Below are positions 1-64,000 of a stretch of DNA of 64,000 nucleotides, one piece after another (within the stretch, counting starts at the first letter, position 1; every line of letters starts with the position of its first letter). This DNA comes from a virus (Duplodnaviria > Caudoviricetes). The translations under genes and the position numbers were made by a program. The DNA lies in IMG/VR virus record IMGVR_UViG_3300037067_017580, positions 1 through 64,000 of that record, one strand, 5' to 3'. The notes beneath the pieces were generated by a model. The model saw nothing but the letters and a program-made list of their open reading frames with translations. It ran no database searches and was not told the origin of the DNA.

Positions 1-1
1 T

Positions 2-127
2 AGTCTTATAGTTCTGTTAGAAGCAATGGGCGCAACAGAAGAACAAATCCATGCTGAAACTCCTCCTGAGTGGAGAAATGACATTGAAGCTATTCATGAA
101 AAAAGATTAGTAATAGAAGAAAAATAA
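2..127 (+). CDS. 3' end of a hypothetical protein (truncated by window edge)
   Basis: Open frame ...LLEAMGATEEQIHAETPPEWRNDIEAIHEKRLVIEEK* ending 1 nt before the next ATG. Confidence 0.5.
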   Translation, partial: SLIVLLEAMGATEEQIHAETPPEWRNDIEAIHEKRLVIEEK

Positions 128-128
128 C

Positions 129-554
129 ATGCATTTTATAAATATCCCACAAATAGCCGCAGAGAGACAGGAATTAGCACAAGAACCATATGTGTTGATT
201 TCGATAACCGACAAAGAATCGGATAAAATTAGCCACGATTTTCCAAACTGTAAGGACATCCTTAGACTTTATTTTTACGATTTAGAAGAAACAATCGAAG
301 GTTACGACTATAACGTATTTACAAAAGAAATAGCGGCTCTTGTTCGAGAATTTATAGAGAAGTACAAACAGTTGAAGTTTATTTTTGTTCAATGTCATGC
401 CGGAATTAGCCGTTCGGCTGGGATCGCTGCGGCACTAAATAAGTTCTACAACGGAAAAGATAAATTTTATTTTGATAAATATTTACCCAATAAACTTTGC
501 TATAGGCTGATGTTAGAAGAACTACAATTTTATAATTTGAAAGCATTAGAATAA
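129..554 (+). CDS. Cys-based protein-tyrosine/dual-specificity phosphatase family protein
   Basis: CX5R P-loop VQCHAGISRSAGIAAAL. Confidence 0.85.
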   Translation: MHFINIPQIAAERQELAQEPYVLISITDKESDKISHDFPNCKDILRLYFYDLEETIEGYDYNVFTKEIAALVREFIEKYKQLKFIFVQCHAGISRSAGIAAALNKFYNGKDKFYFDKYLPNKLCYRLMLEELQFYNLKALE

Positions 555-566
555 CAACATAATTAC

Positions 567-642
567 GAACGGCAAGCGTCTGGTCGGCCTGCAGATTCTT
601 ATAAAGTCAGCGTGGAGAGTTCGATTCTCTCACCGTTCACCA
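567..642 (+). tRNA. tRNA-Ile(UAU), atypical D-arm
   Basis: 76 nt; acceptor GAACGGC/ACCGTTC (one mismatch), anticodon loop CT-TAT-AA, T-arm GAGAG-TTCGATT-CTCTC, encoded CCA. Confidence 0.7.
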
Positions 643-649
643 ATTTTTC

Positions 650-732
650 AGCCGGGTGTCGGAATGGCAGACGAAAAAGATTTAAAATCTTTCGGGAGAA
701 ATCTCGTGTGGGTTCAAGTCCCACTCCGGCTA
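650..732 (+). tRNA. tRNA-Leu(UAA)
   Basis: Acceptor AGCCGGG/TCCGGCT, anticodon arm AAAGA-TTTAAAA-TCTTT, long variable arm, T-arm GTGGG-TTCAAGT-CCCAC; no encoded CCA. Confidence 0.92.
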
Positions 733-759
733 TTATATTTTTTTGGAGGAGTATATAAT

Positions 760-951
760 ATGACAGTTAAAGAATTAATTGAAGCTTTGAAAAATTATCC
801 TGAAGACTTGGAGGTTTATAGATTTGTTCCAGGTTTTTATGATGATTATTATGATGAAATTTATAATGTAAAAGTAACATATTTAGATAAGTGGAGTGAA
901 AAATATGAAACATCACAAGAAAATGGTAAAAAAGTGATATTGGTTGAATAA
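760..951 (+). CDS. Small hypothetical protein, MTVKELI..L...PED family (paralog 1)
   Basis: GGAGG RBS before ATG 760 (track start 664 lies inside tRNA-Leu); N-terminus similar to the next ORF. Confidence 0.75.
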   Translation: MTVKELIEALKNYPEDLEVYRFVPGFYDDYYDEIYNVKVTYLDKWSEKYETSQENGKKVILVE

Positions 952-969
952 TTTTGGGAGGAGAAAAAA

Positions 970-1167
970 GTGACTGTCAAAGATTTAATTACAGAATTAC
1001 GCAGACTTCCAGAAGACATGAATATATACACAGAGGGGGATATAGAATATTTCGGACAGACACTTAATTCTGTTTTTTCTTTCAACGTAATTAATGTAGA
1101 AGATCATTTCGGACACAAACTTCCTTGTGATACAGAAACTGGCGAAAAAGGAATATTGATAAGTTAA
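970..1167 (+). CDS. Small hypothetical protein, MTVKDLI..L...PED family (paralog 2)
   Basis: GGAG RBS, GTG start; similar N- and C-termini to 760..951. Confidence 0.75.
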   Translation: MTVKDLITELRRLPEDMNIYTEGDIEYFGQTLNSVFSFNVINVEDHFGHKLPCDTETGEKGILIS

Positions 1168-1189
1168 TATAAGAAAATAGAATTTTTAT

Positions 1190-1217
1190 TTGACTTTTGT
1201 ACACGTTGTGTTATAAT
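1190..1217 (+). promoter_or_regulatory. Sigma70-type promoter, 16-bp spacer, extended -10
   Basis: TTGACT-N16-TATAAT with TGn, intergenic, upstream of an AGGAG RBS. Confidence 0.8.
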
Positions 1218-1240
1218 AAGAAAATAAGGAGAAAACAAAA

Positions 1241-1444
1241 ATGGAAAACCAAACAAAAATTGTTCACAATTATCGCAGCTATGGGTGTGTTGGAGCTATT
1301 ATTGCTGTTATTCTATCATGGATTGCTAATCACTCTGTGGGCTGGTGTATTCTACATTTTTTTTGTGGCTGGCTTTATGTTGTGTATTGGGCGATTTGTA
1401 AGACTGCTCTTTATCCGTGGTTGGTATCTGTTTGTAATAATTAG
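1241..1444 (+). CDS. Small membrane protein
   Basis: AGGAG RBS; two hydrophobic segments. Confidence 0.75.
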   Translation: MENQTKIVHNYRSYGCVGAIIAVILSWIANHSVGWCILHFFCGWLYVVYWAICKTALYPWLVSVCNN

Positions 1445-1472
1445 TAATTTTGGGCTAAACAAGGAGTAAAAA

Positions 1473-1673
1473 ATGAATAGAGATACAGGGTTTTGGACAA
1501 TATTAATTTGTGTTATTATTATGTTTACTGCTTTTATATTCGGGGATATGCATGCAACAAACAGAATTCAAAAAGAAGCAATTAAAGCAAATGTAGCCAA
1601 ATACCAAATAGATGAAAAAACGGGGGAAACAAAATTTATTTTTCTAACCCCGGCTGAAAAGGAAACAAAATGA
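1473..1673 (+). CDS. Small protein with N-terminal membrane anchor
   Basis: AGGAG RBS; hydrophobic residues 7-24. Confidence 0.7.
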   Translation: MNRDTGFWTILICVIIMFTAFIFGDMHATNRIQKEAIKANVAKYQIDEKTGETKFIFLTPAEKETK

Positions 1674-1760
1674 ATTATTTTTTGGGATATGCCGCTGTTG
1701 CATTTTTGTTTATTGTTGTGTGGCACAGAGCGAAGAAATTTCGTTAAAACAAGGCAAAAA

Positions 1761-1886
1761 ATGAATCACATTATTACTTTTTCCATAGCTTTTATAGTTT
1801 GTTTTTTTGTAATACATTGTTTTCTCGCCCCGTGGTTTGACAAGATAGCCGATAAATTTTGTAACTGGTTTCATAAAGGAAAATAA
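1761..1886 (+). CDS. Small membrane peptide
   Basis: AAGG before ATG 1761; hydrophobic N-half; packed with neighbours. Confidence 0.55.
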   Translation: MNHIITFSIAFIVCFFVIHCFLAPWFDKIADKFCNWFHKGK

Positions 1887-1889
1887 AAA

Positions 1890-2087
1890 ATGAAAAAACA
1901 AAATCTTTGGGCGTTAAGAGTAAAGTCAACAGGTAAAATTTGTTATAGCACGGCGCTTTTCCCTAGAAATTTTGATAGTTCTTTTTCTAACGATATTCTC
2001 CTTATCTTCCCTCGTAGATATGAGGCTCGACGGCACTTTAAAGAAAATAATTTGTCACATAGACAATATTTTATAGAAAAAATATAA
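1890..2087 (+). CDS. Small hypothetical protein, WA...F.xRxxAR family
   Basis: Motif shared with 16742, 44926 and 58217 ORFs. Confidence 0.7.
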   Translation: MKKQNLWALRVKSTGKICYSTALFPRNFDSSFSNDILLIFPRRYEARRHFKENNLSHRQYFIEKI

Positions 2088-2089
2088 AA

Positions 2090-2356
2090 ATGGATAAAAA
2101 AGAATTCGCCGCAAAAAGATGGGCAAAAGCCTTTCTTCAAGTAGAAGACGATTTTGATCGTGAAGAAGCAATAGATATGTTTATTGAGGTTTCTTTTGGC
2201 AATAGAAAAGTAATTATAAAAGAGTTTCTTCCAAATTTTGGTATTTTTTCAATTTATCCAAAAGATAGTGAATGTTGCTTTAGTATGGGACAATTTGACA
2301 CAGAGAAAGAAGCAAAACAATTTTGTAAAGATATTGGATGGAAAATAGCAAATTAA
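2090..2356 (+). CDS. Hypothetical protein
   Basis: ORF packed 2 nt after upstream stop. Confidence 0.7.
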   Translation: MDKKEFAAKRWAKAFLQVEDDFDREEAIDMFIEVSFGNRKVIIKEFLPNFGIFSIYPKDSECCFSMGQFDTEKEAKQFCKDIGWKIAN

Positions 2357-2418
2357 TGCTTCTATTTTTAATTTTTCCCACCCTTTCGCTTTTTATTAAC
2401 TTTTTTTAAAAAAAGTTA

Positions 2419-2446
2419 TTGACAAATACAAATCATCTGATATAAT
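2419..2446 (+). promoter_or_regulatory. Sigma70-type promoter, 16-bp spacer, extended -10
   Basis: TTGACA-N16-TATAAT with TGn. Confidence 0.85.
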
Positions 2447-2452
2447 CCGCTT

Positions 2453-2560
2453 ATGAATAAAGAAAATAATAAATTCACAATTGAAGATTTTTGCGCATTA
2501 CTTCTTGCTTTTGCGATGTTCTTTTTGTTTATTTGCTGTGCGATAAGATGTCAATGGTAA
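2453..2560 (+). CDS. Putative leaderless small membrane peptide (35 aa)
   Basis: ATG 7 nt after the -10 box, no SD; MNKENNKFTIEDFCALLLAFAMFFLFICCAIRCQW. Confidence 0.45.
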   Translation: MNKENNKFTIEDFCALLLAFAMFFLFICCAIRCQW

Positions 2561-2594
2561 TTTTAAAATTTAAAATATTTTTTCCAAAAAGATA

Positions 2595-2622
2595 TTGACA
2601 AAACTAAAACTTATGGTATACT
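2595..2622 (+). promoter_or_regulatory. Sigma70-type promoter, 16-bp spacer, extended -10
   Basis: TTGACA-N16-TATACT with TGn. Confidence 0.8.
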
Positions 2623-2629
2623 ATAAATA

Positions 2630-2868
2630 TAATAATTAAACACATGGACAAAGGAGATAAAAGTGGTCAAGCATAGTATAAAGTAGCGCGGGACGCGCAA
2701 GGGACTATGAATAGCGGGGTATAAATAGTCTATCACCAAAGATAATTCCTGCAAACGGATATCCGTGAAACAAAAGCTTTTCTGGTTGAAGTTTGTTTTA
2801 GGTCGTCCGGCTAAGACAGCCGATGAGGAGGTTGTACCAACTCAATAAGGAAAACCAGAACGTTTTTT
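2630..2868 (+). ncRNA. Candidate structured RNA or leader
   Basis: Non-coding, GC-enriched; helices CATAGT/ACTATG, GCGCG/CGCGC, ACGG/CCGT, TTCTGGTT/AACCAGAA, CGGCT/AGCCG; ends in a T-run. Confidence 0.4.
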
Positions 2869-2909
2869 AATCAATTTTTGTATATTTTTAAATTAAAAGG
2901 AGAAACAAA

Positions 2910-3158
2910 ATGGTTACGCCTGAAGTTATGATCGCGGTAGCGAACGCAGTTACTGAACAGAAGAAGTCGGCAATCGAATCTGTCAACGTTGCACTGGAGT
3001 CGGCGCAGGGGCTTTATGATATGCTCCAGACCGAGAAAGTGCCGAGCGGCAAGGAAATTTCTGCGGCTTATCAGAAGATGGCCGGAATGAAAAAGGCTCT
3101 GTCTACTCTTTCCAAGGCTCACAAAGCTCATTCGGCTCTCACAAAGGCCAATAGCTGA
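2910..3158 (+). CDS. Hypothetical helical protein with markedly GC-richer codons
   Basis: AAGGAG RBS; G/C-ending codons (gcg, aag, cag, ctc, atc) unlike the rest of the window. Confidence 0.8.
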   Translation: MVTPEVMIAVANAVTEQKKSAIESVNVALESAQGLYDMLQTEKVPSGKEISAAYQKMAGMKKALSTLSKAHKAHSALTKANS

Positions 3159-3346
3159 ATAAGTTTTGTCTTTAGCTCTGTCTATTAGCGGAGAAAGAAA
3201 AAGTCACAAAAGTATTATAAAGCTCTCTTACAAATATTAGAGAGAAACTACGATCTAGTAGAACGTAGTAAGTTGAAATACTTTTGGGTAAAAAAGACCG
3301 TGCTCCTTACGCCTTAGAGGAGTTTATTTTCAAGAAAGTTATAAAA

Positions 3347-3649
3347 ATGGCAAACTGGCAAAGAAAACTAAGTCTAAAAGACATATATCACAAACAAAAC
3401 GAAGACGGATTTGTTAATTTTACTGAATTGGCGCACGAAATAGCCAGCCGCCTTGGTAAATTAGAAAAATTTAACATTAACGATATTGACGAAGAAAAAG
3501 AAAGACTTATTCAATATTTTAATGATTTTTCTGATTTGCAAGATTGTGAAGATTTTGATTTTTTAATGTCCGATTTGTATGACTGGGCAGATACTTCTCT
3601 TAATGGTATTTTTGCTGGTAAAAAAGTCTGTTGGGTTGAAACTTTTTAG
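3347..3649 (+). CDS. Hypothetical phage protein (acidic, ..LYDWAD..KKVCWV)
   Basis: In-frame ATG at 3347 preferred over track start 3284. Confidence 0.7.
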   Translation: MANWQRKLSLKDIYHKQNEDGFVNFTELAHEIASRLGKLEKFNINDIDEEKERLIQYFNDFSDLQDCEDFDFLMSDLYDWADTSLNGIFAGKKVCWVETF

Positions 3650-3658
3650 GAGAAAAAA

Positions 3659-3820
3659 ATGAATCTTCTTGACGCTATTATATCCCGCGAAGAATGTACC
3701 AAAGAAGAAGCGCAGGAAATTATCAATGAAATGAAAATGGAAGTCGCAGACGGAGAAAATGCAGAAGATGTTTTGCGCGAATACGGGTTTGAACCAGATT
3801 ATATTTTTGATTTGATTTAA
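3659..3820 (+). CDS. Small acidic hypothetical protein (..GFEPDYIFDL)
   Basis: AGGAG RBS, 53 aa; absent from the track. Confidence 0.7.
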   Translation: MNLLDAIISREECTKEEAQEIINEMKMEVADGENAEDVLREYGFEPDYIFDLI

Positions 3821-4048
3821 AAAGAAAGAAATATATGGGAAAAATTATTTGTTCACTAGCGTCTTTTCTTTCATTAATTTGTGCTTTTGTTAATTTGCAT
3901 TTAGGAAAAGAAAACGAAGCTATTTTTTGGGCTATTTTGTTTGGAGTGTATTATATTTCTGGAAAAATAGACGAATTAATTGCCAAAAAAATGGTTTAGC
4001 GGCTTTCTAAAACTAACCGGAACTTTAATAACAAACAAGGAGAAAAAC

Positions 4049-4255
4049 ATGGAAGATCTAGTTCAAATCAGTAGAGGGGAACTCCTTCGCTATCAAGCTA
4101 TTGAAAAAGCCGCAAAAGACGTAATTTCTCCTGATAATGTAACTTATGGTGTAAAAGATGTGGAAATTACTGAAAAATCATGGGCAGAACTACGAAAAGC
4201 GGTAGAAACTCCTGTTAATTCTTATGCCAATATATGGGCGGATGACGGAAAGTAA
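4049..4255 (+). CDS. Hypothetical protein
   Basis: AAGGAG RBS before ATG 4049. Confidence 0.65.
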   Translation: MEDLVQISRGELLRYQAIEKAAKDVISPDNVTYGVKDVEITEKSWAELRKAVETPVNSYANIWADDGK

Positions 4256-4350
4256 TATTTTTACCTGTTTAGCGGTTGTTTTATAGTTTTGTCCGCTCAC
4301 CAACGAGTAGCTGGTTTCAGCACGTTTAAAAAAAATAAAACTATATTTTT

Positions 4351-4560
4351 TCTTGACAATTAGTAAAATAGTCAACTACTCCTCGCTGAAGCAAAGGAGC
4401 TTGCAGAAAAATAGCAAACTTTCTACGATTGGCCTGTTGACGATGGCCTGCCAATTAGGTTTAATTTGCCATCGAGTGGCTCACTAAACGAAATCGGGAG
4501 TTTATCATTAGTTTTCGAGTAACGTTGAGTAATGTTTATCGCAGCATTCCAGTCTGCATC
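4351..4560 (-). ncRNA. Predicted TnpB omega/reRNA (scaffold plus guide; 5' limit approximate)
   Basis: Minus strand after the tnpB stop reads CAAGCTCCTTTGCTTCAGCGAGGAGTAGTTGAC, an IS200/605 right-end hairpin, followed by flank TATTTTACTAATTGTCAAGA. Confidence 0.55.
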
Positions 4561-5679
4561 AAAAACTTTGCCATCACTCGCGAAATAACGACAACCTTGG
4601 CGTTTACCCTTTTCTAAACCTCTGTAGTCGTCGCGAGAGGTCATGTAGGGGCTAACCGTTTCTACCCTTTTACCCAAGGATAGTGCCTTGTATGCCAGAA
4701 TGGCGCGGAACATAAAATAAGGGACTTGAGAATTTCGGTTATTGAAAGATTTGCGCATTTTACCTTTTTTATTCTGTTTAAGGTTTGTCAAATCTTCCAT
4801 AACAATAACATCTGTGGTGGTTTTAAGAATTTTATTTGCTATTTGGTGACACATTTGTTTATTTTTGTTAGTTTGCTTTTTTCGGATATTTTTTAACCTT
4901 GTTTTTGCCGAATGGGAGTGTTTTGCTTTAGATTGAAGTTGCCGTTTTATAAATCGTAACTTACGCATTTCATCAGCAAACTTTTTATTTTTAAAAGCGT
5001 CACCCTCGCTGGTTGTAACAAAACGCTTAATTCCCATGTCTAAGCCGATACATCTTTTTTCAACATGGAGAGGAACGGGAAGTTCAAAAGGAATTGAAAG
5101 ATATAGTTGTCCATCTTTTTCAAAGATTTTAGGGTCGCACATTCGGTAACTTTTGAACATTTCTTCAAGTCGTGGATAAAGGAGTATTTTAAAGCGTTTT
5201 CTGCCGTCGATTGTGGTCATACTGAACTCGTTGGTGTCAGTCATGCGGAAAATCCGCGCGTCAAGCTGAACCGAAAGTTTTTTCTTAATAGGAGCAGCTT
5301 CTAAGGTTTTAAGCTTTCTATTTGATTTTATGGAACGAAACGCTGACAAAACCGCCTGTTCTGCCTTTATTACAAGCTGAGAATTTGCACTTGGGTATTT
5401 TTTTCTCATATTATAGTAATGTACTTTGTGAAAATCTTTAGTTGAGGGAACCTTATTGCTAGTTCTTGCTTTTTCAAAAAGACACAGCGATAGGTCGTTC
5501 CAAATTTGATCGTGAAGCTTCATAGTTTGGACTGCAAAAACGGTAGATTCTGCGTCACTGATTATTTTTGTGTTATATGTTAAAATATTTTTAGGCACAT
5601 CCATTATTTTTGTTCTCATACTTGAATATACACAATTTTTATGTTTTTTTTTAGAAGCTTCTTGACTTTTTTAAAAATT
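4371..5679 (-). mobile_element. TnpB-only IS200/IS605-family (IS1341-like) element; left boundary inferred
   Basis: Antisense tnpB inside a + strand region; clear right end GTCAAC at 4371; no tnpA; no clear left-end hairpin. Confidence 0.55.
4423..5619 (-). CDS. tnpB: TnpB RNA-guided endonuclease
   Basis: RuvC motifs IGLDMG, VMEDL and DADWNAAINI all intact; 398 aa; Zn-finger Cys largely lost. Confidence 0.9.
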   Translation of the reverse strand: MRTKIMDVPKNILTYNTKIISDAESTVFAVQTMKLHDQIWNDLSLCLFEKARTSNKVPSTKDFHKVHYYNMRKKYPSANSQLVIKAEQAVLSAFRSIKSNRKLKTLEAAPIKKKLSVQLDARIFRMTDTNEFSMTTIDGRKRFKILLYPRLEEMFKSYRMCDPKIFEKDGQLYLSIPFELPVPLHVEKRCIGLDMGIKRFVTTSEGDAFKNKKFADEMRKLRFIKRQLQSKAKHSHSAKTRLKNIRKKQTNKNKQMCHQIANKILKTTTDVIVMEDLTNLKQNKKGKMRKSFNNRNSQVPYFMFRAILAYKALSLGKRVETVSPYMTSRDDYRGLEKGKRQGCRYFASDGKVFDADWNAAINITQRYSKTNDKLPISFSEPLDGKLNLIGRPSSTGQS

Positions 5680-5689
5680 ATACTATAAT
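5662..5689 (+). promoter_or_regulatory. Sigma70-type promoter for the tRNA cluster, 16-bp spacer
   Basis: TTGACT-N16-TATAAT. Confidence 0.7.
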
Positions 5690-5862
5690 ATAGGAGAAAT
5701 CGGCAATTCCTCTGCAAGCTAAAGCATAGCAGTTTCCTTGCCGAAAATTTTATGAATTTGAAAAACTTCCATATCCGAACATTCAAGGATGGATTAAAAA
5801 AGAAAAGGAAGAAGTAAAGCGGCTGGAAATGGTTAAAAAAGCACAAAATAAATAACAATAAC

Positions 5863-5937
5863 GTCCTCATAACACAACGAATAGTGTATGGCTCTTCTAA
5901 AGCCACAATCTAGGTTTGATTCCTAGTGGGGATACCA
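5863..5937 (+). tRNA. tRNA-Arg(UCU)
   Basis: Acceptor GTCCTCA/TGGGGAT, anticodon arm TGGCT-CTTCTAA-AGCCA, T-arm CTAGG-TTTGATT-CCTAG, CCA. Confidence 0.85.
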
Positions 5938-5946
5938 GAATAAAAC

Positions 5947-6022
5947 TCCTAGATACCATAATTGGTCATGGGTTTGTCTGTTAAACAAGAATATGTACGT
6001 TCAAGTCGTACTCTAGGAGCCA
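5947..6022 (+). tRNA. tRNA-Asn(GUU)
   Basis: Acceptor TCCTAGA/TCTAGGA, loop CT-GTT-AA, T-arm GTACG-TTCAAGT-CGTAC, G73, CCA. Confidence 0.9.
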
Positions 6023-6028
6023 ATATAT

Positions 6029-6102
6029 GCTGTCTTAGCTCAAATTGGTAGAGCAGTGGTTTCGTAAGCCGCAGGTTAAAGGTTCAAATCCTTTAGATAG
6101 CT
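6029..6102 (+). tRNA. tRNA-Thr(CGU)
   Basis: Acceptor GCTGTCT/AGATAGC, canonical D-arm, loop TT-CGT-AA, T-arm AAAGG-TTCAAAT-CCTTT; no CCA. Confidence 0.9.
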
Positions 6103-6120
6103 TTATTTTTTAAAAAACAG

Positions 6121-6148
6121 TTGACAACCAAAATAGTTCTGTTATAAT
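6121..6148 (+). promoter_or_regulatory. Sigma70-type promoter, 16-bp spacer, extended -10
   Basis: TTGACA-N16-TATAAT with TGn. Confidence 0.85.
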
Positions 6149-6175
6149 TCAAACATACTTAAAAGGAGAAAGAAA

Positions 6176-6409
6176 ATGATTAACATCTCGTATAACGGCA
6201 GGAACCTCAGTGGTAAATTCTACCATGTTAGGAAGATAAAGAACAACATGCTCTATAACCTTGGTGGGCAAACTCGGTGTGTCCTTACTGATGTCGAGAC
6301 TAAAGAAACATTTGAGGGGGTTGCTATTTGTAGCCGCAGGGATAATTTTTGCAAGAAGCAGGGGCGGACTTTGGCACTGGCAAAGGCACTAATCAATGCA
6401 AAACTTTAA
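6176..6409 (+). CDS. Hypothetical phage protein (AICSRRDNFCKKQGR motif), GC-richer codons
   Basis: AAGGAG RBS, first gene after a promoter. Confidence 0.75.
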   Translation: MINISYNGRNLSGKFYHVRKIKNNMLYNLGGQTRCVLTDVETKETFEGVAICSRRDNFCKKQGRTLALAKALINAKL

Positions 6410-6452
6410 TTTTAAACGATTTTTTAGATTTATACATTAAGGAACTTTAAAA

Positions 6453-6911
6453 ATGGATTGCATTCACGGAAAACAAAATTTTTGGTATGGCTACTACGAC
6501 GAAAAAAATGAAGAAGATGAGAAAAGAATTACAGATATCTCGGCAATGATAGAAAAAATTGTTTGTCGTAAGCCAGACATGGTTAAAAGTGGTTTTTGTC
6601 AAAAAATTATGTCAGATGTATATTTAACTGTCCAACAAGTAGATTTTTATAGAGATTGGGAAGAAATTATAAAAATAAACAAAAATGAAGAAAGATTTGA
6701 TTTTAGTCGTGCAATCACTGAATCTAAGTTGTTATATGTTTTGTCTCCTGGCAAAGAATCTTCAAAGGTAGGGTGGACAACATTAAACGAGTGGTGGAGA
6801 CATAATTATTACAAAAATAAATTTTTCTATCCCGATAGCTCTATTCTTGCCCCAGTTTTAAAAGCACTTAAAGATAATTTTTGTTTTGAACATTACAAAG
6901 AAACGGTTTAA
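6453..6911 (+). CDS. Hypothetical protein
   Basis: AAGG RBS, 152 aa. Confidence 0.7.
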   Translation: MDCIHGKQNFWYGYYDEKNEEDEKRITDISAMIEKIVCRKPDMVKSGFCQKIMSDVYLTVQQVDFYRDWEEIIKINKNEERFDFSRAITESKLLYVLSPGKESSKVGWTTLNEWWRHNYYKNKFFYPDSSILAPVLKALKDNFCFEHYKETV

Positions 6912-6921
6912 GGGAAATTTT

Positions 6922-8007
6922 ATGAATAAACTTGCCACTGTTGAAAAAATAACAAATATTCTCCCCATTGAAGGGGCTGATCGTATTGAGCTTGCAGAGC
7001 TTCTTGGGTGGCGAGTAGTTGTTAAAAAGGGCGACTTTAAGCCCGGCGACCTGTGTGTTTATATTCAGGTTGACACTGTTGTTCCTTGTGATAATCCGGT
7101 ATTTTCTTTTCTTGACAAATACAACTATAGGATTAAGACACAAAAACTTAAAAATGTCTATTCACAGGGAATTTGTTTTCCTCTATCTATTCTCCCAAAA
7201 ATGGAAATTGAAACAACTTGGGGTATTGGCAAAAAGATATATAAAGAATTTTATAATGTCGGATATTATAAAGAAGGACAGGATGTAACCAAAATTCTAA
7301 ATATTAAAAAATATGAAAAACCAGAAGTTGGAGAAAGCCACCAAAAAGGGAAATGTTCAAATTGGTTTAGCTATCTTAAGTGGAAAATTAAGCGGTGGTT
7401 TGGAAGAACTGGCAGCGACAGCTTTCCTTCTAATCTTGTCTCTAAAACGGACGAAGACAGGATTCAGGGGTGTCCGGGCAGGATAAATAAATTTATTGGA
7501 CAAGAATGTTATGTTACCATTAAGCATGATGGGACATCTTCTACCTATATTAATGATAAAAAAAAGAAATTTATAGTTTGCTCCAGAAATACAAGAAAAT
7601 ATGCAAGAGAAAACGTTTATTGGGAAATGGCCAACAAGTACAATATAAAGACTTGTCTCCCTATTGGTTATGATATTCAGGGAGAAATAATTGGAGAAAA
7701 GATTCAAGGCAATAGCGAAAAAATAAAAGGAAAAGAACTAAGGGTTTTTAATATTCACAAGGATAAAACAGCACTCAAATATGATGAAATGGCTGCATTT
7801 TGTGTTGAAAATAAACTACCGATGGCTGATTTATATTATCGTGGCATTTTTAAATGGAATAATGTAGAAGAAATTATGGAAGAAGTTAAAAAAGCAAGAT
7901 ATAAAAATGGAACTCAGGCAGAAGGGCTTGTTTTTAGACTTGTAGATGATCCAACAGTTTCTTTTAAGGCTGTTTCGCCCGAATATTGTTTTAAACATGG
8001 AGAATAA
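6922..8007 (+). CDS. RNA ligase, Rnl2/DRB0094-type with N-terminal OB-like domain
   Basis: IEGADRIEL..LGWRVVVKKGDF N-terminus; adenylation motif TIKHDGTS; IQGEIIG, EGLVFR, SFKAVS. Confidence 0.85.
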   Translation: MNKLATVEKITNILPIEGADRIELAELLGWRVVVKKGDFKPGDLCVYIQVDTVVPCDNPVFSFLDKYNYRIKTQKLKNVYSQGICFPLSILPKMEIETTWGIGKKIYKEFYNVGYYKEGQDVTKILNIKKYEKPEVGESHQKGKCSNWFSYLKWKIKRWFGRTGSDSFPSNLVSKTDEDRIQGCPGRINKFIGQECYVTIKHDGTSSTYINDKKKKFIVCSRNTRKYARENVYWEMANKYNIKTCLPIGYDIQGEIIGEKIQGNSEKIKGKELRVFNIHKDKTALKYDEMAAFCVENKLPMADLYYRGIFKWNNVEEIMEEVKKARYKNGTQAEGLVFRLVDDPTVSFKAVSPEYCFKHGE

Positions 8008-8008
8008 G

Positions 8009-8152
8009 ATGTATTCTATGGTAGATGATTATATAGAAGACGACGACAGAAAAGATCAAAAATGCGAAGAGTGTGGTAAAAAATTAAAAGCATATGAAGA
8101 AAAAGAAGAGGGTTTATGTTTTGGCTGTATTGCTAGGGAATATGATGATTGA
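8009..8152 (+). CDS. Small Zn-ribbon protein
   Basis: CEECG...CFGC. Confidence 0.55.
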   Translation: MYSMVDDYIEDDDRKDQKCEECGKKLKAYEEKEEGLCFGCIAREYDD

Positions 8153-8181
8153 TTTTTAATAACTTTATTATATTTTTACTA

Positions 8182-8209
8182 TTGACTTTCTAAAACTATA
8201 TGGTATACT
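8182..8209 (+). promoter_or_regulatory. Sigma70-type promoter, 16-bp spacer, extended -10
   Basis: TTGACT-N16-TATACT with TGn; ATG 7 nt downstream. Confidence 0.8.
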
Positions 8210-8215
8210 CCAATT

Positions 8216-8593
8216 ATGGTCATCAAAGATAAAGACATTGAGTGGTACAGGACAGCGGCTAGGGCAAAGGCCGCTGATTCTGATATGCGTAAACCTATGT
8301 CGGCATTGCTGTTGCGGAAAAATGAAGTAATCTGTGAGGCCAATAATTATCGTGTCTGGGGATTTCAAGAAAAGTTTTCTATTCACGCCGAGGAAGCTCT
8401 TATTTCTCTTTGTGCCAAAAAGGGTATTAAGACATCGGGATGTACAGTTTTTGTCTATCGTAAACGGGCAAAGAATATCAATGGAACTTCTCGCCCCTGT
8501 ATTAAATGTATGGAAATATTAAAAAAGGCGGGAATTAAACAAATTATTTATTTTAATGGCGATAATTTTATGGTAGAAGGAATTAAAAAATGA
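8216..8593 (+). CDS. Cytidine/deoxycytidylate deaminase family protein (probably leaderless)
   Basis: Zn motifs HAEEAL and RPCIKC. Confidence 0.85.
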   Translation: MVIKDKDIEWYRTAARAKAADSDMRKPMSALLLRKNEVICEANNYRVWGFQEKFSIHAEEALISLCAKKGIKTSGCTVFVYRKRAKNINGTSRPCIKCMEILKKAGIKQIIYFNGDNFMVEGIKK

Positions 8594-8814
8594 CCAAATC
8601 TGAAACGCTGCACGACGAAATTATAGAAAAGTTGTCAGAACTTTTAATAGCCAAAGACGAGGCCGACATTGATAAGATCTCCCGTCTTAAACAAATTATT
8701 GGAGATTTTTGGGAAGCGATATATACTATTGAAGATTCTTTAACTCCAAAAGAACCAGTTGTTTACCAAAGTAAAAAAGAAGAGATTGGAAAAGAAACAA
8801 AAGTTAAATTTTAG
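8590..8814 (+). CDS. Hypothetical protein
   Basis: ATGA overlap with the deaminase. Confidence 0.65.
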   Translation: MTKSETLHDEIIEKLSELLIAKDEADIDKISRLKQIIGDFWEAIYTIEDSLTPKEPVVYQSKKEEIGKETKVKF

Positions 8815-8823
8815 GATATAAAA

Positions 8824-9051
8824 ATGACAAAAAACGAATATAAAAATCTTTTAAAAAGCGGTTGGTATTTGCCTGCTAAAGCAAAATATTGGAATATTGA
8901 AAAATTATCTGAATTTCTTTCAATAAAATATTTTCTACATCCAACTTTTGCAAAAGAAGAAAGAAAAATAGCAAAAAATATTAGATTATACTATGGAATG
9001 TTTAGAGAAAGTGGCGGAATCTTTTGGGGTTTTGATGAAGAGGATAAATAA
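8824..9051 (+). CDS. Hypothetical protein
   Basis: AGGA RBS, operon packing. Confidence 0.65.
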   Translation: MTKNEYKNLLKSGWYLPAKAKYWNIEKLSEFLSIKYFLHPTFAKEERKIAKNIRLYYGMFRESGGIFWGFDEEDK

Positions 9052-9071
9052 CAATATCGGGAGTTGGTAAA

Positions 9072-9269
9072 ATGCCATATTATATATTGACCAAGCCGCA
9101 ACATAATATAAAACTAAATATGCCAATGGTTTATGTTAAAAAGGTAAATCATCGCCGGGCAGTTGAAGAATTAAAAAATGGCAATAAAATAGTAAGCCAA
9201 TTTATGGCAAAAGAATTGTTGCTTAATCGGGCAAATCGGTTTGGCGTTTATTATAAGGCGAAAAAATGA
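9072..9269 (+). CDS. Hypothetical basic protein
   Basis: GGAG RBS, operon packing. Confidence 0.6.
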   Translation: MPYYILTKPQHNIKLNMPMVYVKKVNHRRAVEELKNGNKIVSQFMAKELLLNRANRFGVYYKAKK

Positions 9270-9505
9270 TTGAAATATTCTCTCACGGAGTGCTCGAACA
9301 TTTTAAGGATGAACAAATTAAATATATTATTAGAAGACAAAAACAGGAAGCACAAAGAGTTATCCATTATGTTCCAACAAATAAATATGTTAAACAAAGT
9401 TTCGGTGATGAAAGATTAATGTCGGCCAAAGAATGGATTAAAAGGTTTAGCCCAACCAATTTTAAAACATTTAATAGCGGCTTTGATTTAATATTAGAAT
9501 TTTAA
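9266..9505 (+). CDS. Hypothetical protein
   Basis: ATGA overlap. Confidence 0.6.
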   Translation: MIEIFSHGVLEHFKDEQIKYIIRRQKQEAQRVIHYVPTNKYVKQSFGDERLMSAKEWIKRFSPTNFKTFNSGFDLILEF

Positions 9506-9513
9506 GGAAAAAT

Positions 9514-10095
9514 ATGAATATAAAAGAATTAAAAGCATTCGGGCTTGATAAAAAAGTAAAAGAAGAGATAGAAAATACGCTTACCTTATTAAAAAATGCT
9601 GGGATAGAATCACCAATAGTATATGGTAGTTATTGTTATAATTTAGACGAAATTGATGATATAGATATTGCGGTTTCTTGGGAAGATTTTGAAAAATATT
9701 GTGCCAAAAACAACAAACTTTTATATAATGAAGAAAAAATTATAGTTTGTCATCAAAATTTCTTTTCTGATCTAGGATTTAAAACAAATGAGAATAAAAA
9801 TTCAGAATATTTAGATTCTTGTACAGTTTTTGACACATATTTAAAAGAAACAGATCTTTTGCCTTTACAAATTATAGTTTTCCAATGTGGATGGTTTAAA
9901 AAAGCGATAACCGCCCATAACATTATTAAGGGAATAAGAGAAAAACAAACAAGCGGAAAGATAGATTCATGTAAAAAATTGTGTGGTTTGTTAGAAATTA
10001 AAGAAATCCGCAAAGCTATTTTTGCTGTCATAGAATTAGGCATAGACGATTTTGAAAATGAAACAATGAGTGAATTGGCAGAAAATGATTTATAA
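9514..10095 (+). CDS. Putative nucleotidyltransferase (Pol-beta superfamily)
   Basis: IVYGSY...DDIDIAV (GS...DxD). Confidence 0.6.
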   Translation: MNIKELKAFGLDKKVKEEIENTLTLLKNAGIESPIVYGSYCYNLDEIDDIDIAVSWEDFEKYCAKNNKLLYNEEKIIVCHQNFFSDLGFKTNENKNSEYLDSCTVFDTYLKETDLLPLQIIVFQCGWFKKAITAHNIIKGIREKQTSGKIDSCKKLCGLLEIKEIRKAIFAVIELGIDDFENETMSELAENDL

Positions 10096-10197
10096 GGAAA
10101 AATAAATGAAAATATATGAAAAAATAATAGAATTAATTGAAAATTCACAATTTTTTACAAATCCTCAAACAATCACAGGCGCAGGAAGGAACGGCTA

Positions 10198-11298
10198 ATG
10201 AGCACCCATATTGTTTCTATCGACAATAAAATATATAAAATTATAGAAACTGGAAAAAGAAAGGTGTGTGTTTCGGAAGATTATAATAATATCTTTGACA
10301 AAGATAGCGGGTTTTATGCTGTTTGGGGAAAAACAAAAGAAGAAGACCCCAAGTATAGTCCAATTGGGCCAGATATTCTTGATTTTGAGATTTCCAGCGG
10401 AAAATGTTCTATGTCGTGCGAATTTTGTTATAAGGGAAATTCTATTACAAAAGAACAAAAAAACACTTCTTTTGAAACATTTAAGGCTGTTTTTGATAAA
10501 ATGGGCAAGCAGTTAAACCAAATTGCGTTTGGTATTTGCGATATTGATGGTTGTCCAGATTTTTTCAAAATGATGGAATATTCCCGCGCAAACGGAGTTA
10601 TCCCAAACTATACTACTTCCGGCGTTGGTTTAACAAATGATCTTGCAAAAAGAACTTCTGAGCTTTGCGGGGCGGTTGCTGTATCTGTTTACAAAAAAAA
10701 TAAGAATATCGGTTATGACGCGATTAAAATGTTTACTAACGAAGGAATGACACAGGTAAATATTCACGCATTTACTTCAGAAGAGTCTTTTGATTTTCTT
10801 AAAGAAATAATGAATGACATGGTAAACGACAGCAGATTATCAAAAATGAATGCTATTGTTTTTCTTGGAATAAAACCAAAGGGAAGAGCAAAGGGAAGAT
10901 TTTCTCCTCTATCAATGAACAAGTTTGGAGAATTAATTGATTTTTGCTTAAAAAATAACCTTAAATTCGGTTTTGATTCATGTTCTGCTCCACGATATGA
11001 AAAATGGGTAAAAGAAAACGCTAATTTCAACAATGAAATAAAAGAAAAATATCTTTCTATGTCGATGTCTTGCGAATCATTTTTATCGTCGGCGTACATT
11101 AATTGCGAAGGATTTTCATTCCCATGTTCTTTTTGCGAAGGAGAACCGGGGTGGGAAGAAGGAGTTAATGTTTTAGATAAAAACTCATTTTTAGACGTTT
11201 GGTATGATGAAAGAATGGTAAAATGGAGAAATAATCTTTTATCATGTGAAAAAAATAATTGCAGAAAATGTATGATGTTTGAAGAAATAAATATTTAA
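10198..11298 (+). CDS. Radical SAM/SPASM-domain protein
   Basis: CSMSCEFCY (CX3CX2C); C-terminal CESF..SAYINCEG..FPCSFC..CRKC. Confidence 0.9.
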   Translation: MSTHIVSIDNKIYKIIETGKRKVCVSEDYNNIFDKDSGFYAVWGKTKEEDPKYSPIGPDILDFEISSGKCSMSCEFCYKGNSITKEQKNTSFETFKAVFDKMGKQLNQIAFGICDIDGCPDFFKMMEYSRANGVIPNYTTSGVGLTNDLAKRTSELCGAVAVSVYKKNKNIGYDAIKMFTNEGMTQVNIHAFTSEESFDFLKEIMNDMVNDSRLSKMNAIVFLGIKPKGRAKGRFSPLSMNKFGELIDFCLKNNLKFGFDSCSAPRYEKWVKENANFNNEIKEKYLSMSMSCESFLSSAYINCEGFSFPCSFCEGEPGWEEGVNVLDKNSFLDVWYDERMVKWRNNLLSCEKNNCRKCMMFEEINI

Positions 11299-11309
11299 AA
11301 GGAAAAAAC

Positions 11310-11603
11310 ATGAAATATAGGGATGGTTTCGTCAGTAATAGTTCTTCGTCAAGTTTTGTTCTAAACATTTGCGGGTTATCGTCCGAACAAAAAGACAAAA
11401 TATTTGACCATATAAATGCCGCAAAGGAGGCTGGTTGGAACACTCATGCCTCTGCATATCATTTTTGGTCACACGAAACCCTTGGGGCTGATTTTTGTAA
11501 ATTTAGTGCAAATATGGATAATTTTGACCTTATAGGATGGATAAAATATGTTATCGGGGCAGAAGAGACAGAAAAAAGAACAGGTAATTATGATGGTAAT
11601 TAG
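11310..11603 (+). CDS. GFVSNSS-motif protein 1
   Basis: N-terminus MKYRDGFVSNSSSSSFV. Confidence 0.85.
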   Translation: MKYRDGFVSNSSSSSFVLNICGLSSEQKDKIFDHINAAKEAGWNTHASAYHFWSHETLGADFCKFSANMDNFDLIGWIKYVIGAEETEKRTGNYDGN

Positions 11604-11612
11604 GAGAAAAAT

Positions 11613-11936
11613 ATGAAATTTAGAACAGGTTTTGTTAGCAATTCTTCAAGTTCAAGTTTTATTTGCGGCGAAGGAATTACTAAAGAACAAGCTATAGAGT
11701 TTATGCAAAAAATTATTTCCGCGAATGAAGAAAATGATTTTTGGGGAAAATTTTCAGAAGATGATTATTATATTATAGAACTAGACAAACACACAGCCAA
11801 AGATTTTAATGGAACATTTAAAAATTTTGTCGGAAGAGTTTTAATAATGTCAACCGATGATAATTCTATCCCTTCCGATATACATGATTTAATTGAGAGA
11901 AAACTTGGTGCAGAACGTTTTCATGGTGTTTATTAA
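11613..11936 (+). CDS. GFVSNSS-motif protein 2
   Basis: N-terminus MKFRTGFVSNSSSSSFI; AGGAG RBS. Confidence 0.85.
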   Translation: MKFRTGFVSNSSSSSFICGEGITKEQAIEFMQKIISANEENDFWGKFSEDDYYIIELDKHTAKDFNGTFKNFVGRVLIMSTDDNSIPSDIHDLIERKLGAERFHGVY

Positions 11937-11950
11937 AAAGGAGAAAATAA

Positions 11951-12331
11951 ATGAAGATTCGTAGCGGTTTTGTAAGCAACTCTTCCACAAGTTCTTTTAT
12001 TTGCGATATTTGTGGGGCAAATGGGGCCGGTTCTGACTGTGCAGGAATTGACGAATATGGGTTTTGCAAGTGTGTAAATGGCCATACAATTTGTTTAGAT
12101 CATCTATTGCCAGGATTTGAAGAATATAGAGAAAATGAAAATAATGAGTATTGTTCCTATGGCGAAGTTTCAGAACAGTTTTGCCCAATTTGTCAAATGA
12201 AAGAATTTTCTCAAAAAGAACTTATTAAATATTTTATGAAAATTAATAATAAAACACAAGATGATATCAAAAAAGATGTTTCTGGAAAATTTAACAACTA
12301 TAAAGATTTTAAATCATTTTTAAAGGACTAA
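11951..12331 (+). CDS. GFVSNSS-motif protein 3 with Cys/His Zn-binding motifs
   Basis: MKIRSGFVSNSSTSSFI; CDIC, CKCVNGH, CPIC. Confidence 0.85.
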   Translation: MKIRSGFVSNSSTSSFICDICGANGAGSDCAGIDEYGFCKCVNGHTICLDHLLPGFEEYRENENNEYCSYGEVSEQFCPICQMKEFSQKELIKYFMKINNKTQDDIKKDVSGKFNNYKDFKSFLKD

Positions 12332-12335
12332 AACT

Positions 12336-12743
12336 ATGAAAATTCGTCAAGGATTCGTTTCTAACAGTTCAACATCATCATTTATGATCTATGGTGCGTT
12401 TTTTAGATTTGATAAATTGTGTAAAAATGAAAAATTTATTAATACAATTAAAAAAATAGCAGAAAAAGACGGATACGATATTTCAGATATTGAAGAATCA
12501 GCATATAAAATTGCTGAAAATATTGGAATAGGAGATATCATCGACGAAATGCTCGGTGATTCATTCTTGCGTTGCGAAGAAGTTCCAGAAGAAAAAGATG
12601 TCTATATTGGGCAATCATGGGAAAAGATTAAAGATGACGAAACGGGAAGAGAATTTAAATTGAAAATAACAGAAGAATTGCGGGCAATTTTTGGTAAAGA
12701 TGTTATTTGCGATACCCATAAAGAAGCATTTGCTAATTATTAG
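12336..12743 (+). CDS. GFVSNSS-motif protein 4
   Basis: MKIRQGFVSNSSTSSFM. Confidence 0.85.
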   Translation: MKIRQGFVSNSSTSSFMIYGAFFRFDKLCKNEKFINTIKKIAEKDGYDISDIEESAYKIAENIGIGDIIDEMLGDSFLRCEEVPEEKDVYIGQSWEKIKDDETGREFKLKITEELRAIFGKDVICDTHKEAFANY

Positions 12744-12752
12744 GAGAAAACA

Positions 12753-13130
12753 ATGAAATATCGTTCTGGATTTGTGTCAAACTCAAGTACCTCTAGTTTC
12801 GTTATTATAGGGTACGAACTTCCCGAAGATTATAAAATTGACGAAAGAAAAATTGCTCAAATTCTTTTAGATAAAGAAGATTTTGAAATAGCAGAAGAAT
12901 ATAAAGATTATATCCATATACTAAAAGAAAGAGATTACTATCTGGGAACCTGTAGCGACGACGGAGGGAGAATGATCGGTGTTGTTGCACAAGAAAGCGA
13001 TGGCTGTGGGAACTTTGATTCTCTATGTATCTCTATAAAAAACTTAGTAGAAGAAGCAGAAAAAATTAAAAAACTTCTTGACTTGCCCGTAGAAGATGTT
13101 AAAATAATAACTGGAACAAGGATGTGCTAA
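12753..13130 (+). CDS. GFVSNSS-motif protein 5
   Basis: MKYRSGFVSNSSTSSFV; AGGAG RBS. Confidence 0.85.
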   Translation: MKYRSGFVSNSSTSSFVIIGYELPEDYKIDERKIAQILLDKEDFEIAEEYKDYIHILKERDYYLGTCSDDGGRMIGVVAQESDGCGNFDSLCISIKNLVEEAEKIKKLLDLPVEDVKIITGTRMC

Positions 13131-13150
13131 ATAGAAAAAAGGACTAAAAA

Positions 13151-13405
13151 ATGAATTTAAAGTTACTTGCAGTCTGTATTGTAGTTTTTATTTTGGTAAT
13201 ATTTAAAATATCAGCGACAGAAGAAACAGAAAGCGCAAAAAAGCCAGAAGTATATACTAAAAACCCAAATATTGCTGTTGACTTCTTGGAAGAAATGCTT
13301 CTAAGAAAATGGGAATTAAAAAACGGCGACAGAAAAATAATTTGTACAATTAAAATAGAGAAAAATCAATGGATTGTTTCAGAAGAGATTAAAATTGAGG
13401 AGTGA
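13151..13405 (+). CDS. Secreted or membrane-anchored hypothetical protein
   Basis: Signal-like hydrophobic N-terminus. Confidence 0.65.
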   Translation: MNLKLLAVCIVVFILVIFKISATEETESAKKPEVYTKNPNIAVDFLEEMLLRKWELKNGDRKIICTIKIEKNQWIVSEEIKIEE

Positions 13406-13919
13406 AATATTTGTAACCTCAGACACTCATTTTGGCCACGATAATATAAGAAAATATTGTAATAGGCCATTTCCGTCTTGCCCGGAGATGGATGAAGCTA
13501 TAATGCAAAATTGGAACGAAAAAGTTAAAAATAATGATATAATTTATCATTTAGGGGATTTCTCTTTTACAAAAAACACAGCAGAAACAAATAAATATTT
13601 AAATAGACTAAACGGAAAAATTGTATTAATTCGTGGGAACCATGATAAGAAATCTGTAGTTTCTGCAAATTTTTTTGAAGTATATTCTAAATATCAAGGA
13701 AAAATGTTAACGGTAAGCGAAGACAATTATTACTTAAATCATTTTCCTCATTTAAGTTGGGACAGATCACATTACGGAGTGTTTCATCTTTTTGGGCATT
13801 GTCATGGAGAATTGAAGAATCCACCCATAAATTCTCTTGATGTTGGTGTTGATGCTAATAATTTTACTCCTTTAAATATTGAAGAGGTTAAAGAAAAATT
13901 TAAAAATAAAAATGGATGA
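13395..13919 (+). CDS. Calcineurin-like metallophosphoesterase
   Basis: SDTHFGH, HLGDFS, RGNHD, NHFP, GHCH; TTG start assumed. Confidence 0.88.
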   Translation: MRSEIFVTSDTHFGHDNIRKYCNRPFPSCPEMDEAIMQNWNEKVKNNDIIYHLGDFSFTKNTAETNKYLNRLNGKIVLIRGNHDKKSVVSANFFEVYSKYQGKMLTVSEDNYYLNHFPHLSWDRSHYGVFHLFGHCHGELKNPPINSLDVGVDANNFTPLNIEEVKEKFKNKNG

Positions 13920-14229
13920 ACAAAAATATTCTTTATATGTAGAAAATGTTTTACAAGAGATTCTTTGCGATTTTAATAATAATTTATCTCCATATTTTAA
14001 AAATATAAAACAAAGAACAGAGACAGAATTTAAAAAACACGAACATCTTTTAGAGGTAAACAGAAAATTCCTTAAACAGTGTCCTCTCCCATTAAATATC
14101 CTTAATAAAAAAGGATGGAAAAGTTTTAGATATAACAAATTAGACCAAGAAACACTAAACGAAATATTAAAAAGAATAAAGAAAAGTAAAGAAAATAATA
14201 ACATATTTGAAGATTTTTTAGGAGACTAA
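13912..14229 (+). CDS. Hypothetical protein
   Basis: Overlaps upstream stop, abuts the ligase. Confidence 0.6.
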   Translation: MDEQKYSLYVENVLQEILCDFNNNLSPYFKNIKQRTETEFKKHEHLLEVNRKFLKQCPLPLNILNKKGWKSFRYNKLDQETLNEILKRIKKSKENNNIFEDFLGD

Positions 14230-15348
14230 ATGTATATTCACCCGGCGCGGCTCTACGATTATCAAACAATTTACGATAATTTACAGCTTGAAATCGCAAA
14301 TAAAAACGTCTCTGTCTCAAAAATGGGGGATTTAGAGCTATATCACTACACAAATAAATGTACATACGACCATGCGTGGAATGTCTGGACTAAAATGGCG
14401 CGGGGCTTAATTTTAGATGTTGTAGAAAAAAGGGTTGTAGCAACTCCATTTGAGAAGTTTTTTAATTATGGAGAACTAGGGAATTTCGATTTACCGAATG
14501 AACCATTCTCAGCGTTTGAGAAACTTGATGGGTCGATGATTATATGTTTTTGGTATAAAGATCGTTGGATTTTAACCACTAAAGGTTCTTTTTATTCAGA
14601 ACAAGGTAAATGGGCAACTGAAAAATTCAAAGAATATGATGAAGAAGCCCTTGTTAAAGGGACAACATATATTTTTGAAGCCATATATAAAGCAAACCAA
14701 ATTGTTGTTTCATATAATTATGAGGGGCTGGTTATTCTTTCATGCTTTAGCGAAAATGGGACAGAAACTGGGTATAACCATCTTCCGGCGTTGTCTCATA
14801 TTATAGAATGTAAAGATGCTATTTCTTATTCTTTTAATAATATAGAAGAGATAATAAACGCCGCAAAAATCCTTGATAAAAACAACGAAGGATTTGTCGT
14901 CCGTTTTGAAAACGGTTATCGCATTAAAATAAAAGGTGAGGAATATAAGCGCATACATAAAATTGTGTCAAATATTACTCCAATAGCGATATGGGAAGCA
15001 ATGTTGGCCAAAGATAACCTATTAGAAATTCGCAAACAAATTCCAGAAGAGTTTTATAAAGATTTTGATAAAATTCGTGATTTATTGTCAGAAAAAATGC
15101 AAGATTTGTTAATGGAAATCGGAATATGGGGGCTAAAAACAAAAGATTTGTCAAATAAAGAACTTGGGCTGGACGAATCTGTGCCGAAAGACATCAAGGG
15201 ATTTATTTTCGCCGCTAGAAACAACAAAAGTATTATTACTGATAAAAAACAAAGAGAATCATTTTTTCGCAAATTTAGACCAGATGGGAATATTCTAGAA
15301 GGTTATTCCGCAAGTACACATCTTTTAGGGTTGAAGGATGAAATATGA
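14230..15348 (+). CDS. T4 Rnl1-type RNA ligase
   Basis: ARGLILD, PFEKFFN, motif I FEKLDGS, TKGSF, IFEAI, EGFVV, IKIKGEEY. Confidence 0.88.
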   Translation: MYIHPARLYDYQTIYDNLQLEIANKNVSVSKMGDLELYHYTNKCTYDHAWNVWTKMARGLILDVVEKRVVATPFEKFFNYGELGNFDLPNEPFSAFEKLDGSMIICFWYKDRWILTTKGSFYSEQGKWATEKFKEYDEEALVKGTTYIFEAIYKANQIVVSYNYEGLVILSCFSENGTETGYNHLPALSHIIECKDAISYSFNNIEEIINAAKILDKNNEGFVVRFENGYRIKIKGEEYKRIHKIVSNITPIAIWEAMLAKDNLLEIRKQIPEEFYKDFDKIRDLLSEKMQDLLMEIGIWGLKTKDLSNKELGLDESVPKDIKGFIFAARNNKSIITDKKQRESFFRKFRPDGNILEGYSASTHLLGLKDEI

Positions 15349-16319
15349 AGCTTGAAAACATTGGATTTTATACACTATCAGACGACAGGGCGAATTCTTC
15401 CTCAATCTTTTCGCCCTTGCAAAGATGCGAACTAATCTTGGGCGGCAGATGTAATTTTAAATGTCCCTATTGCCGTGGGCTTAGACCTGACTTTTCTAAA
15501 GATATGACAGAAGAAGAGGCTCTTTCTGTCCTTGAAATATGGTGTCAAAATAGACTAAAAAATGTACGGTTTTCTGGTGGCGAGCCAACCATCTACAAAT
15601 ATTTAGGTAATCTAGTTTCGTTTTGTAAAGGAAATCAAGTAGAAAGAATCGCAATTTCAACCAATGGAAGCGCAGATATCTCGTTATATGAAGATTTATT
15701 TAACAGAGGGGTAAACGACTTTTCTATCTCTTTAGATTCTGGCTGTTGCTCTATTGGCGATAAAATGGCCGGAGGGGTTAGTGGGGCTTGGGAAAGAGTA
15801 ATTGAAACAATTAAATATCTTAGCAAAAGAACATATGTTACAGTGGGCATGGTTTTTACAGAAGAAAATATCAACCAGTGTTTGGAGTATGTTTTATTCG
15901 CTGATTCTCTTGGTGTTTCTGATATTAGAGTAATTCCTTCTGCTCAGTACAATAAAGCTCTTTCTATTTTAACCAAACTGCCAGAAGAAATTTTAAACAA
16001 GCATAAAATTCTAAAATATAGAATTAACAACATAAACAGCGGAAAACACGTTAGAGGGTTACAAAAGAACGACTGTAATCGGTGTTGGCTTGGCCTTGAC
16101 GATATGGTTTGTGTCGGAGGATATCATTTTCCGTGCATTATTCACATGAGGGAAGGCGGCGATCCTATTGGGAAAATTGGTCAAGATATTAGAACACAGA
16201 GAGAAAGCTGGGTTAAGAACCATAATTGTCAAACTGATCCAATTTGTATTAAAAACTGTTTAGATGTTTGCCGGGATTATAATAATAAATATGAAGAATT
16301 ACACGATAAAACATCTTGA
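15345..16319 (+). CDS. Radical SAM protein with Cys-rich C-terminal (twitch/SPASM-like) domain
   Basis: CNFKCPYC, SGGEPT, STNG, SISLD; ATGA-coupled to the ligase. Confidence 0.88.
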   Translation: MKLENIGFYTLSDDRANSSSIFSPLQRCELILGGRCNFKCPYCRGLRPDFSKDMTEEEALSVLEIWCQNRLKNVRFSGGEPTIYKYLGNLVSFCKGNQVERIAISTNGSADISLYEDLFNRGVNDFSISLDSGCCSIGDKMAGGVSGAWERVIETIKYLSKRTYVTVGMVFTEENINQCLEYVLFADSLGVSDIRVIPSAQYNKALSILTKLPEEILNKHKILKYRINNINSGKHVRGLQKNDCNRCWLGLDDMVCVGGYHFPCIIHMREGGDPIGKIGQDIRTQRESWVKNHNCQTDPICIKNCLDVCRDYNNKYEELHDKTS

Positions 16320-16584
16320 TCCGGGTTATTTTGATTGGCTTTCGTGGAAAAGTGGCTCTATTTTAGAAATTTTTAATATCCAGCACCGTTATTTCTCAAT
16401 TTCAAAAAATATAAACACCATTAGAAAATATGCCGTTGGATATTGTAAAGCAAAAGAGTTATTGTTCCGACCAAAACAAGGTTATATTGCAGTTATGTTC
16501 AACCATGGAGAAATATATAGCTGGTGGACACATTTAACTGAAAAAGAATTTAAAATTTGCTTTCCAGAGATAAATATTTGGTAA
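16291..16584 (+). CDS. Hypothetical protein
   Basis: Overlaps the radical SAM stop. Confidence 0.6.
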   Translation: MKNYTIKHLDPGYFDWLSWKSGSILEIFNIQHRYFSISKNINTIRKYAVGYCKAKELLFRPKQGYIAVMFNHGEIYSWWTHLTEKEFKICFPEINIW

Positions 16585-16591
16585 AATTGTA

Positions 16592-16619
16592 TTGACATTA
16601 CGAAATTTTATGATATAAT
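16592..16619 (+). promoter_or_regulatory. Sigma70-type promoter, 16-bp spacer, extended -10
   Basis: TTGACA-N16-TATAAT with TGn. Confidence 0.85.
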
Positions 16620-16741
16620 TAAAACGATAAACTGAATGACGGTTGATGTTCTTCCTGTCTTAGCATACCGGAAGTCAGCGGTAAAAGTCCGCAAAAGATG
16701 GCAAATATAGACAGGTTTTTTGTCTTTTAAGGAGGTTAAAA

Positions 16742-16951
16742 ATGGAATCAGGTTATTTTTGGGCTTTGGTTTGCAAAAAAGATAATTTAATCGGTACAAA
16801 CTATTTACCTTTTGGAACAATGTTTATAAATACTGTTAATGTTTTCACAACTAGAAAAGATGCAAGAAAAGCTAAATCAGCCTTAGTTAATCCAAAAGAA
16901 GCGAAAGTTACAAAAATTTTTATAGGGGAACTAAAAGGTTTTTCATGCTAA
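16742..16951 (+). CDS. Small hypothetical protein, WA...F.TRKDAR family
   Basis: AAGGAGG RBS; motif shared with three other ORFs. Confidence 0.75.
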   Translation: MESGYFWALVCKKDNLIGTNYLPFGTMFINTVNVFTTRKDARKAKSALVNPKEAKVTKIFIGELKGFSC

Positions 16952-17385
16952 AATATATTAAAAAACTCTATTATAATATCAAAAACCGCTTGCGGCTATC
17001 AAACCATCTTCCATCGGGCTTCCCTGCTGGAGAATATTATGAGCCGTGCGACCTAATCCCGGCTGTTCTTTTACAGGCGGTTGAAGATTTTGTTGCCAGA
17101 GACAAACAAGACGGGCTAAAATGGTTTAGTGACAGCGAATATCGTGAAAATATAATTGAAATTTTGCATTTTAAAATTATAGAACTTCCATTATTGGAAA
17201 AAGAATTTGACGACAAAGTTACGATTCTTTATGGGGGAATGCGGCTTGAAGATTTAAATACAAAAAGAACTCTTGATTGGGAAATTGGAAATTTAACTCT
17301 TAACACCGTAGAATCAAAAATAAATAGGCGCAAAAAAGAAATTCTTCATATAATTATTGATATTTATCCTTATTTATGGAGTTAG
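16945..17385 (+). CDS. Hypothetical protein
   Basis: Overlapping packing, 146 aa. Confidence 0.7.
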   Translation: MLKYIKKLYYNIKNRLRLSNHLPSGFPAGEYYEPCDLIPAVLLQAVEDFVARDKQDGLKWFSDSEYRENIIEILHFKIIELPLLEKEFDDKVTILYGGMRLEDLNTKRTLDWEIGNLTLNTVESKINRRKKEILHIIIDIYPYLWS

Positions 17386-17391
17386 ACCATT

Positions 17392-17784
17392 ATGAAAATT
17401 GAACCAATTAGTGAATTTGAAACAAAAAACAATATTAGATTCCATTGCTACCAACAACGACCAGAAGATTTTAAACCTGGGGCGATTTTAAAGATAAGAA
17501 ACTATAATTATGAAAAAGACAGATATTTTAAAGCAGATACGGTTGATAAGGCTGGAAAAAGTTGTAGAGATTATCTAAAAAGTATATTGCCATATATTGA
17601 TGCGGAGTTAAACAGACAAATAGACATAAAAATGCCAAAATATTTAATAAAACCAACTCAAAACATGATAAATAAAATACAAAAAATTATCAAAAATAAT
17701 AGTAATAAATCTATTAATTTTGCATTTAAAAACACAGTAGATATTGGAACAAAAGAAATCGTCCTTATATATCTGGAGGAATAA
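17392..17784 (+). CDS. Hypothetical protein
   Basis: GGAG RBS, 130 aa. Confidence 0.65.
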   Translation: MKIEPISEFETKNNIRFHCYQQRPEDFKPGAILKIRNYNYEKDRYFKADTVDKAGKSCRDYLKSILPYIDAELNRQIDIKMPKYLIKPTQNMINKIQKIIKNNSNKSINFAFKNTVDIGTKEIVLIYLEE

Positions 17785-17913
17785 AAATGAGAACAGCAAA
17801 AAAAGAATGGTTGTTAAAAGTAATTGATCTTTTGTATAATACATGTATTGATCAAGGAGGTTTTAACTGCTTATGAAAATCCAACAAAATCAAAAGAAAT
17901 CGGTTAAAATCAC

Positions 17914-17942
17914 TTGCTTTTTAACCCTAAATGTAGTATATT
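17914..17942 (+). promoter_or_regulatory. Element-internal promoter, 17-bp spacer
   Basis: TTGCTT-N17-TATATT followed by AAGGAG RBS. Confidence 0.55.
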
Positions 17943-17955
17943 TAAGGAGTGAAAG

Positions 17956-18126
17956 ATGAAAGTCATAAAGGTAACGAAAGAGTATTTCCAGACAGAGGAC
18001 GAGAAGGTTTATTTCTTCGAGCCTTTGGAAAAAGAAATATCCGTTGAGGATATGCAGAAGATTGTGGACGCAAACGAAAAATTAGTTAAGGAGTTGGAAG
18101 ATGGAACACGTACCATTTCCAAATAA
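17956..18126 (+). CDS. 56-aa ORF at the start of the IS607-type element
   Basis: AAGGAG RBS; MKVIKVTKEYFQTEDEKVYFFEPLEKEISVEDMQKIV...; missing from the track. Confidence 0.75.
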   Translation: MKVIKVTKEYFQTEDEKVYFFEPLEKEISVEDMQKIVDANEKLVKELEDGTRTISK

Positions 18127-18646
18127 GAAGTATCAAATTATCTATGCTGATCCACCTTGGAGTTATAACGACAAAATGGCTGGACATAGTTTTAGCTTAG
18201 ACCACGAATATGAAACACAGAGTAAACAGTGGATAAGTCAATTACCCGTAGGTGAATTAGCAGAAAAAGATGCCTGTTTATTTTTATGGGTAACAAGTCC
18301 ACTACTTGATGAAGGTATAAAAGTTTTAGAAGATTGGGGGTTTAAGTATAAAACAATAGCGTTTGTTTGGAGTAAATACACTAAAAACGGAATATTGGTC
18401 AGTAATTTAGGAAGGTGGACAATGGGCAATGTGGAGCTTTGTCTGCTTGGTATAAAAGGTAAGCCGAATAGCTGGAGAGTTGATAAAAGCATAAAACAAC
18501 TTGTTCAGGCAGAGAGAACAAAGCACAGCAAAAAACCACAAGAAGTTAGAGACAGAATAATAAAACTTTTGGGGGATAGAAGCAGAATAGAATTATTTGC
18601 TCGGCAAAAGACAGACGGTTGGGATGTTTGGGGTAATGAAGTATGA
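18101..18646 (+). CDS. MT-A70 family N6-adenine methyltransferase
   Basis: IIYADPPW; LFLWVT; WGFKYKT; ELCLLG; HSKKP; ELFAR..WDVWGNE. Confidence 0.92.
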   Translation: MEHVPFPNKKYQIIYADPPWSYNDKMAGHSFSLDHEYETQSKQWISQLPVGELAEKDACLFLWVTSPLLDEGIKVLEDWGFKYKTIAFVWSKYTKNGILVSNLGRWTMGNVELCLLGIKGKPNSWRVDKSIKQLVQAERTKHSKKPQEVRDRIIKLLGDRSRIELFARQKTDGWDVWGNEV

Positions 18647-19260
18647 AAATCTATAAAATCACAGAAGCAAGCGAATATCTTGGGGTATCAATCAACACGC
18701 TCAAGACGCTTGCCAACAATGGAAAGATAAAGTCTTTCAAGACTACTGGTGGGCATAGGCGTTTCCGTCAGGAAGACTTAGACGCTTATATGGGAGTTGA
18801 GAAAGAAAAACAAGAAAAGTTGACTGTGATTTATGCGAGATGTTCAACCGCAAAGCAGAAAGAAAACCTTGAACGGCAAAAAGACAGGTTGAGAAAACAC
18901 GCAGAAGCCAAAGGTTATAAGTATGTTTTGATTGATGAGATTGCCAGCGGAATAAACGAGAAGCGAAACGGCATACACAAGTTAATCAAAATGTGTTTTG
19001 AAGGTAAAGTTGAACGAGTTCTGATTGAATACAAAGATAGACTTGCCAGATTTGGTTATGAATATCTTGATGCCATATTTACCAATCTTGAAATCACAGT
19101 TGAAATAATGGAAGTGAAAAACAAGAAATACGAAGAAGAATTGGCAGAGGATATTATGAAAATTCTCACTTGCTATTCGGCAAGATATTACGGTGCAAGA
19201 GGTGGTAGAAAGAAGAAAATTAAGGTTGAAAATGAACCAGTCGAATCTAATGGAATTTGA
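18643..19260 (+). CDS. tnpA: IS607-family TnpA (MerR-like HTH plus serine recombinase)
   Basis: EASEYLGVS..TGGHRRF; IYARCST (catalytic Ser); DRLARFGY; EELAED. Confidence 0.95.
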   Translation: MKIYKITEASEYLGVSINTLKTLANNGKIKSFKTTGGHRRFRQEDLDAYMGVEKEKQEKLTVIYARCSTAKQKENLERQKDRLRKHAEAKGYKYVLIDEIASGINEKRNGIHKLIKMCFEGKVERVLIEYKDRLARFGYEYLDAIFTNLEITVEIMEVKNKKYEEELAEDIMKILTCYSARYYGARGGRKKKIKVENEPVESNGI

Positions 19261-19501
19261 AAAGGAGGAGATGGAGGGTGTGTTTTGTGTTTAAAAAAAT
19301 ATACAATTAAAGAAATATTACCCTTAGTTGAAGAATATAATTCAAAATTAAAGTTTAAATTTGAAATAAAAACAGAAAAAGGAACAATAGATTGGGGAGA
19401 AAACCAAGAATGGATAGTAATAGCAGATGAAAGCACTCCTCTTTCTGCCGCAACAATAGAATGGGCTGATATTTATATAAAAATTTAATAAGGAATTTTA
19501 T

Positions 19502-19696
19502 ATGCGTAGCAAAACACCAGAATTTGGAACCAAAAGAATTAAAAAGTGGTTTGCATTTTTTCCAGTTAAAATACTTTATGATGGGATAATGGAAAAGCGC
19601 TGGCTTGAAACAGTAATGGTCGAACAAGTATTTTTTAAATATTTTCCCTTCGGAAGTGGCTGGACAAACAACAGGTTTATAGATGAGGAGAAGTAA
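19502..19696 (+). CDS. Hypothetical phage protein (FAFFPV..RWLE)
   Basis: AAGGA RBS. Confidence 0.7.
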   Translation: MRSKTPEFGTKRIKKWFAFFPVKILYDGIMEKRWLETVMVEQVFFKYFPFGSGWTNNRFIDEEK

Positions 19697-20062
19697 ATGG
19701 ACATAAAAACAATCACATCTATAAAGCTAAAAGAAAAGTCTGAAAATATAGAATATCTTTCTATCCTTAATTTTATCTTAGCTTTTATAAGTGCTTTTTG
19801 TGGAATTTTTTGCGCATATGTTGGGTTTGACTGGTTGGCAGCAATTCCATTACTTGTCTCTATATTTTTTCTAATAAGCTCAATGTTTCTGGTATATAAA
19901 TCTTCTGTATTGTTTGGAGAAAAAATGGATAGAATTTCTAGTGTTCCATATAAAAAGTTGCTTTTAGCACTTAAAAACGACAAAGAAAATGGATACTGGG
20001 ATGTTTTAGAGTGCGAAGAATGTCATTTCCCCGGAGATTGTCTTTTATGTGGAGCTAAATAA
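19697..20062 (+). CDS. Membrane protein with C-terminal Cys cluster
   Basis: Two hydrophobic helices; CEECHFPGDCLLC. Confidence 0.7.
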   Translation: MDIKTITSIKLKEKSENIEYLSILNFILAFISAFCGIFCAYVGFDWLAAIPLLVSIFFLISSMFLVYKSSVLFGEKMDRISSVPYKKLLLALKNDKENGYWDVLECEECHFPGDCLLCGAK

Positions 20063-20063
20063 A

Positions 20064-20279
20064 ATGAAAATTAAAAAAATAATTAGTCAAGACAGAAGAG
20101 ATTTTACTGCTATTTATGAGTGTGAACACTGTGGAGCCACTGAAGAAGGATATGGCTACGACGATAAAAATTTCCATAATAATGTTATTCCCAAAATTGC
20201 CTGTAAAAAATGTGGTAAAATAGCACCAGAAGAATATCGATCACTTACTACAAAATACGAAGAATGGGAAAGTGTATGA
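20064..20279 (+). CDS. Small Zn-finger protein
   Basis: CEHCG...CKKCG. Confidence 0.7.
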   Translation: MKIKKIISQDRRDFTAIYECEHCGATEEGYGYDDKNFHNNVIPKIACKKCGKIAPEEYRSLTTKYEEWESV

Positions 20280-20872
20280 AAAATATAGGTGTTGACCTAG
20301 ACGGCTGTGTCTATGATTTTGGCTCTAAGTTCTTAGCAATGCTTAATCTGCGGCTTGGAACCAATTATGGTTATTATGACCAAACCCATTGGTTTTATGA
20401 AGAATCTTTGGGCATTGATAAAAAAATCACCGAAGAAGTGTTTAAGTGTTTCGTTGACAACAAAATGTATCAATCTCTTGATATTTATCCATACGCACAA
20501 GAGGGGCTTTGTCTATTAGAGTCGCAGGGCTATCATATCCATTACATAACATCTCGCCCACATGAAGGAATTAGGCCAACCTTGAAGAAAATTTTAAGTG
20601 ATGGTTTACCTATGACAGGCATATATTTCTGTAACACCGACGAAGAAAAGATAAAATATTCAAAAAATAATGATATTTCTCTTGTAATTGAAGATAAACC
20701 GAGTATAATAGACCTATATATGAAGAACGGAATAAAGGTTATAAAAATAGAGCACCCATATAATAAAGAAATAAAAGCAACTAAAAGATTAGATGGTGGC
20801 CCACGATCAGCATCAGCACACTGGGAAAATATCCCTATTGTTATTGAAAAAATATTTAAAGAAAGCACCTAA
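20276..20872 (+). CDS. HAD-superfamily 5'(3')-nucleotidase-like protein
   Basis: IGVDLDG, ITSR, K, IEDKP. Confidence 0.85.
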   Translation: MKNIGVDLDGCVYDFGSKFLAMLNLRLGTNYGYYDQTHWFYEESLGIDKKITEEVFKCFVDNKMYQSLDIYPYAQEGLCLLESQGYHIHYITSRPHEGIRPTLKKILSDGLPMTGIYFCNTDEEKIKYSKNNDISLVIEDKPSIIDLYMKNGIKVIKIEHPYNKEIKATKRLDGGPRSASAHWENIPIVIEKIFKEST

Positions 20873-20873
20873 A

Positions 20874-21329
20874 ATGTCAAAACAGCCAAAAAATATAACA
20901 ATATTTGCCACAATTATTTCAAAAGATCATAAGATTTTGGAATTTTCGGCCATTTCTACTAATACTCTTTTTGATTATTCTGGTGAATTTACTGTTCTTG
21001 TTGAGAATAAGTCTAAAGATGTCCCAGCTTTTTATGAGAAATTTAACAAAAAAACAGACCGTATAGACTTATCTTCGGCAATTGATAAATTTCTTCTTTG
21101 GTTGCCCCACGATACAGATATTGTCGCCAATAGATATTATGATACGTTTTTAAGAATTCTCAAAGAAAACGAAATTAGATTGCCCAGTCTTAAAGTTTAT
21201 TATATTGAAGATGAGGCGGCGGCAAAAGAAGATATCGGAAGCATATCTGGAAATCCGTCTCTTCAAATCGCTAGAAAGAACTATCATTATTTGAGGAAAA
21301 ACTATAATGGAAACAAAAGAAGAAAATAA
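20874..21329 (+). CDS. Degenerate DnaQ/DEDDh exonuclease-like protein
   Basis: ILEFSAI..EFTVLV..AIDKFL..IVAN..D.FL spacing matches DnaQ, but Exo I DxE and Exo III H..D are absent. Confidence 0.4.
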   Translation: MSKQPKNITIFATIISKDHKILEFSAISTNTLFDYSGEFTVLVENKSKDVPAFYEKFNKKTDRIDLSSAIDKFLLWLPHDTDIVANRYYDTFLRILKENEIRLPSLKVYYIEDEAAAKEDIGSISGNPSLQIARKNYHYLRKNYNGNKRRK

Positions 21330-21942
21330 CCAAAAAATAGAAAATTTTATCAAAGAAGCATATGATTTTCCAAAAATGTCGTGTTCTCAGATAAAACATA
21401 AAATGTGCGAACTATTAAACAGTCTTACAGGGTTTGAAGAAAGGCAAAGTTTTGTCCGCAAATATTCGTGGTCTATTCCGTGCAAAGAAGCTATTGATGC
21501 GATTAAAAAGCATTCTTTAGATAATAAAATAACAGATATCATGGCCGGATCTGGATGGTGGGCAAAAAATTTAGAAGATGCAGGAATGGAAGTTTCCGCA
21601 ATTGACAATAGAATTGGGAAAAACAATCAGTTTGGACATCAAATTAGCCACTTTTTCATAGAAGAACAAGACTGCACAACATGGGCGAAAGCAAATAACC
21701 AGAATCCTGTTACAATCTTAATGTCGTGGCCTCCATATGAAGAAAATGCTGCATTTAAATGTGTAAAAATGCTTGCCGCTGGAACTATAATTTGTTATAT
21801 TGGAGAAGAAATTGGCGGTTGCTGTGGAAATAATAGTTTATTTAACTTTTTTGAAAACGAGTGTGAAAAAATTGAAAAAATAAAAATTCCCCAATTTTAT
21901 GGGATGCACGATTATTTAATAATTTATAAAAAAGTAAAATAA
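21307..21942 (+). CDS. Class I SAM-dependent methyltransferase-like protein
   Basis: ITDIMAGSGWW, AID, LMSWPPY, YIGE..GC. Confidence 0.65.
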   Translation: METKEENNQKIENFIKEAYDFPKMSCSQIKHKMCELLNSLTGFEERQSFVRKYSWSIPCKEAIDAIKKHSLDNKITDIMAGSGWWAKNLEDAGMEVSAIDNRIGKNNQFGHQISHFFIEEQDCTTWAKANNQNPVTILMSWPPYEENAAFKCVKMLAAGTIICYIGEEIGGCCGNNSLFNFFENECEKIEKIKIPQFYGMHDYLIIYKKVK

Positions 21943-21944
21943 AA

Positions 21945-22151
21945 ATGACAATCAAAACTAAACTCAAATTGTGTCCATTTTGCGGGTGCAGTATCATAGC
22001 AACAGGAGATAATTCATCACCATATAACCAAAACGGTGATGTTAGGTTCTTCGCAAAGTGTACACACTGCAATGTAACAATGTATGGTAAAACACAAGAC
22101 AATGTTTTATTTTACTGGAACCGCCGCCTAAAAATAGAAAATAATAACTAA
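21945..22151 (+). CDS. Lar-family restriction-alleviation-like protein
   Basis: LKLCPFCG...CTHC...WNRR. Confidence 0.7.
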   Translation: MTIKTKLKLCPFCGCSIIATGDNSSPYNQNGDVRFFAKCTHCNVTMYGKTQDNVLFYWNRRLKIENNN

Positions 22152-22282
22152 GGATAAAAAATGGATTTGTTCGATGACTATAAAAATGGCATATCTTACA
22201 TATGGGGAGCTATTGTATTAGGGATATTACTTGGTATATCTCTAAAAATTGACAAAATCACCACGCTTTTGGAGGAAATGAA

Positions 22283-22618
22283 ATGAAGTTTTGGATAATG
22301 GTAGCGGGTGGCATATTTATTCAGTATGCTCTTGTATATATCGCAACAAATAATGCTTGCGTAGAATGGATTAAAGCAAGCCCATACTGTTTTTACCCGC
22401 TATTTTTTCATGCAGCAATTTTGAATTTTGCGATGTATATTTATCCTGCCTGCAAAATACAGGATATATACTTTGTAGAGCTTGACGAATATACAAAACG
22501 CCCTAAAATACCAGATAGGGTTATCGCTTCTTTTATATGTGCGGGCATGGTAGCCGTAAACTTTATTGCGTTTTTTGTAAAGATGTATCCTATTTTTTCT
22601 GCGGAGGCAACGAAATGA
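22283..22618 (+). CDS. Membrane protein
   Basis: Three hydrophobic segments. Confidence 0.65.
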   Translation: MKFWIMVAGGIFIQYALVYIATNNACVEWIKASPYCFYPLFFHAAILNFAMYIYPACKIQDIYFVELDEYTKRPKIPDRVIASFICAGMVAVNFIAFFVKMYPIFSAEATK

Positions 22619-22773
22619 AAAATTGTCCAGAATATAAATTATTTGAAAAAATTGACCCAAGAGATTTCTCTAATATTCGACATAATTTAAATCATTTTTG
22701 GGAAAGGATGCTCGCACGAATAGAGGCAGATAATTTTGCTGAAAAAGCCAGAGAAAAATTATGGATAAATTAG
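22615..22773 (+). CDS. Hypothetical protein
   Basis: GGAGG RBS, ATGA overlap. Confidence 0.5.
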   Translation: MKNCPEYKLFEKIDPRDFSNIRHNLNHFWERMLARIEADNFAEKAREKLWIN

Positions 22774-22991
22774 ATCTTAACTATATTAATAGTCTTCCTC
22801 AGCCTTTTTTGGTTAGGTTTTTAGGAGACAAAACAGAGTGGCCATTATATGATATTGATGTAGAAACAGGCTTATTAAGAATTGATGTAATAGGAAAACT
22901 TCAAATTAAACATATTGGAGAAGTTTCTTTCTTTATAGACGACGATGGCAATCAGCACGACAGCGATAGTTTTTATCTTATGCAGTGTTAA
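22761..22991 (+). CDS. Hypothetical protein
   Basis: Operon packing. Confidence 0.65.
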   Translation: MDKLDLNYINSLPQPFLVRFLGDKTEWPLYDIDVETGLLRIDVIGKLQIKHIGEVSFFIDDDGNQHDSDSFYLMQC

Positions 22992-23008
22992 GTTTTCTAA
23001 GGAGCAAA

Positions 23009-23944
23009 ATGTTTTATAATTTTATCGGAAACGACATAGCTAAACAAAGATTAGAGATATCGGTAAAAGCTTCACAAAAAAACAATGAAAAACTTCCTAA
23101 TTTTTTATTCAGCGGCAGCGCAGGTGTTGGCAAAACAAAAATGTTCCATAGTTTATGCGAAGAGACATTTTCAATTCCGGTTTATATAAACGCCAGTACC
23201 CTTGATAGCATAAGCGAATTAATGAACGATATAGAAAAAGCCGTTGGTCAATTTGCACTATATAAAACAAGACGGTATATTATAATTGGAATTGACGAAG
23301 CCCACGCTCTAAAAAGAAAAGTTTGCGACTCTCTTTTAACCTTAATTAGTGAAAATAAAATAACTTATAAAAATGGCCGCTATCCGGTTACAACAAAAAT
23401 TGTTAATAGAAATACTGGCAAAAACGATTTTCTTTCGTGGGTATTTATGACAAATCGCGCCGGAGAATTGCCGCTGGCTCTCAAATCACGACTAACTGAA
23501 GTTGACTTTATTAACTATCAAGAAGATGAAAAAACAATAATTGCGGCAAATATTCTTAAAAAAGCAGGGATTTTATCAAATAATGAATCAGTTAAAGAGA
23601 TTGGCAAACGGTGTTGGTCGGCGCGAGAAGTAACTCAAACCACAGAAATGTTAATTTCCTATCTATCTTTGGACAACACAACAACCATAACACAAGAAAT
23701 TATAGAAAAATTCTTTAAAATATATGGAATCGACCAAAATGGTCTTGGACAATCAGAAAAAATGTACTATAATATAGTAAGAGGAGCAAAAAGCCCAATT
23801 AGTCTACAGTCTATCGCGGCTATTATGGATATCGGGATTAAAGATGTATCAGACATTGAACGTAAACTTATATCGTTAAATATGGTTACAGTAACTCCGC
23901 AGGGGAGAATTTGTACCGATCAGGAAAAGGAAATAGGAATTTAA
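23009..23944 (+). CDS. ruvB: RuvB-like AAA+ ATPase
   Basis: FIGN, Walker A GSAGVGKT, Walker B IDEAH, TNRAG, LKSR, C-terminal wHTH with TPQGR. Confidence 0.75.
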   Translation: MFYNFIGNDIAKQRLEISVKASQKNNEKLPNFLFSGSAGVGKTKMFHSLCEETFSIPVYINASTLDSISELMNDIEKAVGQFALYKTRRYIIIGIDEAHALKRKVCDSLLTLISENKITYKNGRYPVTTKIVNRNTGKNDFLSWVFMTNRAGELPLALKSRLTEVDFINYQEDEKTIIAANILKKAGILSNNESVKEIGKRCWSAREVTQTTEMLISYLSLDNTTTITQEIIEKFFKIYGIDQNGLGQSEKMYYNIVRGAKSPISLQSIAAIMDIGIKDVSDIERKLISLNMVTVTPQGRICTDQEKEIGI

Positions 23945-23946
23945 AA

Positions 23947-24984
23947 ATGAAAAATAAAACAATTTTACTTACCGGGGCTTCTGGAATGCTCGGTTCATCC
24001 ATAAAAGAAGAGCTTGCCAGCCGTGGCTATAAAAATGTTCTAACCCCGACTTCCAAAGAACTTGATTTAATGTCACACTATCTCACATCTAAGTATGTTA
24101 TACAAAATAATCCAGAAATTATTATACACTGTGCAGCAAAAGTGGGCGGGATCGTTAATAATATTACCAACGCCGATGATTTTTATAATATAAATTTTAC
24201 AATGCAAAACAATATAATTAAGGCTTCTTATGCGCAAAGAGTAAAAGAATTCTACTTTATGTCTAGTTCGTGCTGTTACCCTGTGGATTGCTCCCAACCT
24301 ATGAAAGAACAAGACATCTACGAAGGAGAACCAGAACCCACAAACGCTAAATACGCCATAGCAAAGCGCAAAGGGATGATTCTACTTGAAGATTTGACAA
24401 AACTAAGCGAGATTATAAATTTTAAGGCTTTAAATATCTGTTTATGTAATCTTTTTGGCAAAGAAAAAGAATTTGACCCCGCGAAGTGCCACGTAATTCC
24501 AGCACTAATTAAAAAACTATATGACGCAAAAACAAATAATCTTCCAGGTTTAGATGTTTTAGGGACGGGAAACGCCGAAAGAGAGTTTTTATATGTTGAA
24601 GATGCCGCTAGAATTATTGTAGATATTATTGAAAAGAGGATTATAGATAAAGAAATATACATAAATGTAGGGCGCGGGCAGGCAATTTCGATAAAACAAT
24701 TAGTGTTTCTTCTCAAAGAAATTGTGGGATATCAGGGAGAAATAAATTTTACTGGTAAAACCGAAGGAATTAAGCAAAAACTTCTTGACATTAGCCGACT
24801 ATTATCGTATAATATAAAATTAGATAATGCAACGATGGATGAAAATATGTATATGAGCTATTATCTTAAAAAAACATATGAAAACTTTTTAGTGAAGACA
24901 AAATTTTCCTTTCCTGGAATGAAAAAAGGAATAGTAAATATTATTGGAGCGCGTTCTGGTGTAGGGAAATCTTATTATCGGTAA
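23947..24984 (+). CDS. fcl: GDP-L-fucose synthase / GDP-colitose synthase (Fcl/ColC-type SDR)
   Basis: TGASGMLG, AAKVGGI, SSCCYP, YAIAK, NLFG, HVIPALI, REFLYVED. Confidence 0.88.
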   Translation: MKNKTILLTGASGMLGSSIKEELASRGYKNVLTPTSKELDLMSHYLTSKYVIQNNPEIIIHCAAKVGGIVNNITNADDFYNINFTMQNNIIKASYAQRVKEFYFMSSSCCYPVDCSQPMKEQDIYEGEPEPTNAKYAIAKRKGMILLEDLTKLSEIINFKALNICLCNLFGKEKEFDPAKCHVIPALIKKLYDAKTNNLPGLDVLGTGNAEREFLYVEDAARIIVDIIEKRIIDKEIYINVGRGQAISIKQLVFLLKEIVGYQGEINFTGKTEGIKQKLLDISRLLSYNIKLDNATMDENMYMSYYLKKTYENFLVKTKFSFPGMKKGIVNIIGARSGVGKSYYR

Positions 24985-24990
24985 AAAAAA

Positions 24991-25545
24991 ATGAAAACAA
25001 AAGCAAAATTAGAAATTTTAAGCGCGTTATTATCATTCCCAACTATAAGCCAAAAAGATTGGGAAAGTGATATTTTTCATTCAGAAGTTAAAAAAGGGGA
25101 TTTAGTTTCTATAAATTGTGCCAGCCCTTCAAAATGGTATTTATCATGGGTAATAGACATCAATGATAATAATTGTTATCCTAAATATTTACTTGAAAGT
25201 ATTGAAGACGGAGAATCTTGTTGGTGGGATAATATAGGGATAAATATATATGATAGAGAAAAAGTAAACAGAAATCCAAAATGGAAATGGGATGATAAAC
25301 AATTTGGCTTTAACGAAAAGTGGAATAAGGTATGTTATAAAATAAACGATGCATATATTATGCTGCCTGAGTTACCAATATTTAATCAAGATGGTTCAGT
25401 AATATTAAATGTTAGAATTAGATTTTATTTAAATAATTTTAATAATCCCCAAGTTTTTAAAAATTGGAAAAATCTATCTACAAAAGAAATAGACTTATAT
25501 TATAAAGAAAGTTTAAAAAAATATGAATCTACAAAAGTTAGTTGA
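24991..25545 (+). CDS. Hypothetical protein
   Basis: 184 aa ORF. Confidence 0.7.
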   Translation: MKTKAKLEILSALLSFPTISQKDWESDIFHSEVKKGDLVSINCASPSKWYLSWVIDINDNNCYPKYLLESIEDGESCWWDNIGINIYDREKVNRNPKWKWDDKQFGFNEKWNKVCYKINDAYIMLPELPIFNQDGSVILNVRIRFYLNNFNNPQVFKNWKNLSTKEIDLYYKESLKKYESTKVS

Positions 25546-26407
25546 TAAAAAACTTATATTTCCGCCTAATTGGCTCCCATCAAATGTCCATTATTTAGCC
25601 ATAACTGGAAGCAAAGCATATGGTTGCCATCAAAATAATAAATCCGATGATGATATCGTAGGATGGTGTTTTCCTCGAAAAGAAACTGTTTTCCCTCATT
25701 TAAATGGATATATTCATGGATTTGGCAATCCTCCAGAAAGCTTTGAGGTTTGGCAACAGCACCATGTAAAAGACGACCAAAAACAATATGATTTCACCAT
25801 ATATAGTATTATTAAATTTGTTCAACTTTGTATGAAGAATAATGCAAATATTTTAGACGTTTTATTTGTGCCGCAACAATGTGTTATCCATTGCACCCAA
25901 ACGGCACAAATACTTAGAGATAGAAGAAAAGAATTTTTACACAAAGGAGCATATTCTTCTTTTCGCGGATATTCGTTTTCACAAATGAATAAAATGGCAA
26001 CAAAAAATCCAAAAGAAGGTTCTAATAGATATGAAGATATAAAAATAAACAAATGGGACAGAAAGTATGGTTACCATCTAGTAAGACTTCTCTTAGAATG
26101 TGAACAAATATTAGCTACTGGCGACTTAGACCTTCAACGAGATAGTGAAACATATAAAGCTATTCGGCGGGGCGACTGGACTGAACAACAAGTAAGAGAT
26201 TTCTTTGCTCAAAAAGAGAAATATCTTGAAGAACTTTATCAAAAAAGCACTCTTCCACATCGGCCAAATGAAGACAAAATAAAAGAAATACTTCTACAGG
26301 TGTTAGAACAGCATTATGGAAGCTTAGAAAAAGCAATAACTTTGCCAGAAAAAGAAAGTATTTATTTAAAACAAATTGGTGACGCAATAAGAAAACTTGG
26401 GTATTAA
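25523..26407 (+). CDS. Predicted nucleotidyltransferase (Pol-beta superfamily, YcgL-like)
   Basis: ITGSKAYG..SDDDIVG; HLVRLL..C.QIL..G. Confidence 0.8.
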   Translation: MNLQKLVDKKLIFPPNWLPSNVHYLAITGSKAYGCHQNNKSDDDIVGWCFPRKETVFPHLNGYIHGFGNPPESFEVWQQHHVKDDQKQYDFTIYSIIKFVQLCMKNNANILDVLFVPQQCVIHCTQTAQILRDRRKEFLHKGAYSSFRGYSFSQMNKMATKNPKEGSNRYEDIKINKWDRKYGYHLVRLLLECEQILATGDLDLQRDSETYKAIRRGDWTEQQVRDFFAQKEKYLEELYQKSTLPHRPNEDKIKEILLQVLEQHYGSLEKAITLPEKESIYLKQIGDAIRKLGY

Positions 26408-26426
26408 CAATTATAGGAGAAAACAA

Positions 26427-26687
26427 ATGGATGATAGTCACGAATCAGATTATCAAAGCTACGCCGATTGGTACGATAATGGCCCCGGAAGTGAAAAAGC
26501 CATCAGGGAATCTAAAAAAAGTTCAGCCGAGTACCATAAAAATAATCCAACTTTTATTTTATCAAAAGATCAGCTTGATTATTACAAAAAAATAGAAAAA
26601 GAACACAAAAAACTTAAAAGAAAAATTAAAATTAACAGAAAACAGAGAAAAAATAAGAAAAACTATTTTAAATTAGGAACAAAATAA
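26427..26687 (+). CDS. Hypothetical protein with basic C-terminus
   Basis: AGGAG RBS. Confidence 0.6.
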   Translation: MDDSHESDYQSYADWYDNGPGSEKAIRESKKSSAEYHKNNPTFILSKDQLDYYKKIEKEHKKLKRKIKINRKQRKNKKNYFKLGTK

Positions 26688-26690
26688 CCT

Positions 26691-26951
26691 ATGATTTATA
26701 AAATATTATTATGGGCTAATAAAGAAAGATGTGATTTAGATGGATACCAACAACAAATAGAGGTACTTCTTGAGGAAAAACATATATATTCGTGGTATTC
26801 TGAAAAATTTGAAAATAATCCACCGGAAATAAATATTTTTTTTAATATTCCTGTAATGAAAAAAGAAGTTAGTGCTGCTTCTCCTCATCTAGCAGTAGTA
26901 AAATTTCTAAGATGGTATAGCAATGGATTATCAGAAAGTTATTTGGATTAA
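26691..26951 (+). CDS. Hypothetical protein
   Basis: Operon packing. Confidence 0.6.
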   Translation: MIYKILLWANKERCDLDGYQQQIEVLLEEKHIYSWYSEKFENNPPEINIFFNIPVMKKEVSAASPHLAVVKFLRWYSNGLSESYLD

Positions 26952-26972
26952 ATTACAAAAAGGGAATTAAAG

Positions 26973-27245
26973 ATGATTAATTGGATTAAAACAATAGAAA
27001 AATTACCAAGTGCGGGAATATCAGTATTAGTTTATGATATTGATAAGAATGATATATTTATATGCAAAATAGTTAATTATGGAAGTAGCCCAACAAATAA
27101 TTATATGTGGTTTTTATTTACAAAACAAGAACAAGCTTCTCTTGAACATTATCCTCTTTGGACAAAAATTCCAGATAATCCCCAAGAAATAATAGAACTT
27201 AAAAAATATCTTCAAGAAAAAGACATTTCTTTAAAAATAGAATAA
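26973..27245 (+). CDS. DUF551-like phage protein
   Basis: WIKTIEKLP...VLVY...W..IP. Confidence 0.6.
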   Translation: MINWIKTIEKLPSAGISVLVYDIDKNDIFICKIVNYGSSPTNNYMWFLFTKQEQASLEHYPLWTKIPDNPQEIIELKKYLQEKDISLKIE

Positions 27246-27256
27246 GGAGAACACTT

Positions 27257-27421
27257 TTGAGCGGCGAAATACAAATAAAGTGCAATCAGTGCGGTAAAGA
27301 ATTTGAAACAACAAAATATGGCGTAAAAGAACAAAAAATAGAATGTATTAATTGTGGGTCAGAAGATGTTGAGACTATAGAAAGTAAAAAGAAAAAGGTA
27401 AATAAAAATGAGTTTATTTGA
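27257..27421 (+). CDS. FmdB-like Zn-ribbon protein
   Basis: AAGGAG plus TTG; CNQCGKEFE...CINCGSEDV; not in the track. Confidence 0.65.
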   Translation: MSGEIQIKCNQCGKEFETTKYGVKEQKIECINCGSEDVETIESKKKKVNKNEFI

Positions 27422-27514
27422 TATATTGACCTGTATTAATTTTACATGTTTAATTATTATACTTATTTGTAGTATTATTAATATAATAAACATCACTAAC
27501 CGGAGTAAAAAATA

Positions 27515-27901
27515 ATGCCTACGACATGTCCAGTTTGTGGCCGCGAAATTAATGTAACTGAACACATATGTTCTTGTGGCGCTCATGTTCGCACAATTCG
27601 AGCCGAAGCTGTAGTTAGAATGTTAGAAGGGGCTAATGCTGGTTGGAAAAAATTAGCAGAAATACAAGACACAAAAATTGAAAAATTAGAACAATTAGTG
27701 ACTAAATATCGAATGGCGTTGGAACTTATTATAAAACATCAGGCGCTATTCGCAGACGAAATCGGAGACGCATCTGGAGTCACTATGATTGCAAAAGAAG
27801 CACTTGAAAAATGTGGAAAAAATGAGATTCGCGCTTGTTCTTATGGAATGCTGTCTGACGCCGATAGGTTAATTCTTGCTAAACAAGCCCTTAAAACTTA
27901 A
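27515..27901 (+). CDS. Zn-ribbon plus coiled-coil hypothetical protein
   Basis: CPVCG..CSCG; GGAG RBS; last + strand gene. Confidence 0.7.
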   Translation: MPTTCPVCGREINVTEHICSCGAHVRTIRAEAVVRMLEGANAGWKKLAEIQDTKIEKLEQLVTKYRMALELIIKHQALFADEIGDASGVTMIAKEALEKCGKNEIRACSYGMLSDADRLILAKQALKT

Positions 27902-29160
27902 TTGACGCTTAAAGACCCATTCCATACCTCAAAAGAATGGGTTTTCCTCTCGCTTTCTTTGTATAAAACAACAAATGTCATAACATCCCATGTGACAAAT
28001 TTGTTTTTATCTTCATCAAACTTAGTCTTGGTGTGGACTCTTCTCCATGTCCCGGTGTTAAAATACATTAAATTTTTATTATTTATTACATTTAATGGTT
28101 CAATAACCGGATAATGAGTATGTCCATAAACAACGTGGCTGATTCCCTCTCTCAGTAATTCGCTTTCTGTTATGGCATTTTTATAATATTCATCAGAGCT
28201 TTTTATTATCTTTTCTAAAGATATTCTGTTTATTACCTGAAGTGGCAAAACAGTTGATATTCCTAGCCCGATTTGAAGAGCATCTACTGCATCCCACCTT
28301 AAAAATCTATCATGGTCAGAAACAAATGGTATTCTCAAAAATTTTTTAGCTAAATCATTCCAAATATCTTTAACATTATTTAATATTTTTTTACCATAAG
28401 GATTACAAACTCCGAGTATCCAATCAGGAATATTTGACATCGGGCGGACATTATCTATCTCGCAGAGGTCGTTTATTAACTTTGAAGGGGCGTCAGATAA
28501 TTCGTCCCATACTCGAAAAGGAAAACTATTTAAAAGGTCAATTACAATAGCGTCTCCAAGAGAGGATTTCTTCCTATCTCCTTCATAGTTAAACTGGTCA
28601 TAAATATCTCCATGCCGGGCAATAACTCCATGCTCAAAATCAATCATATTGTCTTTAAAGACAATGCTTGAACAGTCTTTATCCAACAATAAAAAGTTTT
28701 CTGCCATTTTTCTGCACATTAATGTTTTATTTACCAACCAATCATGATTACCAATCAAATAAGAAAATCTTATATTTATACCAACTAACAAAAATTTTTG
28801 TTTAAGTTGCTCAAGAATATTATGGATTTCATCATTTTTTTGATTTGAGCAAATTTTTCTCATTATCCGTGTAGAATATTCATCAAGTCCATTCCCCTCT
28901 ATATCTTTTTCGCCATCTATATTCCAAGGGCGGACAATCCCTATATTTTTACCATCACTTGCAATATTTTTATTGTTAGTCCAATAACTAGACCGAATTA
29001 TATCAAATATATCACCTAAAAAAACGACTTCCACATCTTTTGCGGAAGCCTTCTTAGCCATTATAAAAAGTTGCTCCGAGAACTTCTCAAAAGCCCCCGG
29101 ATTTATGGTGTTCCCGCATGTCCCATCAGTCAGGTGTATATCTGATAAAAAAACAAGCAT
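27898..29160 (-). CDS. Calcineurin-like metallophosphoesterase (420 aa)
   Basis: SDIHL, LGDIFD, GNHD, HGD, GHTH. Confidence 0.88.
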   Translation of the reverse strand: MLVFLSDIHLTDGTCGNTINPGAFEKFSEQLFIMAKKASAKDVEVVFLGDIFDIIRSSYWTNNKNIASDGKNIGIVRPWNIDGEKDIEGNGLDEYSTRIMRKICSNQKNDEIHNILEQLKQKFLLVGINIRFSYLIGNHDWLVNKTLMCRKMAENFLLLDKDCSSIVFKDNMIDFEHGVIARHGDIYDQFNYEGDRKKSSLGDAIVIDLLNSFPFRVWDELSDAPSKLINDLCEIDNVRPMSNIPDWILGVCNPYGKKILNNVKDIWNDLAKKFLRIPFVSDHDRFLRWDAVDALQIGLGISTVLPLQVINRISLEKIIKSSDEYYKNAITESELLREGISHVVYGHTHYPVIEPLNVINNKNLMYFNTGTWRRVHTKTKFDEDKNKFVTWDVMTFVVLYKESERKTHSFEVWNGSLSVN

Positions 29161-29161
29161 T

Positions 29162-29674
29162 TTATGCCTTTTCTAATAGCTTTTCGGCCCCTTTTTCTAT
29201 TCTTTCTAAAATATTAAATACTGTTTGTATACTTATATTGTTTTCATGTGCTATTCTTTTAGTATTTACACCATCTGAATACATATTGAAAACTTTTCTA
29301 TCTCTTTCTTGACAATTTTTAGAAATAATATCTTTAATTTTATTATATTTGGAATAAAAGTACTCACCCCGATCATCAGATCTTATCATTTGCTGTCTAA
29401 AAATATATCCATCATGGTCGAACCTTTTATATTCGGCTTTATTATAACATATTTTTGTTTTAAAACTTTTGCGTAAACACGAATTAAGATAGGTAGTAAA
29501 TTTAACATTGCGTGATGGGTCAAATCTCTTAATAGAATCTAAAAGTATAAAATATGCCTCTTGCTTTAAATCATCTGCATTTTCTTTGTTTTTTGTGATA
29601 TTATAAGCTAATTGGCATATCATTTTAATATTTGATAAATATAGTTGTTCGGCATTTTCTATAGATATTTGCAT
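29162..29674 (-). CDS. Phage sigma70-family (ECF-sized) sigma factor
   Basis: Region 2 ADDLKQEAY...RFDPSRNVKFTTY; region 4 HTH KRIAHENNISIQTV. Confidence 0.82.
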   Translation of the reverse strand: MQISIENAEQLYLSNIKMICQLAYNITKNKENADDLKQEAYFILLDSIKRFDPSRNVKFTTYLNSCLRKSFKTKICYNKAEYKRFDHDGYIFRQQMIRSDDRGEYFYSKYNKIKDIISKNCQERDRKVFNMYSDGVNTKRIAHENNISIQTVFNILERIEKGAEKLLEKA

Positions 29675-29889
29675 TATAATCCTTTTGTTAAAACATCAAG
29701 CCTTTGTTTTGAAAAACTTTGTTCAAAATCAGGAAAATATTTACTATCCTCAACTCCTTCGATATATGCTTGCTTAACAAGTTCTCTCATTGTTTTTGTA
29801 TATTCGACAAAAGAATCTTGTAATCTGTCTAGCTCTCTCCCTGCTTTAAAATTATTTATCAATTGCGTCCTTATCTTTTCAGCCAGCAT
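29674..29889 (-). CDS. Hypothetical protein
   Basis: Operon packing. Confidence 0.6.
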   Translation of the reverse strand: MLAEKIRTQLINNFKAGRELDRLQDSFVEYTKTMRELVKQAYIEGVEDSKYFPDFEQSFSKQRLDVLTKGL

Positions 29890-30112
29890 GTTCTATAACT
29901 CCTCCACAATATGGACAAAATTTCCACTTTCCCGGAATAATAAAAGTTTTTCTACCGCATCCGGTTTGATGTCCACGATCTTGTTTAATATATTTACAAA
30001 TTGTACTTGCCCTACTCATAATTATTTTATCACCTTTAAACCATCCATTTTCTTTGAAATCTTCAATATTTATATTATCACCTTCTCCTGTTCTTGGATT
30101 TCCTATAACCAT
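29879..30112 (-). CDS. Small Zn-ribbon protein
   Basis: GCG...KFCPYCG. Confidence 0.6.
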   Translation of the reverse strand: MVIGNPRTGEGDNINIEDFKENGWFKGDKIIMSRASTICKYIKQDRGHQTGCGRKTFIIPGKWKFCPYCGGVIEHAG

Positions 30113-30366
30113 TTTAAATTAATCCTTCTTCCTTTTAAAACATTTACCTCACCACCATCGGTTATTAAATCATCCACACAACGATTGATTTTTATACCAT
30201 TTTCCTTTAAATATTCGTCTCTGTCTCTTTTTGCCATGCTTTTGCTCCAGCAGTGTTCCCATGAACTATAATTGTATCTATCGTTACCACAAGAAAATCC
30301 CTCTGTAAAAGCATCTTTTACTTTTTGTTGCCAATATTCTATTATTTTAAATTCTTTTTTAGTCAT
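30103..30366 (-). CDS. Hypothetical protein
   Basis: Start at MTKKEFK. Confidence 0.6.
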   Translation of the reverse strand: MTKKEFKIIEYWQQKVKDAFTEGFSCGNDRYNYSSWEHCWSKSMAKRDRDEYLKENGIKINRCVDDLITDGGEVNVLKGRRINLKWL

Positions 30367-30532
30367 TTTCTTTATCACTAATATTATAATACATCCATCC
30401 AAGACTACCCCCTCCACGTATTAAACTTCTTCCACAGCGGAGACATGTTATTTTTTTTGTATTCTTAAATCCGTGGATATTATATTCTTTGTCTTTGTGT
30501 CCGAAGATATAACATAATAGTTTTTTAATCAT
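30359..30532 (-). CDS. DUF1660-like small phage protein
   Basis: KLLCYIFGHK...CLRCG. Confidence 0.65.
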   Translation of the reverse strand: MIKKLLCYIFGHKDKEYNIHGFKNTKKITCLRCGRSLIRGGGSLGWMYYNISDKEND

Positions 30533-30956
30533 AATCTTCTTCATCTCCTTCTGGCTTATTTTTTTCAAAATAATCTTCAATTTTTAGAATTATAGTATCA
30601 GGGATAGATGCTTTTCTAAGTTTTTCTTGCCAACCAATAATCGGAGAATCTCCACCTCTGTCTTCTTCTCCGATATAAAAATTAGGGGGATTAGAGTATA
30701 CTCTTACTCCATCAATTATAATACTTGTCCAAACATATAGAGGGTCATCACTATAAAGTCTACTCCCATGTTCAATTTCTACATTATTAACTTTATTATT
30801 GATTTTTGTAGAACAAAATCTAATTGTGTCTCTATCTCTATATCTTTTAATGTCTGGATAATCTCCTTGGATTAGATTCAAAAGAACCTCATATTCTTTT
30901 GCTTTTTCAAGTGCTTCTTTTTTTCTCATATCAATATAAAATTCTTCGTTATTCAT
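30525..30956 (-). CDS. Hypothetical protein
   Basis: GGAG RBS. Confidence 0.65.
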   Translation of the reverse strand: MNNEEFYIDMRKKEALEKAKEYEVLLNLIQGDYPDIKRYRDRDTIRFCSTKINNKVNNVEIEHGSRLYSDDPLYVWTSIIIDGVRVYSNPPNFYIGEEDRGGDSPIIGWQEKLRKASIPDTIILKIEDYFEKNKPEGDEEDYD

Positions 30957-31255
30957 AATTTTCTCCAAATAGTTCCATCTTTTGTGTCGTGTATTTTTAT
31001 TCCGGCACTTAATAAATCTTCTCTTATAGAATCTGCGATGATATATTGTTTTTGTTCTTTGGCTATTTTTCTTATATCAACTAATGTATCTATAATATTA
31101 TTTATATTATCTTTTTTTAAACCAGTTGATTCACAACAGTGTTCGGCAACAGAATATCCATAGCGTATAAAAATATATAACAAACACTCTTTGTCTACTG
31201 CTCTATATTCTAAAAATTTATAAATAATATTTACTATATTTTTATTATATGCCAT
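30953..31255 (-). CDS. Stand-alone protein with a CysRS C-terminal-like domain
   Basis: IDTLVDIRKIAKEQKQYIIADSIREDLLSAGIKIHDTKDGTIWR. Confidence 0.65.
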   Translation of the reverse strand: MAYNKNIVNIIYKFLEYRAVDKECLLYIFIRYGYSVAEHCCESTGLKKDNINNIIDTLVDIRKIAKEQKQYIIADSIREDLLSAGIKIHDTKDGTIWRKL

Positions 31256-31357
31256 TATTTCTCTTTAAATAATTTAAATTTTTATTAATAAAATTAATTT
31301 TAAAAATAAGCTCTAAACACTTAATAAATAATAAATTATAATATAATTTAAACATTT

Positions 31358-31561
31358 TTATAACCACTTCTTACACGATAGACAATAATGTTGATATATT
31401 TGTTCGCTATAGTTCCAGCCCAAAGGAGCTTTTCCACCACAGATATAACAAATATCTGCTTTAACTAAAAGAAACTTTTTAAGTTTAAAAATTTCCATGT
31501 CTTTTAGCTCACATTGGCATTTTAAAAATTTTAATATTAGTTTTTTTATCAGCCGAACCAT
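31358..31561 (-). CDS. Small Cys-rich protein
   Basis: CYIC...CLSC. Confidence 0.5.
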   Translation of the reverse strand: MVRLIKKLILKFLKCQCELKDMEIFKLKKFLLVKADICYICGGKAPLGWNYSEQIYQHYCLSCKKWL

Positions 31562-31851
31562 TTTTTAATTCCTTGATTTAAATAGCTATCTGAATCCACA
31601 ATATAAAAATTAGGATCAGGAATCTTTTTAGCTCTTTTTTCTCTAATTATTTTGCGTGCCTGTATGCGCTTATTTTTTCTTTTATCTTGTTTTTTAGAAA
31701 AAGAACCATTAATAAGCATAGAATTATTTATAATAATATCGTATCCAGAAAAATAAGAAGACAAACTACAAGACTCGCCAATCAATCCTTCTGCTCTTGC
31801 TTGGGTAATTAATTTATTTATTGTTTGAGAATGCCCAACTATTTGTTTCAT
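31549..31851 (-). CDS. Hypothetical basic protein
   Basis: ATGA overlap with GT11. Confidence 0.55.
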   Translation of the reverse strand: MKQIVGHSQTINKLITQARAEGLIGESCSLSSYFSGYDIIINNSMLINGSFSKKQDKRKNKRIQARKIIREKRAKKIPDPNFYIVDSDSYLNQGIKKWFG

Positions 31852-32612
31852 ATTTTTATCCACCTTTCAGGGACAATATCTGTTTTAGCCCCATCGGCGT
31901 ACCATTTTCCGGGACAAATAACCACGGCATTTTTATTCTTATTCAGCCATGCCCCCCACCAAGAAAATGTAGAATTTGCTATAATATGAGCGTCACACAT
32001 TGACATTTGTATAACTTCTACATAATCCGGCTTATTTTCTGCAAAGGTAAAGGTATAATTACCAAAATTAAAGTTTTCTTTACACCATTTTACGTCATTA
32101 GAAAAAACAAGAAATGATTTGATGTTTGTTTTTGAATTTACTATTTCTATTGCCTTTTTATAGTATTCCAGAGATAAGCAACCGTGCCGTTTGATATTTA
32201 CCGGACTAAGATAGTCGCCACGGCGGACATGAAGACTGCAACAATGTTGACTTGGCATTATTAATGATCTTTTTACATCTAAATCAAGTCTAAAATCTTC
32301 ATATATTGAGTTTTTGATGTGTTTAAAATAGTTTTCATTTTGAAAATAACCGTAAATTCTTTCTCCGTCTTTGATATTAAAAAACTTATCGTTATACATC
32401 AGCCCGATGTCTTGAAGTCTATTTTTAGGAGTTTCAAACTCTCCTTTATAATCTCTAAGTTTAAAACTGGGCAAACTATATGGATGGAGATAATCTCTTG
32501 AGTTGCTTAAAATAAGAGCCAATTCTGTGTTGTGACTTTGTGCCAAGGCAAGTCCAGCGGCATATTGGAACATTTGGTTGCCAAGCCCGCCACAAATATC
32601 AACATAAATCAT
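31848..32612 (-). CDS. GT11 alpha-1,2-fucosyl(colitosyl)transferase
   Basis: GGLGNQMFQYA, GYFQNE, HVRRGDY, FSND, ANSTFSWWGAWL. Confidence 0.93.
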   Translation of the reverse strand: MIYVDICGGLGNQMFQYAAGLALAQSHNTELALILSNSRDYLHPYSLPSFKLRDYKGEFETPKNRLQDIGLMYNDKFFNIKDGERIYGYFQNENYFKHIKNSIYEDFRLDLDVKRSLIMPSQHCCSLHVRRGDYLSPVNIKRHGCLSLEYYKKAIEIVNSKTNIKSFLVFSNDVKWCKENFNFGNYTFTFAENKPDYVEVIQMSMCDAHIIANSTFSWWGAWLNKNKNAVVICPGKWYADGAKTDIVPERWIKI

Positions 32613-33082
32613 TTTAATTCTCCAATATTTTTAATAATTTCTACTATTTCTTCTCTAGTTTCTTTATTTATAAACATTTTATTTTTGTTTTTTTCATAAA
32701 ACTTATCATAATCGGCCACTCCATATCTTGTTTTTTCAGCCGCGCACCAATCTGCCATCATTTCTAGTAAATACTTTTTAGGAATTTTTAATGGAAAAAA
32801 ATCTCCATTATCAAAATACATTATCCAATATTGCCAATGATGTTTATTGTTTCTTTGGTGCTCTAACCAGCCATAATTATCTACTTCTTTTGATTCTTCT
32901 TTCCTTTTATCTTTGGTATAAAAAGTTTTTATGTAATACAAATATTCTGTCAGACTAAATATTTTACTTAAATCATGTAGAATAATATTTATTATTGGAA
33001 CTTTAAAAATAATTCCATAATGAAAAACATAATATTTATGAATAATTAAATATTTTATAAAATTAATAACTTTTTTAAACAT
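32609..33082 (-). CDS. HD-like domain protein (DUF5662-like)
   Basis: HDLSK, NKHHWQYW, EMMADW. Confidence 0.7.
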   Translation of the reverse strand: MFKKVINFIKYLIIHKYYVFHYGIIFKVPIINIILHDLSKIFSLTEYLYYIKTFYTKDKRKEESKEVDNYGWLEHQRNNKHHWQYWIMYFDNGDFFPLKIPKKYLLEMMADWCAAEKTRYGVADYDKFYEKNKNKMFINKETREEIVEIIKNIGELK

Positions 33083-33309
33083 TCTTTTCCCATTTTAATA
33101 TTTCTTCATATTTAAGATTTTTATAATTTTTAAACCAACATGTCATTTTTGCTTGCTCTTATCGAAGGTTTTAACAAATAAAATTCCACTTGATGCCACT
33201 TCTTCTATCTTTTTAGCCGCATCTAGTCCATATCTGTTGTGATCTGAAAGCTCTTTAATTGCAATAAATAGATTTAATAGTTCCTGTGTTTCTTTTGTCA
33301 TTGTCTCTC

Positions 33310-34578
33310 CTAAGAAGATAGTTTGTCGGCTAAATCAATCAATATGTCTCGAAAATAATTAAATATTTCAAAATTAACTCCATTTTTGTCACATCCCCAC
33401 GAAAATGGAGAACATGAAAAATAAAATCCACCATCATTGATTAAATTTGTAGTTGGTAAATTAAACTCTGTTTTGCAATATTTCTTAAAAAATGGCTGTT
33501 TTGTTATATTACCCGAAATAATTGGCCTAGTTTGTATCCCTTTTTCTTCTAATTCTTTTACTGTTTCGTTTTTAACTCTTTCGCTTTTACAAACAATAGG
33601 AAAACAAAACGCAGAAATATCTAATTTTCTATTAATATATTGTTCATAAAATTTAGGATATATAAATTCGGTAAAGCGATATGGAATACTTTGGCTCATA
33701 AACTCATAAAAAACACCATTTCTATCGCTAATTGTCTCGTCTATTATTTTAAGTTGTTCCTGACACAAAAATGCCGTAATCTCTGTTGGGCGAAGGTTAA
33801 ATCCGATATCGAAGAAAGTAAAATCTGTTTCATCTGGATCTATTTTAGCACAAGAACATAATTTGTCAAGTGTTTTTTTATCTAAATCACGCCCCCAGCC
33901 ATTAGAACGGACAATTTTTAACATATCATAGAGCTTTTTATCACCGGTCAGAACCGCCCCGCCCTCAATTGTGCTCATTTGGTGAGAAACATAAAAAGAA
34001 AGTGTACCTGCCAATCCAAAAGTACCTAAATATTTGTTATTATATTTCGCGCCAAGGCTTTCACAGTTATCTTCTAGCAAAATAATATCATTTTCAGAAC
34101 AAAACTTGGCTATTTGTTCGATATCGTTACACACACCAAGCGCATTTGTAATAAAAAGAACCTTGAATCCATATTTATTATAAGCGGCTCTTATGGCACC
34201 AACCCCTATATTAAAACTAAACGGCTCACAATCAATCGCAATAGGGTTCAAATCCATTTGGATAATAGGAGATACATTGGTAGACCAAGTTAGAGAAGAA
34301 AAGCCTACGTTGTCACCAGATTTGATTTTTCCAAGGTTTTTTAACGCCTGTAAGAGCGCAAAATTGGCTGAACCACCACTATTGAACAAAACAGCATGTT
34401 TTGAACCAAACTTTTTAGACAAAGCCGCCTCGCATTTTATACATTCTCCGTTCATGCTTAGACGGTCTGTATTTTTAATAAATTCAGCAAGTTTTTCACG
34501 TAAATCAACTTTGCTTTCAAATGTATCATAGACAAGAGGTATCTTATATTTATTTGACATTTTTATTTTTTTTACCAT
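33310..34578 (-). CDS. colD: PLP-dependent DegT-family enzyme, ColD-like GDP-4-keto-6-deoxymannose 3-dehydratase
   Basis: NSGGSAN, LTWST, EDNCESLGA, SFYVSHQMSTIEGG (His at the usual PLP Lys position), GFNLRP. Confidence 0.75.
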   Translation of the reverse strand: MVKKIKMSNKYKIPLVYDTFESKVDLREKLAEFIKNTDRLSMNGECIKCEAALSKKFGSKHAVLFNSGGSANFALLQALKNLGKIKSGDNVGFSSLTWSTNVSPIIQMDLNPIAIDCEPFSFNIGVGAIRAAYNKYGFKVLFITNALGVCNDIEQIAKFCSENDIILLEDNCESLGAKYNNKYLGTFGLAGTLSFYVSHQMSTIEGGAVLTGDKKLYDMLKIVRSNGWGRDLDKKTLDKLCSCAKIDPDETDFTFFDIGFNLRPTEITAFLCQEQLKIIDETISDRNGVFYEFMSQSIPYRFTEFIYPKFYEQYINRKLDISAFCFPIVCKSERVKNETVKELEEKGIQTRPIISGNITKQPFFKKYCKTEFNLPTTNLINDGGFYFSCSPFSWGCDKNGVNFEIFNYFRDILIDLADKLSS

Positions 34579-34585
34579 ATTTGGT

Positions 34586-35557
34586 TTATTTATTTTTCAT
34601 GCTAACAATAATTTTTTGCAGTGCTTCATCAAGTGAAGTTTCTGGATGATATCCTATTGTGTTTAATAGTCGCGAAACATCTGGATATCTTCTTTCAATG
34701 TCTTTAAAGTTCTCTCCATATGCTTCTTTATAGCCCTTGTAAACGATAGAAGAAGAGCTATTTGTTAAAAGCTTTATTTTTTTAGCCAAGTCGTTTATAG
34801 ATATTTCATTGGTAGATCCAATATTAAAAACTTGTCCATGCGCCTTATTAGAACATGCAAGAAGATATAGGCTATTTGCGACATCTTTGACATATGTAAA
34901 GCAGCGTTTTTGTTCTCCTGTCCCAAAAACAGTAATAGGCTCTCCAGCCAAAGCTTGTTTAATAAGAGTTGGAACAACCATTCCGTATGATCCTGCTTGA
35001 CGCTCTCCAATAGTATTAAATAACCGCACAATCGTTACTGGCAATTTCTTTTCATAAAAATAGGCTAATCCATGAAATTCGTCAAGTAGTTTACTAGCAG
35101 AATAACACCAGCGGCGATAACTAGTGGGGCCAATCATACATATATCGTCTTCTGAAAAAACCAAATTAGGATTCGCTCCATATACTTCGCTGGAAGACGC
35201 AATAATAACTCTTGCTTTGTTTTTCAATGCCGACCGTAAAATGTTCCTAGTCGCTTCGTGATTAACTTCAATGGTATTAATAGGTTCATCCATCACCTTT
35301 TTAACTCCAACGAGGGCGGCAAGATGATAAATTACTTGAATATTTTCTGCTAATTTTTCTACTAAACTATAATCAGTAGCGTCACCCTCTATGAGAGTAA
35401 ATTTGTTGTTAGAAACAAGATGAGAAACATTGTCTCGTTTTCCAGTGGAAAAATTATCTAATGCCGTAACAGAACAATTATTATTAAGAAGCAATTCACA
35501 CAGATGACTACCAATAAATCCAGCACCACCAGTAACTAGAACATTAGTTTTTGCCAT
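34586..35557 (-). CDS. NAD-dependent nucleotide-sugar epimerase/decarboxylase (UXS/ArnA-like SDR)
   Basis: VTGGAGFIG, ASSSEVYG, RWCYSASK, RLFNTIG. Confidence 0.88.
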   Translation of the reverse strand: MAKTNVLVTGGAGFIGSHLCELLLNNNCSVTALDNFSTGKRDNVSHLVSNNKFTLIEGDATDYSLVEKLAENIQVIYHLAALVGVKKVMDEPINTIEVNHEATRNILRSALKNKARVIIASSSEVYGANPNLVFSEDDICMIGPTSYRRWCYSASKLLDEFHGLAYFYEKKLPVTIVRLFNTIGERQAGSYGMVVPTLIKQALAGEPITVFGTGEQKRCFTYVKDVANSLYLLACSNKAHGQVFNIGSTNEISINDLAKKIKLLTNSSSSIVYKGYKEAYGENFKDIERRYPDVSRLLNTIGYHPETSLDEALQKIIVSMKNK

Positions 35558-35575
35558 TATTCTATCCTTTTAAAA

Positions 35576-35815
35576 TTATATTTGTTTGATTTCTTCAATA
35601 AGAATATTAAGATCATTTTTCTTTTTTTCTACCAATAAGTCAAATATCCTGTAATACATAGTATCTTTTTCATCTATATGATAGATATTATTTTCTATTT
35701 CTATATTTAAAAGAGCAAATACAGATCTTTTTTCTTTGATATTAAATATTTGTTTTTCTAATTCTAGTGCTTCAGCAAATAAAGAATGTATTTTTTCAGC
35801 TTTTTCCATATCCAT
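35576..35815 (-). CDS. Hypothetical protein
   Basis: Operon packing. Confidence 0.6.
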   Translation of the reverse strand: MDMEKAEKIHSLFAEALELEKQIFNIKEKRSVFALLNIEIENNIYHIDEKDTMYYRIFDLLVEKKKNDLNILIEEIKQI

Positions 35816-35957
35816 TAGAATTCAACCCCAAATTTAATGCCAACCAAATTATTATCTAATATTAAGTCTGGCTTAACGCATCTATTTTTACCAATAATAC
35901 TACAAGAACTACACAATACCAAAAAAATCATCATTATAATAACCAAACAAAATTTAA

Positions 35958-36428
35958 TCATTTTTTATCCTTATATAATTTATACCAATTTTCAATTTTA
36001 TATTTAATAACAGCATTATTATTTTCAAACATTTCTTCAAATTTTTCTGTATTTGGTGATTTCCCATCAATTTCCATAAGTGCAAAAATAGATTTCCAAA
36101 GTATTTCTAATTTTTCTTCTTTATTTAGTTTATTTTCCCATATAGTATTTATTGATGTGGATCTTCCTGCAACTATCTCCATCATTTTATCTAGTGCTTC
36201 TTGATACCACGGCTGTATTTTTATATAAAAAATACCATTTTGTGAACAAGAACACATATTGTACACATCAAAATAATATTTTTTATTGTAATTAAAATAA
36301 ATAGTTCCATCTTTAAAAACAATAGAAAATTTATCATGTGGCTGAAGAATAAGTTGAGTATCTTTGTCATAAACAATATCTTCTCGGTTACTATATTCTT
36401 CTATCTGTTGAGGAGTAAATTTTAACAT
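35958..36428 (-). CDS. Hypothetical protein
   Basis: Overlaps the GT6 stop. Confidence 0.65.
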   Translation of the reverse strand: MLKFTPQQIEEYSNREDIVYDKDTQLILQPHDKFSIVFKDGTIYFNYNKKYYFDVYNMCSCSQNGIFYIKIQPWYQEALDKMMEIVAGRSTSINTIWENKLNKEEKLEILWKSIFALMEIDGKSPNTEKFEEMFENNNAVIKYKIENWYKLYKDKK

Positions 36429-37144
36429 AATTTCCTTATTTCCTCCGCATTTTTATGAACATGTAATATTCTATTATCCGAATACAATCCATAACGGGCG
36501 AAATCTTTCTCCGGGCAACAATAATTTGACCCCAAAATTCTTGGTTTATGATATACAAAATACCAATTTATTTGAGATTCGTCAAACCATTTTGTGTTAA
36601 TTCCACGCGAATAATCAAATTCTGTTTGTTCTTTAAGAACTTTACACATCTCTAATACTTTTTCAGTTTCCCCACCCCAAAAACAACCCTGATAATAACA
36701 ATCTAATTTTATTTCTTGTGGAATATATGCAGTAGAATTAGGATTTTCTTCAACATCTCCTCTTGGCCCCATAAATTTCTCCCAAGCAGGATGCTTAACC
36801 CCTACAAGTCCGGAACTAGTATCAGGCCAAATATTTGCAAGCGAAAAAGAATCGCATAATAACATGTCGGCATCTATAAAATAAAGATAGTCATATTGAG
36901 AGAAATAGTCATTTTGTGACAGTATGTGCTCAAATTTACAAGCGGAAGATTGCGGCCACGGACGATGGTCTACTTTAAAATATTTTACCCATTCAAATTC
37001 TTTTGTTTTGTCTTCATTGTTGGTAAAAACAATAACATCTGCGCCACTATAAAAATATTTCTTAATAGATTCGGCCAAGTTTTGTGCTAATATAAAATAT
37101 TTGTTTGTGGCAACGGTTACAAAACATACATTATTTTTTGTCAT
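36422..37144 (-). CDS. GT6 (ABO-type alpha-1,3-Gal/GalNAc transferase family) glycosyltransferase
   Basis: VATNKY, WP, FIDAD, HP, STAYI, YYQGCFWGG, WFDESQIN. Confidence 0.85.
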   Translation of the reverse strand: MTKNNVCFVTVATNKYFILAQNLAESIKKYFYSGADVIVFTNNEDKTKEFEWVKYFKVDHRPWPQSSACKFEHILSQNDYFSQYDYLYFIDADMLLCDSFSLANIWPDTSSGLVGVKHPAWEKFMGPRGDVEENPNSTAYIPQEIKLDCYYQGCFWGGETEKVLEMCKVLKEQTEFDYSRGINTKWFDESQINWYFVYHKPRILGSNYCCPEKDFARYGLYSDNRILHVHKNAEEIRKLC

Positions 37145-37532
37145 ACTCTACTTCTTTAATCTCCTCAAAATCCACTTCTTCTGAATAATACCCATTTGAT
37201 GTCCCATACCAGCGGATAGTTAAAGAGCCTTTAATTGTGTTTATATTATAGAATGTCCATGTATAGCTTTCAGATTCATAATCTCTAGGATGAGAATTAT
37301 CTTTATTGCTATTTTTATATGCAGTCAATATAGGAGTTTCCAAAATATTTTCAACATCGCCGCAAATATCTTCTACCGAAACAGACTCGCAACAATCTTG
37401 GCAATGCCACATTAAATACTTTTTGCCACACTTAGTATAAAATGTTATTCTTTCGGAGTCTTTTTCTGCGCCCTCTATTTTTGTAATTATTTTTCCTTCT
37501 AGTACAGAAAATCCGTCTTCAAAACTATTCAT
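37131..37532 (-). CDS. Hypothetical phage protein (QDCCESV..D; WYGTSNGYYSE)
   Basis: ATGA overlap. Confidence 0.75.
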   Translation of the reverse strand: MNSFEDGFSVLEGKIITKIEGAEKDSERITFYTKCGKKYLMWHCQDCCESVSVEDICGDVENILETPILTAYKNSNKDNSHPRDYESESYTWTFYNINTIKGSLTIRWYGTSNGYYSEEVDFEEIKEVEYDKK

Positions 37533-38146
37533 TTTATATCCTTATCAATTTTTCCAGTAGAACGATAACAAGAAGTAATATTTGACATATCCCGGTATAA
37601 AGATTGTGTCCCGATACTTGTGCCAGTAGCATAACCCTGTGTAAAACAACCACTCATTCCGATGTTGTTCGCCTCTGAAAATGCAGTTTCGTTTGCCCCA
37701 AGAAAGACAAATTCCCACCCTTGTTCTTTCTTTTCTTTAATTTTATCAACAATTTGTTGCTTTTTATACTCTTTTGAAGAATTTTCTTGGCCATCTGTGG
37801 CAATAACCATAAGAATTTTTTGTTTAACTTTTCCCTTTTTATCCAATTCAATACCCTTTGAAACTTCGTCAATTGATTTTCCAACAGCATCTAACAACGC
37901 AGTACATCCACCCGGACAATATGTTTTATTATCCAACTTATCTATAGTTTTAATATCTTTTGATTTATTAATAATTTCATAATTGGTATCAAAAAGAGTC
38001 AAAGTTAAATTAGCAATATCTTTTAGTTTCTTTTGCTCGTCAATAAAATTATTAAATCCACCAATAACATCATCTTTTACACAGTCCATAGAACCAGACT
38101 TGTCAATAACACAAATAATTTCTGTAACTTTTTCTTTCTTAGCCAT
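37529..38146 (-). CDS. von Willebrand factor A domain protein
   Basis: MIDAS DKSGS, TALLDA, ATDGQEN, FVFLGAN. Confidence 0.9.
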   Translation of the reverse strand: MAKKEKVTEIICVIDKSGSMDCVKDDVIGGFNNFIDEQKKLKDIANLTLTLFDTNYEIINKSKDIKTIDKLDNKTYCPGGCTALLDAVGKSIDEVSKGIELDKKGKVKQKILMVIATDGQENSSKEYKKQQIVDKIKEKKEQGWEFVFLGANETAFSEANNIGMSGCFTQGYATGTSIGTQSLYRDMSNITSCYRSTGKIDKDIK

Positions 38147-38150
38147 TTTT

Positions 38151-38411
38151 TTATTCTCCTCTTAAAGAAAAACCAATAAGTTCATTACTATCATTTTCCA
38201 CTATTTGAATTGTGTCTTTTAAATTAGAAAAACGAATAAGGCCATTTAAAACACCAATAATGCCAACCTTGTCGTCTTCTGTCACAATAACAAAATCATC
38301 TTCTATAAATTTTTTACCACATGAAACTCTTGAATTAATTAAATTTTCAATAACTTTTTTGTCTTTTTGAAAAAGATAATTTAAAAAATCACAAATTATT
38401 TTTGCATCCAT
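38151..38411 (-). CDS. Hypothetical protein
   Basis: GGAG RBS. Confidence 0.65.
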   Translation of the reverse strand: MDAKIICDFLNYLFQKDKKVIENLINSRVSCGKKFIEDDFVIVTEDDKVGIIGVLNGLIRFSNLKDTIQIVENDSNELIGFSLRGE

Positions 38412-38413
38412 CT

Positions 38414-38797
38414 CTATTCTCCATTTTTAAAATTTTTATAATTTAATAAATTAAATACGTTATAATGACTATCTTTAAATTTTTTATCAAGTTCTTTCAT
38501 ATAATCATAAAAGAAAATAGACATCTCGTTTTCTTCAATTTTTTCATTTTTAAATAAAAAGAAATTATCGCAATTTATTTTTATTGTTTCAGAAGTATAA
38601 GAACAACATAAATACTTTTTTTTATCAAACATAACAAAATCAAAAATTTGATCATATTTACTAATAATTTCTAAGTGTATATGTTGTATATTATTATCTT
38701 CTATAAAATATTCACCATCAAAACAATAATTATAATATTTAAAACTTTTTATAATTTTATTTAAAAGTAAATAGTTAAAATCAATATCTTTATCCAT
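38414..38797 (-). CDS. Hypothetical protein
   Basis: Operon packing. Confidence 0.55.
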   Translation of the reverse strand: MDKDIDFNYLLLNKIIKSFKYYNYCFDGEYFIEDNNIQHIHLEIISKYDQIFDFVMFDKKKYLCCSYTSETIKINCDNFFLFKNEKIEENEMSIFFYDYMKELDKKFKDSHYNVFNLLNYKNFKNGE

Positions 38798-39566
38798 TTT
38801 TGTTTTCCATTAAATTTTTAACTGCCCCAATAATATTCTTAATATCTTCAACACTACCATATAAACCAGCACACGAAAAAGAATTTATCTCAACCAGACC
38901 ATATTTAACCTCTTTATCGTCATTTATTTGTGCAATGTCAATAGTCCAACACTTATCTGGTTCATATCCTTCTGCGATAATTTTCTCTCCTAGTTCCTTA
39001 ACTTCTGGTGGCATTATAGTATAATCTAGGTTGGTTGTCAAGTCACAATATATTTGTCCTGAAATTATTTTTTTATCCACTACAACAAGTCGCCATTCCC
39101 GCCGAAGATCGACTATATCCATCCCCACGACTAGCTCATATGGATTTTCATAGCAGTCTATAATCTCTTGATAGTCGTTTTCTGTTCTGCAAATATGACC
39201 CGTGAATACTTTATCTCCGTCATTTGGACGAATAAATATCTCTTTATTTGTATTGTTTTTTAAATTAATTGCAGAAGTTATCCCCCATTTGTCGGTTAAA
39301 AGATACTTAGCCAAATATGGATAATATTCAGAACACTTAAAACTTTTAAAACCACAAAAAACAGTGTGGAAAGTTTCTGCCTGAACAATTTTTGCCAGTT
39401 TTAAAGAACCAAGAAAAACGACATCAGAATCCCAAATATCGTATGGATCAAATGTATCAAAACTTTCTTTGGAAATTCCCTTGTATTCACAGCCGCACTC
39501 AATAATTGCCTGTTTTAGCTCTTCTTTATCACACAACATGTCTTCTTCAACAAGAAATTTAATCAC
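38790..39566 (-). CDS. ATP-grasp domain protein (R2K/DUF4343-like)
   Basis: FIRP..GDKVFTG, REWR.VVV, IDIA, LVEINSFS.AGLYG. Confidence 0.8.
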   Translation of the reverse strand: MIKFLVEEDMLCDKEELKQAIIECGCEYKGISKESFDTFDPYDIWDSDVVFLGSLKLAKIVQAETFHTVFCGFKSFKCSEYYPYLAKYLLTDKWGITSAINLKNNTNKEIFIRPNDGDKVFTGHICRTENDYQEIIDCYENPYELVVGMDIVDLRREWRLVVVDKKIISGQIYCDLTTNLDYTIMPPEVKELGEKIIAEGYEPDKCWTIDIAQINDDKEVKYGLVEINSFSCAGLYGSVEDIKNIIGAVKNLMENKNG

Positions 39567-39783
39567 AATTATGCTTATCCTCTGCTAAAATATAAAATTT
39601 TGTTAATACCTGTTCTTCTTCTTTAGTTAAACCAAACACACTTTCAAAAATTTTATATGCATCTTTTGAAACTAACAAAAACTCTTCTAATCTCGTGATT
39701 GCAGAAAAAATATCATCATTTTGCATATTTATATTCAATTTTTTTAAATTTTTAATTATATTTCTTGTTTTATAGTTAATCAT
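39559..39783 (-). CDS. Hypothetical protein
   Basis: Operon packing. Confidence 0.55.
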   Translation of the reverse strand: MINYKTRNIIKNLKKLNINMQNDDIFSAITRLEEFLLVSKDAYKIFESVFGLTKEEEQVLTKFYILAEDKHNCD

Positions 39784-40025
39784 TTTTTCTTCCCAAAATA
39801 ATATTTATCGTAACTATTTTCTTTTTCTTCTTCATCCCCAGCCATAATGCATTCAGGAAGTCTTAATATCTGTCCATCGTCAGTTTCAAACAATATTTTA
39901 CCCTCTCCGTCAGGTGAATCAAAAATAGAACAATGTGGATAGAAGCTACTTCCATTATAATATTTTTTCTTGCATTTTCCACAAGTTTTTTTGCCACAAT
40001 TGATTTTAATTTTTAATTCAGCCAT
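39780..40025 (-). CDS. Cys-rich hypothetical protein
   Basis: CGKKTCGKC..C..R..EC. Confidence 0.65.
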   Translation of the reverse strand: MAELKIKINCGKKTCGKCKKKYYNGSSFYPHCSIFDSPDGEGKILFETDDGQILRLPECIMAGDEEEKENSYDKYYFGKKK

Positions 40026-40316
40026 TTAAAATTTATCTCCTATGATTCCTTCCCACTCAGCTAACATTTCTTCTTCGCTAGGCCAATTTATTCCACAACT
40101 TTTGCATTGGTCGTGCAAACAAGCATCAAAACAACCGTCTTCTTCTCCGTTATAAAACTCGCTATCATCAAATAAGTGACAATCTCCGCAATTAAACTTG
40201 TTTTTAAACCAAAATGGACAAATATCTCCATTCTCTGGCGAATAACAATATATTCCAGAAGGGATTTGATTTATTTGTTCTTTTGTAAGATTTATCATTT
40301 TTAAATATACTTCCAT
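40026..40316 (-). CDS. Cys-rich hypothetical protein
   Basis: IPSGIYCY..CPFW..L.DQCKSCGIN. Confidence 0.7.
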   Translation of the reverse strand: MEVYLKMINLTKEQINQIPSGIYCYSPENGDICPFWFKNKFNCGDCHLFDDSEFYNGEEDGCFDACLHDQCKSCGINWPSEEEMLAEWEGIIGDKF

Positions 40317-40588
40317 TCATTTTTAATTTCTTCATTAATTTTTTCATTATCAGAACGTTCTTGAATAGTCAACTTTTCATCGCCCTTTGACCAAACACTA
40401 TTTCTTTTATTGCCGCACATCGGGCAAGAGCACGATTGCAAATGATCGTAATTATAGCTAGCCCATTCTTCTATATTTTCTTCTTTAATTCCAAACCCAT
40501 AACGGCCAATTTTCTTTGCTTTGTTTCTTTTCTTGTGCTTTTGACCACGACGACGCGCTCTTTTTGCTTTTTCTTCTGGACTCGACAC
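40301..40588 (-). CDS. Basic Zn-binding hypothetical protein
   Basis: CSCPMCGN; Arg/Lys-rich N-terminus. Confidence 0.7.
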   Translation of the reverse strand: MSSPEEKAKRARRRGQKHKKRNKAKKIGRYGFGIKEENIEEWASYNYDHLQSCSCPMCGNKRNSVWSKGDEKLTIQERSDNEKINEEIKNEWKYI

Positions 40589-40602
40589 TTTAAAAACCTT
40601 TC

Positions 40603-41409
40603 TTAAAACGGAATAATTGCATCTTTTTCCACAATTGTATCATATAAATAATCTATATTTTTTTCTAAATGTTCAAAACCAACTTCATCGTTATTAACTA
40701 TAATATCGGCGATTATACTATCCATTTCTGTTTCCGACTTATGTTGCCCGGTTTGATTATTTTTTCCATTAACTCTTACCAAAATTCCCTTATTTTCTTT
40801 AATAAATTTGGCTTCGTTCAAAAATCTTACATCATCAATAACAATCAAATTATTTTGCTTTTTTATATCATTATATTTTTTAAGAGCGATATTAATCCAA
40901 ATTGCTTCATTATATCCCCGTCCAACATCTGTCCCAATTAGCTGAAGAAGCTTTCTTCCCTTATCATCTTTTAGTCCGTTCCAGCCAAATTGTTCTACTG
41001 CAATTTTCTTAACTGGTTCAGCAAACGAGATAAGACAATCATCATTAGAAAAAAGTTCATAAAAATGAAAATTAACGATATCTTCTATAAGTTCTCTTTC
41101 TTTTTTCTCTGTAAAGTCACTATTAAGAGTATTACCTACATATTCAAGTTCAATATCTTTAAAAACTTGTTCCCAGCCATAATATTTCATCAAAAACAAT
41201 TTTGCCAATGTGGATTTACCAGAACCTGCCTTTCCTATAAATCCAATAAAAATTGGCTTTGATTTTTTTATAATCTCTTTTGATTTATTAATTAATTTAT
41301 CAAGTTCTTTGTTATATTCTTTTGGAAACTTATAAAAATCAATTTCTGATTTACAATTTTTTAAATTATTTATTAATTTATCAAAAATATCTAATTCTTC
41401 TTTATTCAT
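40603..41409 (-). CDS. Deoxynucleoside monophosphate kinase
   Basis: GKAGSGKS, FAEPVK, RKLLQLIGT, DDVRFLNE, HKSE. Confidence 0.85.
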   Translation of the reverse strand: MNKEELDIFDKLINNLKNCKSEIDFYKFPKEYNKELDKLINKSKEIIKKSKPIFIGFIGKAGSGKSTLAKLFLMKYYGWEQVFKDIELEYVGNTLNSDFTEKKERELIEDIVNFHFYELFSNDDCLISFAEPVKKIAVEQFGWNGLKDDKGRKLLQLIGTDVGRGYNEAIWINIALKKYNDIKKQNNLIVIDDVRFLNEAKFIKENKGILVRVNGKNNQTGQHKSETEMDSIIADIIVNNDEVGFEHLEKNIDYLYDTIVEKDAIIPF

Positions 41410-41428
41410 TTTTTATCCTTAAAAAATT

Positions 41429-41499
41429 TTAACCCGGTTTGAGTCGAACAAACATATTCTGCGTCAAAGGCAGAAACCTTACCGTTGGGTTACGGGTTA
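41429..41499 (-). tRNA. tRNA-Gln(UUG)
   Basis: Acceptor TAACCCG/CGGGTTA, anticodon arm TCTGC-CTTTGAC-GCAGA, T-arm GTTTG-TTCGACT-CAAAC; no CCA. Confidence 0.88.
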
Positions 41500-41506
41500 G
41501 TTTTGC

Positions 41507-41581
41507 TGGAGCAGATGAAGAGATTCAAACTCTCGTAATTTTGGTTGGAAACCAAACACCTAGTCGCTAGGTTACATCTGC
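41507..41581 (-). tRNA. tRNA-Gly(UCC)
   Basis: Acceptor GCAGATG/CATCTGC, anticodon arm TTTGG-TTTCCAA-CCAAA, U73, CCA. Confidence 0.88.
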
Positions 41582-41587
41582 AAATTT

Positions 41588-41953
41588 TTACCATACCGAA
41601 GAACAAATAAGTCTTTCTGTGTGATCGTCTTTCCTAAGTTGATCAAATAATGAATATGTTTTTCTATCGTTTTCGTCATCATATGTTATATGCATCATTT
41701 CTGGTATAGAAAGCTCTTTTATAATAAAAATTTCATCTTGTTCGCAGTCACAATTACATCCTTGTTGTCTTGCAATTTTTTCTGCTGATTTTTCATCTTT
41801 TGCAATAACCCAATCAGTTTCCCCACCATCAACAGAATATACCCATGTTTTACGTGGCTCAAATTTTTCACAATTAATATGGTGAATTGCCCAATCTATT
41901 CTACTATTGCCCGTAGGTATTCTAGCCCAGTTCAAACATTCGCAATTAATCAT
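41588..41953 (-). CDS. Hypothetical protein
   Basis: 121 aa ORF, overlap packing. Confidence 0.7.
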   Translation of the reverse strand: MINCECLNWARIPTGNSRIDWAIHHINCEKFEPRKTWVYSVDGGETDWVIAKDEKSAEKIARQQGCNCDCEQDEIFIIKELSIPEMMHITYDDENDRKTYSLFDQLRKDDHTERLICSSVW

Positions 41954-42209
41954 TTGTATCCACCTTAATTTTATAATCCAGTTCTGCCTGTTCTAATATT
42001 TCATTTTCTTCTTCTATGGCTAAGCCAACGTATTTTTTACTAAGTAAGTCTTTTATCCAATTAATTTCAATATAATCTGGCTCAGGAGGTTCCCCTCCAT
42101 CATATCCAAAAAATCCCCTATGACCATCTATTTTGTCATAGTCTACCAAATAAGATCTTTCAATATCTGTCTCATTATCTGTTATAGTAGCTGTAAATTG
42201 ATGTCCCAT
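41946..42209 (-). CDS. Acidic hypothetical protein (..EPPEPD..)
   Basis: AGGA RBS. Confidence 0.7.
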   Translation of the reverse strand: MGHQFTATITDNETDIERSYLVDYDKIDGHRGFFGYDGGEPPEPDYIEINWIKDLLSKKYVGLAIEEENEILEQAELDYKIKVDTND

Positions 42210-42212
42210 TTC

Positions 42213-42512
42213 TTATTCCTTTCTTGGTCGTCCTCTTTTCTTCTTTATTATAGCAGGAATTTCTTGAGTGTCAATAGAAAAATAATTATTTTTATTTTTT
42301 ATTGCATCTTTTGACCAATCAGGGGCATCTTTTCCATTAAAAATAACACATTTTCCCTCTTTGCATCCACAATCTTCATAAAAAATAATGTTTTTATCTT
42401 CATTTTTTAATGAACAATATCCATTTATATATAAAAAAGACTCTCTAAAAATCTTTCCTATAATTTTTTCACAAAATAAAATATCTTTTAAATACTTACA
42501 AAAAATAGCCAT
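42213..42512 (-). CDS. Hypothetical protein with C-terminal AT-hook-like KRGRPRK
   Basis: Motif at the C-terminus. Confidence 0.65.
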   Translation of the reverse strand: MAIFCKYLKDILFCEKIIGKIFRESFLYINGYCSLKNEDKNIIFYEDCGCKEGKCVIFNGKDAPDWSKDAIKNKNNYFSIDTQEIPAIIKKKRGRPRKE

Positions 42513-42527
42513 TTTGTTCTTTCTATT

Positions 42528-42953
42528 TTATTTTCTGTTTCCATCTGGCCCAAAATAAGTATCAGGAATTGTCATGCTTTGTGTTATAGAATCTTTTTTA
42601 ATCGGTTTACCTTTGATTGTGGGGTCAAATTTTACCACAACACAAGTAGAACTGCCAACTTTTTGTGGATTTTTATTCTTTTTCGGCTCTTCTTTAATCT
42701 CTTTGTACTCTTGAGCTACGATCATATCAACAATATCATCGGCAGAGCGGGTAGACGCTCTTGTGGGAATTTCTGCTTCGGTCAAATATTTTACAATTCC
42801 ATCTCTAAAAATATCAGATTTGAAAAATTTAATAACAGCAGTCGCCCCTTTTCCAGCTACCTTTGCCCGATTATCATTGCCAAGAACTTCGCCAGAATAT
42901 TCATTAACATGCTTGCGAACAATATCATTTACTATTTTTCTAAACTCTCCCAC
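42528..42953 (-). CDS. Hypothetical protein
   Basis: AGGAG RBS. Confidence 0.7.
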   Translation of the reverse strand: MGEFRKIVNDIVRKHVNEYSGEVLGNDNRAKVAGKGATAVIKFFKSDIFRDGIVKYLTEAEIPTRASTRSADDIVDMIVAQEYKEIKEEPKKNKNPQKVGSSTCVVVKFDPTIKGKPIKKDSITQSMTIPDTYFGPDGNRK

Positions 42954-43210
42954 TATTTATCTCCTTTAAAAAAATTGACAATAGATTGCCAAATTCCGGT
43001 TTTGCTATTGCTTTTAGAAATATCCCTGTCTACTTTTCCATCCAGCATAAGTTCTTCAAGATATTTTGATGCTTCTTTTTTAGAAATTTTATACATGTCT
43101 TCTAAATACTTAGCGGCAAGTTCATGGCTATCAAACTTAGTTCCGTTAATATACCACACAATTTCTTCCCCAATTTCACAATAATCATTTTTGTTTTTAT
43201 AGTTTTTCAT
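42953..43210 (-). CDS. Hypothetical protein
   Basis: Operon packing. Confidence 0.6.
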   Translation of the reverse strand: MKNYKNKNDYCEIGEEIVWYINGTKFDSHELAAKYLEDMYKISKKEASKYLEELMLDGKVDRDISKSNSKTGIWQSIVNFFKGDK

Positions 43211-43503
43211 TAGTTTTTCCTTGCCTTTTTGTTTAAAATAACCGCATTATCGTAGTGTTTTTTGTCTCTTGTGTTAAGATATAAAGAATATTCCATAAAA
43301 CAATCTTTAGATACTGTTTCTAATTTTGAATTTATTTTTCCTGTTCTGAATGCAGCTTCTCTTGGATTATAAAGTTTTAAAGACTCAAAAAGACAAAAAT
43401 AAAATTCTTTATCATTATTCTTAACATAAGCAGAACAAGCAAAATCTTTTCTGTCTGTTATCTTCCCTTGAGAATCATAATAAATTTCTACTTTTTTATC
43501 CAT
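43210..43503 (-). CDS. Hypothetical protein
   Basis: AAGGAG RBS. Confidence 0.7.
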   Translation of the reverse strand: MDKKVEIYYDSQGKITDRKDFACSAYVKNNDKEFYFCLFESLKLYNPREAAFRTGKINSKLETVSKDCFMEYSLYLNTRDKKHYDNAVILNKKARKN

Positions 43504-43513
43504 TTTTTACTCC

Positions 43514-43771
43514 TTATTTATATAGACAAATTTCATAAACTTCTTTTTGAACATCGTCTTCTAATTCTAAAATAATTTGATCTAAATTACCTACTATACC
43601 ATCTGCTACTCCTAAAAATGGCTTATCATAAATTATAACTGACAAAGACTTGTCTCCACAAAAGGGACATTTAATTATTATGTCTCTTTTAAACGGCTCC
43701 TCTTGTTTTTTAACATAGAGAATTGCAAGTTCTTTTCCACATCCGGCACATTTGATTATTGTTTTTTCCAT
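43514..43771 (-). CDS. Zn-ribbon protein
   Basis: CAGCG...CPFCG. Confidence 0.7.
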   Translation of the reverse strand: MEKTIIKCAGCGKELAILYVKKQEEPFKRDIIIKCPFCGDKSLSVIIYDKPFLGVADGIVGNLDQIILELEDDVQKEVYEICLYK

Positions 43772-43772
43772 T

Positions 43773-44012
43773 TCACCAGTTTGCCTTTTTATCATTTGAA
43801 AACATTCCGCAATTACTAATTTTGCACACAATAATACCTGTTACAGCAAGAAAAACTACTAATGTTGAAAAATATGGGATAAAAGAAACTACAATTAAAC
43901 AATTTCTGTCTCCTATTGTCCATTCGGTCTGACCACAAACACATTTATTACTAATTTTTGTTAATATATAGCAACTCGGAATTGACAATAGATAAATAAT
44001 TAAAAATATCAT
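43773..44012 (-). CDS. Small membrane protein
   Basis: Two hydrophobic segments; AGGAG RBS. Confidence 0.65.
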   Translation of the reverse strand: MIFLIIYLLSIPSCYILTKISNKCVCGQTEWTIGDRNCLIVVSFIPYFSTLVVFLAVTGIIVCKISNCGMFSNDKKANW

Positions 44013-44020
44013 ATTTTCTC

Positions 44021-44926
44021 CTAAATTTTCTCATTAATAACAATTGCCCCACCAAGAGAAACAACCCTATCTGTAAAAACTTGTTCTTTATCGGTATTAA
44101 ACATTGAGCCTTTCCAAATTCCATATTTAGCATCAATATTATCCGCAAAATGGAGCAACTGCGCAGTAAAGATAGCTGGAACTACAGGAGAACCCCAATC
44201 TTTTTGCCCGTGATGTGATAAAATGCAATGTTTAAGCATAAGAACATCTTTTGGTGTTAAGTCATATTTATTTCTACAAATATAATTTTCAACAGTTTCA
44301 GCCCCAATATAAAGATGTTCCAAGGATATCCCAAGTAGTGTATTAGATATTGTCCCATCTTTTTCAAATGAATATACTTTAATTTTACCAATATCATGTA
44401 AAACAGCCGCCGCAAAGAGTAATTCTACATCAATATTATCAGAATAAAGTTCAGAAAACTTTTCACATGTCTTTAAAACATAGTAGGTGTGACAAAGCAA
44501 GCCACCCCTAAAATCATGGTGAACTGCTTTCGCTCCCGGAGATTCTAAAAATCCAACCTCATTGTCTTTTATAATATCAAAAACTAGCTTAGAAAAACGC
44601 CCCATTTTGCCAATCATGTGTTTAATATATGAATAACATTCTTGTTTATCAAACTTAATTGCTGTGGCGGTTTGCAAATGAGAAAATTCTTTTGATTGCT
44701 TTTCTGATAAAACTTCATAGTCTTTAACAATTAATTGTGTTTTACCATTGTATGATTCTTCATTAAATTGTATGGCGCTAATAATATCATTCTCTTTTAG
44801 TTCAGCAACGATGTCCCAAATCTTTCCATCTTTTTTAGAACCATCCTCAACGTTGGCAATAAAAGAATAATATTGCTTTCCAGATTTTGTTTTTGCTTTT
44901 TTAAGAGATTTAACGCAAATAATCAT
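44021..44926 (-). CDS. yhaM: OB-fold plus HD-domain 3'-5' exonuclease (YhaM/Cbf1-like)
   Basis: N-terminal OB (GKIWD, YNG..QL); PGA..VHH...GGLLCH; LHDIGK; HCILSHHG..WGSPV.P; LHFAD. Confidence 0.85.
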   Translation of the reverse strand: MIICVKSLKKAKTKSGKQYYSFIANVEDGSKKDGKIWDIVAELKENDIISAIQFNEESYNGKTQLIVKDYEVLSEKQSKEFSHLQTATAIKFDKQECYSYIKHMIGKMGRFSKLVFDIIKDNEVGFLESPGAKAVHHDFRGGLLCHTYYVLKTCEKFSELYSDNIDVELLFAAAVLHDIGKIKVYSFEKDGTISNTLLGISLEHLYIGAETVENYICRNKYDLTPKDVLMLKHCILSHHGQKDWGSPVVPAIFTAQLLHFADNIDAKYGIWKGSMFNTDKEQVFTDRVVSLGGAIVINEKI

Positions 44927-45105
44927 TATTTTGCACTTTCCTGAACAAGTTTTACAATTTTATAATATTTATAACTTATGTATCCGTTTTTCATCATACT
45001 TCTTGCCTCTTTTCTGGTGACAAAAATATGGGCAAAGTTACAGTGTATCCCTGAAATCTCTCCATTTTTTTTATAAATTATTGCCCACCAGTGTTTATTT
45101 TTCAT
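44926..45105 (-). CDS. Small hypothetical protein, WA...F.TRKEAR family
   Basis: 59 aa MKNKHWWAIIYKK..IFVTRKEAR..KIVKL; missing from the track. Confidence 0.7.
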   Translation of the reverse strand: MKNKHWWAIIYKKNGEISGIHCNFAHIFVTRKEARSMMKNGYISYKYYKIVKLVQESAK

Positions 45106-45833
45106 TTTACCTCTTTTCCCTTAAGGTATTCTTTAATCTCTGTCTGCGACTTAATAATTTCTCTAGCTGATTCAAAATTTAACAAAGAAATATCGTCTAC
45201 TGGCTCTTTTTTAATCGCAACTAGAACATCTTTTAGTGTTGTTTTGTTATCAGAGATAAATTTTTCAATAATTCTTTTCTGTAGATCTGTGGTTGGTTGA
45301 CTATTTGTAACAACCTCTTCCTCTTCTGAGTCCATGACTTCTTCTGCGGCAACGATATTAAGATTAAGAGCCTTACGATAAATTCTTGCTTCTGCGCGTG
45401 TTACAGCACTAGAAACACTATATTTACCGAAGTCCCATCCAGAATTATAATATGGGCGGCAATCTGCGGCGTCTGAAAATGTTCTACGTAAATCACCCTG
45501 TAAAAATGTAATAGTCATGGTAGCAATAGCTCCAGACATTTTCCCTTCTTCAAATATCGGGCTAGTTTCTATGTGTTGATCTATAATTGTGCCAATTTTG
45601 TCTTGAGCAACACGACGCAATCCATTAATTTTTACATATTCGACACCGTTTTTCGTTGCTTTTTCATTATCATAGAACAAACACAGATCAGAAGGAGCAT
45701 CTTTTTGCTCTTCCATTGTTATCTCTTCAAATTTTACCCTTACTTCGTCATCAGACATTTTTGCAACGTCTTCTTGATTAGCCCCGTGGATTTCTGATAA
45801 CTCTTTTCTCATCGTTGACGCCCTTTTAGCCAT
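45102..45833 (-). CDS. Conserved phage protein, possible ssDNA-annealing protein
   Basis: VKINGLRRVA, AVTRAEARIYRKALNL..VAAEE; adjacent to an exonuclease; function inferred from context. Confidence 0.45.
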   Translation of the reverse strand: MAKRASTMRKELSEIHGANQEDVAKMSDDEVRVKFEEITMEEQKDAPSDLCLFYDNEKATKNGVEYVKINGLRRVAQDKIGTIIDQHIETSPIFEEGKMSGAIATMTITFLQGDLRRTFSDAADCRPYYNSGWDFGKYSVSSAVTRAEARIYRKALNLNIVAAEEVMDSEEEEVVTNSQPTTDLQKRIIEKFISDNKTTLKDVLVAIKKEPVDDISLLNFESAREIIKSQTEIKEYLKGKEVK

Positions 45834-45890
45834 TTTTTATTGCCCTTTTTACAAACCCTAAACAATGTCTTGCCGCAACTTGATATACTT

Positions 45891-45918
45891 ATTATATATT
45901 AAAAATCCAATTTGTCAA
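45891..45918 (-). promoter_or_regulatory. Sigma70-type promoter, 16-bp spacer
   Basis: Minus strand TTGACA-N16-TATAAT, intergenic. Confidence 0.8.
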
Positions 45919-45926
45919 GATAAAAA

Positions 45927-46325
45927 TCAACATTTTTCAAAAATTTTTGCTACTTCTTCTATTTTTGTTGTGGGAGCGAGAGTTATAACCTCTTGAAAAC
46001 TATCCCTATTCGGTTCTATTGTATCAACGATAAGAATTTTTTTATGGGCTAACCCTTCTCTGGCGGCATCACAAGAAGAAGAGCAAGAAGAAAAAGAAAC
46101 CGCTACAGCATTTCTATTTTTCATAGCTGTAGAAATAGAACAATTAACAAACATCGTTCTAAAAATATCACAAATTGGTTCGTCGCAGGCAATAACAACT
46201 GGATTTTTAAGTATTTTTATCAATTCATAGAGCCAAGTTGACCGCTGTGCTTTGTCTTTTTTAAAATTATCAATATAAAAAATTAGTGTTTTATATTGGT
46301 TTTCTGGTATTTTTTCTATACTCAT
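45927..46325 (-). CDS. Hypothetical protein
   Basis: ATGA-type overlap with gmd. Confidence 0.65.
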   Translation of the reverse strand: MSIEKIPENQYKTLIFYIDNFKKDKAQRSTWLYELIKILKNPVVIACDEPICDIFRTMFVNCSISTAMKNRNAVAVSFSSCSSSCDAAREGLAHKKILIVDTIEPNRDSFQEVITLAPTTKIEEVAKIFEKC

Positions 46326-47311
46326 TTATTTTCCAAATCATAATTTACCATTGTTCTTGCCAACTTTTCAACATCAAAAAAGCTTGTCCAGCCTAACTTA
46401 GTCCTAATTTTAGAAGAATCTCCACAAAGATACGTTAAATCATTTGGCCGCATAAACGTTTCCGTATTATGACGAATATGCCTATTAAAACAAAAATAAT
46501 TTTGTCTAAGTTTTTCATTTCCATATTTAAAACAAAGATCTATAAATTCTTTTCCGGTTGTAGATTTTTCTGTTGAAACAACATAATCTTCAAGAATATC
46601 TGATTCTCCAACTAAAATTAAAGCGTTTGCATAATCTCCAGCATAGCCCCAGTCTCTTACAAAATTAAGATTTCCAAGCTCTATAAACTCTTTATTACCT
46701 TGAATGATATCCCTCATTCCAAGAGTAATTTTACGAGTAAAAAAGTTTTCTCCACGCTTTTCCGATTCATAATTAAACATAATAACAGAAGCCGCATTCA
46801 TTCCATAGGAATCTCTATATACACGAACAGCATTATGCCCAACGGTTTTTGCTAACCCATATGGACTACGAGGAAGAAGTTGGGAATTCTCATTGATTTT
46901 GCCACCATCAATATATCCAAACATCTCCGAACTAGAACATTGAACAAATTTACAGTCTTTTTTGTGCTTTCTTATTGCTTCAAGACAGTTTACTACTCCA
47001 ACTCCAGTGACGTTAATTGTCGAAACAGGAGTGACCCATGATTCTTGAACATATGACATAGCTGCACAATTAAAAAACACATCTGGGCTATATTTTTTTA
47101 CAACTTCTTCAATAGATGTTACGTCGCAAAGATCAAATGTCTCAAAAATAAAATTCTTATTCTCAAAAAAATGTTTTCTATCTTTAAGTTTTTCACTAAT
47201 ATTTGTGGTGTGACGGCACAGACCAATAACTTTATAATCTTTATCAAGAAGTTTATTTACCAAAAAGTATGCCATTTGTCCAGTAAGACCAGTAACTATC
47301 GCTGTTTTCAA
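46322..47311 (-). CDS. gmd: GDP-mannose 4,6-dehydratase
   Basis: TGLTGQ, AAMSYV..SW, SSSEMFG, PRSPYGLAK, FNYES..RGE.F.TRKI, LGNL...RDWGYAGDY. Confidence 0.92.
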   Translation of the reverse strand: MKTAIVTGLTGQMAYFLVNKLLDKDYKVIGLCRHTTNISEKLKDRKHFFENKNFIFETFDLCDVTSIEEVVKKYSPDVFFNCAAMSYVQESWVTPVSTINVTGVGVVNCLEAIRKHKKDCKFVQCSSSEMFGYIDGGKINENSQLLPRSPYGLAKTVGHNAVRVYRDSYGMNAASVIMFNYESEKRGENFFTRKITLGMRDIIQGNKEFIELGNLNFVRDWGYAGDYANALILVGESDILEDYVVSTEKSTTGKEFIDLCFKYGNEKLRQNYFCFNRHIRHNTETFMRPNDLTYLCGDSSKIRTKLGWTSFFDVEKLARTMVNYDLENK

Positions 47312-48010
47312 TTATTTTCTCCTTAAACTTTCTAACATCTTATAATTATTTTGAACATCTTTATGTTTAGGCCCAGAAGTAGAGGTCTCTGGATGATTAA
47401 AATGCCAGAGTGGGCCAGAAATTCTTTCAATCTGATATCCATTTTGTTTCGCCCTTAAAACTCTTTCATTATCTTCAAATCCCCAGCCTCTAAATTCTTC
47501 GTTCTCTAATCCTATCTTTTCATATCTTGTGCGGTCAAAAACAAAGCAACCACCAACAGAATCACTTATTGCGCAAGTATAGAATAAACTATTAAAATCT
47601 CCATTTTTTATCGCTGCTTCGTCAAAAATATCTACATTTTGAAATCTTCCATCATATGGAAAACAAAACATACAATCTTCGTTATCTCCTATTTTTTTAA
47701 CAGCCTGATTATAGCCGAAAGGAAAAGTTAAAACATCTACGTCTTGGTTGACAATAATATCTGTTTCTGCCATTTTTGTCATCAGATTAAGAATTTTAGT
47801 TCTATGAAAACAATCTTCCATTGGTTCAAATATATATCTAGCGCCGATTTGTTCTACTGTATCTTTATTTTGTGATTCTTTGTCGTGTTCACACACAATT
47901 ATGTTAGAGCAAATATTTTTAAATATAAAATCTGTAACATGTACTAAATTTCTTAATCTTTCTTCGCAGTCTTTTCTAAATGGAATAATAAAAGTAGCAT
48001 TATTGATCAT
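47312..48010 (-). CDS. GT-A fold galactosyltransferase-like protein (GT7 C-terminal/GT2)
   Basis: IIPFR...RLRNL, QDVDVL, VGGCFVF, NEEFRGWGFEDNE. Confidence 0.82.
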   Translation of the reverse strand: MINNATFIIPFRKDCEERLRNLVHVTDFIFKNICSNIIVCEHDKESQNKDTVEQIGARYIFEPMEDCFHRTKILNLMTKMAETDIIVNQDVDVLTFPFGYNQAVKKIGDNEDCMFCFPYDGRFQNVDIFDEAAIKNGDFNSLFYTCAISDSVGGCFVFDRTRYEKIGLENEEFRGWGFEDNERVLRAKQNGYQIERISGPLWHFNHPETSTSGPKHKDVQNNYKMLESLRRK

Positions 48011-48012
48011 CG

Positions 48013-48279
48013 TTAAACACCATATACCGGAACATTTTGATTTTTCCCACAACGATCTTTAATTCTTCTAGTGCCAAGAAACTTAGCTCCAATTTTCTCT
48101 AAGTTTAACCTAACCCATTCACGAGACATTCCAGTTTCGTCAGATAATTCTTTTATAGAAAGACCATTTTTAATATTGCTTTTTTCTGCTAATTCTCTAA
48201 AAATTCCTTTGATATCTATGCTTAAACCTTCTCTACTTTTGCTTTTTGTACCCCGATACGTTCTATTTGTGGAATCCAA
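48013..48279 (-). CDS. Small HTH-like DNA-binding protein (start uncertain)
   Basis: LSIKELSDETGMSREWVRLNL. Confidence 0.55.
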   Translation of the reverse strand: MDSTNRTYRGTKSKSREGLSIDIKGIFRELAEKSNIKNGLSIKELSDETGMSREWVRLNLEKIGAKFLGTRRIKDRCGKNQNVPVYGV

Positions 48280-48983
48280 GTATAGTCTCCTTTATTAACC
48301 TCAAACGACACCAAACCAAAATCAACCAATCCTGAACACTGTCTAGCCCCGAACTTAGAACCATACCCCTGAAGAGCAGGAAGAGTCATAGCAAGCCAAT
48401 CTGCATCTCCACAATGATAATAATAATGAACATGCCCACGAAGAATAACATCAGCCTTTGGGGCTTCTTTTCTTTCTGCCCATAACGAATTCCAAAGCCA
48501 TTCTTTTGCGATAGCCGTACCCTTTGTATGAGGAACGCCAGATGAAGCAATCTTGTGCTTTACATCAAAAATAACACCATCTACTTCAACCCATAAGTGT
48601 CCAGTAATTTTTGCTCCAAGTTTATCAGCAATAATTTTTTCATAGTCTTCTTCTTTTCCTGTATGATACGGAGTACCATAAACCATCATAACTTTTTTAG
48701 GGTTAATCATTTTTATCAGTTCTGTAGCCATTTCTGCTTGCTCTAGTCGATCTGTAGTAATTTGTTCTGTTCCCCCACTTTTCTCACCTTTACCATCAAT
48801 AGCATCTCCAGCAACAACAAGTAAGTCTGGATTCATATTATTTTTAATTAATTTTAAATATTTATCATATATAAATCTTTGTGTTTTCCCAATAATTGTT
48901 TTTTCAGAAATATGCCAATTTGGATGAGTAAGTCCAAGAATATTTCCACAGTGTGGATCAGAAATAAATAAAACTTTTTTCAT
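48222..48983 (-). CDS. Metallophosphoesterase-superfamily protein
   Basis: ISDPHCG, AGDAIDG, GTPYH, KH, RGHVH. Confidence 0.8.
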   Translation of the reverse strand: MKKVLFISDPHCGNILGLTHPNWHISEKTIIGKTQRFIYDKYLKLIKNNMNPDLLVVAGDAIDGKGEKSGGTEQITTDRLEQAEMATELIKMINPKKVMMVYGTPYHTGKEEDYEKIIADKLGAKITGHLWVEVDGVIFDVKHKIASSGVPHTKGTAIAKEWLWNSLWAERKEAPKADVILRGHVHYYYHCGDADWLAMTLPALQGYGSKFGARQCSGLVDFGLVSFEVNKGDYTWIPQIERIGVQKAKVEKV

Positions 48984-48986
48984 CTA

Positions 48987-49670
48987 TCAATCCTTTTTCG
49001 TAAAATTAATTGAATTTTTTGCTTTTTTAAACACTATATCTGTACTGTTTTTATTTTCTTTTCTTCTAATTTTATTTATTTTTCTATATGTATCAATAAT
49101 ATCATCTTCTTTATTTAAACAATAAAAATAAAGACCAGCTTTATGAAAAAATAACACATCATCATCTTTTATACTTTTTATCTTAGAATAAACCTTTTTG
49201 CTCTGTGTGTTCTTATCAAAATAATACAACAAAGCCCTCTTCTTTTCAAGAGAATTTTTTATATTTTCTATAGTTTTTTTAGATTTTAAATAGTGTGACG
49301 TATTAATGTATAAAAAATAATTAATACCTATTTTACCGTTACTTTTACCTTCTGGCAAGCTTATCGAAATAGGAATTTTTTTGCTGAAAAAATCACGACA
49401 AATTAAATAAAGCTTATCTTTTTGTTTAAACTCTTCTTTATCTTCTTTAAATATATCTATAACTGAAAATAATTGGACGCCTTTTTCTTTCAATTGTATG
49501 ATTTTTTCTGAAATCCACTTGATAGGTGGGACATTTTTTGGAGACTGGACTAAAACACAAATTCTTTGTGGGGAACATGACTGTTCCAGAATATTATTTA
49601 TTGATTTTTCTATGTCTGATATCGTATTATTATTTTTTGTATCTATTATCACTCCATATTCAAAAATCAT
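48987..49670 (-). CDS. Hypothetical protein
   Basis: GGAG RBS before MIFEYG. Confidence 0.6.
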   Translation of the reverse strand: MIFEYGVIIDTKNNNTISDIEKSINNILEQSCSPQRICVLVQSPKNVPPIKWISEKIIQLKEKGVQLFSVIDIFKEDKEEFKQKDKLYLICRDFFSKKIPISISLPEGKSNGKIGINYFLYINTSHYLKSKKTIENIKNSLEKKRALLYYFDKNTQSKKVYSKIKSIKDDDVLFFHKAGLYFYCLNKEDDIIDTYRKINKIRRKENKNSTDIVFKKAKNSINFTKKD

Positions 49671-49859
49671 TTCTTCTCCTTCAAGATTAAAACACCTTCC
49701 TAAATTCTGTCTTTCGACCAAGCTTTAGAAATTTTTGTGTTGGCTATCGTAGCTTCTAGCGCTCCATCATTATAACCAGACGAATATCCAAGATTAAATA
49801 TCACAATAAGATAAGTAATTATTAAAAATAATAAAAATATTTTTTCTATTTTATCTAGT

Positions 49860-50060
49860 TTATCTAGTTTCATTCCAAGCCAACTTCCCAGATACAGTTT
49901 CTGTAGTGTTCTTTTTATTATATTTTTCTATTTCTTTTTTTAAATATGCATTTTCTTTTTCTAATGAATCAATATAAGATATAAGTTCTGCCATTCTTTT
50001 ATCATATTTTATAGTTTCGCCATTTTTATTAAAAATCCATCCATCTTTTGGATCAAACAT
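49860..50060 (-). CDS. Hypothetical coiled-coil protein
   Basis: GAGG RBS before MFDPK. Confidence 0.6.
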   Translation of the reverse strand: MFDPKDGWIFNKNGETIKYDKRMAELISYIDSLEKENAYLKKEIEKYNKKNTTETVSGKLAWNETR

Positions 50061-50061
50061 A

Positions 50062-50253
50062 TTAATTCCTCGAATAAAAAGAGTTTGCAATCATATTTCC
50101 ACAGATTTTTTCATCACAAAATGTAAGCTCATTTAATCTTGCCGCTATCTCAAACAAAGCCGCACTGACAACCCCGTCTTCTGTAACTATTTCTCTAGAT
50201 AATACATATGCCGCACTAACAAGAGTTGCTGTGCTACTTCTATGTTCTATCAT
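50062..50253 (-). CDS. Hypothetical protein
   Basis: Overlap packing. Confidence 0.55.
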   Translation of the reverse strand: MIEHRSSTATLVSAAYVLSREIVTEDGVVSAALFEIAARLNELTFCDEKICGNMIANSFYSRN

Positions 50254-50681
50254 TTTTGCCCTTTAATGATAAAGCCTTTTTTATTTTCTCTCAACACTGG
50301 CTTATTAAAAGCGGCTTTCATCATATCTACACATTCTTTAATCTCTTCTAGTGTTTCTCCATATGGTGACATTGCTTCAACAGTTTGCATTTTTGGTTTC
50401 CCACTTTTATCGTAATAAACCTCTTTAATACAATAAAACTTTCCTGCGGTTGGATGATTGACCTCGACAACTCTATAATTCCATCCGTCTAGTCTATCCT
50501 CTGCCAAATCTTCGCACTTATGCTTTTTAAAACATTTTTCACAAAAATCCCAGCCACACTTCTCGCAAAAAAGAGAATCATTATATTTTATTTTTTTATT
50601 ACATTTTTTACAAATAATAATAGGCTCTTCTGAAAAGAAAATATCTTCTAATTTTTTCCCTGAAAATTTAAACTTATTCAT
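50250..50681 (-). CDS. Zn-finger plus phage WNYRV domain protein
   Basis: CKKC..CEKC..CEKC..HKC; WNYRVV..IKEVYY..PYGETLEE. Confidence 0.7.
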   Translation of the reverse strand: MNKFKFSGKKLEDIFFSEEPIIICKKCNKKIKYNDSLFCEKCGWDFCEKCFKKHKCEDLAEDRLDGWNYRVVEVNHPTAGKFYCIKEVYYDKSGKPKMQTVEAMSPYGETLEEIKECVDMMKAAFNKPVLRENKKGFIIKGQK

Positions 50682-50738
50682 ATTTTTTCTCCAAGTTTTA
50701 TAAAAGAAATATTTACAACTCCATTTGTCTTTACATAT

Positions 50739-51755
50739 TCAGAATATTCTTTTCTCATGCTTAATCAAAACCTTGTTAAACAACTCGTTCCATGCGGCAT
50801 TAGACTTCTCTATATTATACTGATTTATGATGGTTTGTCTAGCATTTTCTGATATTTTTTTATAATTTTCTTCATCGCTGTGTAAAATATTTAAAATTTC
50901 TTCAGCTTCTTCAGCCGTGCTAAACAAATAGCCGTTTTCTCCATGTTTTATAAGTTTTTCCAATGTAGGATTAGAGGTAGATAACACAGGAACGCCGCAA
51001 GACATAGCTTCTAAAACCGTTGTTGGGATAACAGACCTATGACAAGTATTAATAAAAACTTTACTTTTTGTATAGGAATCTACTAGTTCATTAACATCTT
51101 TTGCTGGTTTATATTCACCATTTGAAGAACTTCCCAAGTGCAAATATGAATATTGAGGACACTTTTGTTTTATTTCTTCATAAAGAGTGTAATTTAATTC
51201 AGAATTTCTTTCTTTATAAAAATTAGCAACAGTTAAAATATGTGTTTTAACACCATTATCTTCTCTTGGTTTAAAAAACTCATTATCAATAGCATGATTT
51301 ATAACAAAACAATTGTCTCTACCTTCGCATCTCCACTCTTTTCTTTGGTCTTCAGTAAGAAAAACCATATAATCGCTTTTTTCATATACTTTTATATTTT
51401 CCATTGTATAATTAGACCAATTTTCAGGATGATAACAATATAAAAATGTAATATGCGGCAAATTAAAAGCTTTTGCAAGTTGTCCCATAAATTGCTGTTG
51501 TGATATCGTATTAGATATAAGAATATCGACACCAGAAGAACTTTTAAACTGGTCGAATGATATTTCTATAATATTCCGTGGCCGCTTTCTGTATTCATCA
51601 TTCCATTGTTTATTTTCAGGAGACTCTTTAATATGAATAAACTGGTGTCCGGTTTTAGCAATCTCTGCTTGAATAGCTTCGTGAGTAGAAAAAGAACCAA
51701 TTCTTAACTTATCTTTGCGATTTATTGCCCGAAATAATGAAGTAAAATTATGCAT
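50739..51755 (-). CDS. GT4-like glycosyltransferase
   Basis: VINHAID...F.P; K...Y; PTTVLEAMSCGVPV; HGENGY. Confidence 0.88.
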   Translation of the reverse strand: MHNFTSLFRAINRKDKLRIGSFSTHEAIQAEIAKTGHQFIHIKESPENKQWNDEYRKRPRNIIEISFDQFKSSSGVDILISNTISQQQFMGQLAKAFNLPHITFLYCYHPENWSNYTMENIKVYEKSDYMVFLTEDQRKEWRCEGRDNCFVINHAIDNEFFKPREDNGVKTHILTVANFYKERNSELNYTLYEEIKQKCPQYSYLHLGSSSNGEYKPAKDVNELVDSYTKSKVFINTCHRSVIPTTVLEAMSCGVPVLSTSNPTLEKLIKHGENGYLFSTAEEAEEILNILHSDEENYKKISENARQTIINQYNIEKSNAAWNELFNKVLIKHEKRIF

Positions 51756-51960
51756 TAACTTCCCCTTTTATTTTAAAATAATCTTCTGCATATTGATAAA
51801 TTTCTGCTCCATATATTAAAACATAAAAAGCATTTTTTATTCTTTTTTTAATCTCAAAAAAACCACCATATGAAACTGGTTTAGCAACAAACCACGTATG
51901 GTTAATCAGTGTTTTTGTATCAATTAAGTTTTTGTCTTTTAATAATGTATCTATTAACAT
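51748..51960 (-). CDS. Hypothetical phage protein (WFVAKP..RIKNA..VL)
   Basis: Packed between the GT4 genes. Confidence 0.65.
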   Translation of the reverse strand: MLIDTLLKDKNLIDTKTLINHTWFVAKPVSYGGFFEIKKRIKNAFYVLIYGAEIYQYAEDYFKIKGEVNA

Positions 51961-52865
51961 TTTATTGCTTCTCCTATTACACTTTGCCAATTTTGAACAA
52001 ATTTTTCTATATTAAACATCTTTTTAATAGTTTCTTTGCCATTTTGACCAATTTCTTTAGCTTTCTTTGGATTACTTAACAAAAAATCAATCATTGAAAT
52101 TATTTCTAATACATCATTACTTTTAAAACCATTTTTTCCATTGTCTATAAAAAATGTTGCCACACTATCTATAGAAACCGTGGGAATTCCAACCGCCATA
52201 GCTTCTAATAACGAGGTAGGAAGAGTAGACCACTTAGCGGTATTCAAAAAAATAGCACATTCAGAATATAGCTCTAATAGTTCCTTCTGGCTTGCAATTA
52301 TTTTGTCTCCAATATGTAAACAATCAAAGCAATTGGCAATGGATTTCCATTCGTTATAGCCAAGAATATCATCTCTATCTTTAAAATTATAGGCCACAGA
52401 TAATACTTTATCATTTTTTCTTTCCCATTCTTTATTTAAGAAATCATTCTGTGGTGCGTGTCCGACAATTCTATAATTATCGCCGTCTCCATATTTCCAT
52501 ATTTTTGCTTGTTCGATTGTGGTAAACACTTTTATTTTTGCCTTACACATTCTTTTTATTTCTATAAGATATGGCAAATGGTGTTCTAACGGGAGACAAT
52601 GTTCTGTTTCTATTATTGGAATTTTATTATCAGGAAAATTATTGATCAGTTCTCTTTGCTCAAAGGCAGAATTAGAGATTATAACATCTATTTTAGACAA
52701 ATCAACATCTTTTATGTCAGAAGGAATAAAATTATCTGGAAGAGGACACTCCTCTATCTTCCACCCTTTCGGTCTTTCTGGACAATTAAGCAGATAAAAG
52801 GTGTGTCCTGTTCTGGCTAAATTGGACTGATACCCTTCATGGGTGGCAAATGTCAAAATATTCAA
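51954..52865 (-). CDS. GT4-like glycosyltransferase (paralog of 50739..51755)
   Basis: Both begin with a THE motif; PTSLLEAMAVGIP; NGKNGF. Confidence 0.88.
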   Translation of the reverse strand: MNILTFATHEGYQSNLARTGHTFYLLNCPERPKGWKIEECPLPDNFIPSDIKDVDLSKIDVIISNSAFEQRELINNFPDNKIPIIETEHCLPLEHHLPYLIEIKRMCKAKIKVFTTIEQAKIWKYGDGDNYRIVGHAPQNDFLNKEWERKNDKVLSVAYNFKDRDDILGYNEWKSIANCFDCLHIGDKIIASQKELLELYSECAIFLNTAKWSTLPTSLLEAMAVGIPTVSIDSVATFFIDNGKNGFKSNDVLEIISMIDFLLSNPKKAKEIGQNGKETIKKMFNIEKFVQNWQSVIGEAIKC

Positions 52866-53953
52866 AGAATTTCGCCAAATAATTTAGAGAACTCTTTACT
52901 GATGGTTGCCAATGAATATTCTTCCAATAAAATATTATTAATCTTAACAGGACTTTTTGTTAAATACACTCTTCTCATTGCTTCGACTGCCTCTAAAATA
53001 TTAGGATTTTGCCAAACCTGTGAAGAATTATATAAGTATGGGCGGGGAGAATCTGCCAAGCAAGGAGCAAAGTTTTCTTTCAAAACATTATATTTTTTAG
53101 GCCAATTACATGCAAAATACAAATAATCATTTCCATAACAATTAGAAGTAATAATATCTTTGCCCATCACAGCAGCATCAAACATTGGCAAATTCCATGA
53201 CTCACCGTGGCTTAGAGAAACATAAGTATCACATGTTTTAATAACATTTTCTACATGTTCTTCTGATAATTCTCCATGTGTGAACAGAACCTTAGGATAA
53301 TTTTTAAGCTTCATTTTAGTTTTTAGCGTTTTTACTTTTTCAGCAAACTCATTCGCCCCAGCACTATCAGTTGCCAAGTGTAAAGACAAAATAACATTTT
53401 CATTATCCTGAAATGCAATAAAATATGCCATTACAATAGAAAATATGTTTTTTCTCTCATTTAGCGTGGAAACGCTTGCAAAAACGTGTGTATCTTTATC
53501 GGTAAGTTGCGACTTAAAATCGTACTGTTTTTCTTCTATCTCTTGAGAAAATCCACAAAAAGGAATAGGAATTTTATAAGATTTTGTTATTTCAGACAAT
53601 CTTTCATGCTCAAACTTATTTGCAACTATTCCAAAATCATAATAACTTTTTATATTATTAACCCAAGGCTCTGGCAGTGGATCCGCTTCCCAATAAAACA
53701 AGCATCCAGTTTTGGAATTAATTTTAGCATCGCAATAATCTGGAAGAGTATTTACAATTGTTAAATCTACATTTTGTACATCTTTTTTCTCTTCTTCTAA
53801 AAAATCAATACAGCCATTGTCACCGCCAAAAGAAACATTTCTAACAACTAAATCAATATCTGCACAAGTTTTAATGGCTTTAATGTATCTACGAGATGCT
53901 GTTCCATATCCGGTATTTTCTTTATAGTTTGAAATAAATAATACTTTTTTCAT
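52862..53953 (-). CDS. GT4-like glycosyltransferase
   Basis: GYGTASR, WEAD, RKN, SHGESWNLPMFDAAVMG. Confidence 0.85.
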   Translation of the reverse strand: MKKVLFISNYKENTGYGTASRRYIKAIKTCADIDLVVRNVSFGGDNGCIDFLEEEKKDVQNVDLTIVNTLPDYCDAKINSKTGCLFYWEADPLPEPWVNNIKSYYDFGIVANKFEHERLSEITKSYKIPIPFCGFSQEIEEKQYDFKSQLTDKDTHVFASVSTLNERKNIFSIVMAYFIAFQDNENVILSLHLATDSAGANEFAEKVKTLKTKMKLKNYPKVLFTHGELSEEHVENVIKTCDTYVSLSHGESWNLPMFDAAVMGKDIITSNCYGNDYLYFACNWPKKYNVLKENFAPCLADSPRPYLYNSSQVWQNPNILEAVEAMRRVYLTKSPVKINNILLEEYSLATISKEFSKLFGEIL

Positions 53954-55617
53954 CAGATTACCCCAAAAGTGTCATTTTTGACAGATTTTACATATCCTAC
54001 TCGTTTTTTCTCAAAGAAATTATATTTTTCAATAAAAGATTTAAATAACGCAGTTAAATGATTTGGCCCAAAAGCTGATCTACTATATCCGTCTATTAAA
54101 CAAACTCCAGAATTTATTGATTCTATTATTTCTCTAGTCTTGAATTCTGTAAAATATGGATGTTTTGTTATATTATTTATAATCCATTCAGCCGCCTCGG
54201 CATAATTATTTCCAATTTCTGCTGGAACCTTAATATCTTCCTTCATAAAACATGGAGAATCATTCCATCCAGGCAAACCAGAAATATCTATTTCGTCAAA
54301 AGCCCTTTCCCATATTTTAGCAGTATTTTCCCAAGTGAAAACTTCATCTGCACACTTTTTTGCCTCATCGCATTTTGATTGATACATCCCTGTTGGCATT
54401 GTAAGAACTTCATAAATCTTTTTAGCAAGACCGGAACGACTAAAATAGGCCCTCTTTTGCATCGTGTCGGCTTCTGTTGCCATTCTTTCTATCGGAACAA
54501 TAAATCCTCCCCTATGTCTACCGTCTGGCGCTATTTCTTCACCTTGCTCTTGTGTAGCCGAATATGGAACCGCAATAACCGGGACGCCAACCTTTTTAAA
54601 TTCAGAAAGCGGCATTCCCCATCCCTCTCCAATGCTCATAAGAACGCCAAGATCGGCAAGTTTCATTATTGCGCCAAGTTCTTTTCGTTTGATCCCATTA
54701 TTAACACTGGTCATTGTCATAGATTTGTTTTTACACTTGCTACATTCGCATACTATCTTGTTTAAACGGCTAATAGCAACCGATTTACACTTATTACAAA
54801 CATAGGTCGTTAAAATTCTATCAGCATAACCAGAATTTAAAATAGCCTGTGGCAAATCCCACCCGCGATCAGGATTTGAGGTATGAACATAAAAATAAAC
54901 GTTATCGGCAAGCTTTTTGTTCTTTTCTTTGTATTTATTGATAAAAACTGATAAAGTTTCAAGAAAATCAGGGAACAATTTACGCATCTGATTACGAGCG
55001 ACCATCATAACAATTTTCATATCTTGCGGAATGCCAAACATTTTACGAAGCTCTTCTTTAGACTCTGTTGGGCAAAACTCATCTTCAACGCCCGGAGACG
55101 CAACTAAAACATTGTTAATTTTGCCGTTAGACTCTTTTTCTAATGTTTCTTTACCAAAATAACTATATGCGAGAACCTTGTCGCAAGAAGAATATGTATC
55201 AATCCAATTTGGCCGCTGTGGACAACTATCTACGGTTGGCATCCAAATAAATTTAAAAAATCTACGATAAGGGCTTTTAGAAATATATGAGCTATACCAG
55301 TGGTCGAAAATACTCATAACAATATTTGGTTTAAAGTCTAGGCAAGCATCTTCAAACTTAAATGTTCCAAACTGAGCTTCTCCATTTTTAGAATAGAGAT
55401 CTTGATATTGTTTATCTTCTCGACTTGGCATTACCGGATAAACTTTCCAATCTTTCTCATAAATTCTTGGGTCATCCGGACTTGCATAGTTAGCAAATTC
55501 AGATATTTCATATTTACCAGTCTTGTTTAATCTTTCTAATACATTCTTATAATAAATAGCGAATCCAGAACTTAAAGAAGTAAATTCACTATGAACTAAT
55601 ATTCGTTTTTTTGCCAA
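53953..55617 (-). CDS. Large GT4-like glycosyltransferase with inserted CxxC...CxxC
   Basis: SGFA, VARNQMRK, CNKC..CSKC, SIGEGWGMPLSE...GVPVI. Confidence 0.88.
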   Translation of the reverse strand: MAKKRILVHSEFTSLSSGFAIYYKNVLERLNKTGKYEISEFANYASPDDPRIYEKDWKVYPVMPSREDKQYQDLYSKNGEAQFGTFKFEDACLDFKPNIVMSIFDHWYSSYISKSPYRRFFKFIWMPTVDSCPQRPNWIDTYSSCDKVLAYSYFGKETLEKESNGKINNVLVASPGVEDEFCPTESKEELRKMFGIPQDMKIVMMVARNQMRKLFPDFLETLSVFINKYKEKNKKLADNVYFYVHTSNPDRGWDLPQAILNSGYADRILTTYVCNKCKSVAISRLNKIVCECSKCKNKSMTMTSVNNGIKRKELGAIMKLADLGVLMSIGEGWGMPLSEFKKVGVPVIAVPYSATQEQGEEIAPDGRHRGGFIVPIERMATEADTMQKRAYFSRSGLAKKIYEVLTMPTGMYQSKCDEAKKCADEVFTWENTAKIWERAFDEIDISGLPGWNDSPCFMKEDIKVPAEIGNNYAEAAEWIINNITKHPYFTEFKTREIIESINSGVCLIDGYSRSAFGPNHLTALFKSFIEKYNFFEKKRVGYVKSVKNDTFGVI

Positions 55618-55660
55618 AATTTATTCCTTTTATTGATATATTATTTATATATTTTGCTTA

Positions 55661-56365
55661 TTAATCTTCAATGGTTTTTTGTATATCAATACCAAAACTA
55701 TATTTAAATTTATTATAGAAATTAATTCTTATAATATCATTTTTATTACTCTTTTTAAGTTCTTCTAAATATTTATAAAAATAATTTTTTAATACTTCAA
55801 AAATCTTCAAAGGATTTAAACAAAGATTAGGGCAATCTGAATTATCGTGTGAATATTTAACATATCCTAGATTTTCTTCCATAATAAATTCACTCCCCGG
55901 ATTAATTGACCCATAAAGAGGAATATTTGCCTGATATAAACCTTCGCAACATAATATATTATAAAGAATCGCTGCACTATTTGTTAAATTATCTTCAATA
56001 ATATCAATCAGTAAATTTATTTTATCACTATTTTCATCTTTTAAATATTTTCTAATAAAATCTATAGAAGTATTTTTATCAAGAAACAATTTTCCTTCTC
56101 TATACTGACTAAAGGTATTAATCAATAATCCATCTAATGCTAAAATAACAAAAGAAAAATGTCCATTTTTGGCAAGAACCTCGGTAGGTTCAATATACCA
56201 TTTTTCTATTCTTTCTTTAAATGCATCTAAAATACAATTAAAAGACTTCCAATTAATATCACTATAAAGCTTGTCTTTAGTAAAATGTCTTTTTTCTTTT
56301 ACTGGAGTATAAGGCATTTCATTTGTTAATACACTATAAAAAACTCTATCATTTGCCATAAACAT
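55661..56365 (-). CDS. Hypothetical protein (bacterial-like, possibly HEPN-related)
   Basis: 234 aa ORF after a short intergenic gap; FSFVILAL.GLLI.TF.Q and C.GLYQA. Confidence 0.65.
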   Translation of the reverse strand: MFMANDRVFYSVLTNEMPYTPVKEKRHFTKDKLYSDINWKSFNCILDAFKERIEKWYIEPTEVLAKNGHFSFVILALDGLLINTFSQYREGKLFLDKNTSIDFIRKYLKDENSDKINLLIDIIEDNLTNSAAILYNILCCEGLYQANIPLYGSINPGSEFIMEENLGYVKYSHDNSDCPNLCLNPLKIFEVLKNYFYKYLEELKKSNKNDIIRINFYNKFKYSFGIDIQKTIED

Positions 56366-56557
56366 ATCCTTTCCTATAAATTAAACAATTCATCCTTTTT
56401 TATTTCGTTTAAAAGATTTTCTAAATAATCTTCAAGTTCTCGCCCAGTAAATCCAAATTCTCGTGGCTCAAATTCAACTACATCATAGTAAAAATAACTA
56501 TTATTTAATATCTTTTGGACAACAGTAATAAGTTCTTTTGCGTTTTTAGACAACGTT

Positions 56558-56929
56558 TTAGCAAAACCCTTCCCACCCAAACCAAGTATCTTTACAGCTA
56601 AAATGCATTCCGTATCCACTTCGAGTTGTTGTTAGTGTTTTACCTACTTCTCCAATAATGGTCACGTCTTTTGCATCTTGTAAAAACGGTTCTTCGTTTG
56701 TTATATTACTATTTATACCAATAGATGGCTTAATTATAGCATAATATTTTTTTTCAAATTGTATTAGCCCATAGTACACACAAGGGCCTTTTGTTCCATT
56801 TATATAACAAATTTTTGGAATTTTTACCATACTGCAATGTATATTTTCTTGTTTTTTGTAGCCATCTTTTTCTTGTCTTAAATATAGTTCTTTTACTAAT
56901 TCATCAGAAGATGCTTCTAAAATATCCAT
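56558..56929 (-). CDS. Hypothetical protein
   Basis: GGAG RBS. Confidence 0.65.
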   Translation of the reverse strand: MDILEASSDELVKELYLRQEKDGYKKQENIHCSMVKIPKICYINGTKGPCVYYGLIQFEKKYYAIIKPSIGINSNITNEEPFLQDAKDVTIIGEVGKTLTTTRSGYGMHFSCKDTWFGWEGFC

Positions 56930-56932
56930 TAT

Positions 56933-57181
56933 TTATCTCCACTTTTCCCATTCAAGTTTATCGTTGGATATTAGATTAAGAGTAGGAATAACAACAGGAA
57001 CGATTTCTCTTCCCTTCTTACCATTTTCGTTTAATTTAAATGGTTTCGTATAAACAAAATAACAATCATCTATACAGGCGGAAATGGCAGAGTCAAAATC
57101 TGAATAGATAGAGTTTATTCCATAGCTTTCATATTTTCCATCTTCGTCGTAAAAATATTCCCCAACAACATAAATATCCAT
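56933..57181 (-). CDS. Hypothetical protein
   Basis: GGAG RBS. Confidence 0.65.
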   Translation of the reverse strand: MDIYVVGEYFYDEDGKYESYGINSIYSDFDSAISACIDDCYFVYTKPFKLNENGKKGREIVPVVIPTLNLISNDKLEWEKWR

Positions 57182-57182
57182 T

Positions 57183-57719
57183 TCACACTCCCTTAATTTT
57201 TATATTAAATATGTTTTCTTCTTTCTTCTCTTCTGCAACTGGAATTTCAATAGTAAAAATACCATCCTTGGAAGAAATTTCTGCCAAATTAACATTCAGT
57301 TTATTCTCATTACCAACACCAAACTTTTGTACAAAGTTTCCATCTTTAAAACCAATAGAAATATCATAATTATAACAATTTAAAGCTTTTGCATAAAAAA
57401 TTGTATCTTGAAGATATTTATTTGTTAGTTCATTTATATTGGCATATTTAATATCAGAAACGCTGTATCCGGGAATTTTAATGGTAATAATACACTTATT
57501 ATCCTTTTTTTCTACATTAAACCCATAAGAGTTTTCGTTTCTGCCAAAAATAGAATTAAAAAGATCTTGAAATTCTTTATTGCTTCTTTCCATATTCTCT
57601 CCTTTATCAATTTTCTTATCGACTAACTTATTATAACCACCATATAAAGTGTTATAAAAATCGTTTATCTCGTCCATCAAAAGCTTTTCGTCAATTAGCT
57701 TACATTTTGTTTCCATCAA
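57183..57719 (-). CDS. Hsp20/alpha-crystallin-like small heat-shock protein
   Basis: VEKKD..IITIKIPG..DI; SSKDGIFTIEIP..EE..I.IK. Confidence 0.65.
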   Translation of the reverse strand: MMETKCKLIDEKLLMDEINDFYNTLYGGYNKLVDKKIDKGENMERSNKEFQDLFNSIFGRNENSYGFNVEKKDNKCIITIKIPGYSVSDIKYANINELTNKYLQDTIFYAKALNCYNYDISIGFKDGNFVQKFGVGNENKLNVNLAEISSKDGIFTIEIPVAEEKKEENIFNIKIKGV

Positions 57720-58192
57720 AATGGTACCTCTGAATCAGAAAATTCTTGTCCTTCGTCACGCTGTTGCTCTTGCTGACCTTGTGGCTCTTGTTGTTCGTCT
57801 CTGTTTGTTTGTGGTTTCTGATATGACGGTTTGTTATATGGCTTCTTTTGATATCCACCACCATTTCCACCCTTGTTATCTCCGTCCGAATTTCCCCAAA
57901 CTATGTTTGTTTTTAATACAGTAAACGAAACTCCATGAATTTTAACACTATCTTTATTGAGATAAGTGTTGTCTCGAAGAAAACCAACAACATCTACCTG
58001 TTTCCCCTTTTTAAGATATTGCGAAATGCTTGCTGGCTCACTTGAAGTACAATTAAAAAATAAAGACTTTTCTTTGTCTCCAAGAACATCATTAGTTGCT
58101 ACTGTGAAAACAAGATAATCTCTACCGTCTTTTGTTTTCTTAACTTCTGCGTCCTTAACTAATCTGCCACCACTAATTGTAAATGTGTTCAT
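57716..58192 (-). CDS. ssb: Single-stranded DNA-binding protein
   Basis: GRLVKDAE, YLKKGKQV.V.G.L, G/Q-rich linker, acidic SEVPF tail. Confidence 0.92.
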   Translation of the reverse strand: MNTFTISGGRLVKDAEVKKTKDGRDYLVFTVATNDVLGDKEKSLFFNCTSSEPASISQYLKKGKQVDVVGFLRDNTYLNKDSVKIHGVSFTVLKTNIVWGNSDGDNKGGNGGGYQKKPYNKPSYQKPQTNRDEQQEPQGQQEQQRDEGQEFSDSEVPF

Positions 58193-58216
58193 TCATTTCT
58201 CCTTATTTTAAAAAAA

Positions 58217-58405
58217 TTAACTAACCTTAACAATTTTTGCAATAATTTGATCTTCTGGAACCAACTCTTTTTTAGCAATTCTTGCGTCTTTTCTTGACAC
58301 AAAAACATTATACATTGATAATTCTTTTTTGCCATATAAAACATTTGACGTTGTAGGATTTCCTTTTTCGTCAACAATCGCCCAAAGATAATCTTTTACT
58401 TGCAT
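58217..58405 (-). CDS. Small hypothetical protein, WA...F.SRKDAR family
   Basis: GGAG RBS; motif shared with three other ORFs. Confidence 0.72.
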   Translation of the reverse strand: MQVKDYLWAIVDEKGNPTTSNVLYGKKELSMYNVFVSRKDARIAKKELVPEDQIIAKIVKVS

Positions 58406-58418
58406 TTTCTTTTCTCCA

Positions 58419-58634
58419 TTAATTTAAAACCTTAAAATCTTCTTCTAACATCGTCTCCAACCAATTATCAGCACACAAACGTTTAAAAAAATGTTTCTCG
58501 TCATCAAAATAAAACGTTTCTCTTAGTTGCCCATGAGTTAAACTAATTTTATTATCTGATACAACCAGAGAAAATTTCCTAGATCTTAATGCTTTCCCTT
58601 TTCTGGCCTCTATACATGCTTCTAAAAATTTCAT
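58419..58634 (-). CDS. Hypothetical protein
   Basis: ATGA overlap. Confidence 0.6.
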   Translation of the reverse strand: MKFLEACIEARKGKALRSRKFSLVVSDNKISLTHGQLRETFYFDDEKHFFKRLCADNWLETMLEEDFKVLN

Positions 58635-58981
58635 ACAATTTGATACTCGCAAACTAAATCAAAATTTTGTATTTGATAGGCAGCACCCATTGTCGTTGCA
58701 AAAATAGCCTTTTCTCTAAAATCGAGATAAACATATTCGTCTCCAAATTTAAGTTTTTTACCACTTAAAAGTAAAGATATCGCTTCTACTCCTGAAACTG
58801 TTCTTGGCCCATCTAATTCTTCCCATTTTGCATCTAGGTTTGAAGGAGTCGGTGTTACATAGATAGAAGTTCCTTCAAATTCAAAATTGCCAAGAGAAGA
58901 AACTATGGCAATTTCACTAGTTCCAGTCTTTTTTACTCTTTTCCCGCCTTTTGCGGATAAATATGCTTCATAATAATTCAT
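58631..58981 (-). CDS. Hypothetical protein with a duplicated module
   Basis: EAY...GGKRV and EAI...SGKKL halves. Confidence 0.65.
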   Translation of the reverse strand: MNYYEAYLSAKGGKRVKKTGTSEIAIVSSLGNFEFEGTSIYVTPTPSNLDAKWEELDGPRTVSGVEAISLLLSGKKLKFGDEYVYLDFREKAIFATTMGAAYQIQNFDLVCEYQIV

Positions 58982-60063
58982 ATCATTTTCTCCAACATTT
59001 TTTTAGCTGTCTTTTCCCAACTAAAATTAGTAGTAGTGGCTATTGCGTTTCTTGTTATAGTATTATACTGCCCTTGCTGCAAAATTTCAACAGAATTCTT
59101 TATTTTTTTACAAAAATCTTCAAAATTAAAGCTAGACCACGTAAGTTTATCATCTTTTTTATTAAACCACTTCCCATCATGGGCCAATTCGGTTCCAATA
59201 GGGTCTATTTTTAAGCAATTACTATCTAAAATATATTCTTTATGGGCGGTGCAATCAGTTGCGATACATAAAACACCCTGTCTCATAGCTTCAAAAAGCG
59301 GCAAGTCAAATCCTTCTGCCTTGGAAAATGATAAATAAACATCTGCTTCTGAAATTGCTCTAACCATTTCACTATGTTTTTCAACGAATGGCATTATTTT
59401 AATCATATGGCGTAACGGGCTTTGTTCAATCTTTTTTAACCATTCTTGATAATTTCTAGGGTCGTCAGGAGTATTCCCGCAGTACATTTTTAATTCTACA
59501 TTATCAAAAATATCAAAACACTTTTCAAAAGCCTTAATCATTTCTAAATGAGATTTACGTTGTTCCCATTTGCCAACGGTTGAAAAAACAATCGTGTCAT
59601 TATGATAATTTTTGTCATATTTTTTAAAATTTATGAGATTTTCATCAAGACAAGGCGGGGCGACATAGACAGGAACTTTAATATCATTTTTCTCGCAAAC
59701 CTCTTTAGCCCAATGACTTCCAACAAAAAAACCGTCTAGTGAATTGATATGATGCCGCTCTATTTCGTTTAAATGTTCTAATTCAAAAAAACTATATGCA
59801 AATCTTGTTCCACTTCCAATAGAATCAGCTAAATTATTTTGATGATAAATCTTTAGTGTCGGTACTTTTGGATTAAATTTCCAAGAATTATCGACAAACT
59901 TCCGTAAAAAACTAACATCTTGGTCTGAATAAGCAGCAATGTCACAGTTTCTTGGACAAAATAAAGAAACATTTATACCCAGCTTATCAAAAGCTTTAAG
60001 TAAATAAAATGAAACTACTCCATAGCTGAGTGAATTTATATTGGCGATTACATTTAAATCCAT
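58978..60063 (-). CDS. GT4-like glycosyltransferase
   Basis: SYG, FFE, GKWEQRK, SKAEGFDLPLFEAM..G..IAT..TAH.EY. Confidence 0.88.
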   Translation of the reverse strand: MDLNVIANINSLSYGVVSFYLLKAFDKLGINVSLFCPRNCDIAAYSDQDVSFLRKFVDNSWKFNPKVPTLKIYHQNNLADSIGSGTRFAYSFFELEHLNEIERHHINSLDGFFVGSHWAKEVCEKNDIKVPVYVAPPCLDENLINFKKYDKNYHNDTIVFSTVGKWEQRKSHLEMIKAFEKCFDIFDNVELKMYCGNTPDDPRNYQEWLKKIEQSPLRHMIKIMPFVEKHSEMVRAISEADVYLSFSKAEGFDLPLFEAMRQGVLCIATDCTAHKEYILDSNCLKIDPIGTELAHDGKWFNKKDDKLTWSSFNFEDFCKKIKNSVEILQQGQYNTITRNAIATTTNFSWEKTAKKMLEKMI

Positions 60064-60072
60064 TATATTTCC

Positions 60073-61578
60073 TTAAAAAATACTCTTTATATCATTTACA
60101 AAGAAGCAGTCCTTCTCCAGTTTTTTATATCCTCTAATAATTACCACTTCTGAACATTCTTTTTGAAGCAAAAACCTATCATTCCGAGCCTTGTCTAGTG
60201 CTTTTTGAAAAACAAGACCATTTTCGATACATCCGCTTGAGTCGCTAAATGAAATGTTCGCCATGTCTTCGCCACGTTTTGTCTTTTTGATTTTTATCTT
60301 CTCAATAATCGCGCAAACTTCAAAATTTCCTTCATCGGCCTCTACGATATCAGCACATTTATTTTTTGCCACCTTACCAAAATCATTAACCCTATTACTG
60401 GTAAGATTTATGCCAAAATACGCTCTCTCGTTAATGTCTTTAAACAAGTTGCTATCATTGTATTCATTTTTTACAAGCTTATCACACAATAAAAGAACTT
60501 CTTCTGATGGTTTTAGACGTTTCTGATCTTGAAAAATAGACAAAACAAGTGCCGACAACGACTTATACTGGACTCCCGGATTTATGTCAATAAACTCAAA
60601 CATTTTCTTTTGTTGTGCCGTAGACAATTCTTTTAATAATTTGTATTCTTCCATCATTTTTGTACGAGGAGTATTATATTCATCTAAAACACCAGCCAAA
60701 ATAGCCGCCTCAACCTTAGCACTATTTGTCCCTTGTCTAGCGGCTTCGATTAAAAAATCTCTCCATGTTTTACACTCAGTAAGTTTTGATAAGGCTTTAT
60801 ATCCGGTTTCGCCCATTCGTTTTACGTGATTTATGCCAAAAGATATTTCATTTTCTCCCATTATTTCAAAATCTTTATGCAAATCAAGAATCTTTGGAGG
60901 CAAAAGTTTTATATCAAAATATTTCATATCATAATAAAGTTGGCAAATCTCTTCCATCGGATCTTGTTTCATTCTGGCACACTGAAGCAAACCAAGGAAA
61001 AATGCCACTGGATAATGTGTTTTTAAATATGCTGATTTATACATATTGATTGCATAAGAATAAGAGTGTGCCTTGTTAAACGAATAATTTCCTGATTCAA
61101 TAATAATATCCATTAAATGTTCGGCATCTTCTTTTTTAACACCATTTTTAACACAGCCGTCAACAAATTTTGGCCGCAATGACTTCATCTTATCCATGTC
61201 TTTTTTGCCAATAGCTTTTCTTAATCCATCTGCTTCAATTTCTGTAAACCCTCCAAGAACTTCTGCAATTTTAATTGTCTGTTCTTGATAAAGAATAATT
61301 CCATTTGTCGGACTTAGAACTGTTTCAAGCCGCTTATCAATATAAGAAACTTCTTTCTCTTTATTTCTAACCGCAATATATTCATCTGCCTGTTGAAGAG
61401 CACCGGGGCGAATAATCGCAATAACGTCTGAAAGATCAGATATATTTCTAGGCTTAATCATTTTAATATAATGCTGGCACAAAGACGATTCAGCCTGAAA
61501 AATACCCTTGGTCTTTCCTTCACTAATTAATTCATATGTTTCTTTATCGTCTAATGGAATATTGTCAAGATTAAACAA
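60073..61578 (-). CDS. dnaE: DNA polymerase III alpha, C-terminal chain (fingers, HhH, OB)
   Basis: IPLDD..Y, GIFQAES, IRPG, GIILYQEQ, LRKAIGKK, YSFNKAH, YLKTHYP, C-terminal OB; TTG start. Confidence 0.93.
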   Translation of the reverse strand: MFNLDNIPLDDKETYELISEGKTKGIFQAESSLCQHYIKMIKPRNISDLSDVIAIIRPGALQQADEYIAVRNKEKEVSYIDKRLETVLSPTNGIILYQEQTIKIAEVLGGFTEIEADGLRKAIGKKDMDKMKSLRPKFVDGCVKNGVKKEDAEHLMDIIIESGNYSFNKAHSYSYAINMYKSAYLKTHYPVAFFLGLLQCARMKQDPMEEICQLYYDMKYFDIKLLPPKILDLHKDFEIMGENEISFGINHVKRMGETGYKALSKLTECKTWRDFLIEAARQGTNSAKVEAAILAGVLDEYNTPRTKMMEEYKLLKELSTAQQKKMFEFIDINPGVQYKSLSALVLSIFQDQKRLKPSEEVLLLCDKLVKNEYNDSNLFKDINERAYFGINLTSNRVNDFGKVAKNKCADIVEADEGNFEVCAIIEKIKIKKTKRGEDMANISFSDSSGCIENGLVFQKALDKARNDRFLLQKECSEVVIIRGYKKLEKDCFFVNDIKSIF

Positions 61579-61579
61579 A

Positions 61580-63928
61580 TTATTTACTTCCTAGAGTGAT
61601 TTTTCCATTTTCAAATTTACCATACTTAACAGCGTGATTCATAATATCTGTCTTTGGCTTTCCAATCTCCTTGGGATTAATTTTATAAATATCTCCAGTT
61701 TCTTTTATTAGGGCAATAATATTATAATCAGCACCATCATCCATATAATACTTAATATAAGAAACCACTGTTAGATATTTAATTACTTCTGGAGTTCTTG
61801 TATGTTCTCCATAATCAAATAATTTGTAAATATCATCAAGAATAAGAGAACATGTAGTTCCTTTCGCATTAGCAAACTTTACATACTCGCAATCTTTTTT
61901 CTTAATAATATCAAGTTTTTCATGTTTGAATTTGCTAAGAAAATCTACAAAACATTCTGAACTAAATTCCATTTTTTTCTCCTGTATAAAATTAACTGGC
62001 ACATCCTGTATTTCATCAATAAGTGTTTCTTCTACTATTTCTCCCGTTATCGACTCTTTTGGATAATATAAAACATCTTTCTTTGGGATATATTTTAATG
62101 GCTTTATCTTCCGTCGATTTATCTCTCTCTGTACTATATCAAAAACCGAGAGCAATTTCAAGCCCAAAATATCTATTTTTACGCAAAAACATTCAGAATC
62201 TTTCATATCGAAGGCACAAACAAGACTTTTACTTTTGGCATCCCATTCCAGCGGCAAGTATTCATCCACATCTGTTGAAGAAATAAGAACGCCAGCGGCA
62301 TGAATACCTTTGTTTCTTACCGTTCCCTCAATAGCCTTGGCAAGCTCTATCTCTTTCTTGTATGGTTCAAAAGCCGTTCTAAACTCTTCTGAAATATCTA
62401 GTGCGCCCTGAATGGTGTTTTCTGTGTCGTCATCATGCTTTATTTCTTGATCGGGGAACATTTTAGTCAATACGTTTGACTGCTCAAAAGGGACTCCACA
62501 AACCCTAAAAGTGTCTTTAATAGCCGATTTTGGCTTGAGTTCTCCAAATGTACTAATGGGAAGAACTTTATTATCACCCCATTTTTCTTTAAGATGCTTA
62601 ATAACATCATCTTTTATGTCGGCACTAACGTCTAAATCTACGTCGGGGAGAGAAATATGTCCCTCTGATAAACGACCAGTATTAAAGAATCTTTGAAAAG
62701 ACAACTGTGTTTCTATAGGGTCAATACGTGTTATCCCTAGTAAATACGAAACCAAGCTGCCTGCTGCGCTACCACGACCAACTCCGGGAATACTTCCTGC
62801 CTTCTTTACAAAGTCAACAATGTCTAAAAGAAGAGCGAAATATGCATTAAGAGTTGTTCCGCTTACTTTTGCATTCTTAAATGTTTCATACTCAAAGTTT
62901 AATCTATCAATATACTCTTTATCTTTATGTTTTTTAAGTTCTTTAAGTTTTATCAAACATAGATCATACACGTACTCGTCAACATTTGTATATTTTTCTG
63001 GAACAACGATTTGTGGAATCTTAGGAGAACCAAGCTCTATCTCATAATTTTCTACTTTTTCTGACATTAAAAACGTATTATTTATTTCTTCTTGCGCAAA
63101 TTTCTCAAACATTTCCTCATAGCTATGCATATAATATTGAGAATTATCAGAAAAAAGAATATCTTCGCCGGAAGCTTTTCTATTCGCCCGTTCTGCCAAG
63201 GTGGTTTTTGTCTGTGTACAAATCATTACTTCATGTGCAATTGCGTCTTCTGGTCGGCTAAAATGTGAGTCACAACTCGCACAGAGAGGAATTCCAGTCT
63301 GTTTCGATATCTCTCTAAAACATGACAAAACTACTACTTGCGCCGGATGACCTTCAATCATTGCTTCAAGATAAAAATCATCTCCAAATATGCTCTTCCA
63401 CCTATTTGCTTCTAGACACCCAGCTTCTAACCAGTTATCTTTTAAAAACTTACGACAATTTTCTTCATCTATTTGTGAAAATGCTTCCTTATAATTAGTA
63501 AATAATTCAGTAGACACCCTCCCTATGATGCAGGCTCCGCAAGCAATAATGTTCTTATTTTTTGCTACTTCGGCAATTTTATCAAAGGTAAGACGGGGTT
63601 TAAAATAGAAGTTTTTTGCTGCAAAATTATTTAATTTTATTAAATCTTTATATCCGTTATAGTTTTTTGCAATAATAATAATGTGGTTATTGCTTCTTTC
63701 TCCTTCGACCTCGTTGCCAAGATAAAACTCGCAACCAATCATCGGCTTAATATTTTTTTCTTTACAGGCACGATAAAACTTGATAATTCCAGATAAAGAA
63801 CCATGATCGGAAATTCCAACTGTCTTCATGCCAAGTTCAACAGCGCGAGAAACAATATCTTTTGGGGATTGTAGTCCGTCTAAGATACTATAATATGAGT
63901 GGTTATGAAATAAAGTAAAATTATTCAT
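61580..63928 (-). CDS. dnaE: DNA polymerase III alpha, N-terminal chain (PHP plus palm) with about 170-aa C-terminal extension
   Basis: HNHSYYSILDG, ISDHG, GRGSAAGSLVSY, PDVDLD, HAAG, KIDILGL. Confidence 0.93.
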   Translation of the reverse strand: MNNFTLFHNHSYYSILDGLQSPKDIVSRAVELGMKTVGISDHGSLSGIIKFYRACKEKNIKPMIGCEFYLGNEVEGERSNNHIIIIAKNYNGYKDLIKLNNFAAKNFYFKPRLTFDKIAEVAKNKNIIACGACIIGRVSTELFTNYKEAFSQIDEENCRKFLKDNWLEAGCLEANRWKSIFGDDFYLEAMIEGHPAQVVVLSCFREISKQTGIPLCASCDSHFSRPEDAIAHEVMICTQTKTTLAERANRKASGEDILFSDNSQYYMHSYEEMFEKFAQEEINNTFLMSEKVENYEIELGSPKIPQIVVPEKYTNVDEYVYDLCLIKLKELKKHKDKEYIDRLNFEYETFKNAKVSGTTLNAYFALLLDIVDFVKKAGSIPGVGRGSAAGSLVSYLLGITRIDPIETQLSFQRFFNTGRLSEGHISLPDVDLDVSADIKDDVIKHLKEKWGDNKVLPISTFGELKPKSAIKDTFRVCGVPFEQSNVLTKMFPDQEIKHDDDTENTIQGALDISEEFRTAFEPYKKEIELAKAIEGTVRNKGIHAAGVLISSTDVDEYLPLEWDAKSKSLVCAFDMKDSECFCVKIDILGLKLLSVFDIVQREINRRKIKPLKYIPKKDVLYYPKESITGEIVEETLIDEIQDVPVNFIQEKKMEFSSECFVDFLSKFKHEKLDIIKKKDCEYVKFANAKGTTCSLILDDIYKLFDYGEHTRTPEVIKYLTVVSYIKYYMDDGADYNIIALIKETGDIYKINPKEIGKPKTDIMNHAVKYGKFENGKITLGSK

Positions 63929-64000
63929 TTAAATCCTTTTGAAAGTAATCATAATTTTTCTTTTTTAAGTCTACATTCAAGCATATTGGCAGTCTGATTT

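Follow-up and report, generated by a model that had tools for sequence, protein, structure and literature searches.

In the prochlorosin/ProcM system and in the Nif11- and NHLP-leader families with radical-SAM maturases, one maturase serves many precursors that carry a conserved leader. In known leader-dependent maturases this conserved N-terminal piece is usually a handle and not the site that is changed. The anSME/AtsB enzymes are radical-SAM/SPASM proteins whose target is a short motif within whole proteins; they are able to oxidise serine, and have one substrate family and two fully Cys-ligated auxiliary clusters. SPASM domains have 7–8 Cys and two auxiliary clusters, twitch domains 3–4 Cys and one. 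The internal proteins of phage T4 are small and polymorphic and have only a short N-terminal capsid-targeting peptide in common, with a protease site; T4-type capsid-targeting sequences end in a prohead-protease site (hydrophobic-x-Glu). The chemistry of FxsA/FxsB is the three-residue cyclophane, or ‘triceptide’. FxsA/FxsB, FXSXX-COOH peptides and a radical-SAM/SPASM enzyme, have been described beside STAND/vWA conflict systems (Kaur et al. 2020, PMC7159879).

A gene array with a shared N-terminal tag

The window, the whole 64,000 nt stretch of viral DNA analysed, contains a radical-SAM gene at 10198–11298 (+) followed in the ORF listing by five ORFs on the + strand. The products of all five begin with the tag MKxRxGFVSNSS[ST]SSF. 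The features of the locus are as follows.

10198–11298, + strand: radical-SAM enzyme, 366 aa (phrog_7293, E 2e-71; 24-sequence alignment)
10405–10428, + strand: codons of the CX3CX2C radical-SAM cluster (C70, C74, C77), invariant in 24/24 homologues
10981–11271, + strand: span enclosing the four invariant auxiliary-cluster Cys, each in 24/24 homologues, with codons for C262 (10981–10983), C292 (11071–11073), C310 (11125–11127) and C358 (11269–11271)
11310–11603, + strand: tagged protein 1, 97 aa; tag codons 11310–11357; body cluster of 59 members; pI 5.1
11613–11936, + strand: tagged protein 2, 107 aa; tag codons 11613–11660; small body cluster of 7 members; pI 4.7
11951–12331, + strand: tagged protein 3, 126 aa; tag codons 11951–11998, followed directly by a Cys-rich putative zinc ribbon and a helical tail
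12336–12743, + strand: tagged protein 4, 135 aa; tag codons 12336–12383; body in the largest cluster; pI 4.6
12753–13130, + strand: tagged protein 5, 125 aa; tag codons 12753–12800; small alpha/beta body with a conserved GTRxC at the end

The five adjacent ORFs of 97–135 aa and the N-termini quoted for them in the original prediction match the ORF listing exactly. The array was said to start 12 nt past the enzyme gene; the gap from the radical-SAM stop to the first tagged gene is in fact 11 nt. Gaps within the array are 9, 14, 4 and 9 nt, an AGGAG-like ribosome-binding site lies ahead of each of the five tagged genes, and enzyme gene and array form an operon. A motif search of the whole 76.9-kb contig found these five tag copies only, and the locus region had no blastn match among phage records and no RNA data set listed for it. 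Contigs of the locus from landfill and groundwater runs are identical, or too fragmentary to analyse variation. Short joints at the tag-coding stretches in these runs, with sides of 22–34 nt, are probably due to other tagged genes present in the sample.

Of the first 16 columns in the five-protein alignment 13 are invariant, and conservation ends after the tag. The five 48-nt stretches encoding it have only 26–34 of 48 bases in common, and across 222 tagged genes both AGY and TCN serine codons occur at every Ser position. Because both codon families are used at each of these positions, selection acts on the tag peptide and not on the DNA, as had been proposed. Position 7 is Phe in 217 of the 222 tags (Tyr in 3, Trp in 1), position 8 is Val or Ile, and position 9 is Ser in 219. 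At the variable positions 3 and 5, tags of one genome resemble each other more than they resemble those of other genomes, even where the bodies are unrelated (a value attained in 0 of 200 permutations), which fits co-adaptation to the genome's own partner.

A motif HMM run over about 5,400 ORFs places true tags at E <3e-4 and all else at E >0.7. An exhaustive profile search yielded 25,497 protein clusters that bear the tag; among the best 150 of these, nearly all have it starting at residue 1. Searches of Pfam, NCBIfam and PHROGs yielded no function for the tag; the sole PHROGs match on the five tagged proteins, phrog_7397, covers positions 1–20. A literature search that included exact motif strings found no description of the motif.

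The layout is similar to that of shared-leader RiPP systems, in which an enzyme gene also lies beside an array, a conserved N-terminal piece precedes a hypervariable remainder and up to a dozen substrates accompany one enzyme. However, the variable parts here are folded proteins of 90–200 residues, whereas RiPPs have short cores. The conserved piece runs for just 16 residues from Met1 and is nearly invariant, there is no PqqD-like domain, protease or exporter, and the system is found mainly in virulent-type large phages.

The bodies behind the tag are small and acidic, with a median pI of 4.6, and sort into 114 BLAST clusters. Outside the tag, 98 diverse members have zero conserved columns and a mean identity of 8 %; it is thus hard to see where else a defined target site could be. 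The claim that the five bodies at this locus are unrelated needs qualifying for tagged proteins 4 and 5, which join one cluster via intermediates in single-linkage BLAST clustering, although a pairwise alignment of the two is confined to the tag. The protein singled out earlier for Zn-binding Cys is tagged protein 3, which is assigned to a zinc-ribbon family from conserved Cys 18, 41, 78 and 81 in the family alignment; a fold search with it gave only weak zinc-finger matches. Tagged protein 5 has 22 full-length homologues at 32–40 % identity and no fold match (Foldseek/PDB best E 0.067; VIA-wide best Z 4.3). An Atlas search with its body returned only unnamed viral clusters, and no tag-less relatives of the body (residues 18–125) were found by a word-based method that is weak here. 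Pfam, NCBIfam and PADLOC had no matches on the five tagged proteins, and a Pfam scan of the 98 diverse members matched essentially nothing. The bodies had been taken for small enzymes or effectors, and nothing indicates that they are enzymes.

AlphaFold models of tagged proteins 3 (pLDDT 83) and 5 (pLDDT 82) differ in fold, and each shows the tag as a low-confidence N-terminal tail. Residues 1–12 are coil in protein 3 and residues 1–14 in protein 5, where residues 1–3 and 8–10 have pLDDT <50; only the last two to four tag residues begin the first strand. The two models therefore argue against the tag being merely a strand of one shared fold.

The radical-SAM enzyme and its linkage to the tag

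The enzyme family, phrog_7293, is mostly viral, and the Atlas neighbours of the enzyme are almost all viral. At its N-terminus the enzyme has a domain of about 60 residues that is specific to the family, and at its C-terminus an auxiliary-cluster (twitch/SPASM-like) domain. The original prediction described a CX3CX2C plus SPASM enzyme. The CX3CX2C part stands, as C70, C74 and C77 are invariant in 24/24 homologues, which places the enzyme in the radical-SAM superfamily. The SPASM part is less secure. The Pfam matches are below cut-off both for Radical_SAM (PF04055, E 0.0016) and for SPASM (E 0.011, 16.4 bits against a cut-off of 21.5); PF04055 does match a homologue from a bacterial cassette above cut-off (E 1.7e-13). 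C262, C292, C310 and C358 are the invariant Cys of the C-terminal region, in which other Cys are present in 3–13 of the 24 homologues; this copy additionally has C303, C313, C350 and C355, for a total of eight. The four invariant residues indicate that one auxiliary cluster is conserved, and a second is possible in this eight-Cys copy.

The closest named NCBIfam families are the peptide maturases MftC, WgkB, PqqE and PapB, all below cut-off. By profile, the closest solved chains are SkfB (E 1.2e-4) and BtrN (E 4e-4), with a similarity that is marginal and covers the core only; nothing solved matches the family's first ~50 profile positions. Like these twitch-domain enzymes, the enzyme here combines a radical-SAM core with a C-terminal region containing a single conserved auxiliary cluster, but the substrates are unrelated. 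Pfam detects no PqqD-like domain (RiPP recognition element) in the enzyme at E up to 1. A search for related loci with the single enzyme protein as query confirmed none.

The anSME, FxsB, XyeB and GrrM models are absent among the ten NCBIfam matches of the window enzyme and the best 25 of 39 of the cellular form, and every match in these two sets is far below cut-off. As with anSME/AtsB, a radical-SAM enzyme is paired with a short motif in whole proteins. However, the tag lacks the anSME substrate motif C/S-x-P/A-x-R, the motif is carried by hundreds of unrelated bodies, and the enzyme is from another family and has no more than four invariant auxiliary Cys. The likeness to FxsA/FxsB includes a literal F-x-S-x-x (F-V-S-N-S in the tag), a radical-SAM partner with a C-terminal cluster domain and, for the cellular form, an operon with a STAND NTPase. 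It does not extend to the position of the motif, which is N-terminal on proteins here and C-terminal on a peptide there, to FxsB itself, absent from the matches above, or to a metallopeptidase partner, of which there is none here.

Co-occurrence of motif and radical-SAM gene had been put forward as a check on the original prediction, and it is strong both ways. Among viral loci selected by the tag, 29/46 have the enzyme within 10 kb; among loci selected by the enzyme, 76/80 have 1–11 tagged genes, mostly directly downstream and, with a single exception, on the strand of the enzyme gene. The enzyme is present in 108 of 126 viral loci and the next commonest gene family in 13. No other recurrent partner gene, be it a glycosyltransferase, protease, transporter, third component or substrate gene, was found in these viral neighbourhoods. 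The second radical-SAM gene at 15345–16319, which had also been put forward for co-expression, is unlinked to the tag in all 46 loci.

The tag adjoins one radical-SAM family across hundreds of phages. Enzyme and tagged genes occur in 173 and 175 phage records, the host genera of which are almost identical. Both parts are also found in cultured T4-like phages; the cultured carriers include RB43, RB16, Lw1 and Klebsiella phage Miro, and in Miro the enzyme is accompanied by two tagged proteins, the genes of which are ~20 kb away from that of the enzyme. The enzymes of tagged systems are mutually 27–50 % identical, and the tag is nearly invariant. Ten of the tag-only viral contigs without an enzyme gene within 10 kb were searched over their whole length, and the enzyme was found elsewhere in two. 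Seven of the ten are estimated to be only 5–55 % complete, so absence of the enzyme means little for these. A 250-kb viral contig estimated to be 88 % complete (G003) has three intact tags and no detectable enzyme of the family, and is the only one of the ten that may be a true exception to the linkage.

MAGs of Acidobacteriota and Verrucomicrobiota share a conserved cassette of four genes (STAND NTPase, 128-aa ORF, tagged protein and enzyme), in which the pair has a diverged form and the tagged protein and enzyme genes are adjacent in both phyla. Integrase genes flank the cassette, which lies on large bacterial contigs (174 kb to 1.47 Mb).

Modification, docking and other readings of the tag

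The linkage points to an undescribed protein-tagging or protein-modification system. Such a system would have two parts, a radical-SAM enzyme with one conserved auxiliary Fe-S cluster and a set of small, acidic, unrelated proteins displaying an exposed tag. The enzyme most likely binds the tag, with the basic, alternating first half, MKxRxGFV, as the putative handle, and probably modifies it. The 5′-deoxyadenosyl radical would abstract a hydrogen within or right beside the serine-rich half, SNSS[ST]SSF, and leave a covalent change on each tagged protein. Taken as a whole, this course of recognition by a dedicated enzyme, hydrogen abstraction and marking of every tagged protein is given about an even chance. 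The preferred candidate product is a Phe-x-Ser type carbon-carbon (cyclophane) crosslink at F7-V8-S9, followed by oxidation of Ser to an aldehyde and then by epimerisation; the aromatic-x-x substrate motif of three-residue cyclophane-forming enzymes is present in the tag. As for the variable bodies, they are probably effectors of host takeover or counter-defence whose activity, stability or targeting depends on the mark.

Several observations count against this reading. The conserved N-terminal piece of substrates of leader-dependent maturases is usually a handle, the enzyme has no PqqD-like element, the G003 tags occur without the enzyme and the Miro genes are widely separated. Additionally, invariance of the tag could arise simply from many substrates sharing one binding partner.

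The tag could be a docking handle only, one that adds a strand to the enzyme's N-terminal domain, for example. The bodies would then be interchangeable adaptors or regulators that steer the enzyme to host proteins, nucleic acids or metabolites, or would themselves be modified at non-conserved sites. A handle of this kind explains the two-way linkage equally well, and it fits the extreme conservation of a tag that the many partners of a single enzyme have in common, the conserved N-terminal domain specific to the enzyme family and the general rule for conserved leaders; the likeness of positions 3 and 5 within a genome also suits an interface. However, a serine run with an invariant Asn would be an odd binding strand, the pair has no conserved third component or substrate gene, and the bodies have no common conserved residue that could form a shared site. 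Up to 14 different adaptors per enzyme would be unprecedented among radical-SAM enzymes. Docking alone is considered rather unlikely.

A role of the tag in trafficking or packaging, on the model of the capsid-targeting sequence of T4 internal proteins and with the radical-SAM gene linked only indirectly, is very improbable. The likeness lies in an invariant N-terminal peptide as the only part shared by small, hypervariable proteins, arrayed in large T4-like phages, and in the acidic bodies. The peptide sequence is nevertheless different, and the tag contains no Glu and lacks a Glu-type prohead-protease site. T4 has no radical-SAM partner, and a packaging role leaves unexplained why this enzyme is the only conserved neighbour. 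The pair is also found outside phages, in the integrase-flanked STAND-NTPase cassette on bacterial contigs, where no capsid genes were noticed in passing. The literature search found no virion proteome that mentions tagged proteins.

About as improbable is an autonomous element on a set of paralogues (a Ser-Ser (pyruvoyl) site that cleaves itself, a serine loop with a catalytic or phosphate-binding role, an N-x-S glycosylation sequon or a glycyl-radical site): the invariant N10-S11-S12 and the serine-rich loop directly ahead of the first beta strand would suit it, but a tag on at least two folds and 114 body clusters cannot belong to one active site, no glycosyltransferase or other enzyme besides the radical-SAM one is conserved nearby, and every option leaves the enzyme linkage unexplained. 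Pyruvoyl self-cleavage, the alternative offered in the original prediction, accounts for neither that linkage nor the occurrence of the tag on unrelated folds. R-x-G-F faintly recalls the glycyl-radical fingerprint R-V-x-G-[FWY], but is one residue shorter and N-terminal; glycyl-radical motifs are C-terminal with R-V-x-G spacing, and their activases lack a C-terminal cluster domain, which the enzyme here has.

A possible role in phage–host conflict

The occurrence of the enzyme–tag system both in phage arrays and beside bacterial STAND NTPases suggests a role in phage–host conflict. Modification of the tag, the preferred reading, raises the wider possibility, held tentatively, of a viral or mobile-element system in which the radical-SAM enzyme marks a universal tag and so activates or protects a fast-evolving arsenal of small acidic effectors (>25,000 sequence clusters). 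The same pair would serve as the output module of bacterial STAND-NTPase conflict systems.

The system occurs in cultured phages of E. coli and Klebsiella and is readily testable. If modification of the tag by the enzyme proves real, it would add a new protein modification, with a very large natural substrate set, to those of radical-SAM enzymes, and might yield a short tag that is genetically encodable and has its own modifying enzyme. It would also provide the first shared property for tens of thousands of ‘hypothetical’ phage proteins.

The enzyme and the genes downstream of it

The predicted radical-SAM enzyme and five tagged genes (97–135 aa products) follow one another in the ORF listing, with gaps of 11, 9, 14, 4 and 9 nt from the enzyme to ORF5, and each gene of the array has its own AGGAG-like ribosome-binding site upstream:

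10198–11298, +, enzyme, 366 aa
11310–11603, +, tagged ORF1
11613–11936, +, tagged ORF2
11951–12331, +, tagged ORF3
12336–12743, +, tagged ORF4
12753–13130, +, tagged ORF5

The N-terminal peptide MKxRxGFVSNSS[ST]SSF (the tag) is present in all five ORFs as originally quoted; 13 of the first 16 alignment columns are invariant and there is zero conservation beyond residue 16. No further copies were found on the 76.9-kb contig of the virus record. The five 48-nt tag-coding stretches share 54–71 % pairwise identity, and both serine codon families are in use at each tag Ser position in 222 tagged genes of other phages. Selection thus acts at the level of the peptide rather than the DNA, as originally concluded from the Ser codons.

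Against PHROGs the enzyme matches phrog_7293 (function unknown; 2e-71), and it has weak Pfam matches to Radical_SAM and SPASM. In an alignment of the window copy with 23 viral homologues (36–50 % identity), CX3CX2C (C70, C74, C77) is invariant, as are the C-terminal C262, C292, C310 and C358, with other cysteines in some members only; an N-terminal stretch of ~60 residues is conserved and family-specific. Judged from these sequences, the four C-terminal cysteines indicate that the family keeps at least one auxiliary cluster. The earlier description as a CX3CX2C plus SPASM enzyme stands for the first motif; for SPASM, the sequences fall short of establishing a full domain with two clusters across the family. 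The nearest solved proteins by profile are the twitch-domain SkfB and BtrN, with marginal E-values, and among curated families those closest to it are the peptide maturases mycofactocin MftC, WgkB, PqqE and PapB, all far under their cut-offs. The family is almost wholly viral in the ESM Atlas and occurs in 173 cultured-phage records, mainly T4-like phages of Klebsiella, Enterobacter, Cronobacter, Citrobacter and E. coli. Several homologues are interrupted, either by one in-frame TAA or TAG or as two pieces flanking a homing-endonuclease gene (G002:C1:33936-35150 and G004:C1:64484-65689 in viral contigs; Cronobacter phage leB), and a split enzyme gene has been noted in print for Klebsiella phage Kpn35c1.

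Near-identical contigs come from groundwater and landfill metagenomes of three studies. In this phage the family-B DNA polymerase is split, and the genome encodes two RNA ligases together with many glycosyltransferases. Features outside the array are:

60073–63928, −, family-B DNA polymerase (phrog_405), two adjacent ORFs, profile match
61580–63928, −, polymerase ORF a, profile positions 41–630 of phrog_405
60073–61578, −, polymerase ORF b, profile positions 623–1049 of phrog_405
50739–60063, −, at least four phrog_2170 glycosyltransferase genes
33310–34578, aminotransferase
34586–35557 and 46322–47311, two nucleotide-sugar epimerases
15345–16319, +, second radical-SAM gene (Pfam Radical_SAM 3e-20; best NCBIfam MoaA, sub-threshold), with a metallophosphoesterase and a T4 Rnl1-like RNA ligase upstream

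The tag family

From 148 tagged N-termini a profile of 32 positions was made; scored against all 1.84 billion representative proteins, it matched 25 497 clusters (E ≤ 0.001). The 150 best of these clusters almost always match from residue 1. Proteins with two matches are few and have the layout of tandem fusions, the second tag likewise opening Met-Lys; in the database proteins P0025–P0033 it follows directly on the end of the whole first body. Either true fusion or stop-codon read-through would give this layout. The summed depth of contigs from landfill and groundwater metagenomes peaks precisely on or next to the DNA that encodes tags (window 11570–11667, 11864–12059 and 12354–12549). Many other contigs align solely at these places, which means that these communities contain many more tagged genes.

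The loci analysed cover 121 genomes and 466 distinct tagged proteins; these have a median length of 130 residues and acidic bodies (median pI 4.6; 88 % below 5.5). BLAST sorts the bodies (residue 21 onward) into 114 clusters, of which 83 have a single member, and the bodies mostly differ even within many-tag genomes (e.g. 14 genes in 11 clusters). No recurrent Pfam domain was found among 98 diverse members, and named members are without exception annotated ‘hypothetical protein’. Within the tag, M1, K2, R4, G6, F7, V8, S9, N10, S11, S12, S15 and F16 are near-invariant.

Confident AlphaFold2 models with family alignments give a small alpha/beta domain for ORF5 (pLDDT 82) and a zinc-ribbon followed by helices for ORF3 (pLDDT 83); fold searches returned no informative match for either body. 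Residues 1–12/14 are low-confidence coil in both, the first strand starting only in the last tag residues. The tag, a coil on two differing folds, is therefore no β-strand of a common fold; such a strand would have spoken against the original prediction.

Genomic linkage of tag and enzyme

Co-occurrence of motif and enzyme, proposed earlier as a check, was seen in both directions. Of 46 IMG/VR loci fetched by tag pattern, 29 have an enzyme homologue within 10 kb, and no other neighbour family occurs in more than 6 loci; conversely, 76 of 80 loci fetched by enzyme patterns alone carry 1–11 tagged genes, on the enzyme's strand in all but one case and mostly directly downstream. Of the combined 126 viral loci, 108 contain the enzyme, against 13 for the family that ranks next. 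Tag-only contigs are mostly small fragments by CheckV estimate; in one estimated as 88 % complete (G003), with three intact tags, the enzyme was not detected. The tagged protein of Klebsiella phage Miro occurs in 175 phage records and the enzyme in 173, with almost the same host genera, which agrees with linkage, if for few lineages only. The second radical-SAM gene (15345–16319), named earlier for co-expression alongside the enzyme, showed no linkage to the tag in any of the 46 other loci.

Phage Miro encodes the enzyme ~20 kb away from its two tagged proteins. The tagged genes Miro114 and Miro119 bracket a 738-aa vWA-domain gene (KT001919.1 67179–71549, L063), a context that none of the other loci showed.

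Possible action on the tag and the cellular cassette

On this comparative evidence, tag and enzyme are very probably coupled directly in function. What the coupling consists of is less certain. A covalent change made by the enzyme within the tag or beside it has about an even chance. In its favour, the tag is the one feature conserved among the enzyme's partner proteins (98 diverse members), is exposed and serine-rich, and holds an aromatic-x-Ser triplet. Cyclophane-forming radical-SAM enzymes crosslink triplets of this type, and their substrates resemble the tag in this respect. Against it, conserved leaders are normally handles, and one enzyme common to many partners would alone freeze the tag; docking only, in which the tag binds the enzyme without being modified, is a real but distinctly less probable reading. 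At tag positions 3 and 5, likeness is greater within than between genomes, unrelated bodies included (0 of 200 permutations), which fits modification and docking alike. Little weight falls on the tag as a packaging signal or as an autonomous motif.

With each prokaryotic species represented by one genome, a scan found tags in 32 MAG loci, many again adjoining the enzyme. MAGs of Acidobacteriota and Verrucomicrobiota share a conserved cassette of four genes, on contigs of up to 1.47 Mb (L175 3165–9502; also L170, L172, L173, L159 and L174). Identities are pairwise, with the Acidobacteriota copy L175 as the only reference:

Gene 1, STAND NTPase, 950 aa, SMEK_N + NACHT, Avs2-like, 30–40 %
Gene 2, 128-aa ORF, 33–58 %
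Gene 3, tagged protein, 137 aa, 46–75 %
Gene 4, enzyme, 58–71 %

Integrase genes and an ArdC-like gene flank the L175 cassette. In a Promethearchaeota (Asgard archaeal) MAG, a 793-kb contig has a tagged 158-aa protein beside a phage-like enzyme homologue (L171 8001–9464; 44 % identity, opposite strand); this locus may be a provirus.

The nearest published idea is the prediction of radical-SAM enzymes modifying peptide effectors, including FxSxx-type C-terminal peptides, beside STAND/vWA systems (Kaur et al. 2020, PMC7159879), although those systems have other enzyme families and C-terminal motifs, whereas the tag is N-terminal. The cassette gives the tag–enzyme pair the setting of a conflict system, which speaks against confining the tag's role to the virion.

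Follow-up and report, generated by a model that had tools for sequence, protein, structure and literature searches.

The window, that is, the whole stretch of 64,000 nucleotides analyzed here, comes from a 76.9-kb IMG/VR virus record with an estimated completeness of about 45%. The same phage also carries genes for a DNA polymerase, a clamp loader, and an RNA ligase, and the window contains one copy of the element described below. The heptamer AAGGAGG occurs twice in the window, at 17854-17860 and 19262-19268, and these positions enclose a tightly packed insert of 1,408 bp. Its limits are about 17858-19265 or 17861-19268, a register that stays ambiguous because the target itself is GGAGG and target and element bases are inseparable in the left AAGGAGG. 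The features of the locus are as follows.

17787-17860, plus strand: 5' stub of the presumably cut phage ORF, about 25 codons, ATG at 17787
17854-17860, plus strand: left AAGGAGG copy with two candidate crossover GGs, 17856-57 and 17859-60
17858-17912, plus strand: left end of the element, with AGG, TTnT, the invariant AACTGCTT (17865-17872), and four AAATC repeats (17877-17911)
17914-17942, plus strand: internal sigma-70-like promoter, TTGCTT (17914-19), 17 nt, TATATT (17937-42)
17956-18126, plus strand: conserved 56-aa ORF; its 3' end holds an AAGGAG ribosome-binding site and overlaps the cargo start by 26 nt
18101-18646, plus strand: cargo gene for a predicted MT-A70-family DNA methyltransferase, 181 aa, DPPW; its stop overlaps the tnpA start (ATGA) by 4 nt
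18643-19260, plus strand: tnpA, IS607-family serine transposase, 205 aa, N-terminal MerR-like HTH and C-terminal resolvase catalytic domain
19234-19268, plus strand: right end of the element, GAAyy repeats at 10-bp spacing (GAACC, GAATC, GAATT), then AAAAGGAGG; contains the AAGGAGG of 19262-19268
19269-19488, plus strand: 3' part of the presumably interrupted phage ORF, alternatively 67 aa alone from TTG 19285, after GGAGGG

The 181-aa translation contains the motif IIYADPPW and matched MT-A70 (PF05063) in Pfam at 4.7e-29 with the whole profile covered, and the PADLOC Type II MTase model matched the cargo protein at 2.5e-62. By family, the cargo of the window is a predicted MT-A70-family adenine methyltransferase. 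In TnpA, Pfam placed HTH_17/MerR at residues 4-50 and Resolvase at residues 62-181, and the protein scored 187 bits against the NCBIfam IS607 family transposase equivalog NF033518 (cut-off 110). The catalytic residues Y64-A-R-C-S68-T-A-K-Q as well as R125, R133, and R136 are invariant across 34 family TnpA sequences, with Ser68 within the invariant YARCSTAKQ as the predicted nucleophile. Only 8 nt separate the stop codon of tnpA from the element's end, which leaves no space for tnpB, and an Rfam scan of the element gave no RNA match. The first-pass annotation had described the insert from its letters as a 56-aa ORF, a DPPW MT-A70 methyltransferase, and an IS607 TnpA in tight overlap and without tnpB, and the ORFs agree with this description, as do the Pfam and NCBIfam assignments. 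Its internal promoter with a 17-nt spacer is also present in the letters and is kept family-wide, in many members as TTGACT-17-TATATT. A consensus promoter scan omitted the TTGCTT-17-TATATT site of the window, whose -35 matches at 3 of 6 positions only.

Both termini are built from short phased repeats. The left end reads (GG)AGGTTnTAACTGCTT and is followed by the four AAATC repeats at an exact 10-bp spacing. This array lies 17-51 bp from the end, is unique in the 64-kb window, was matched by none of 100 shuffles, and is kept in the family. At the right end, ...GTCGAATCTAATGGAATTTrAAAAGG(AGG), the GAAyy repeats are likewise 10 bp apart, and no inverted pair connects the two ends of the window element. 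Classical members of the family, IS607, IS1535, and ISC1926, share the serine transposase with its N-terminal MerR-like HTH (PMC6188088, PMC4058570). They also share GG termini and targets, the lack of target duplication, and the lack of terminal inverted repeats, as described for IS1535/IS607 ends, and their left end holds four helically phased direct repeats, 9-bp motifs located 20-60 bp inside, which nucleate TnpA binding (PMC6188088). The AAATC repeats are putative TnpA binding sites. In the IS607 family, tnpB usually lies downstream of tnpA and is dispensable for transposition (PMC6188088), and tnpA alone suffices for movement (PMC6188088, PMC4058570). Unlike these classical members, the window element has neither tnpB nor space for a guide RNA, and its left end is separated from tnpA by a promoter, the conserved 56-aa ORF, and a cargo gene. 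Further differences are the phage habitat and the precise single-ORF slot. No tnpB was present inside any fetched relative with both ends placed.

The search of viral contigs with TnpA yielded at least 120 relatives at 77-99% protein identity, 80 of which were fetched. Blastn similarity to the window began at 17854-17857 and ended at 19266-19269 in nearly all loci, while the flanks were unrelated. The right flanks number 58 distinct ones, and both junctions are known for 39 distinct sites. More than 40 elements, inserted at different sites, keep the same ends. In these alignments, family-wide similarity end points at exactly both predicted positions are far beyond what chance would explain. 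Element lengths range from 1,310 to 2,483 bp. The G+C content of the elements is narrow (0.32-0.41) compared to that of their flanks (0.26-0.69), and therefore one AT-rich unit resides in very different phages. The existence of copies with other cargo, which had been predicted from the window, was confirmed by comparing the TnpA relatives, with ends shared at dozens of sites.

In one-genome-per-species collections, the contigs that carried the element all came from metagenome-assembled genomes, spread over many phyla, and none from an isolate. Among GenBank phage records, the best TnpA match was below 37% identity, and tblastn of the 56-aa ORF against GenBank phages gave no match. The known occurrence is so far limited to uncultured phage contigs and to contigs of metagenome-assembled genomes whose nature is ambiguous. 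In Logan contigs of four metagenome runs, both conserved modules were covered 10-100 times as deeply as the flanks and the MT-A70 gene, and in one soil run the modules were abundant and the window phage was absent. One element (L065) carries a LAGLIDADG insertion; Rfam gave no match for this insert.

The crossover could be read directly from a sister element with SspD-like cargo (L053/L055), for which seven contigs contained the empty site with both flanks 99% identical. The empty site reads ...GAAGG/ACCTAAGTAATG, with the slash marking the joint, and the occupied form reads ...GAAGG/AGGTTGTAAC... on the left and ...AAAAAGG/ACCTAAGTAATG on the right (ACCTAAG at the start). The insertion took place at GG, without duplication and scar-free. 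Such a crossover had been predicted from the family junctions beforehand and was then matched by this empty site. The element entered the ribosome-binding site in front of a 497-aa gene and regenerated it. The pair is consistent with the GG crossover of IS607 TnpA stated in the first-pass annotation. The search for more empty sites among neighbours of L036, L052, and L004 returned occupied contigs only.

Across the family, 37 of 39 sites fit a crossover at one of two GGs, and the empty and occupied forms of L053 show a GG crossover without duplication, the target of the window copy itself being deduced. GGAGG was the target at 24 of the 39 sites, another 13 fit either of two GGs, and two were odd; in the flanks, GGAGG accounts for only 1.9% of GG dinucleotides. 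Judged from these junctions, GGAGG is shown to be the strongly preferred target, which differs from IS607, for which only (G)GG is seen. Right ends reading GGACC, GGAAA, or GGATG always pair with a left GGAGG, and a left CGAGG pairs with a right GGAGG. A start codon follows 3-12 nt past the element in 29 of 58 right flanks, compared to 15% for random GG and 34% for random GGAGG. The joined ends would read AAAGG-AGGTT, with crossover possible at either GG. By its letters, the 7-bp repeat of the window is an identity of the target with the joined ends (AAAGG+AGGTT) and not a target duplication, because crossovers in the family leave none and targets are mostly GGAGG.

It was also considered whether the unit is an accessory cassette spread by homologous recombination or homing, with a recombinase that serves resolution or inversion. 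The modules clearly recombine, and the support for transposition is comparative. However, homologous recombination requires a similarity of flanks that is absent here, and the boundaries agree to the base pair across unrelated flanks that differ widely in G+C. Together with GG at every junction, the scar-free empty site of L053, the IS607 end architecture, and a protein that passes the IS607 equivalog model, this makes such a cassette highly improbable. Movement by TnpA is the preferred reading. Taken as a whole, the element is very probably a TnpB-less IS607-family transposon that is resident in phage genomes and forms a cargo-carrying frame.

This frame consists of a conserved left module, which comprises the end, the four phased AAATC repeats, the promoter, and the 56-aa ORF, and a right module of tnpA and its end. 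Whatever the cargo class, the elements are alike up to the start codon of the cargo and again from precisely the tnpA ATG onward. The stop of the cargo gene overlaps this ATG (ATGA) or lies within the following 14 nt. Most members hold exactly one ORF in the slot and a few hold several, and in nearly all examined members the slot ORF is a DNA-modifying enzyme by family. At least 11 unrelated cargo classes were distinguished, among them at least eight families of DNA-modifying enzymes. The classes include N6_N4 methyltransferases (PF01555), MT-A70 (PF05063), C5 cytosine methyltransferases (PF00145), D12 adenine methyltransferases (PF02086), T1-type Dam (PF05869), the PHROG-757 methyltransferase, Mom (PF25680, 3e-33, in L018), PAPS-reductase-fold proteins that match SspD and BrxP, and a few unknown ORFs.

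When compared to elements with other cargo, the left module of the window is 93-97% identical and its tnpA 87-95%, while identity of its MT-A70 gene to other MT-A70 cargos reaches only about 65%. In a tree of tnpA from 42 elements with 11 cargo classes, at least 25 cargo changes were required, compared to 27.0 +/- 1.7 with shuffled labels, which argues that cargo class is essentially uncoupled from tnpA phylogeny. Many loci end within the conserved 250-600-bp modules, and because these modules fragment metagenome assemblies, chimeric joins could inflate this signal. In L033 and L034, an identical tnpA and right flank are combined with differing left halves, possibly as a chimera. The 5' end of tnpA (ATGAAAATCTATAAAATCA) resembles the left end and was tried as the inner end of a minimal, cargo-capturing element; this candidate was rejected because the letters before the tnpA ATG never make GG. 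The first-pass annotation had proposed a compact unit without tnpB and with swappable cargo upstream of tnpA, which the family supports; the cargo sits upstream of tnpA and not in the former position of tnpB.

Mobile integron gene cassettes offer an analogy, in which a conserved platform with a promoter receives promoter-less, unrelated single ORFs that swap in one slot. The analogy does not extend to membership, as the element differs by having neither attC sites nor a tyrosine integrase, by the transposition of the entire platform, and by an exchange that probably proceeds via homologous recombination in the flanking modules. No description of the arrangement was found in the full-text literature searched, which covered papers outside ISfinder/TnPedia and most subscription journals. 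The family is large and apparently undescribed, being of IS607 type with a fixed frame and one swappable slot.

For the copy in the window, excision of 17861..19268 in silico joins stub codon 25 (GG+A) to the 19270 frame and yields ...IDQGG/DGGCVLCLKKY... with a stop at 19488, an ORF of 97 aa. The occurrence of AAGGAGG at both junctions and this in-frame fusion, which were first reported from the letters, were both reproduced from them. The arithmetic of an in-frame empty site is thus correct, while independent support from homologues or from an empty or circle junction was not found. Megablast of 17000-20300 against GenBank phages gave no match, and neither the 3' half-ORF in viral contigs nor the upstream 130-aa gene had relatives. 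A search of 5.8 billion proteins with the 3' half-ORF returned only the same 67-aa protein, both contigs of which are occupied.

The ATG of the stub is preceded by a strong ribosome-binding site (GGAGG, 7 nt, ATG) and lies immediately 3' of the stop of the upstream gene. The reconstruction of an in-frame 97-aa gene is plausible because a real gene start would otherwise give only 29 aa. Alternatively, the 29-aa stub ORF and the 67-aa ORF from TTG 19285 would be separate or meaningless, the fusion coincidental, and the target an intergenic GGAGG. About half of the family insertions are located at ribosome-binding sites before genes, GGAGGG stands 6 nt ahead of TTG 19285, and gene callers give the 67-aa product. 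An in-frame open fusion alone has a chance of about one in four, and no homologues were found for comparison. On the other side, a ribosome-binding site and ATG right after an upstream stop are typical of a real gene start in a tight array, the stub has no longer product without the fusion, and about half of the family sites are not ahead of a start codon. Two unsplit ORFs are regarded as the less likely reading, though one of some weight. With the interrupted gene preferred, the window unit appears to have landed on GGAGG within a small phage ORF.

The same copy also appears to be fixed, and it may be fixed or inactive. The same insertion with the identical two junctions was present in contigs of three other data sets, namely groundwater and landfill runs and an ENA assembly. 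An exact search of metagenome contigs for the predicted empty junction (GATCAAGGAGGAGATGGAGGG) gave no match. The predicted circle junction of the window element is AAAGGAGGTT, in a longer form ...GGAATTTGAAAAGGAGGTTTTAACTGCTT.... Logan contigs of four runs over 17000-20300 contained neither the 17860>19269 joint nor a clean circle joint, so that the search proposed earlier for the two junctions came back empty from both metagenome and Logan contigs. One odd joint, 19268>18037 with 18 extra letters, was observed in the Logan contigs.

These results would suit a relic, in which the window copy is no longer mobile and forms a resident methyltransferase operon of the phage within a formerly mobile family. 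Decayed copies elsewhere point in the same direction, with tnpA frameshifted in L083, split in L023, and broken or absent in L104-L106. However, contigs drop rare forms, and rare excision products would be invisible in them, and all three ORFs and both ends are intact in the window. Moreover, TnpA is 99% identical in protein and tnpA 95% identical in DNA to the copy of L003, an unrelated phage with other cargo, and this near-identity therefore speaks for recent spread. A relic of a formerly mobile family is judged possible but rather unlikely.

The 56-aa protein accompanies the frame throughout the family. Eleven residues are invariant among members down to 45% identity, and the AlphaFold model, a confident one (pLDDT 88.5), consists of three short strands and a 25-residue helix. 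The ORF belongs to no Pfam, NCBIfam, or PHROG family, Foldseek of the model against the PDB returned nothing below E = 5, the best hit in a wide search with VIA-align had a Z of 3.1, and an Atlas search gave unnamed clusters only. A profile search collected 273 representative clusters, small proteins in nearly every case. The three distant relatives examined stand immediately ahead of N6_N4, MT-A70, and D12 methyltransferase genes, in loci where TnpA is broken or absent and the left end is unrecognisable. Because these distant relatives precede methyltransferases even without an intact TnpA, a role in cargo expression is favoured over that of a recombination directionality factor. Of the two roles raised in the first pass, the conserved accessory is thus in line with the family-wide conservation, while the directionality factor is disfavoured. 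The 273 clusters represent a new small protein linked to methyltransferases.

Phage Mu offers a parallel in its com-mom operon, where the start of the DNA-modification gene is overlapped by a small ORF that may govern translation of this gene. The layout of the overlapping small ORF is the same here, and Mom itself is a cargo class (L018). The likeness is one of analogy only, as Com is a zinc-finger protein while the 56-aa protein lacks cysteines and shows no detectable resemblance to Com.

The following mechanism is proposed. TnpA would excise the unit as a circle with the junction AAAGG-AGGTT and would recombine this circle with GGAGG-like sites, mostly ribosome-binding sites just upstream of phage genes, where the right end of the element would restore the ribosome-binding site it entered. 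The promoter and the 56-aa ORF would drive and translationally couple whichever cargo is present, and tnpA, which has no conserved ribosome-binding site of its own, would rely for its translation on coupling to the cargo stop. During co-infection, homologous recombination between the conserved modules would swap one cargo for another. By modifying the phage DNA, the cargo would protect it against restriction, an anti-restriction role that we infer from the enzyme families only.

A more ambitious reading, put forward tentatively and considered doubtful as a whole, is that of a specialised DNA-modification shuttle, in which targeting and rebuilding of ribosome-binding sites, cargo-coupled translation of the transposase, and Com-like control by the 56-aa protein act jointly. 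If it holds, GGAGG targeting and rebuilding would make insertions in phage gene arrays nearly harmless, and a transposase translated only via an intact cargo ORF would tie mobility to a working payload. The 56-aa protein would control cargo translation or activity, with its relatives accompanying methyltransferases outside recognisable elements. These three features would be new among insertion sequences, and the shuttle would be a main route by which phages of anaerobic habitats gain or swap orphan methyltransferases, Mom, and phosphorothioation-type enzymes.

Phages frequently encode orphan DNA methyltransferases and further enzymes that modify DNA and overcome restriction. To our knowledge, little is understood of how such genes pass from one phage to an unrelated one. 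The 1.3-kb frame could be useful for placing genes in phage genomes, given its one-ORF slot and its insertion without scars at ribosome-binding sites. One compact frame was found with at least eight enzyme families in phage contigs of 26% to 69% G+C, and in several metagenomes it is 10-100 times commoner than any single host phage. The element would thus provide a concrete and testable vehicle for the exchange of anti-restriction genes among phages.

Between L033 and L034, two viral-contig loci that carry family members, tnpA and 4.6 kb of the right flank were 99.98% identical, while everything to the left of the tnpA ATG differed: one locus carried an MT-A70 gene and the other five small unknown ORFs, the left modules were 76% identical, and the left flanks were unlike each other. 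This mismatch reflects either an exchange at the start of tnpA or an assembly chimera. Loci L070 and L071 are the two ends of contig IMGVR_UViG_3300010429_001276, and each carries a divergent family member. The two share a stretch of 4.1 kb or more at 99.95% identity, which stopped exactly at the right end of the element at both contig ends, beyond which the sequence differed. This shared stretch may come from a much larger element present twice, or it may be an assembly repeat.

Variation was also found within single members. The member at L012 had a left module shortened by about 50 bp (L012:3272-3320), with the promoter and two AAATC repeats absent, but it retained the 56-aa ORF, an MT-A70 gene, and tnpA. 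In L079, the slot held three ORFs, the last of which may be a homing-endonuclease-like passenger. In L065, a 236-kb phage contig whose family member carries D12 cargo, tnpA itself was interrupted near its 3' end, and the final 81 nt of the element come after the insert. No match to group I intron models was obtained for this insertion.

Additional ORFs in two family members
L079:2201-4515, three-ORF slot: 108-aa unknown, MT-A70 gene, 196-aa NUMOD3-motif protein
L065:4580-5507, LAGLIDADG ORF of 303 aa inserted in tnpA

The phage of the window carries further genes outside the element, including a TnpB-like ORF that lies in the same phage as the TnpB-less element, but distant from it.

Other genes of the window phage
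4423-5619, minus strand, TnpB-like ORF of 398 aa (Pfam OrfB_IS605 and Cas12f1-like TNB; PHROG "transposase")
15345-16319, plus strand, radical SAM protein (PHROG match)
33310-34578, minus strand, aminotransferase (PHROG match)
53953-55617, minus strand, glycosyltransferase-like protein (PHROG match)
60073-61578, minus strand, DNA polymerase, C-terminal part (phrog_405)
61580-63928, minus strand, DNA polymerase, N-terminal part (phrog_405)

The two polymerase ORFs lie side by side and match different portions of a single phage DNA polymerase family; at about 61579 the gene is either split or translated through a stop or frameshift. The radical SAM, aminotransferase, and glycosyltransferase-like genes may be components of the phage's own pathway for modifying nucleotides or DNA.

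Within the element, the first 20 nt of tnpA (18643-18662, ATGAAAATCTATAAAATCA) were similar to the left-end repeat region (17873-17892, ATGAAAATCCAACAAAATCA). This left-end-like sequence could serve as an operator through which tnpA is autoregulated, or it could be what remains of an ancestral left end once located immediately ahead of tnpA.

Follow-up and report, generated by a model that had tools for sequence, protein, structure and literature searches.

A dispersed phage gene set related to cyanophage 'LPS' clusters and predicted to make a colitose-type, blood-group-like glycan cap

A cyanophage cluster that encodes Gmd, Fcl, GT2, GT11 and GT6 enzymes has been in the literature since 2005, when it was described from the T4-like cyanomyovirus P-SSM2 (Sullivan et al. 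2005, PMC1079782). This 'LPS' cluster (PSSM2_257-271) also encodes extra SDRs, its GT2-type enzymes are of the GT-A class and its GT6 is a minimal domain of the DXD type; the role proposed for it is alteration of surface glycans during infection. Similar 'LPS' clusters are present in cyanophages such as S-SCSM1 (PMC9602691).

The bacterial system with the closest gene content is that of E. coli O55:H7, where Gmd, ColD (WbdK), ColC (WbdJ) and the GT11 WbgN, the same four families as those described below, give Col-alpha1,2-Gal-beta1,3-GlcNAc, the colitose analogue of H type 1. Colitose, which is 3-deoxy-fucose or 3,6-dideoxy-L-galactose, is a rare sugar. WbgN is an alpha-1,2-colitosyltransferase that takes GDP-Fuc too (PMC12723683). 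Among GT6 enzymes, PaGT6, a member of the minimal DXD clade, requires a 2'-fucosylated acceptor, and those specific for 2'-fucosylated Gal have His at acceptor position A1 and small residues at A2 and A7, in contrast to the Gln, Trp and Trp of alpha3GT, which rejects it (PMC3516806).

The window analysed here is a 64-kb stretch of a contig that spans 77 kb, an IMG/VR record whose CheckV estimate corresponds to ~45% of the genome. The contig has the gene content of a large phage, with a split DnaE, DnaB, primase, RecA, SSB, a sigma factor and RNA ligases, and it is a DnaE-type phage, not a cyanophage; a search for relatives found no close one. Because the contig is only ~45% of the genome and no structural or packaging gene was recognised among the larger ORFs screened on its 77 kb (part of the ORFs), the glycan target cannot be read from genomic context. 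The initial annotation proposed that five genes here form a dispersed pathway for an ABO-like glycan. All five exist at the positions it gave, with profile matches far beyond chance; the strands are also as it described, ColC on plus and the other four on minus, and a hydropathy scan shows no membrane segment in any of them. Its list was nevertheless incomplete, omitting a ColD gene (33310-34578), a second SDR (34586-35557) and five GT4 genes. Its description of the genes as scattered is apt in that they extend over 24 kb and both strands among unrelated ORFs, but the GT11, ColD, SDR and GT6 genes with four small ORFs make up one 5.3-kb minus-strand block (31848-37144), and the Gmd and GT-A genes meet without a gap (47311/47312).

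Three of the genes would supply the donor sugar. Gmd, a GDP-mannose 4,6-dehydratase of 329 aa (46322..47311, minus strand; PF16363 (GDP_Man_Dehyd), 1e-84; TIGR01472, 255 bits), starts at a TTG that abuts the stop codon of the upstream GT gene and has its motifs intact, both the Rossmann GLTGQ and the catalytic SSSE and YGLAK. The overlooked minus-strand gene encodes a ColD-type, PLP/PMP-dependent GDP-4-keto-6-deoxy-D-mannose 3-dehydratase of 422 aa, assigned by its PDB matches, in which E. coli ColD (2gms, 6e-54) ranks above the CDP-sugar E1 dehydrase (3e-35) and perosamine synthase (3e-20), and by the replacement of its Schiff-base Lys by a His, which aligns with ColD His188 and is invariant among homologues (alignment A1). 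In bacteria and viruses alike, homologues of this protein adjoin Gmd and Fcl-like genes. The third gene (23947..24984, plus strand; Epimerase, 4e-45) specifies an Fcl/ColC-type GDP-4-keto-(3,)6-deoxymannose epimerase/4-reductase of 345 aa, which keeps the equivalents of S107, C109, Y136, K140 and H179 (in SSCCYP, YAIAK and HVIPAL). Its best PDB match is E. coli GDP-fucose synthetase (2e-47) and its NCBIfam Fcl score, 238 bits, is under the 500-bit cut-off. E. coli O55 ColC and K-12 Fcl share 36% and 34% identity with it, respectively, and in a tree the protein stands beside O55 ColC and away from the Fcl clade, a position that rests on long branches. The same protein has a C-terminal tail of ~35 aa with a Walker-A-like GARSGVGKS. 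Since a ColD-type 3-dehydratase is present, the alpha1,2-linked sugar is more likely colitose than fucose, and on the sequences the donor is more likely to be GDP-colitose than GDP-fucose, or may be both. The earlier wording, 'fcl/colC' and 'deoxyhexose', was hedged and the donor-sugar genes it relied on are intact; what it missed with ColD was the shift in favour of colitose.

The predicted alpha-1,2-fucosyl/colitosyl-transferase is a GT11 of 254 aa (31848..32612, minus strand; PF01531 (Glyco_transf_11), 3e-31) with the motifs GGLGNQMFQYA, HVRRGDY (128-134, of the HxRRxD(Y/F) form) and NSTFSWWGAWL. It is 31% identical to WbgN of E. coli O55, with which it groups among 50 ColD-linked GT11s in a tree that is confounded by locus sampling. 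The predicted retaining alpha-1,3-glycosyltransferase, a GT6 of 240 aa (36422..37144, minus strand; PF03414 (Glyco_transf_6), 3e-22), is a minimal catalytic domain that ends shortly past the conserved Lys231 and has no stem or transmembrane region. Its PDB matches are BoGT6a (1.5e-17) and the human ABO transferases (~1e-16), and its score to the NCBIfam 'family 6 glucosyltransferase' model is 137 bits, under the 250-bit cut-off. The DAD at 91-93 (FIDADM) is present, as are the catalytic Glu (GTA Glu303), which falls within WFDES, and a donor loop that reads YYQGCFWGG; by sequence the protein is a member of the minimal DXD clade (clade 1), together with the P-SSM2 enzyme and PaGT6, which are likewise minimal DXD domains. 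With human GTA/GTB, Bacteroides ovatus BoGT6a, WbnI (E. coli O86) and Parachlamydia PaGT6 it has in common the fold and family, the catalytic Glu, Trp300/Trp189, His233/His122 and a small A2 residue; A1 (His118) and A2 (Ala120) are as in enzymes that accept fucosylated substrates. It departs from the blood-group-type enzymes in the absence of a membrane-binding BHB tail, in an Asp at the Thr245/Thr134 position, unlike enzymes that use H-type acceptors, in a His (His228) at A7, which is neither Ala/Ile nor Trp, and in its donor positions (266 and 268 of GTA/GTB), where Gln/Cys matches none of the A (Leu/Gly), B (Met/Ala) and BoGT6a (Ala/Gly) pairs but is common to the GT6 of Synechococcus phage ACG-2014f and several IMG/VR GT6s. 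Given the Asp, the A7 His and the Gln/Cys loop, acceptor and donor may both differ from those of the known enzymes. The added hexose is predicted more likely to be Gal or Glc than GalNAc. An A/B-type role as first proposed has the clade and the A1 and A2 residues on its side, while Gln/Cys fits neither the A nor the B donor type.

The gene that precedes Gmd (47312..48010, minus strand) encodes 232 aa with a GT7-C-like half (PF02709 (Glyco_transf_7C), 2.5e-10, 40 bits). PF02709 covers only the C-terminal half, there is no match to a 7N domain, and a search with the AF2 model (pLDDT 89.5) ranks the GT2 enzyme K4CP chondroitin polymerase, ppGalNAc-T2 (GT27) and SpsA above beta4GalT1 in Foldseek; in sequence there is a weak PDB match to beta4GalT7 (8e-5). 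Identification as a GT7 beta-1,4-galactosyltransferase is not supported, the 7C match being to one half only and the closest folds being GT2 and GT27, so that the 'GT7-like galactosyltransferase' of the initial annotation is reduced to a generic inverting GT-A enzyme. As it has both DVD and GWGFEDNE, it would work like an inverting DXD GT-A enzyme. Its homologues adjoin GT11 in two viral loci (L065 and L081). The second SDR (323 aa, minus strand) is an extended type resembling UDP-glucuronate decarboxylase (UXS/ArnA), with human UXS1 as its best PDB match at 1e-52, the next family at 1e-37, and the motifs ASSSEVYG and YSASK; the Glu of the former is missing in the GT6-linked SDRs of cyanophages, which are of an epimerase type to which the window SDR does not belong. 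Further along the minus strand are four GT4 (GT-B) genes (50739-51755, 51954-52865, 52862-53953 and 53953-55617; PF00534, PF13692), with a small ORF of 80 aa between the first two (51748-51990), and a fifth between SSB and DnaE (58978..60063, minus strand; PF13692, 7e-12), for which PF20706 (GT4-conflict), at 25.9 bits, is marginally under the cut-off. On locus comparison the row of four GT4 genes is outside the module conserved in other phages, and GT4 and GT-A genes in general are rarely or never within it.

The families encountered here accompany each other elsewhere. GT11 is no more than 10 kb from GT6 in 65 of 80 viral GT6 loci, and at family level the co-occurrence that had been put forward as a check is therefore borne out. 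Neighbourhoods of 80 viral ColD loci include Gmd in 57, an Fcl-like gene in 54 and GT11 in 24, and for 80 bacterial ColD loci the figures are 62 with an Fcl-like gene, 29 with Gmd and 27 with GT11. Fcl-like genes are at most 1.5 kb from ColD in 126 of 159 cases; of 27 genomes that carry ColD, 17 have just one Fcl-like gene, and in 15 of these 17 it is within that distance. Relatives of ColD are encoded on at least 428 IMG/VR contigs, and no Prochlorococcus phage record is among the ColD matches. GT6 occurs in just one of 47 ColD-bearing viral records and so appears to be an optional add-on. Compact operons with the same set are found in ACG-2014f, P-SSM2, the viral locus L071 and LR756502.1; beyond the two cyanophages, such operons occur in a 642-kb megaphage and on several contigs of IMG/VR. 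That the families are clustered in other phages supports the idea of one pathway, and their functional linkage is supported by the single operon of P-SSM2 and of ACG-2014f. In other phages, where the pathway is an operon, an operon-based search would not miss it as had been asserted, nor is the pathway new, the P-SSM2 cluster having been published in 2005 (PMC1079782).

The reading towards which we lean is that these genes are a glycan module which recurs among phages, present here in dispersed form, and that it would make a colitose-type, blood-group-like cap. Gmd would convert host GDP-mannose to GDP-4-keto-6-deoxymannose, from which ColD would strip the 3-OH, and C5 epimerisation and C4 reduction by the Fcl/ColC enzyme would then yield GDP-L-colitose, with some GDP-fucose perhaps forming by bypass of ColD. 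GT11 would add colitose (or fucose) alpha-1,2 to a beta-galactoside, possibly one laid down by the GT-A enzyme, and GT6 with a divalent metal would attach a hexose to that Gal in alpha-1,3 linkage. Assembly would be in the cytoplasm of the infected cell, and the product would be the colitose analogue of a blood-group-B/A-type cap. For the acceptor, a host lipid-linked surface-glycan intermediate, exported by host machinery, is perhaps the best guess, though short of an even chance; phage virion proteins come close behind, and something else has the small remainder. A more specific and rather speculative variant is that Col-alpha1,2-[hexose-alpha1,3]-Gal, as a natural counterpart of the blood-group A/B-type trisaccharide with colitose (3-deoxy-fucose) in it, is made by a GT6 subtype, marked by the Q-G-C loop and A7 His, of new donor and acceptor specificity, and is displayed on the virion, not on host LPS.

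Should Gmd and Fcl instead yield GDP-L-fucose, GT11 would make true H-type Fuc-alpha1,2-Gal for capping by GT6, with the ColD-like protein serving another sugar or a side branch. P-SSM2 and S-SCSM1 have the same module without ColD, the neighbours of 19 GT11s from GT6 loci include Gmd and Fcl but not ColD, the Fcl-like protein is by bit score marginally nearer to E. coli Fcl than to ColC (180 versus 169), and WbgN-type GT11s use both donors (PMC12723683). Nevertheless we consider this unlikely here, as GT11 and GT6 are only 0.7 and 1.8 kb, respectively, from an intact His-type ColD gene, the Gmd product is the sole known substrate of ColD, and both the GT11 and the Fcl-like protein fall among ColD-linked homologues, the characterised O55 enzymes included. 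Somewhat less probable still is that there is no single pathway and that independently acquired accessory genes act on different glycans, with for instance GT6 and the SDR, the colitose genes and the row of GT4 genes each having separate roles. The intervening unrelated ORFs, the opposite strand of ColC, the 46 of 47 ColD-bearing viral records that have no GT6, the position of the GT4 and GT-A genes relative to the conserved module and the departure of the SDR from the cyanophage epimerase type can all be counted in its favour; set against them are the GT6-GT11 linkage, the whole set being one operon in ACG-2014f, P-SSM2 and L071, and the 5.3-kb block shared by four of the genes in the window.

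It is very improbable that the contig is instead a piece of bacterial chromosome or of some other mobile element, with the genes forming an ordinary surface-polysaccharide locus. Most of its ORFs do have no PHROG match, and the lack of a recognised structural or packaging gene has been mentioned, but the contig has both an IMG/VR entry and a CheckV estimate, its replication genes, sigma factor and RNA ligases are accompanied by matches to the phage-only families phrog_2650 and phrog_7371, its ORFs are small and tightly packed, and it has no Wzx, Wzy or housekeeping genes. Searches of the contig gave no initiating phosphoglycosyltransferase (PF02397), no ManB/ManC (PF00483 without a match) and, by hydropathy, no multi-pass membrane protein fit to be a flippase or polymerase, none having more than three predicted membrane segments; the initiator, flippase, polymerase and GDP-mannose supply of a Wzx/Wzy-dependent O-antigen or capsule locus are thus all missing from this ~45% complete contig. 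Decoration of phage DNA by base hypermodification, in place of a protein or lipid-linked glycan, is suggested by the location of the genes in the replication and nucleotide-metabolism arm, next to SSB, DnaE, a dNMP-kinase-like protein and an HD protein, and by the GT-B fold that GT4 enzymes have in common with the T4 DNA glucosyltransferases. It is hardly credible, since no thymidylate-synthase-like hydroxymethylase was found on the contig and the same module is among 'LPS' genes in cyanophages; to our knowledge all characterised GT11 and GT6 enzymes act on sugars, and we know of no GDP-sugar-dependent DNA glycosylation.

A close match to the colitose reading of the module is ACG-2014f (gp223-gp233, NC_026927.1), which has Gmd, Fcl/ColC, ColD (annotated merely as 'aminotransferase'), GT11, GT6 and an SDR, its GT6 having the same rare Q-G-C donor loop and A7 His as that of the window. 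There, however, the genes are in a compact 8.5-kb operon with additional methyltransferase and sulfotransferase genes, the ColD-adjacent Fcl-like protein groups with cyanophage Fcl, which that of the window does not, and the GT6-linked SDR is epimerase-like and not UXS-like. No paper on phage-encoded colitose synthesis was found in the searchable literature. The O55 system shares with the window the His-for-Lys of ColD and likewise has a split cluster, with gmd by galF and colC and colD past gnd; yet the proteins are only 31-36% identical, and the O55 system includes ManB/ManC and Wzx/Wzy but lacks a GT6, the reverse of the contig. The O55 glycan is assembled on undecaprenyl diphosphate before its export, a route that for the phage would be one candidate. 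P-SSM2, which lacks ColD and so would represent the fucose version, has all its enzymes soluble, as does the window from hydropathy, but its genes are in one 12-kb operon, its proteins are only 28-35% identical to those of the window, and it is a T4-like cyanomyovirus, in contrast to the phage here, which replicates with a split DnaE. With Gmd, an Fcl-type enzyme, GT11, GT6 and further GTs and SDRs in one phage, the window genes belong to an already known type of phage glycan ('LPS') cluster, though in dispersed form.

The initial annotation named five sugar genes, and Pfam scores are decisive that all of them are present where it placed them: Gmd at 46322-47311 on the minus strand (GDP_Man_Dehyd, 1e-84), an Fcl-family SDR at 23947-24984 on the plus strand (Epimerase, 4e-45), and, on the minus strand, a GT11 at 31848-32612 (3e-31), a GT6 at 36422-37144 (3e-22) and a GT-A gene at 47312-48010 (Glyco_transf_7C, 2.5e-10, in its C-terminal half only). 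The accompanying statement that none has a membrane anchor also holds, with zero predicted membrane segments in all five proteins. The list is correct as far as it goes, and omits a ColD-type protein of the DegT fold (33310-34578), for which E. coli ColD structures are the best matches, an extended SDR (34586-35557) with human UDP-glucuronate decarboxylase as best match (1e-52) and the motifs ASSSEVYG and YSASK, and five GT4 genes (50739-55617 and 58978-60063). The genes had been described as scattered over 24 kb and both strands; they are less scattered than that, since a single block of 5.3 kb is made up of GT11, ColD, the SDR, GT6 and four small ORFs, and the Gmd and GT-A genes directly adjoin. 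The five GT4 (GT-B) genes interrupt the replication module, where their neighbours are the Gmd region, SSB and DnaE, and are absent from the conserved colitose/GT6 module in other loci; one of them reaches 25.9 bits against PF20706 ('GT4 in conflict systems'), a little short of the cut-off of 26 bits.

It is the ColD-type protein that brings colitose, 3-deoxy-fucose, into consideration. The bacterial GDP-L-colitose pathway, established for E. coli O55, consists of Gmd, ColD and an Fcl-type epimerase/reductase. Against the PDB, the window protein matches four E. coli ColD entries at 6e-54, CDP-sugar E1 dehydrase at 3e-35 and perosamine synthase at 3e-20, and it has a His exactly at the position of ColD His188, where aminotransferases carry the Schiff-base Lys; this His is invariant across 15 homologues that are 43-48% identical. 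ColD relatives are encoded on at least 597 bacterial and at least 428 IMG/VR contigs, and their context supports a working module: within 8-10 kb of ColD in 80 bacterial and 80 viral loci, an Fcl-like gene is found in 62 and 54, Gmd in 29 and 57, and GT11 in 27 and 24, respectively. Of 159 Fcl-like genes 126 are no more than 1.5 kb from ColD, and where the Fcl-like gene is the only one genome-wide, as in 17 of 27 ColD-bearing genomes, it is within that distance in 15.

Whether the window's own Fcl-like protein is a dedicated ColC is uncertain from its sequence. Its best PDB match is E. coli GDP-fucose synthetase (2e-47), all five catalytic residues are present, and its identities to O55 ColC and K-12 Fcl are 36% and 34%. 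In a FastTree phylogeny of 122 sequences it and O55 ColC, both on long branches, fall outside the clade of E. coli Fcl with local support of 97-99%; that clade also contains the Fcl of P-SSM2 and S-SCSM1 and 12 of the 13 copies that lack a ColD linkage. The protein continues for about 35 residues beyond the usual end of the family (24880-24984), closing in a Walker-A-like GARSGVGKS. The GT11 has the family motifs, including HVRRGDY, and sequence search gave no relative of solved structure. Together with O55 WbgN it falls into a group of 53 sequences, 50 of them ColD-linked; the way the loci were collected confounds this result. WbgN transfers colitose in alpha-1,2 linkage and also tolerates GDP-fucose as donor (PMC12723683), and so by analogy the phage may use GDP-Col, GDP-Fuc or both.

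The GT6 has DAD at the DXD site of vertebrate GT6 enzymes (NXN in those of Bacteroides), a catalytic Glu in WFDES and a minimal domain of 240 aa, features which assign it to the published GT6 clade 1. That clade comprises cyanophage P-SSM2, marine metagenome sequences and Parachlamydia PaGT6, the last of which requires a metal and a 2'-fucosylated acceptor (PMC3516806). Of the three acceptor positions that set fucose-accepting GT6 apart from alpha3GT (PMC3516806), A1 (His) and A2 (Ala) in the window enzyme both match the fucose-accepting type, and A7 is His, where fucose-accepting enzymes have Ala or Ile and alpha3GT has Trp; Asp is present at the equivalent of Thr245/Thr134. The donor pair, at GTA/GTB positions 266 and 268, is Gln/Cys (YYQGCFWGG), which is common to ACG-2014f and some IMG/VR GT6s, most phage GT6s having a BoGT6a-like Ala/Gly pair. 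The larger Gln and Cys side chains would argue against GalNAc as the donor sugar. The donor loop Y-[YW]-Q-G-[CS]-x-W-G-G delimits a subtype formed by the window GT6 and those of comparison loci L223, L226, L234, L243, L248, L249, L253, L254, L256 and L166 (ACG-2014f), with A7 as His in both aligned members, the window and ACG-2014f. It is a minority among phage GT6s, most of which have YYAGGFNGG, and across the viral GT6 loci it does not track with the presence of ColD.

The GT-A gene had been read as a GT7-like galactosyltransferase. The GT7C match is confined to the C-terminal half, and the best structural matches of its AF2 model, a GT-A fold with pLDDT 89.5, are in order K4CP chondroitin polymerase (GT2), ppGalNAc-T2, SpsA and beta4GalT1. 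With its DVD and GWGFEDNE motifs the protein is predicted to work like an inverting DXD transferase whose sugar cannot be named. Its family consists of metagenomic proteins of about 250 aa, some labelled capsule glycosyltransferases. Because members are immediate neighbours of GT11 at viral loci L065 and L081, and the window gene abuts Gmd, the enzyme is probably part of the same glycan. For the SDR beside ColD, orthology with the SDR that accompanies GT6 in cyanophages is doubtful: the UXS-type Ser-Glu is present in the window protein, whereas the cyanophage protein is 4-epimerase-like and without the catalytic Glu, so one may not correspond to the other.

The window covers the opening 64 kb of an IMG/VR record of 76,859 bp, which CheckV puts at about 45% complete; GC content is near 31%. 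From about 28 kb onward the minus strand carries a replication set (split DnaE, SSB, DnaB, primase, RecA and a PD-(D/E)XK nuclease), a sigma-70-like factor, a dNMP-kinase-like protein and an HD protein; the plus-strand arm has RNA ligases, radical-SAM enzymes, an MT-A70 methyltransferase and TnpB. DNA polymerase III alpha (60073-63928) is divided between a 782-aa ORF with PHP and core and a 501-aa ORF with finger and HHH. Genes at 6886-8007, 14230-15348 and 25523-26407 form an RNA-repair-type set: an Rnl2-like ligase with a PHA02142 OB domain, a T4 Rnl1-like ligase and RlaP. A pair of DUF5662 paralogues is also present, one between GT11 and ColD (32609-33082; 5e-28) and the other adjoining DnaE (63949-64461 of the record; 5e-36). 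A few ORFs match phage-only PHROG families, PHROGs assigned no function to the flanking unknown ORFs, and no structural gene was recognised among the larger ORFs screened. A 20-kb megablast query met no near-identical phage among 50,697 GenBank phage records, and a DnaE-seeded scan of IMG/VR gave no close relative, so co-occurrence of the genes can be checked at the family level only.

At that level the link runs from GT6 to GT11, and hardly from ColD to GT6. Within 10 kb of viral GT6 in 80 loci there is an SDR in 69, GT11 in 65, an Fcl-like gene in 38, Gmd in 31 and ColD in 12, counts that are lower bounds given the many short contigs, and many of the loci are near-duplicates. GT6 is found in just one of 47 whole ColD-bearing viral records, which rules out that it routinely accompanies the colitose genes. 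As GT6 is usually with GT11 but rare where ColD is present, the module that contains GT11 carries GT6 as an optional cap, and the colitose genes represent one variant of its deoxyhexose supply. All are together on IMG/VR contig L071, with GT11, ColC, GT6, ColD and Gmd inside 6 kb, and a 642-kb uncultured megaphage (LR756502.1, 420000-465000) has ColC, ColD, GT6, four GT11-like genes and a second DegT-family gene within 28 kb; its GT6 domain is in a 534-aa ORF, probably a fusion. No non-enzyme partner, carrier or target protein, recurs near the module; only sugar genes do.

In bacteria, soluble GT11 and GT6 enzymes work on lipid-linked intermediates on the cytoplasmic side of the membrane, and the absence of an anchor therefore does not separate remodelling of host glycan from glycosylation of the virion. 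Of the parts of an Und-P pathway, the contig has no Bac_transf match for an initiating phosphoglycosyltransferase, no NTP_transferase match for ManC and no predicted multi-pass membrane protein. It also has no thymidylate-synthase-like hydroxymethylase gene, and DNA hypermodification is dismissed on that account. Host-glycan remodelling, the classical reading for cyanophages (PMC1079782, PMC9602691), comes just short of an even chance; for virion glycosylation the chance is slightly lower. If the glycan decorates virions or alters the host surface, it has implications for phage-host recognition, superinfection exclusion and aquatic grazing, and phage GT6 and GT11 variants could serve as enzymes for deoxy analogues of blood-group glycans.

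The notion of Gmd, Fcl, GT11 and GT6 on a phage genome itself goes back 20 years and is published for P-SSM2, and the phage enzyme has been discussed in the GT6 literature. Since the literature searched yielded no paper linking colitose with phage genomes, the phage colitose reading appears unreported, though the genes sit in deposited genomes of cultured phages. E. coli O55:H7 shows why such modules are overlooked: there RefSeq names ColD 'DegT family aminotransferase', ColC 'GDP-L-fucose synthase family protein' and WbgN 'alpha-1,2-fucosyltransferase', and ColD of cultured Synechococcus phage ACG-2014f (NC_026927.1) is likewise annotated 'aminotransferase'. Labels of this kind, with 'epimerase' or 'fucose synthase' for ColC and 'fucosyltransferase' for GT11, hide the colitose version. 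The P-SSM2 'LPS' cluster, described in 2005 (PMC1079782), runs Gmd, Fcl, SDR, GT2, GT2, dioxygenase, GT1, hypothetical, GT11, two hypotheticals, GT6, hypothetical, SDR and GT25; in ACG-2014f gp223-gp229 are Gmd, Fcl/ColC, ColD, GT11, a methyltransferase, a small ORF and GT6, with an SDR at gp233. The gp226-gp235 module holds, besides that methyltransferase, a galactose-3-O-sulfotransferase-like gene and a 'glucosyltransferase', and judging by the first two the ACG-2014f glycan may be methylated and sulfated. The P-SSM2-type glycan module thus extends beyond T4-like cyanophages and exists in a probable colitose version. The window contributes an example from outside the cyanophages, in which the genes are dispersed and accompanied by a UXS-like SDR and several GT4 genes in a row. 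The colitose genes are also split in E. coli O55:H7 CB9615 (NC_013941.1, 2548001-2568000), with gmd, manC, manB and wbgN on the galF side and colC and colD beyond gnd.
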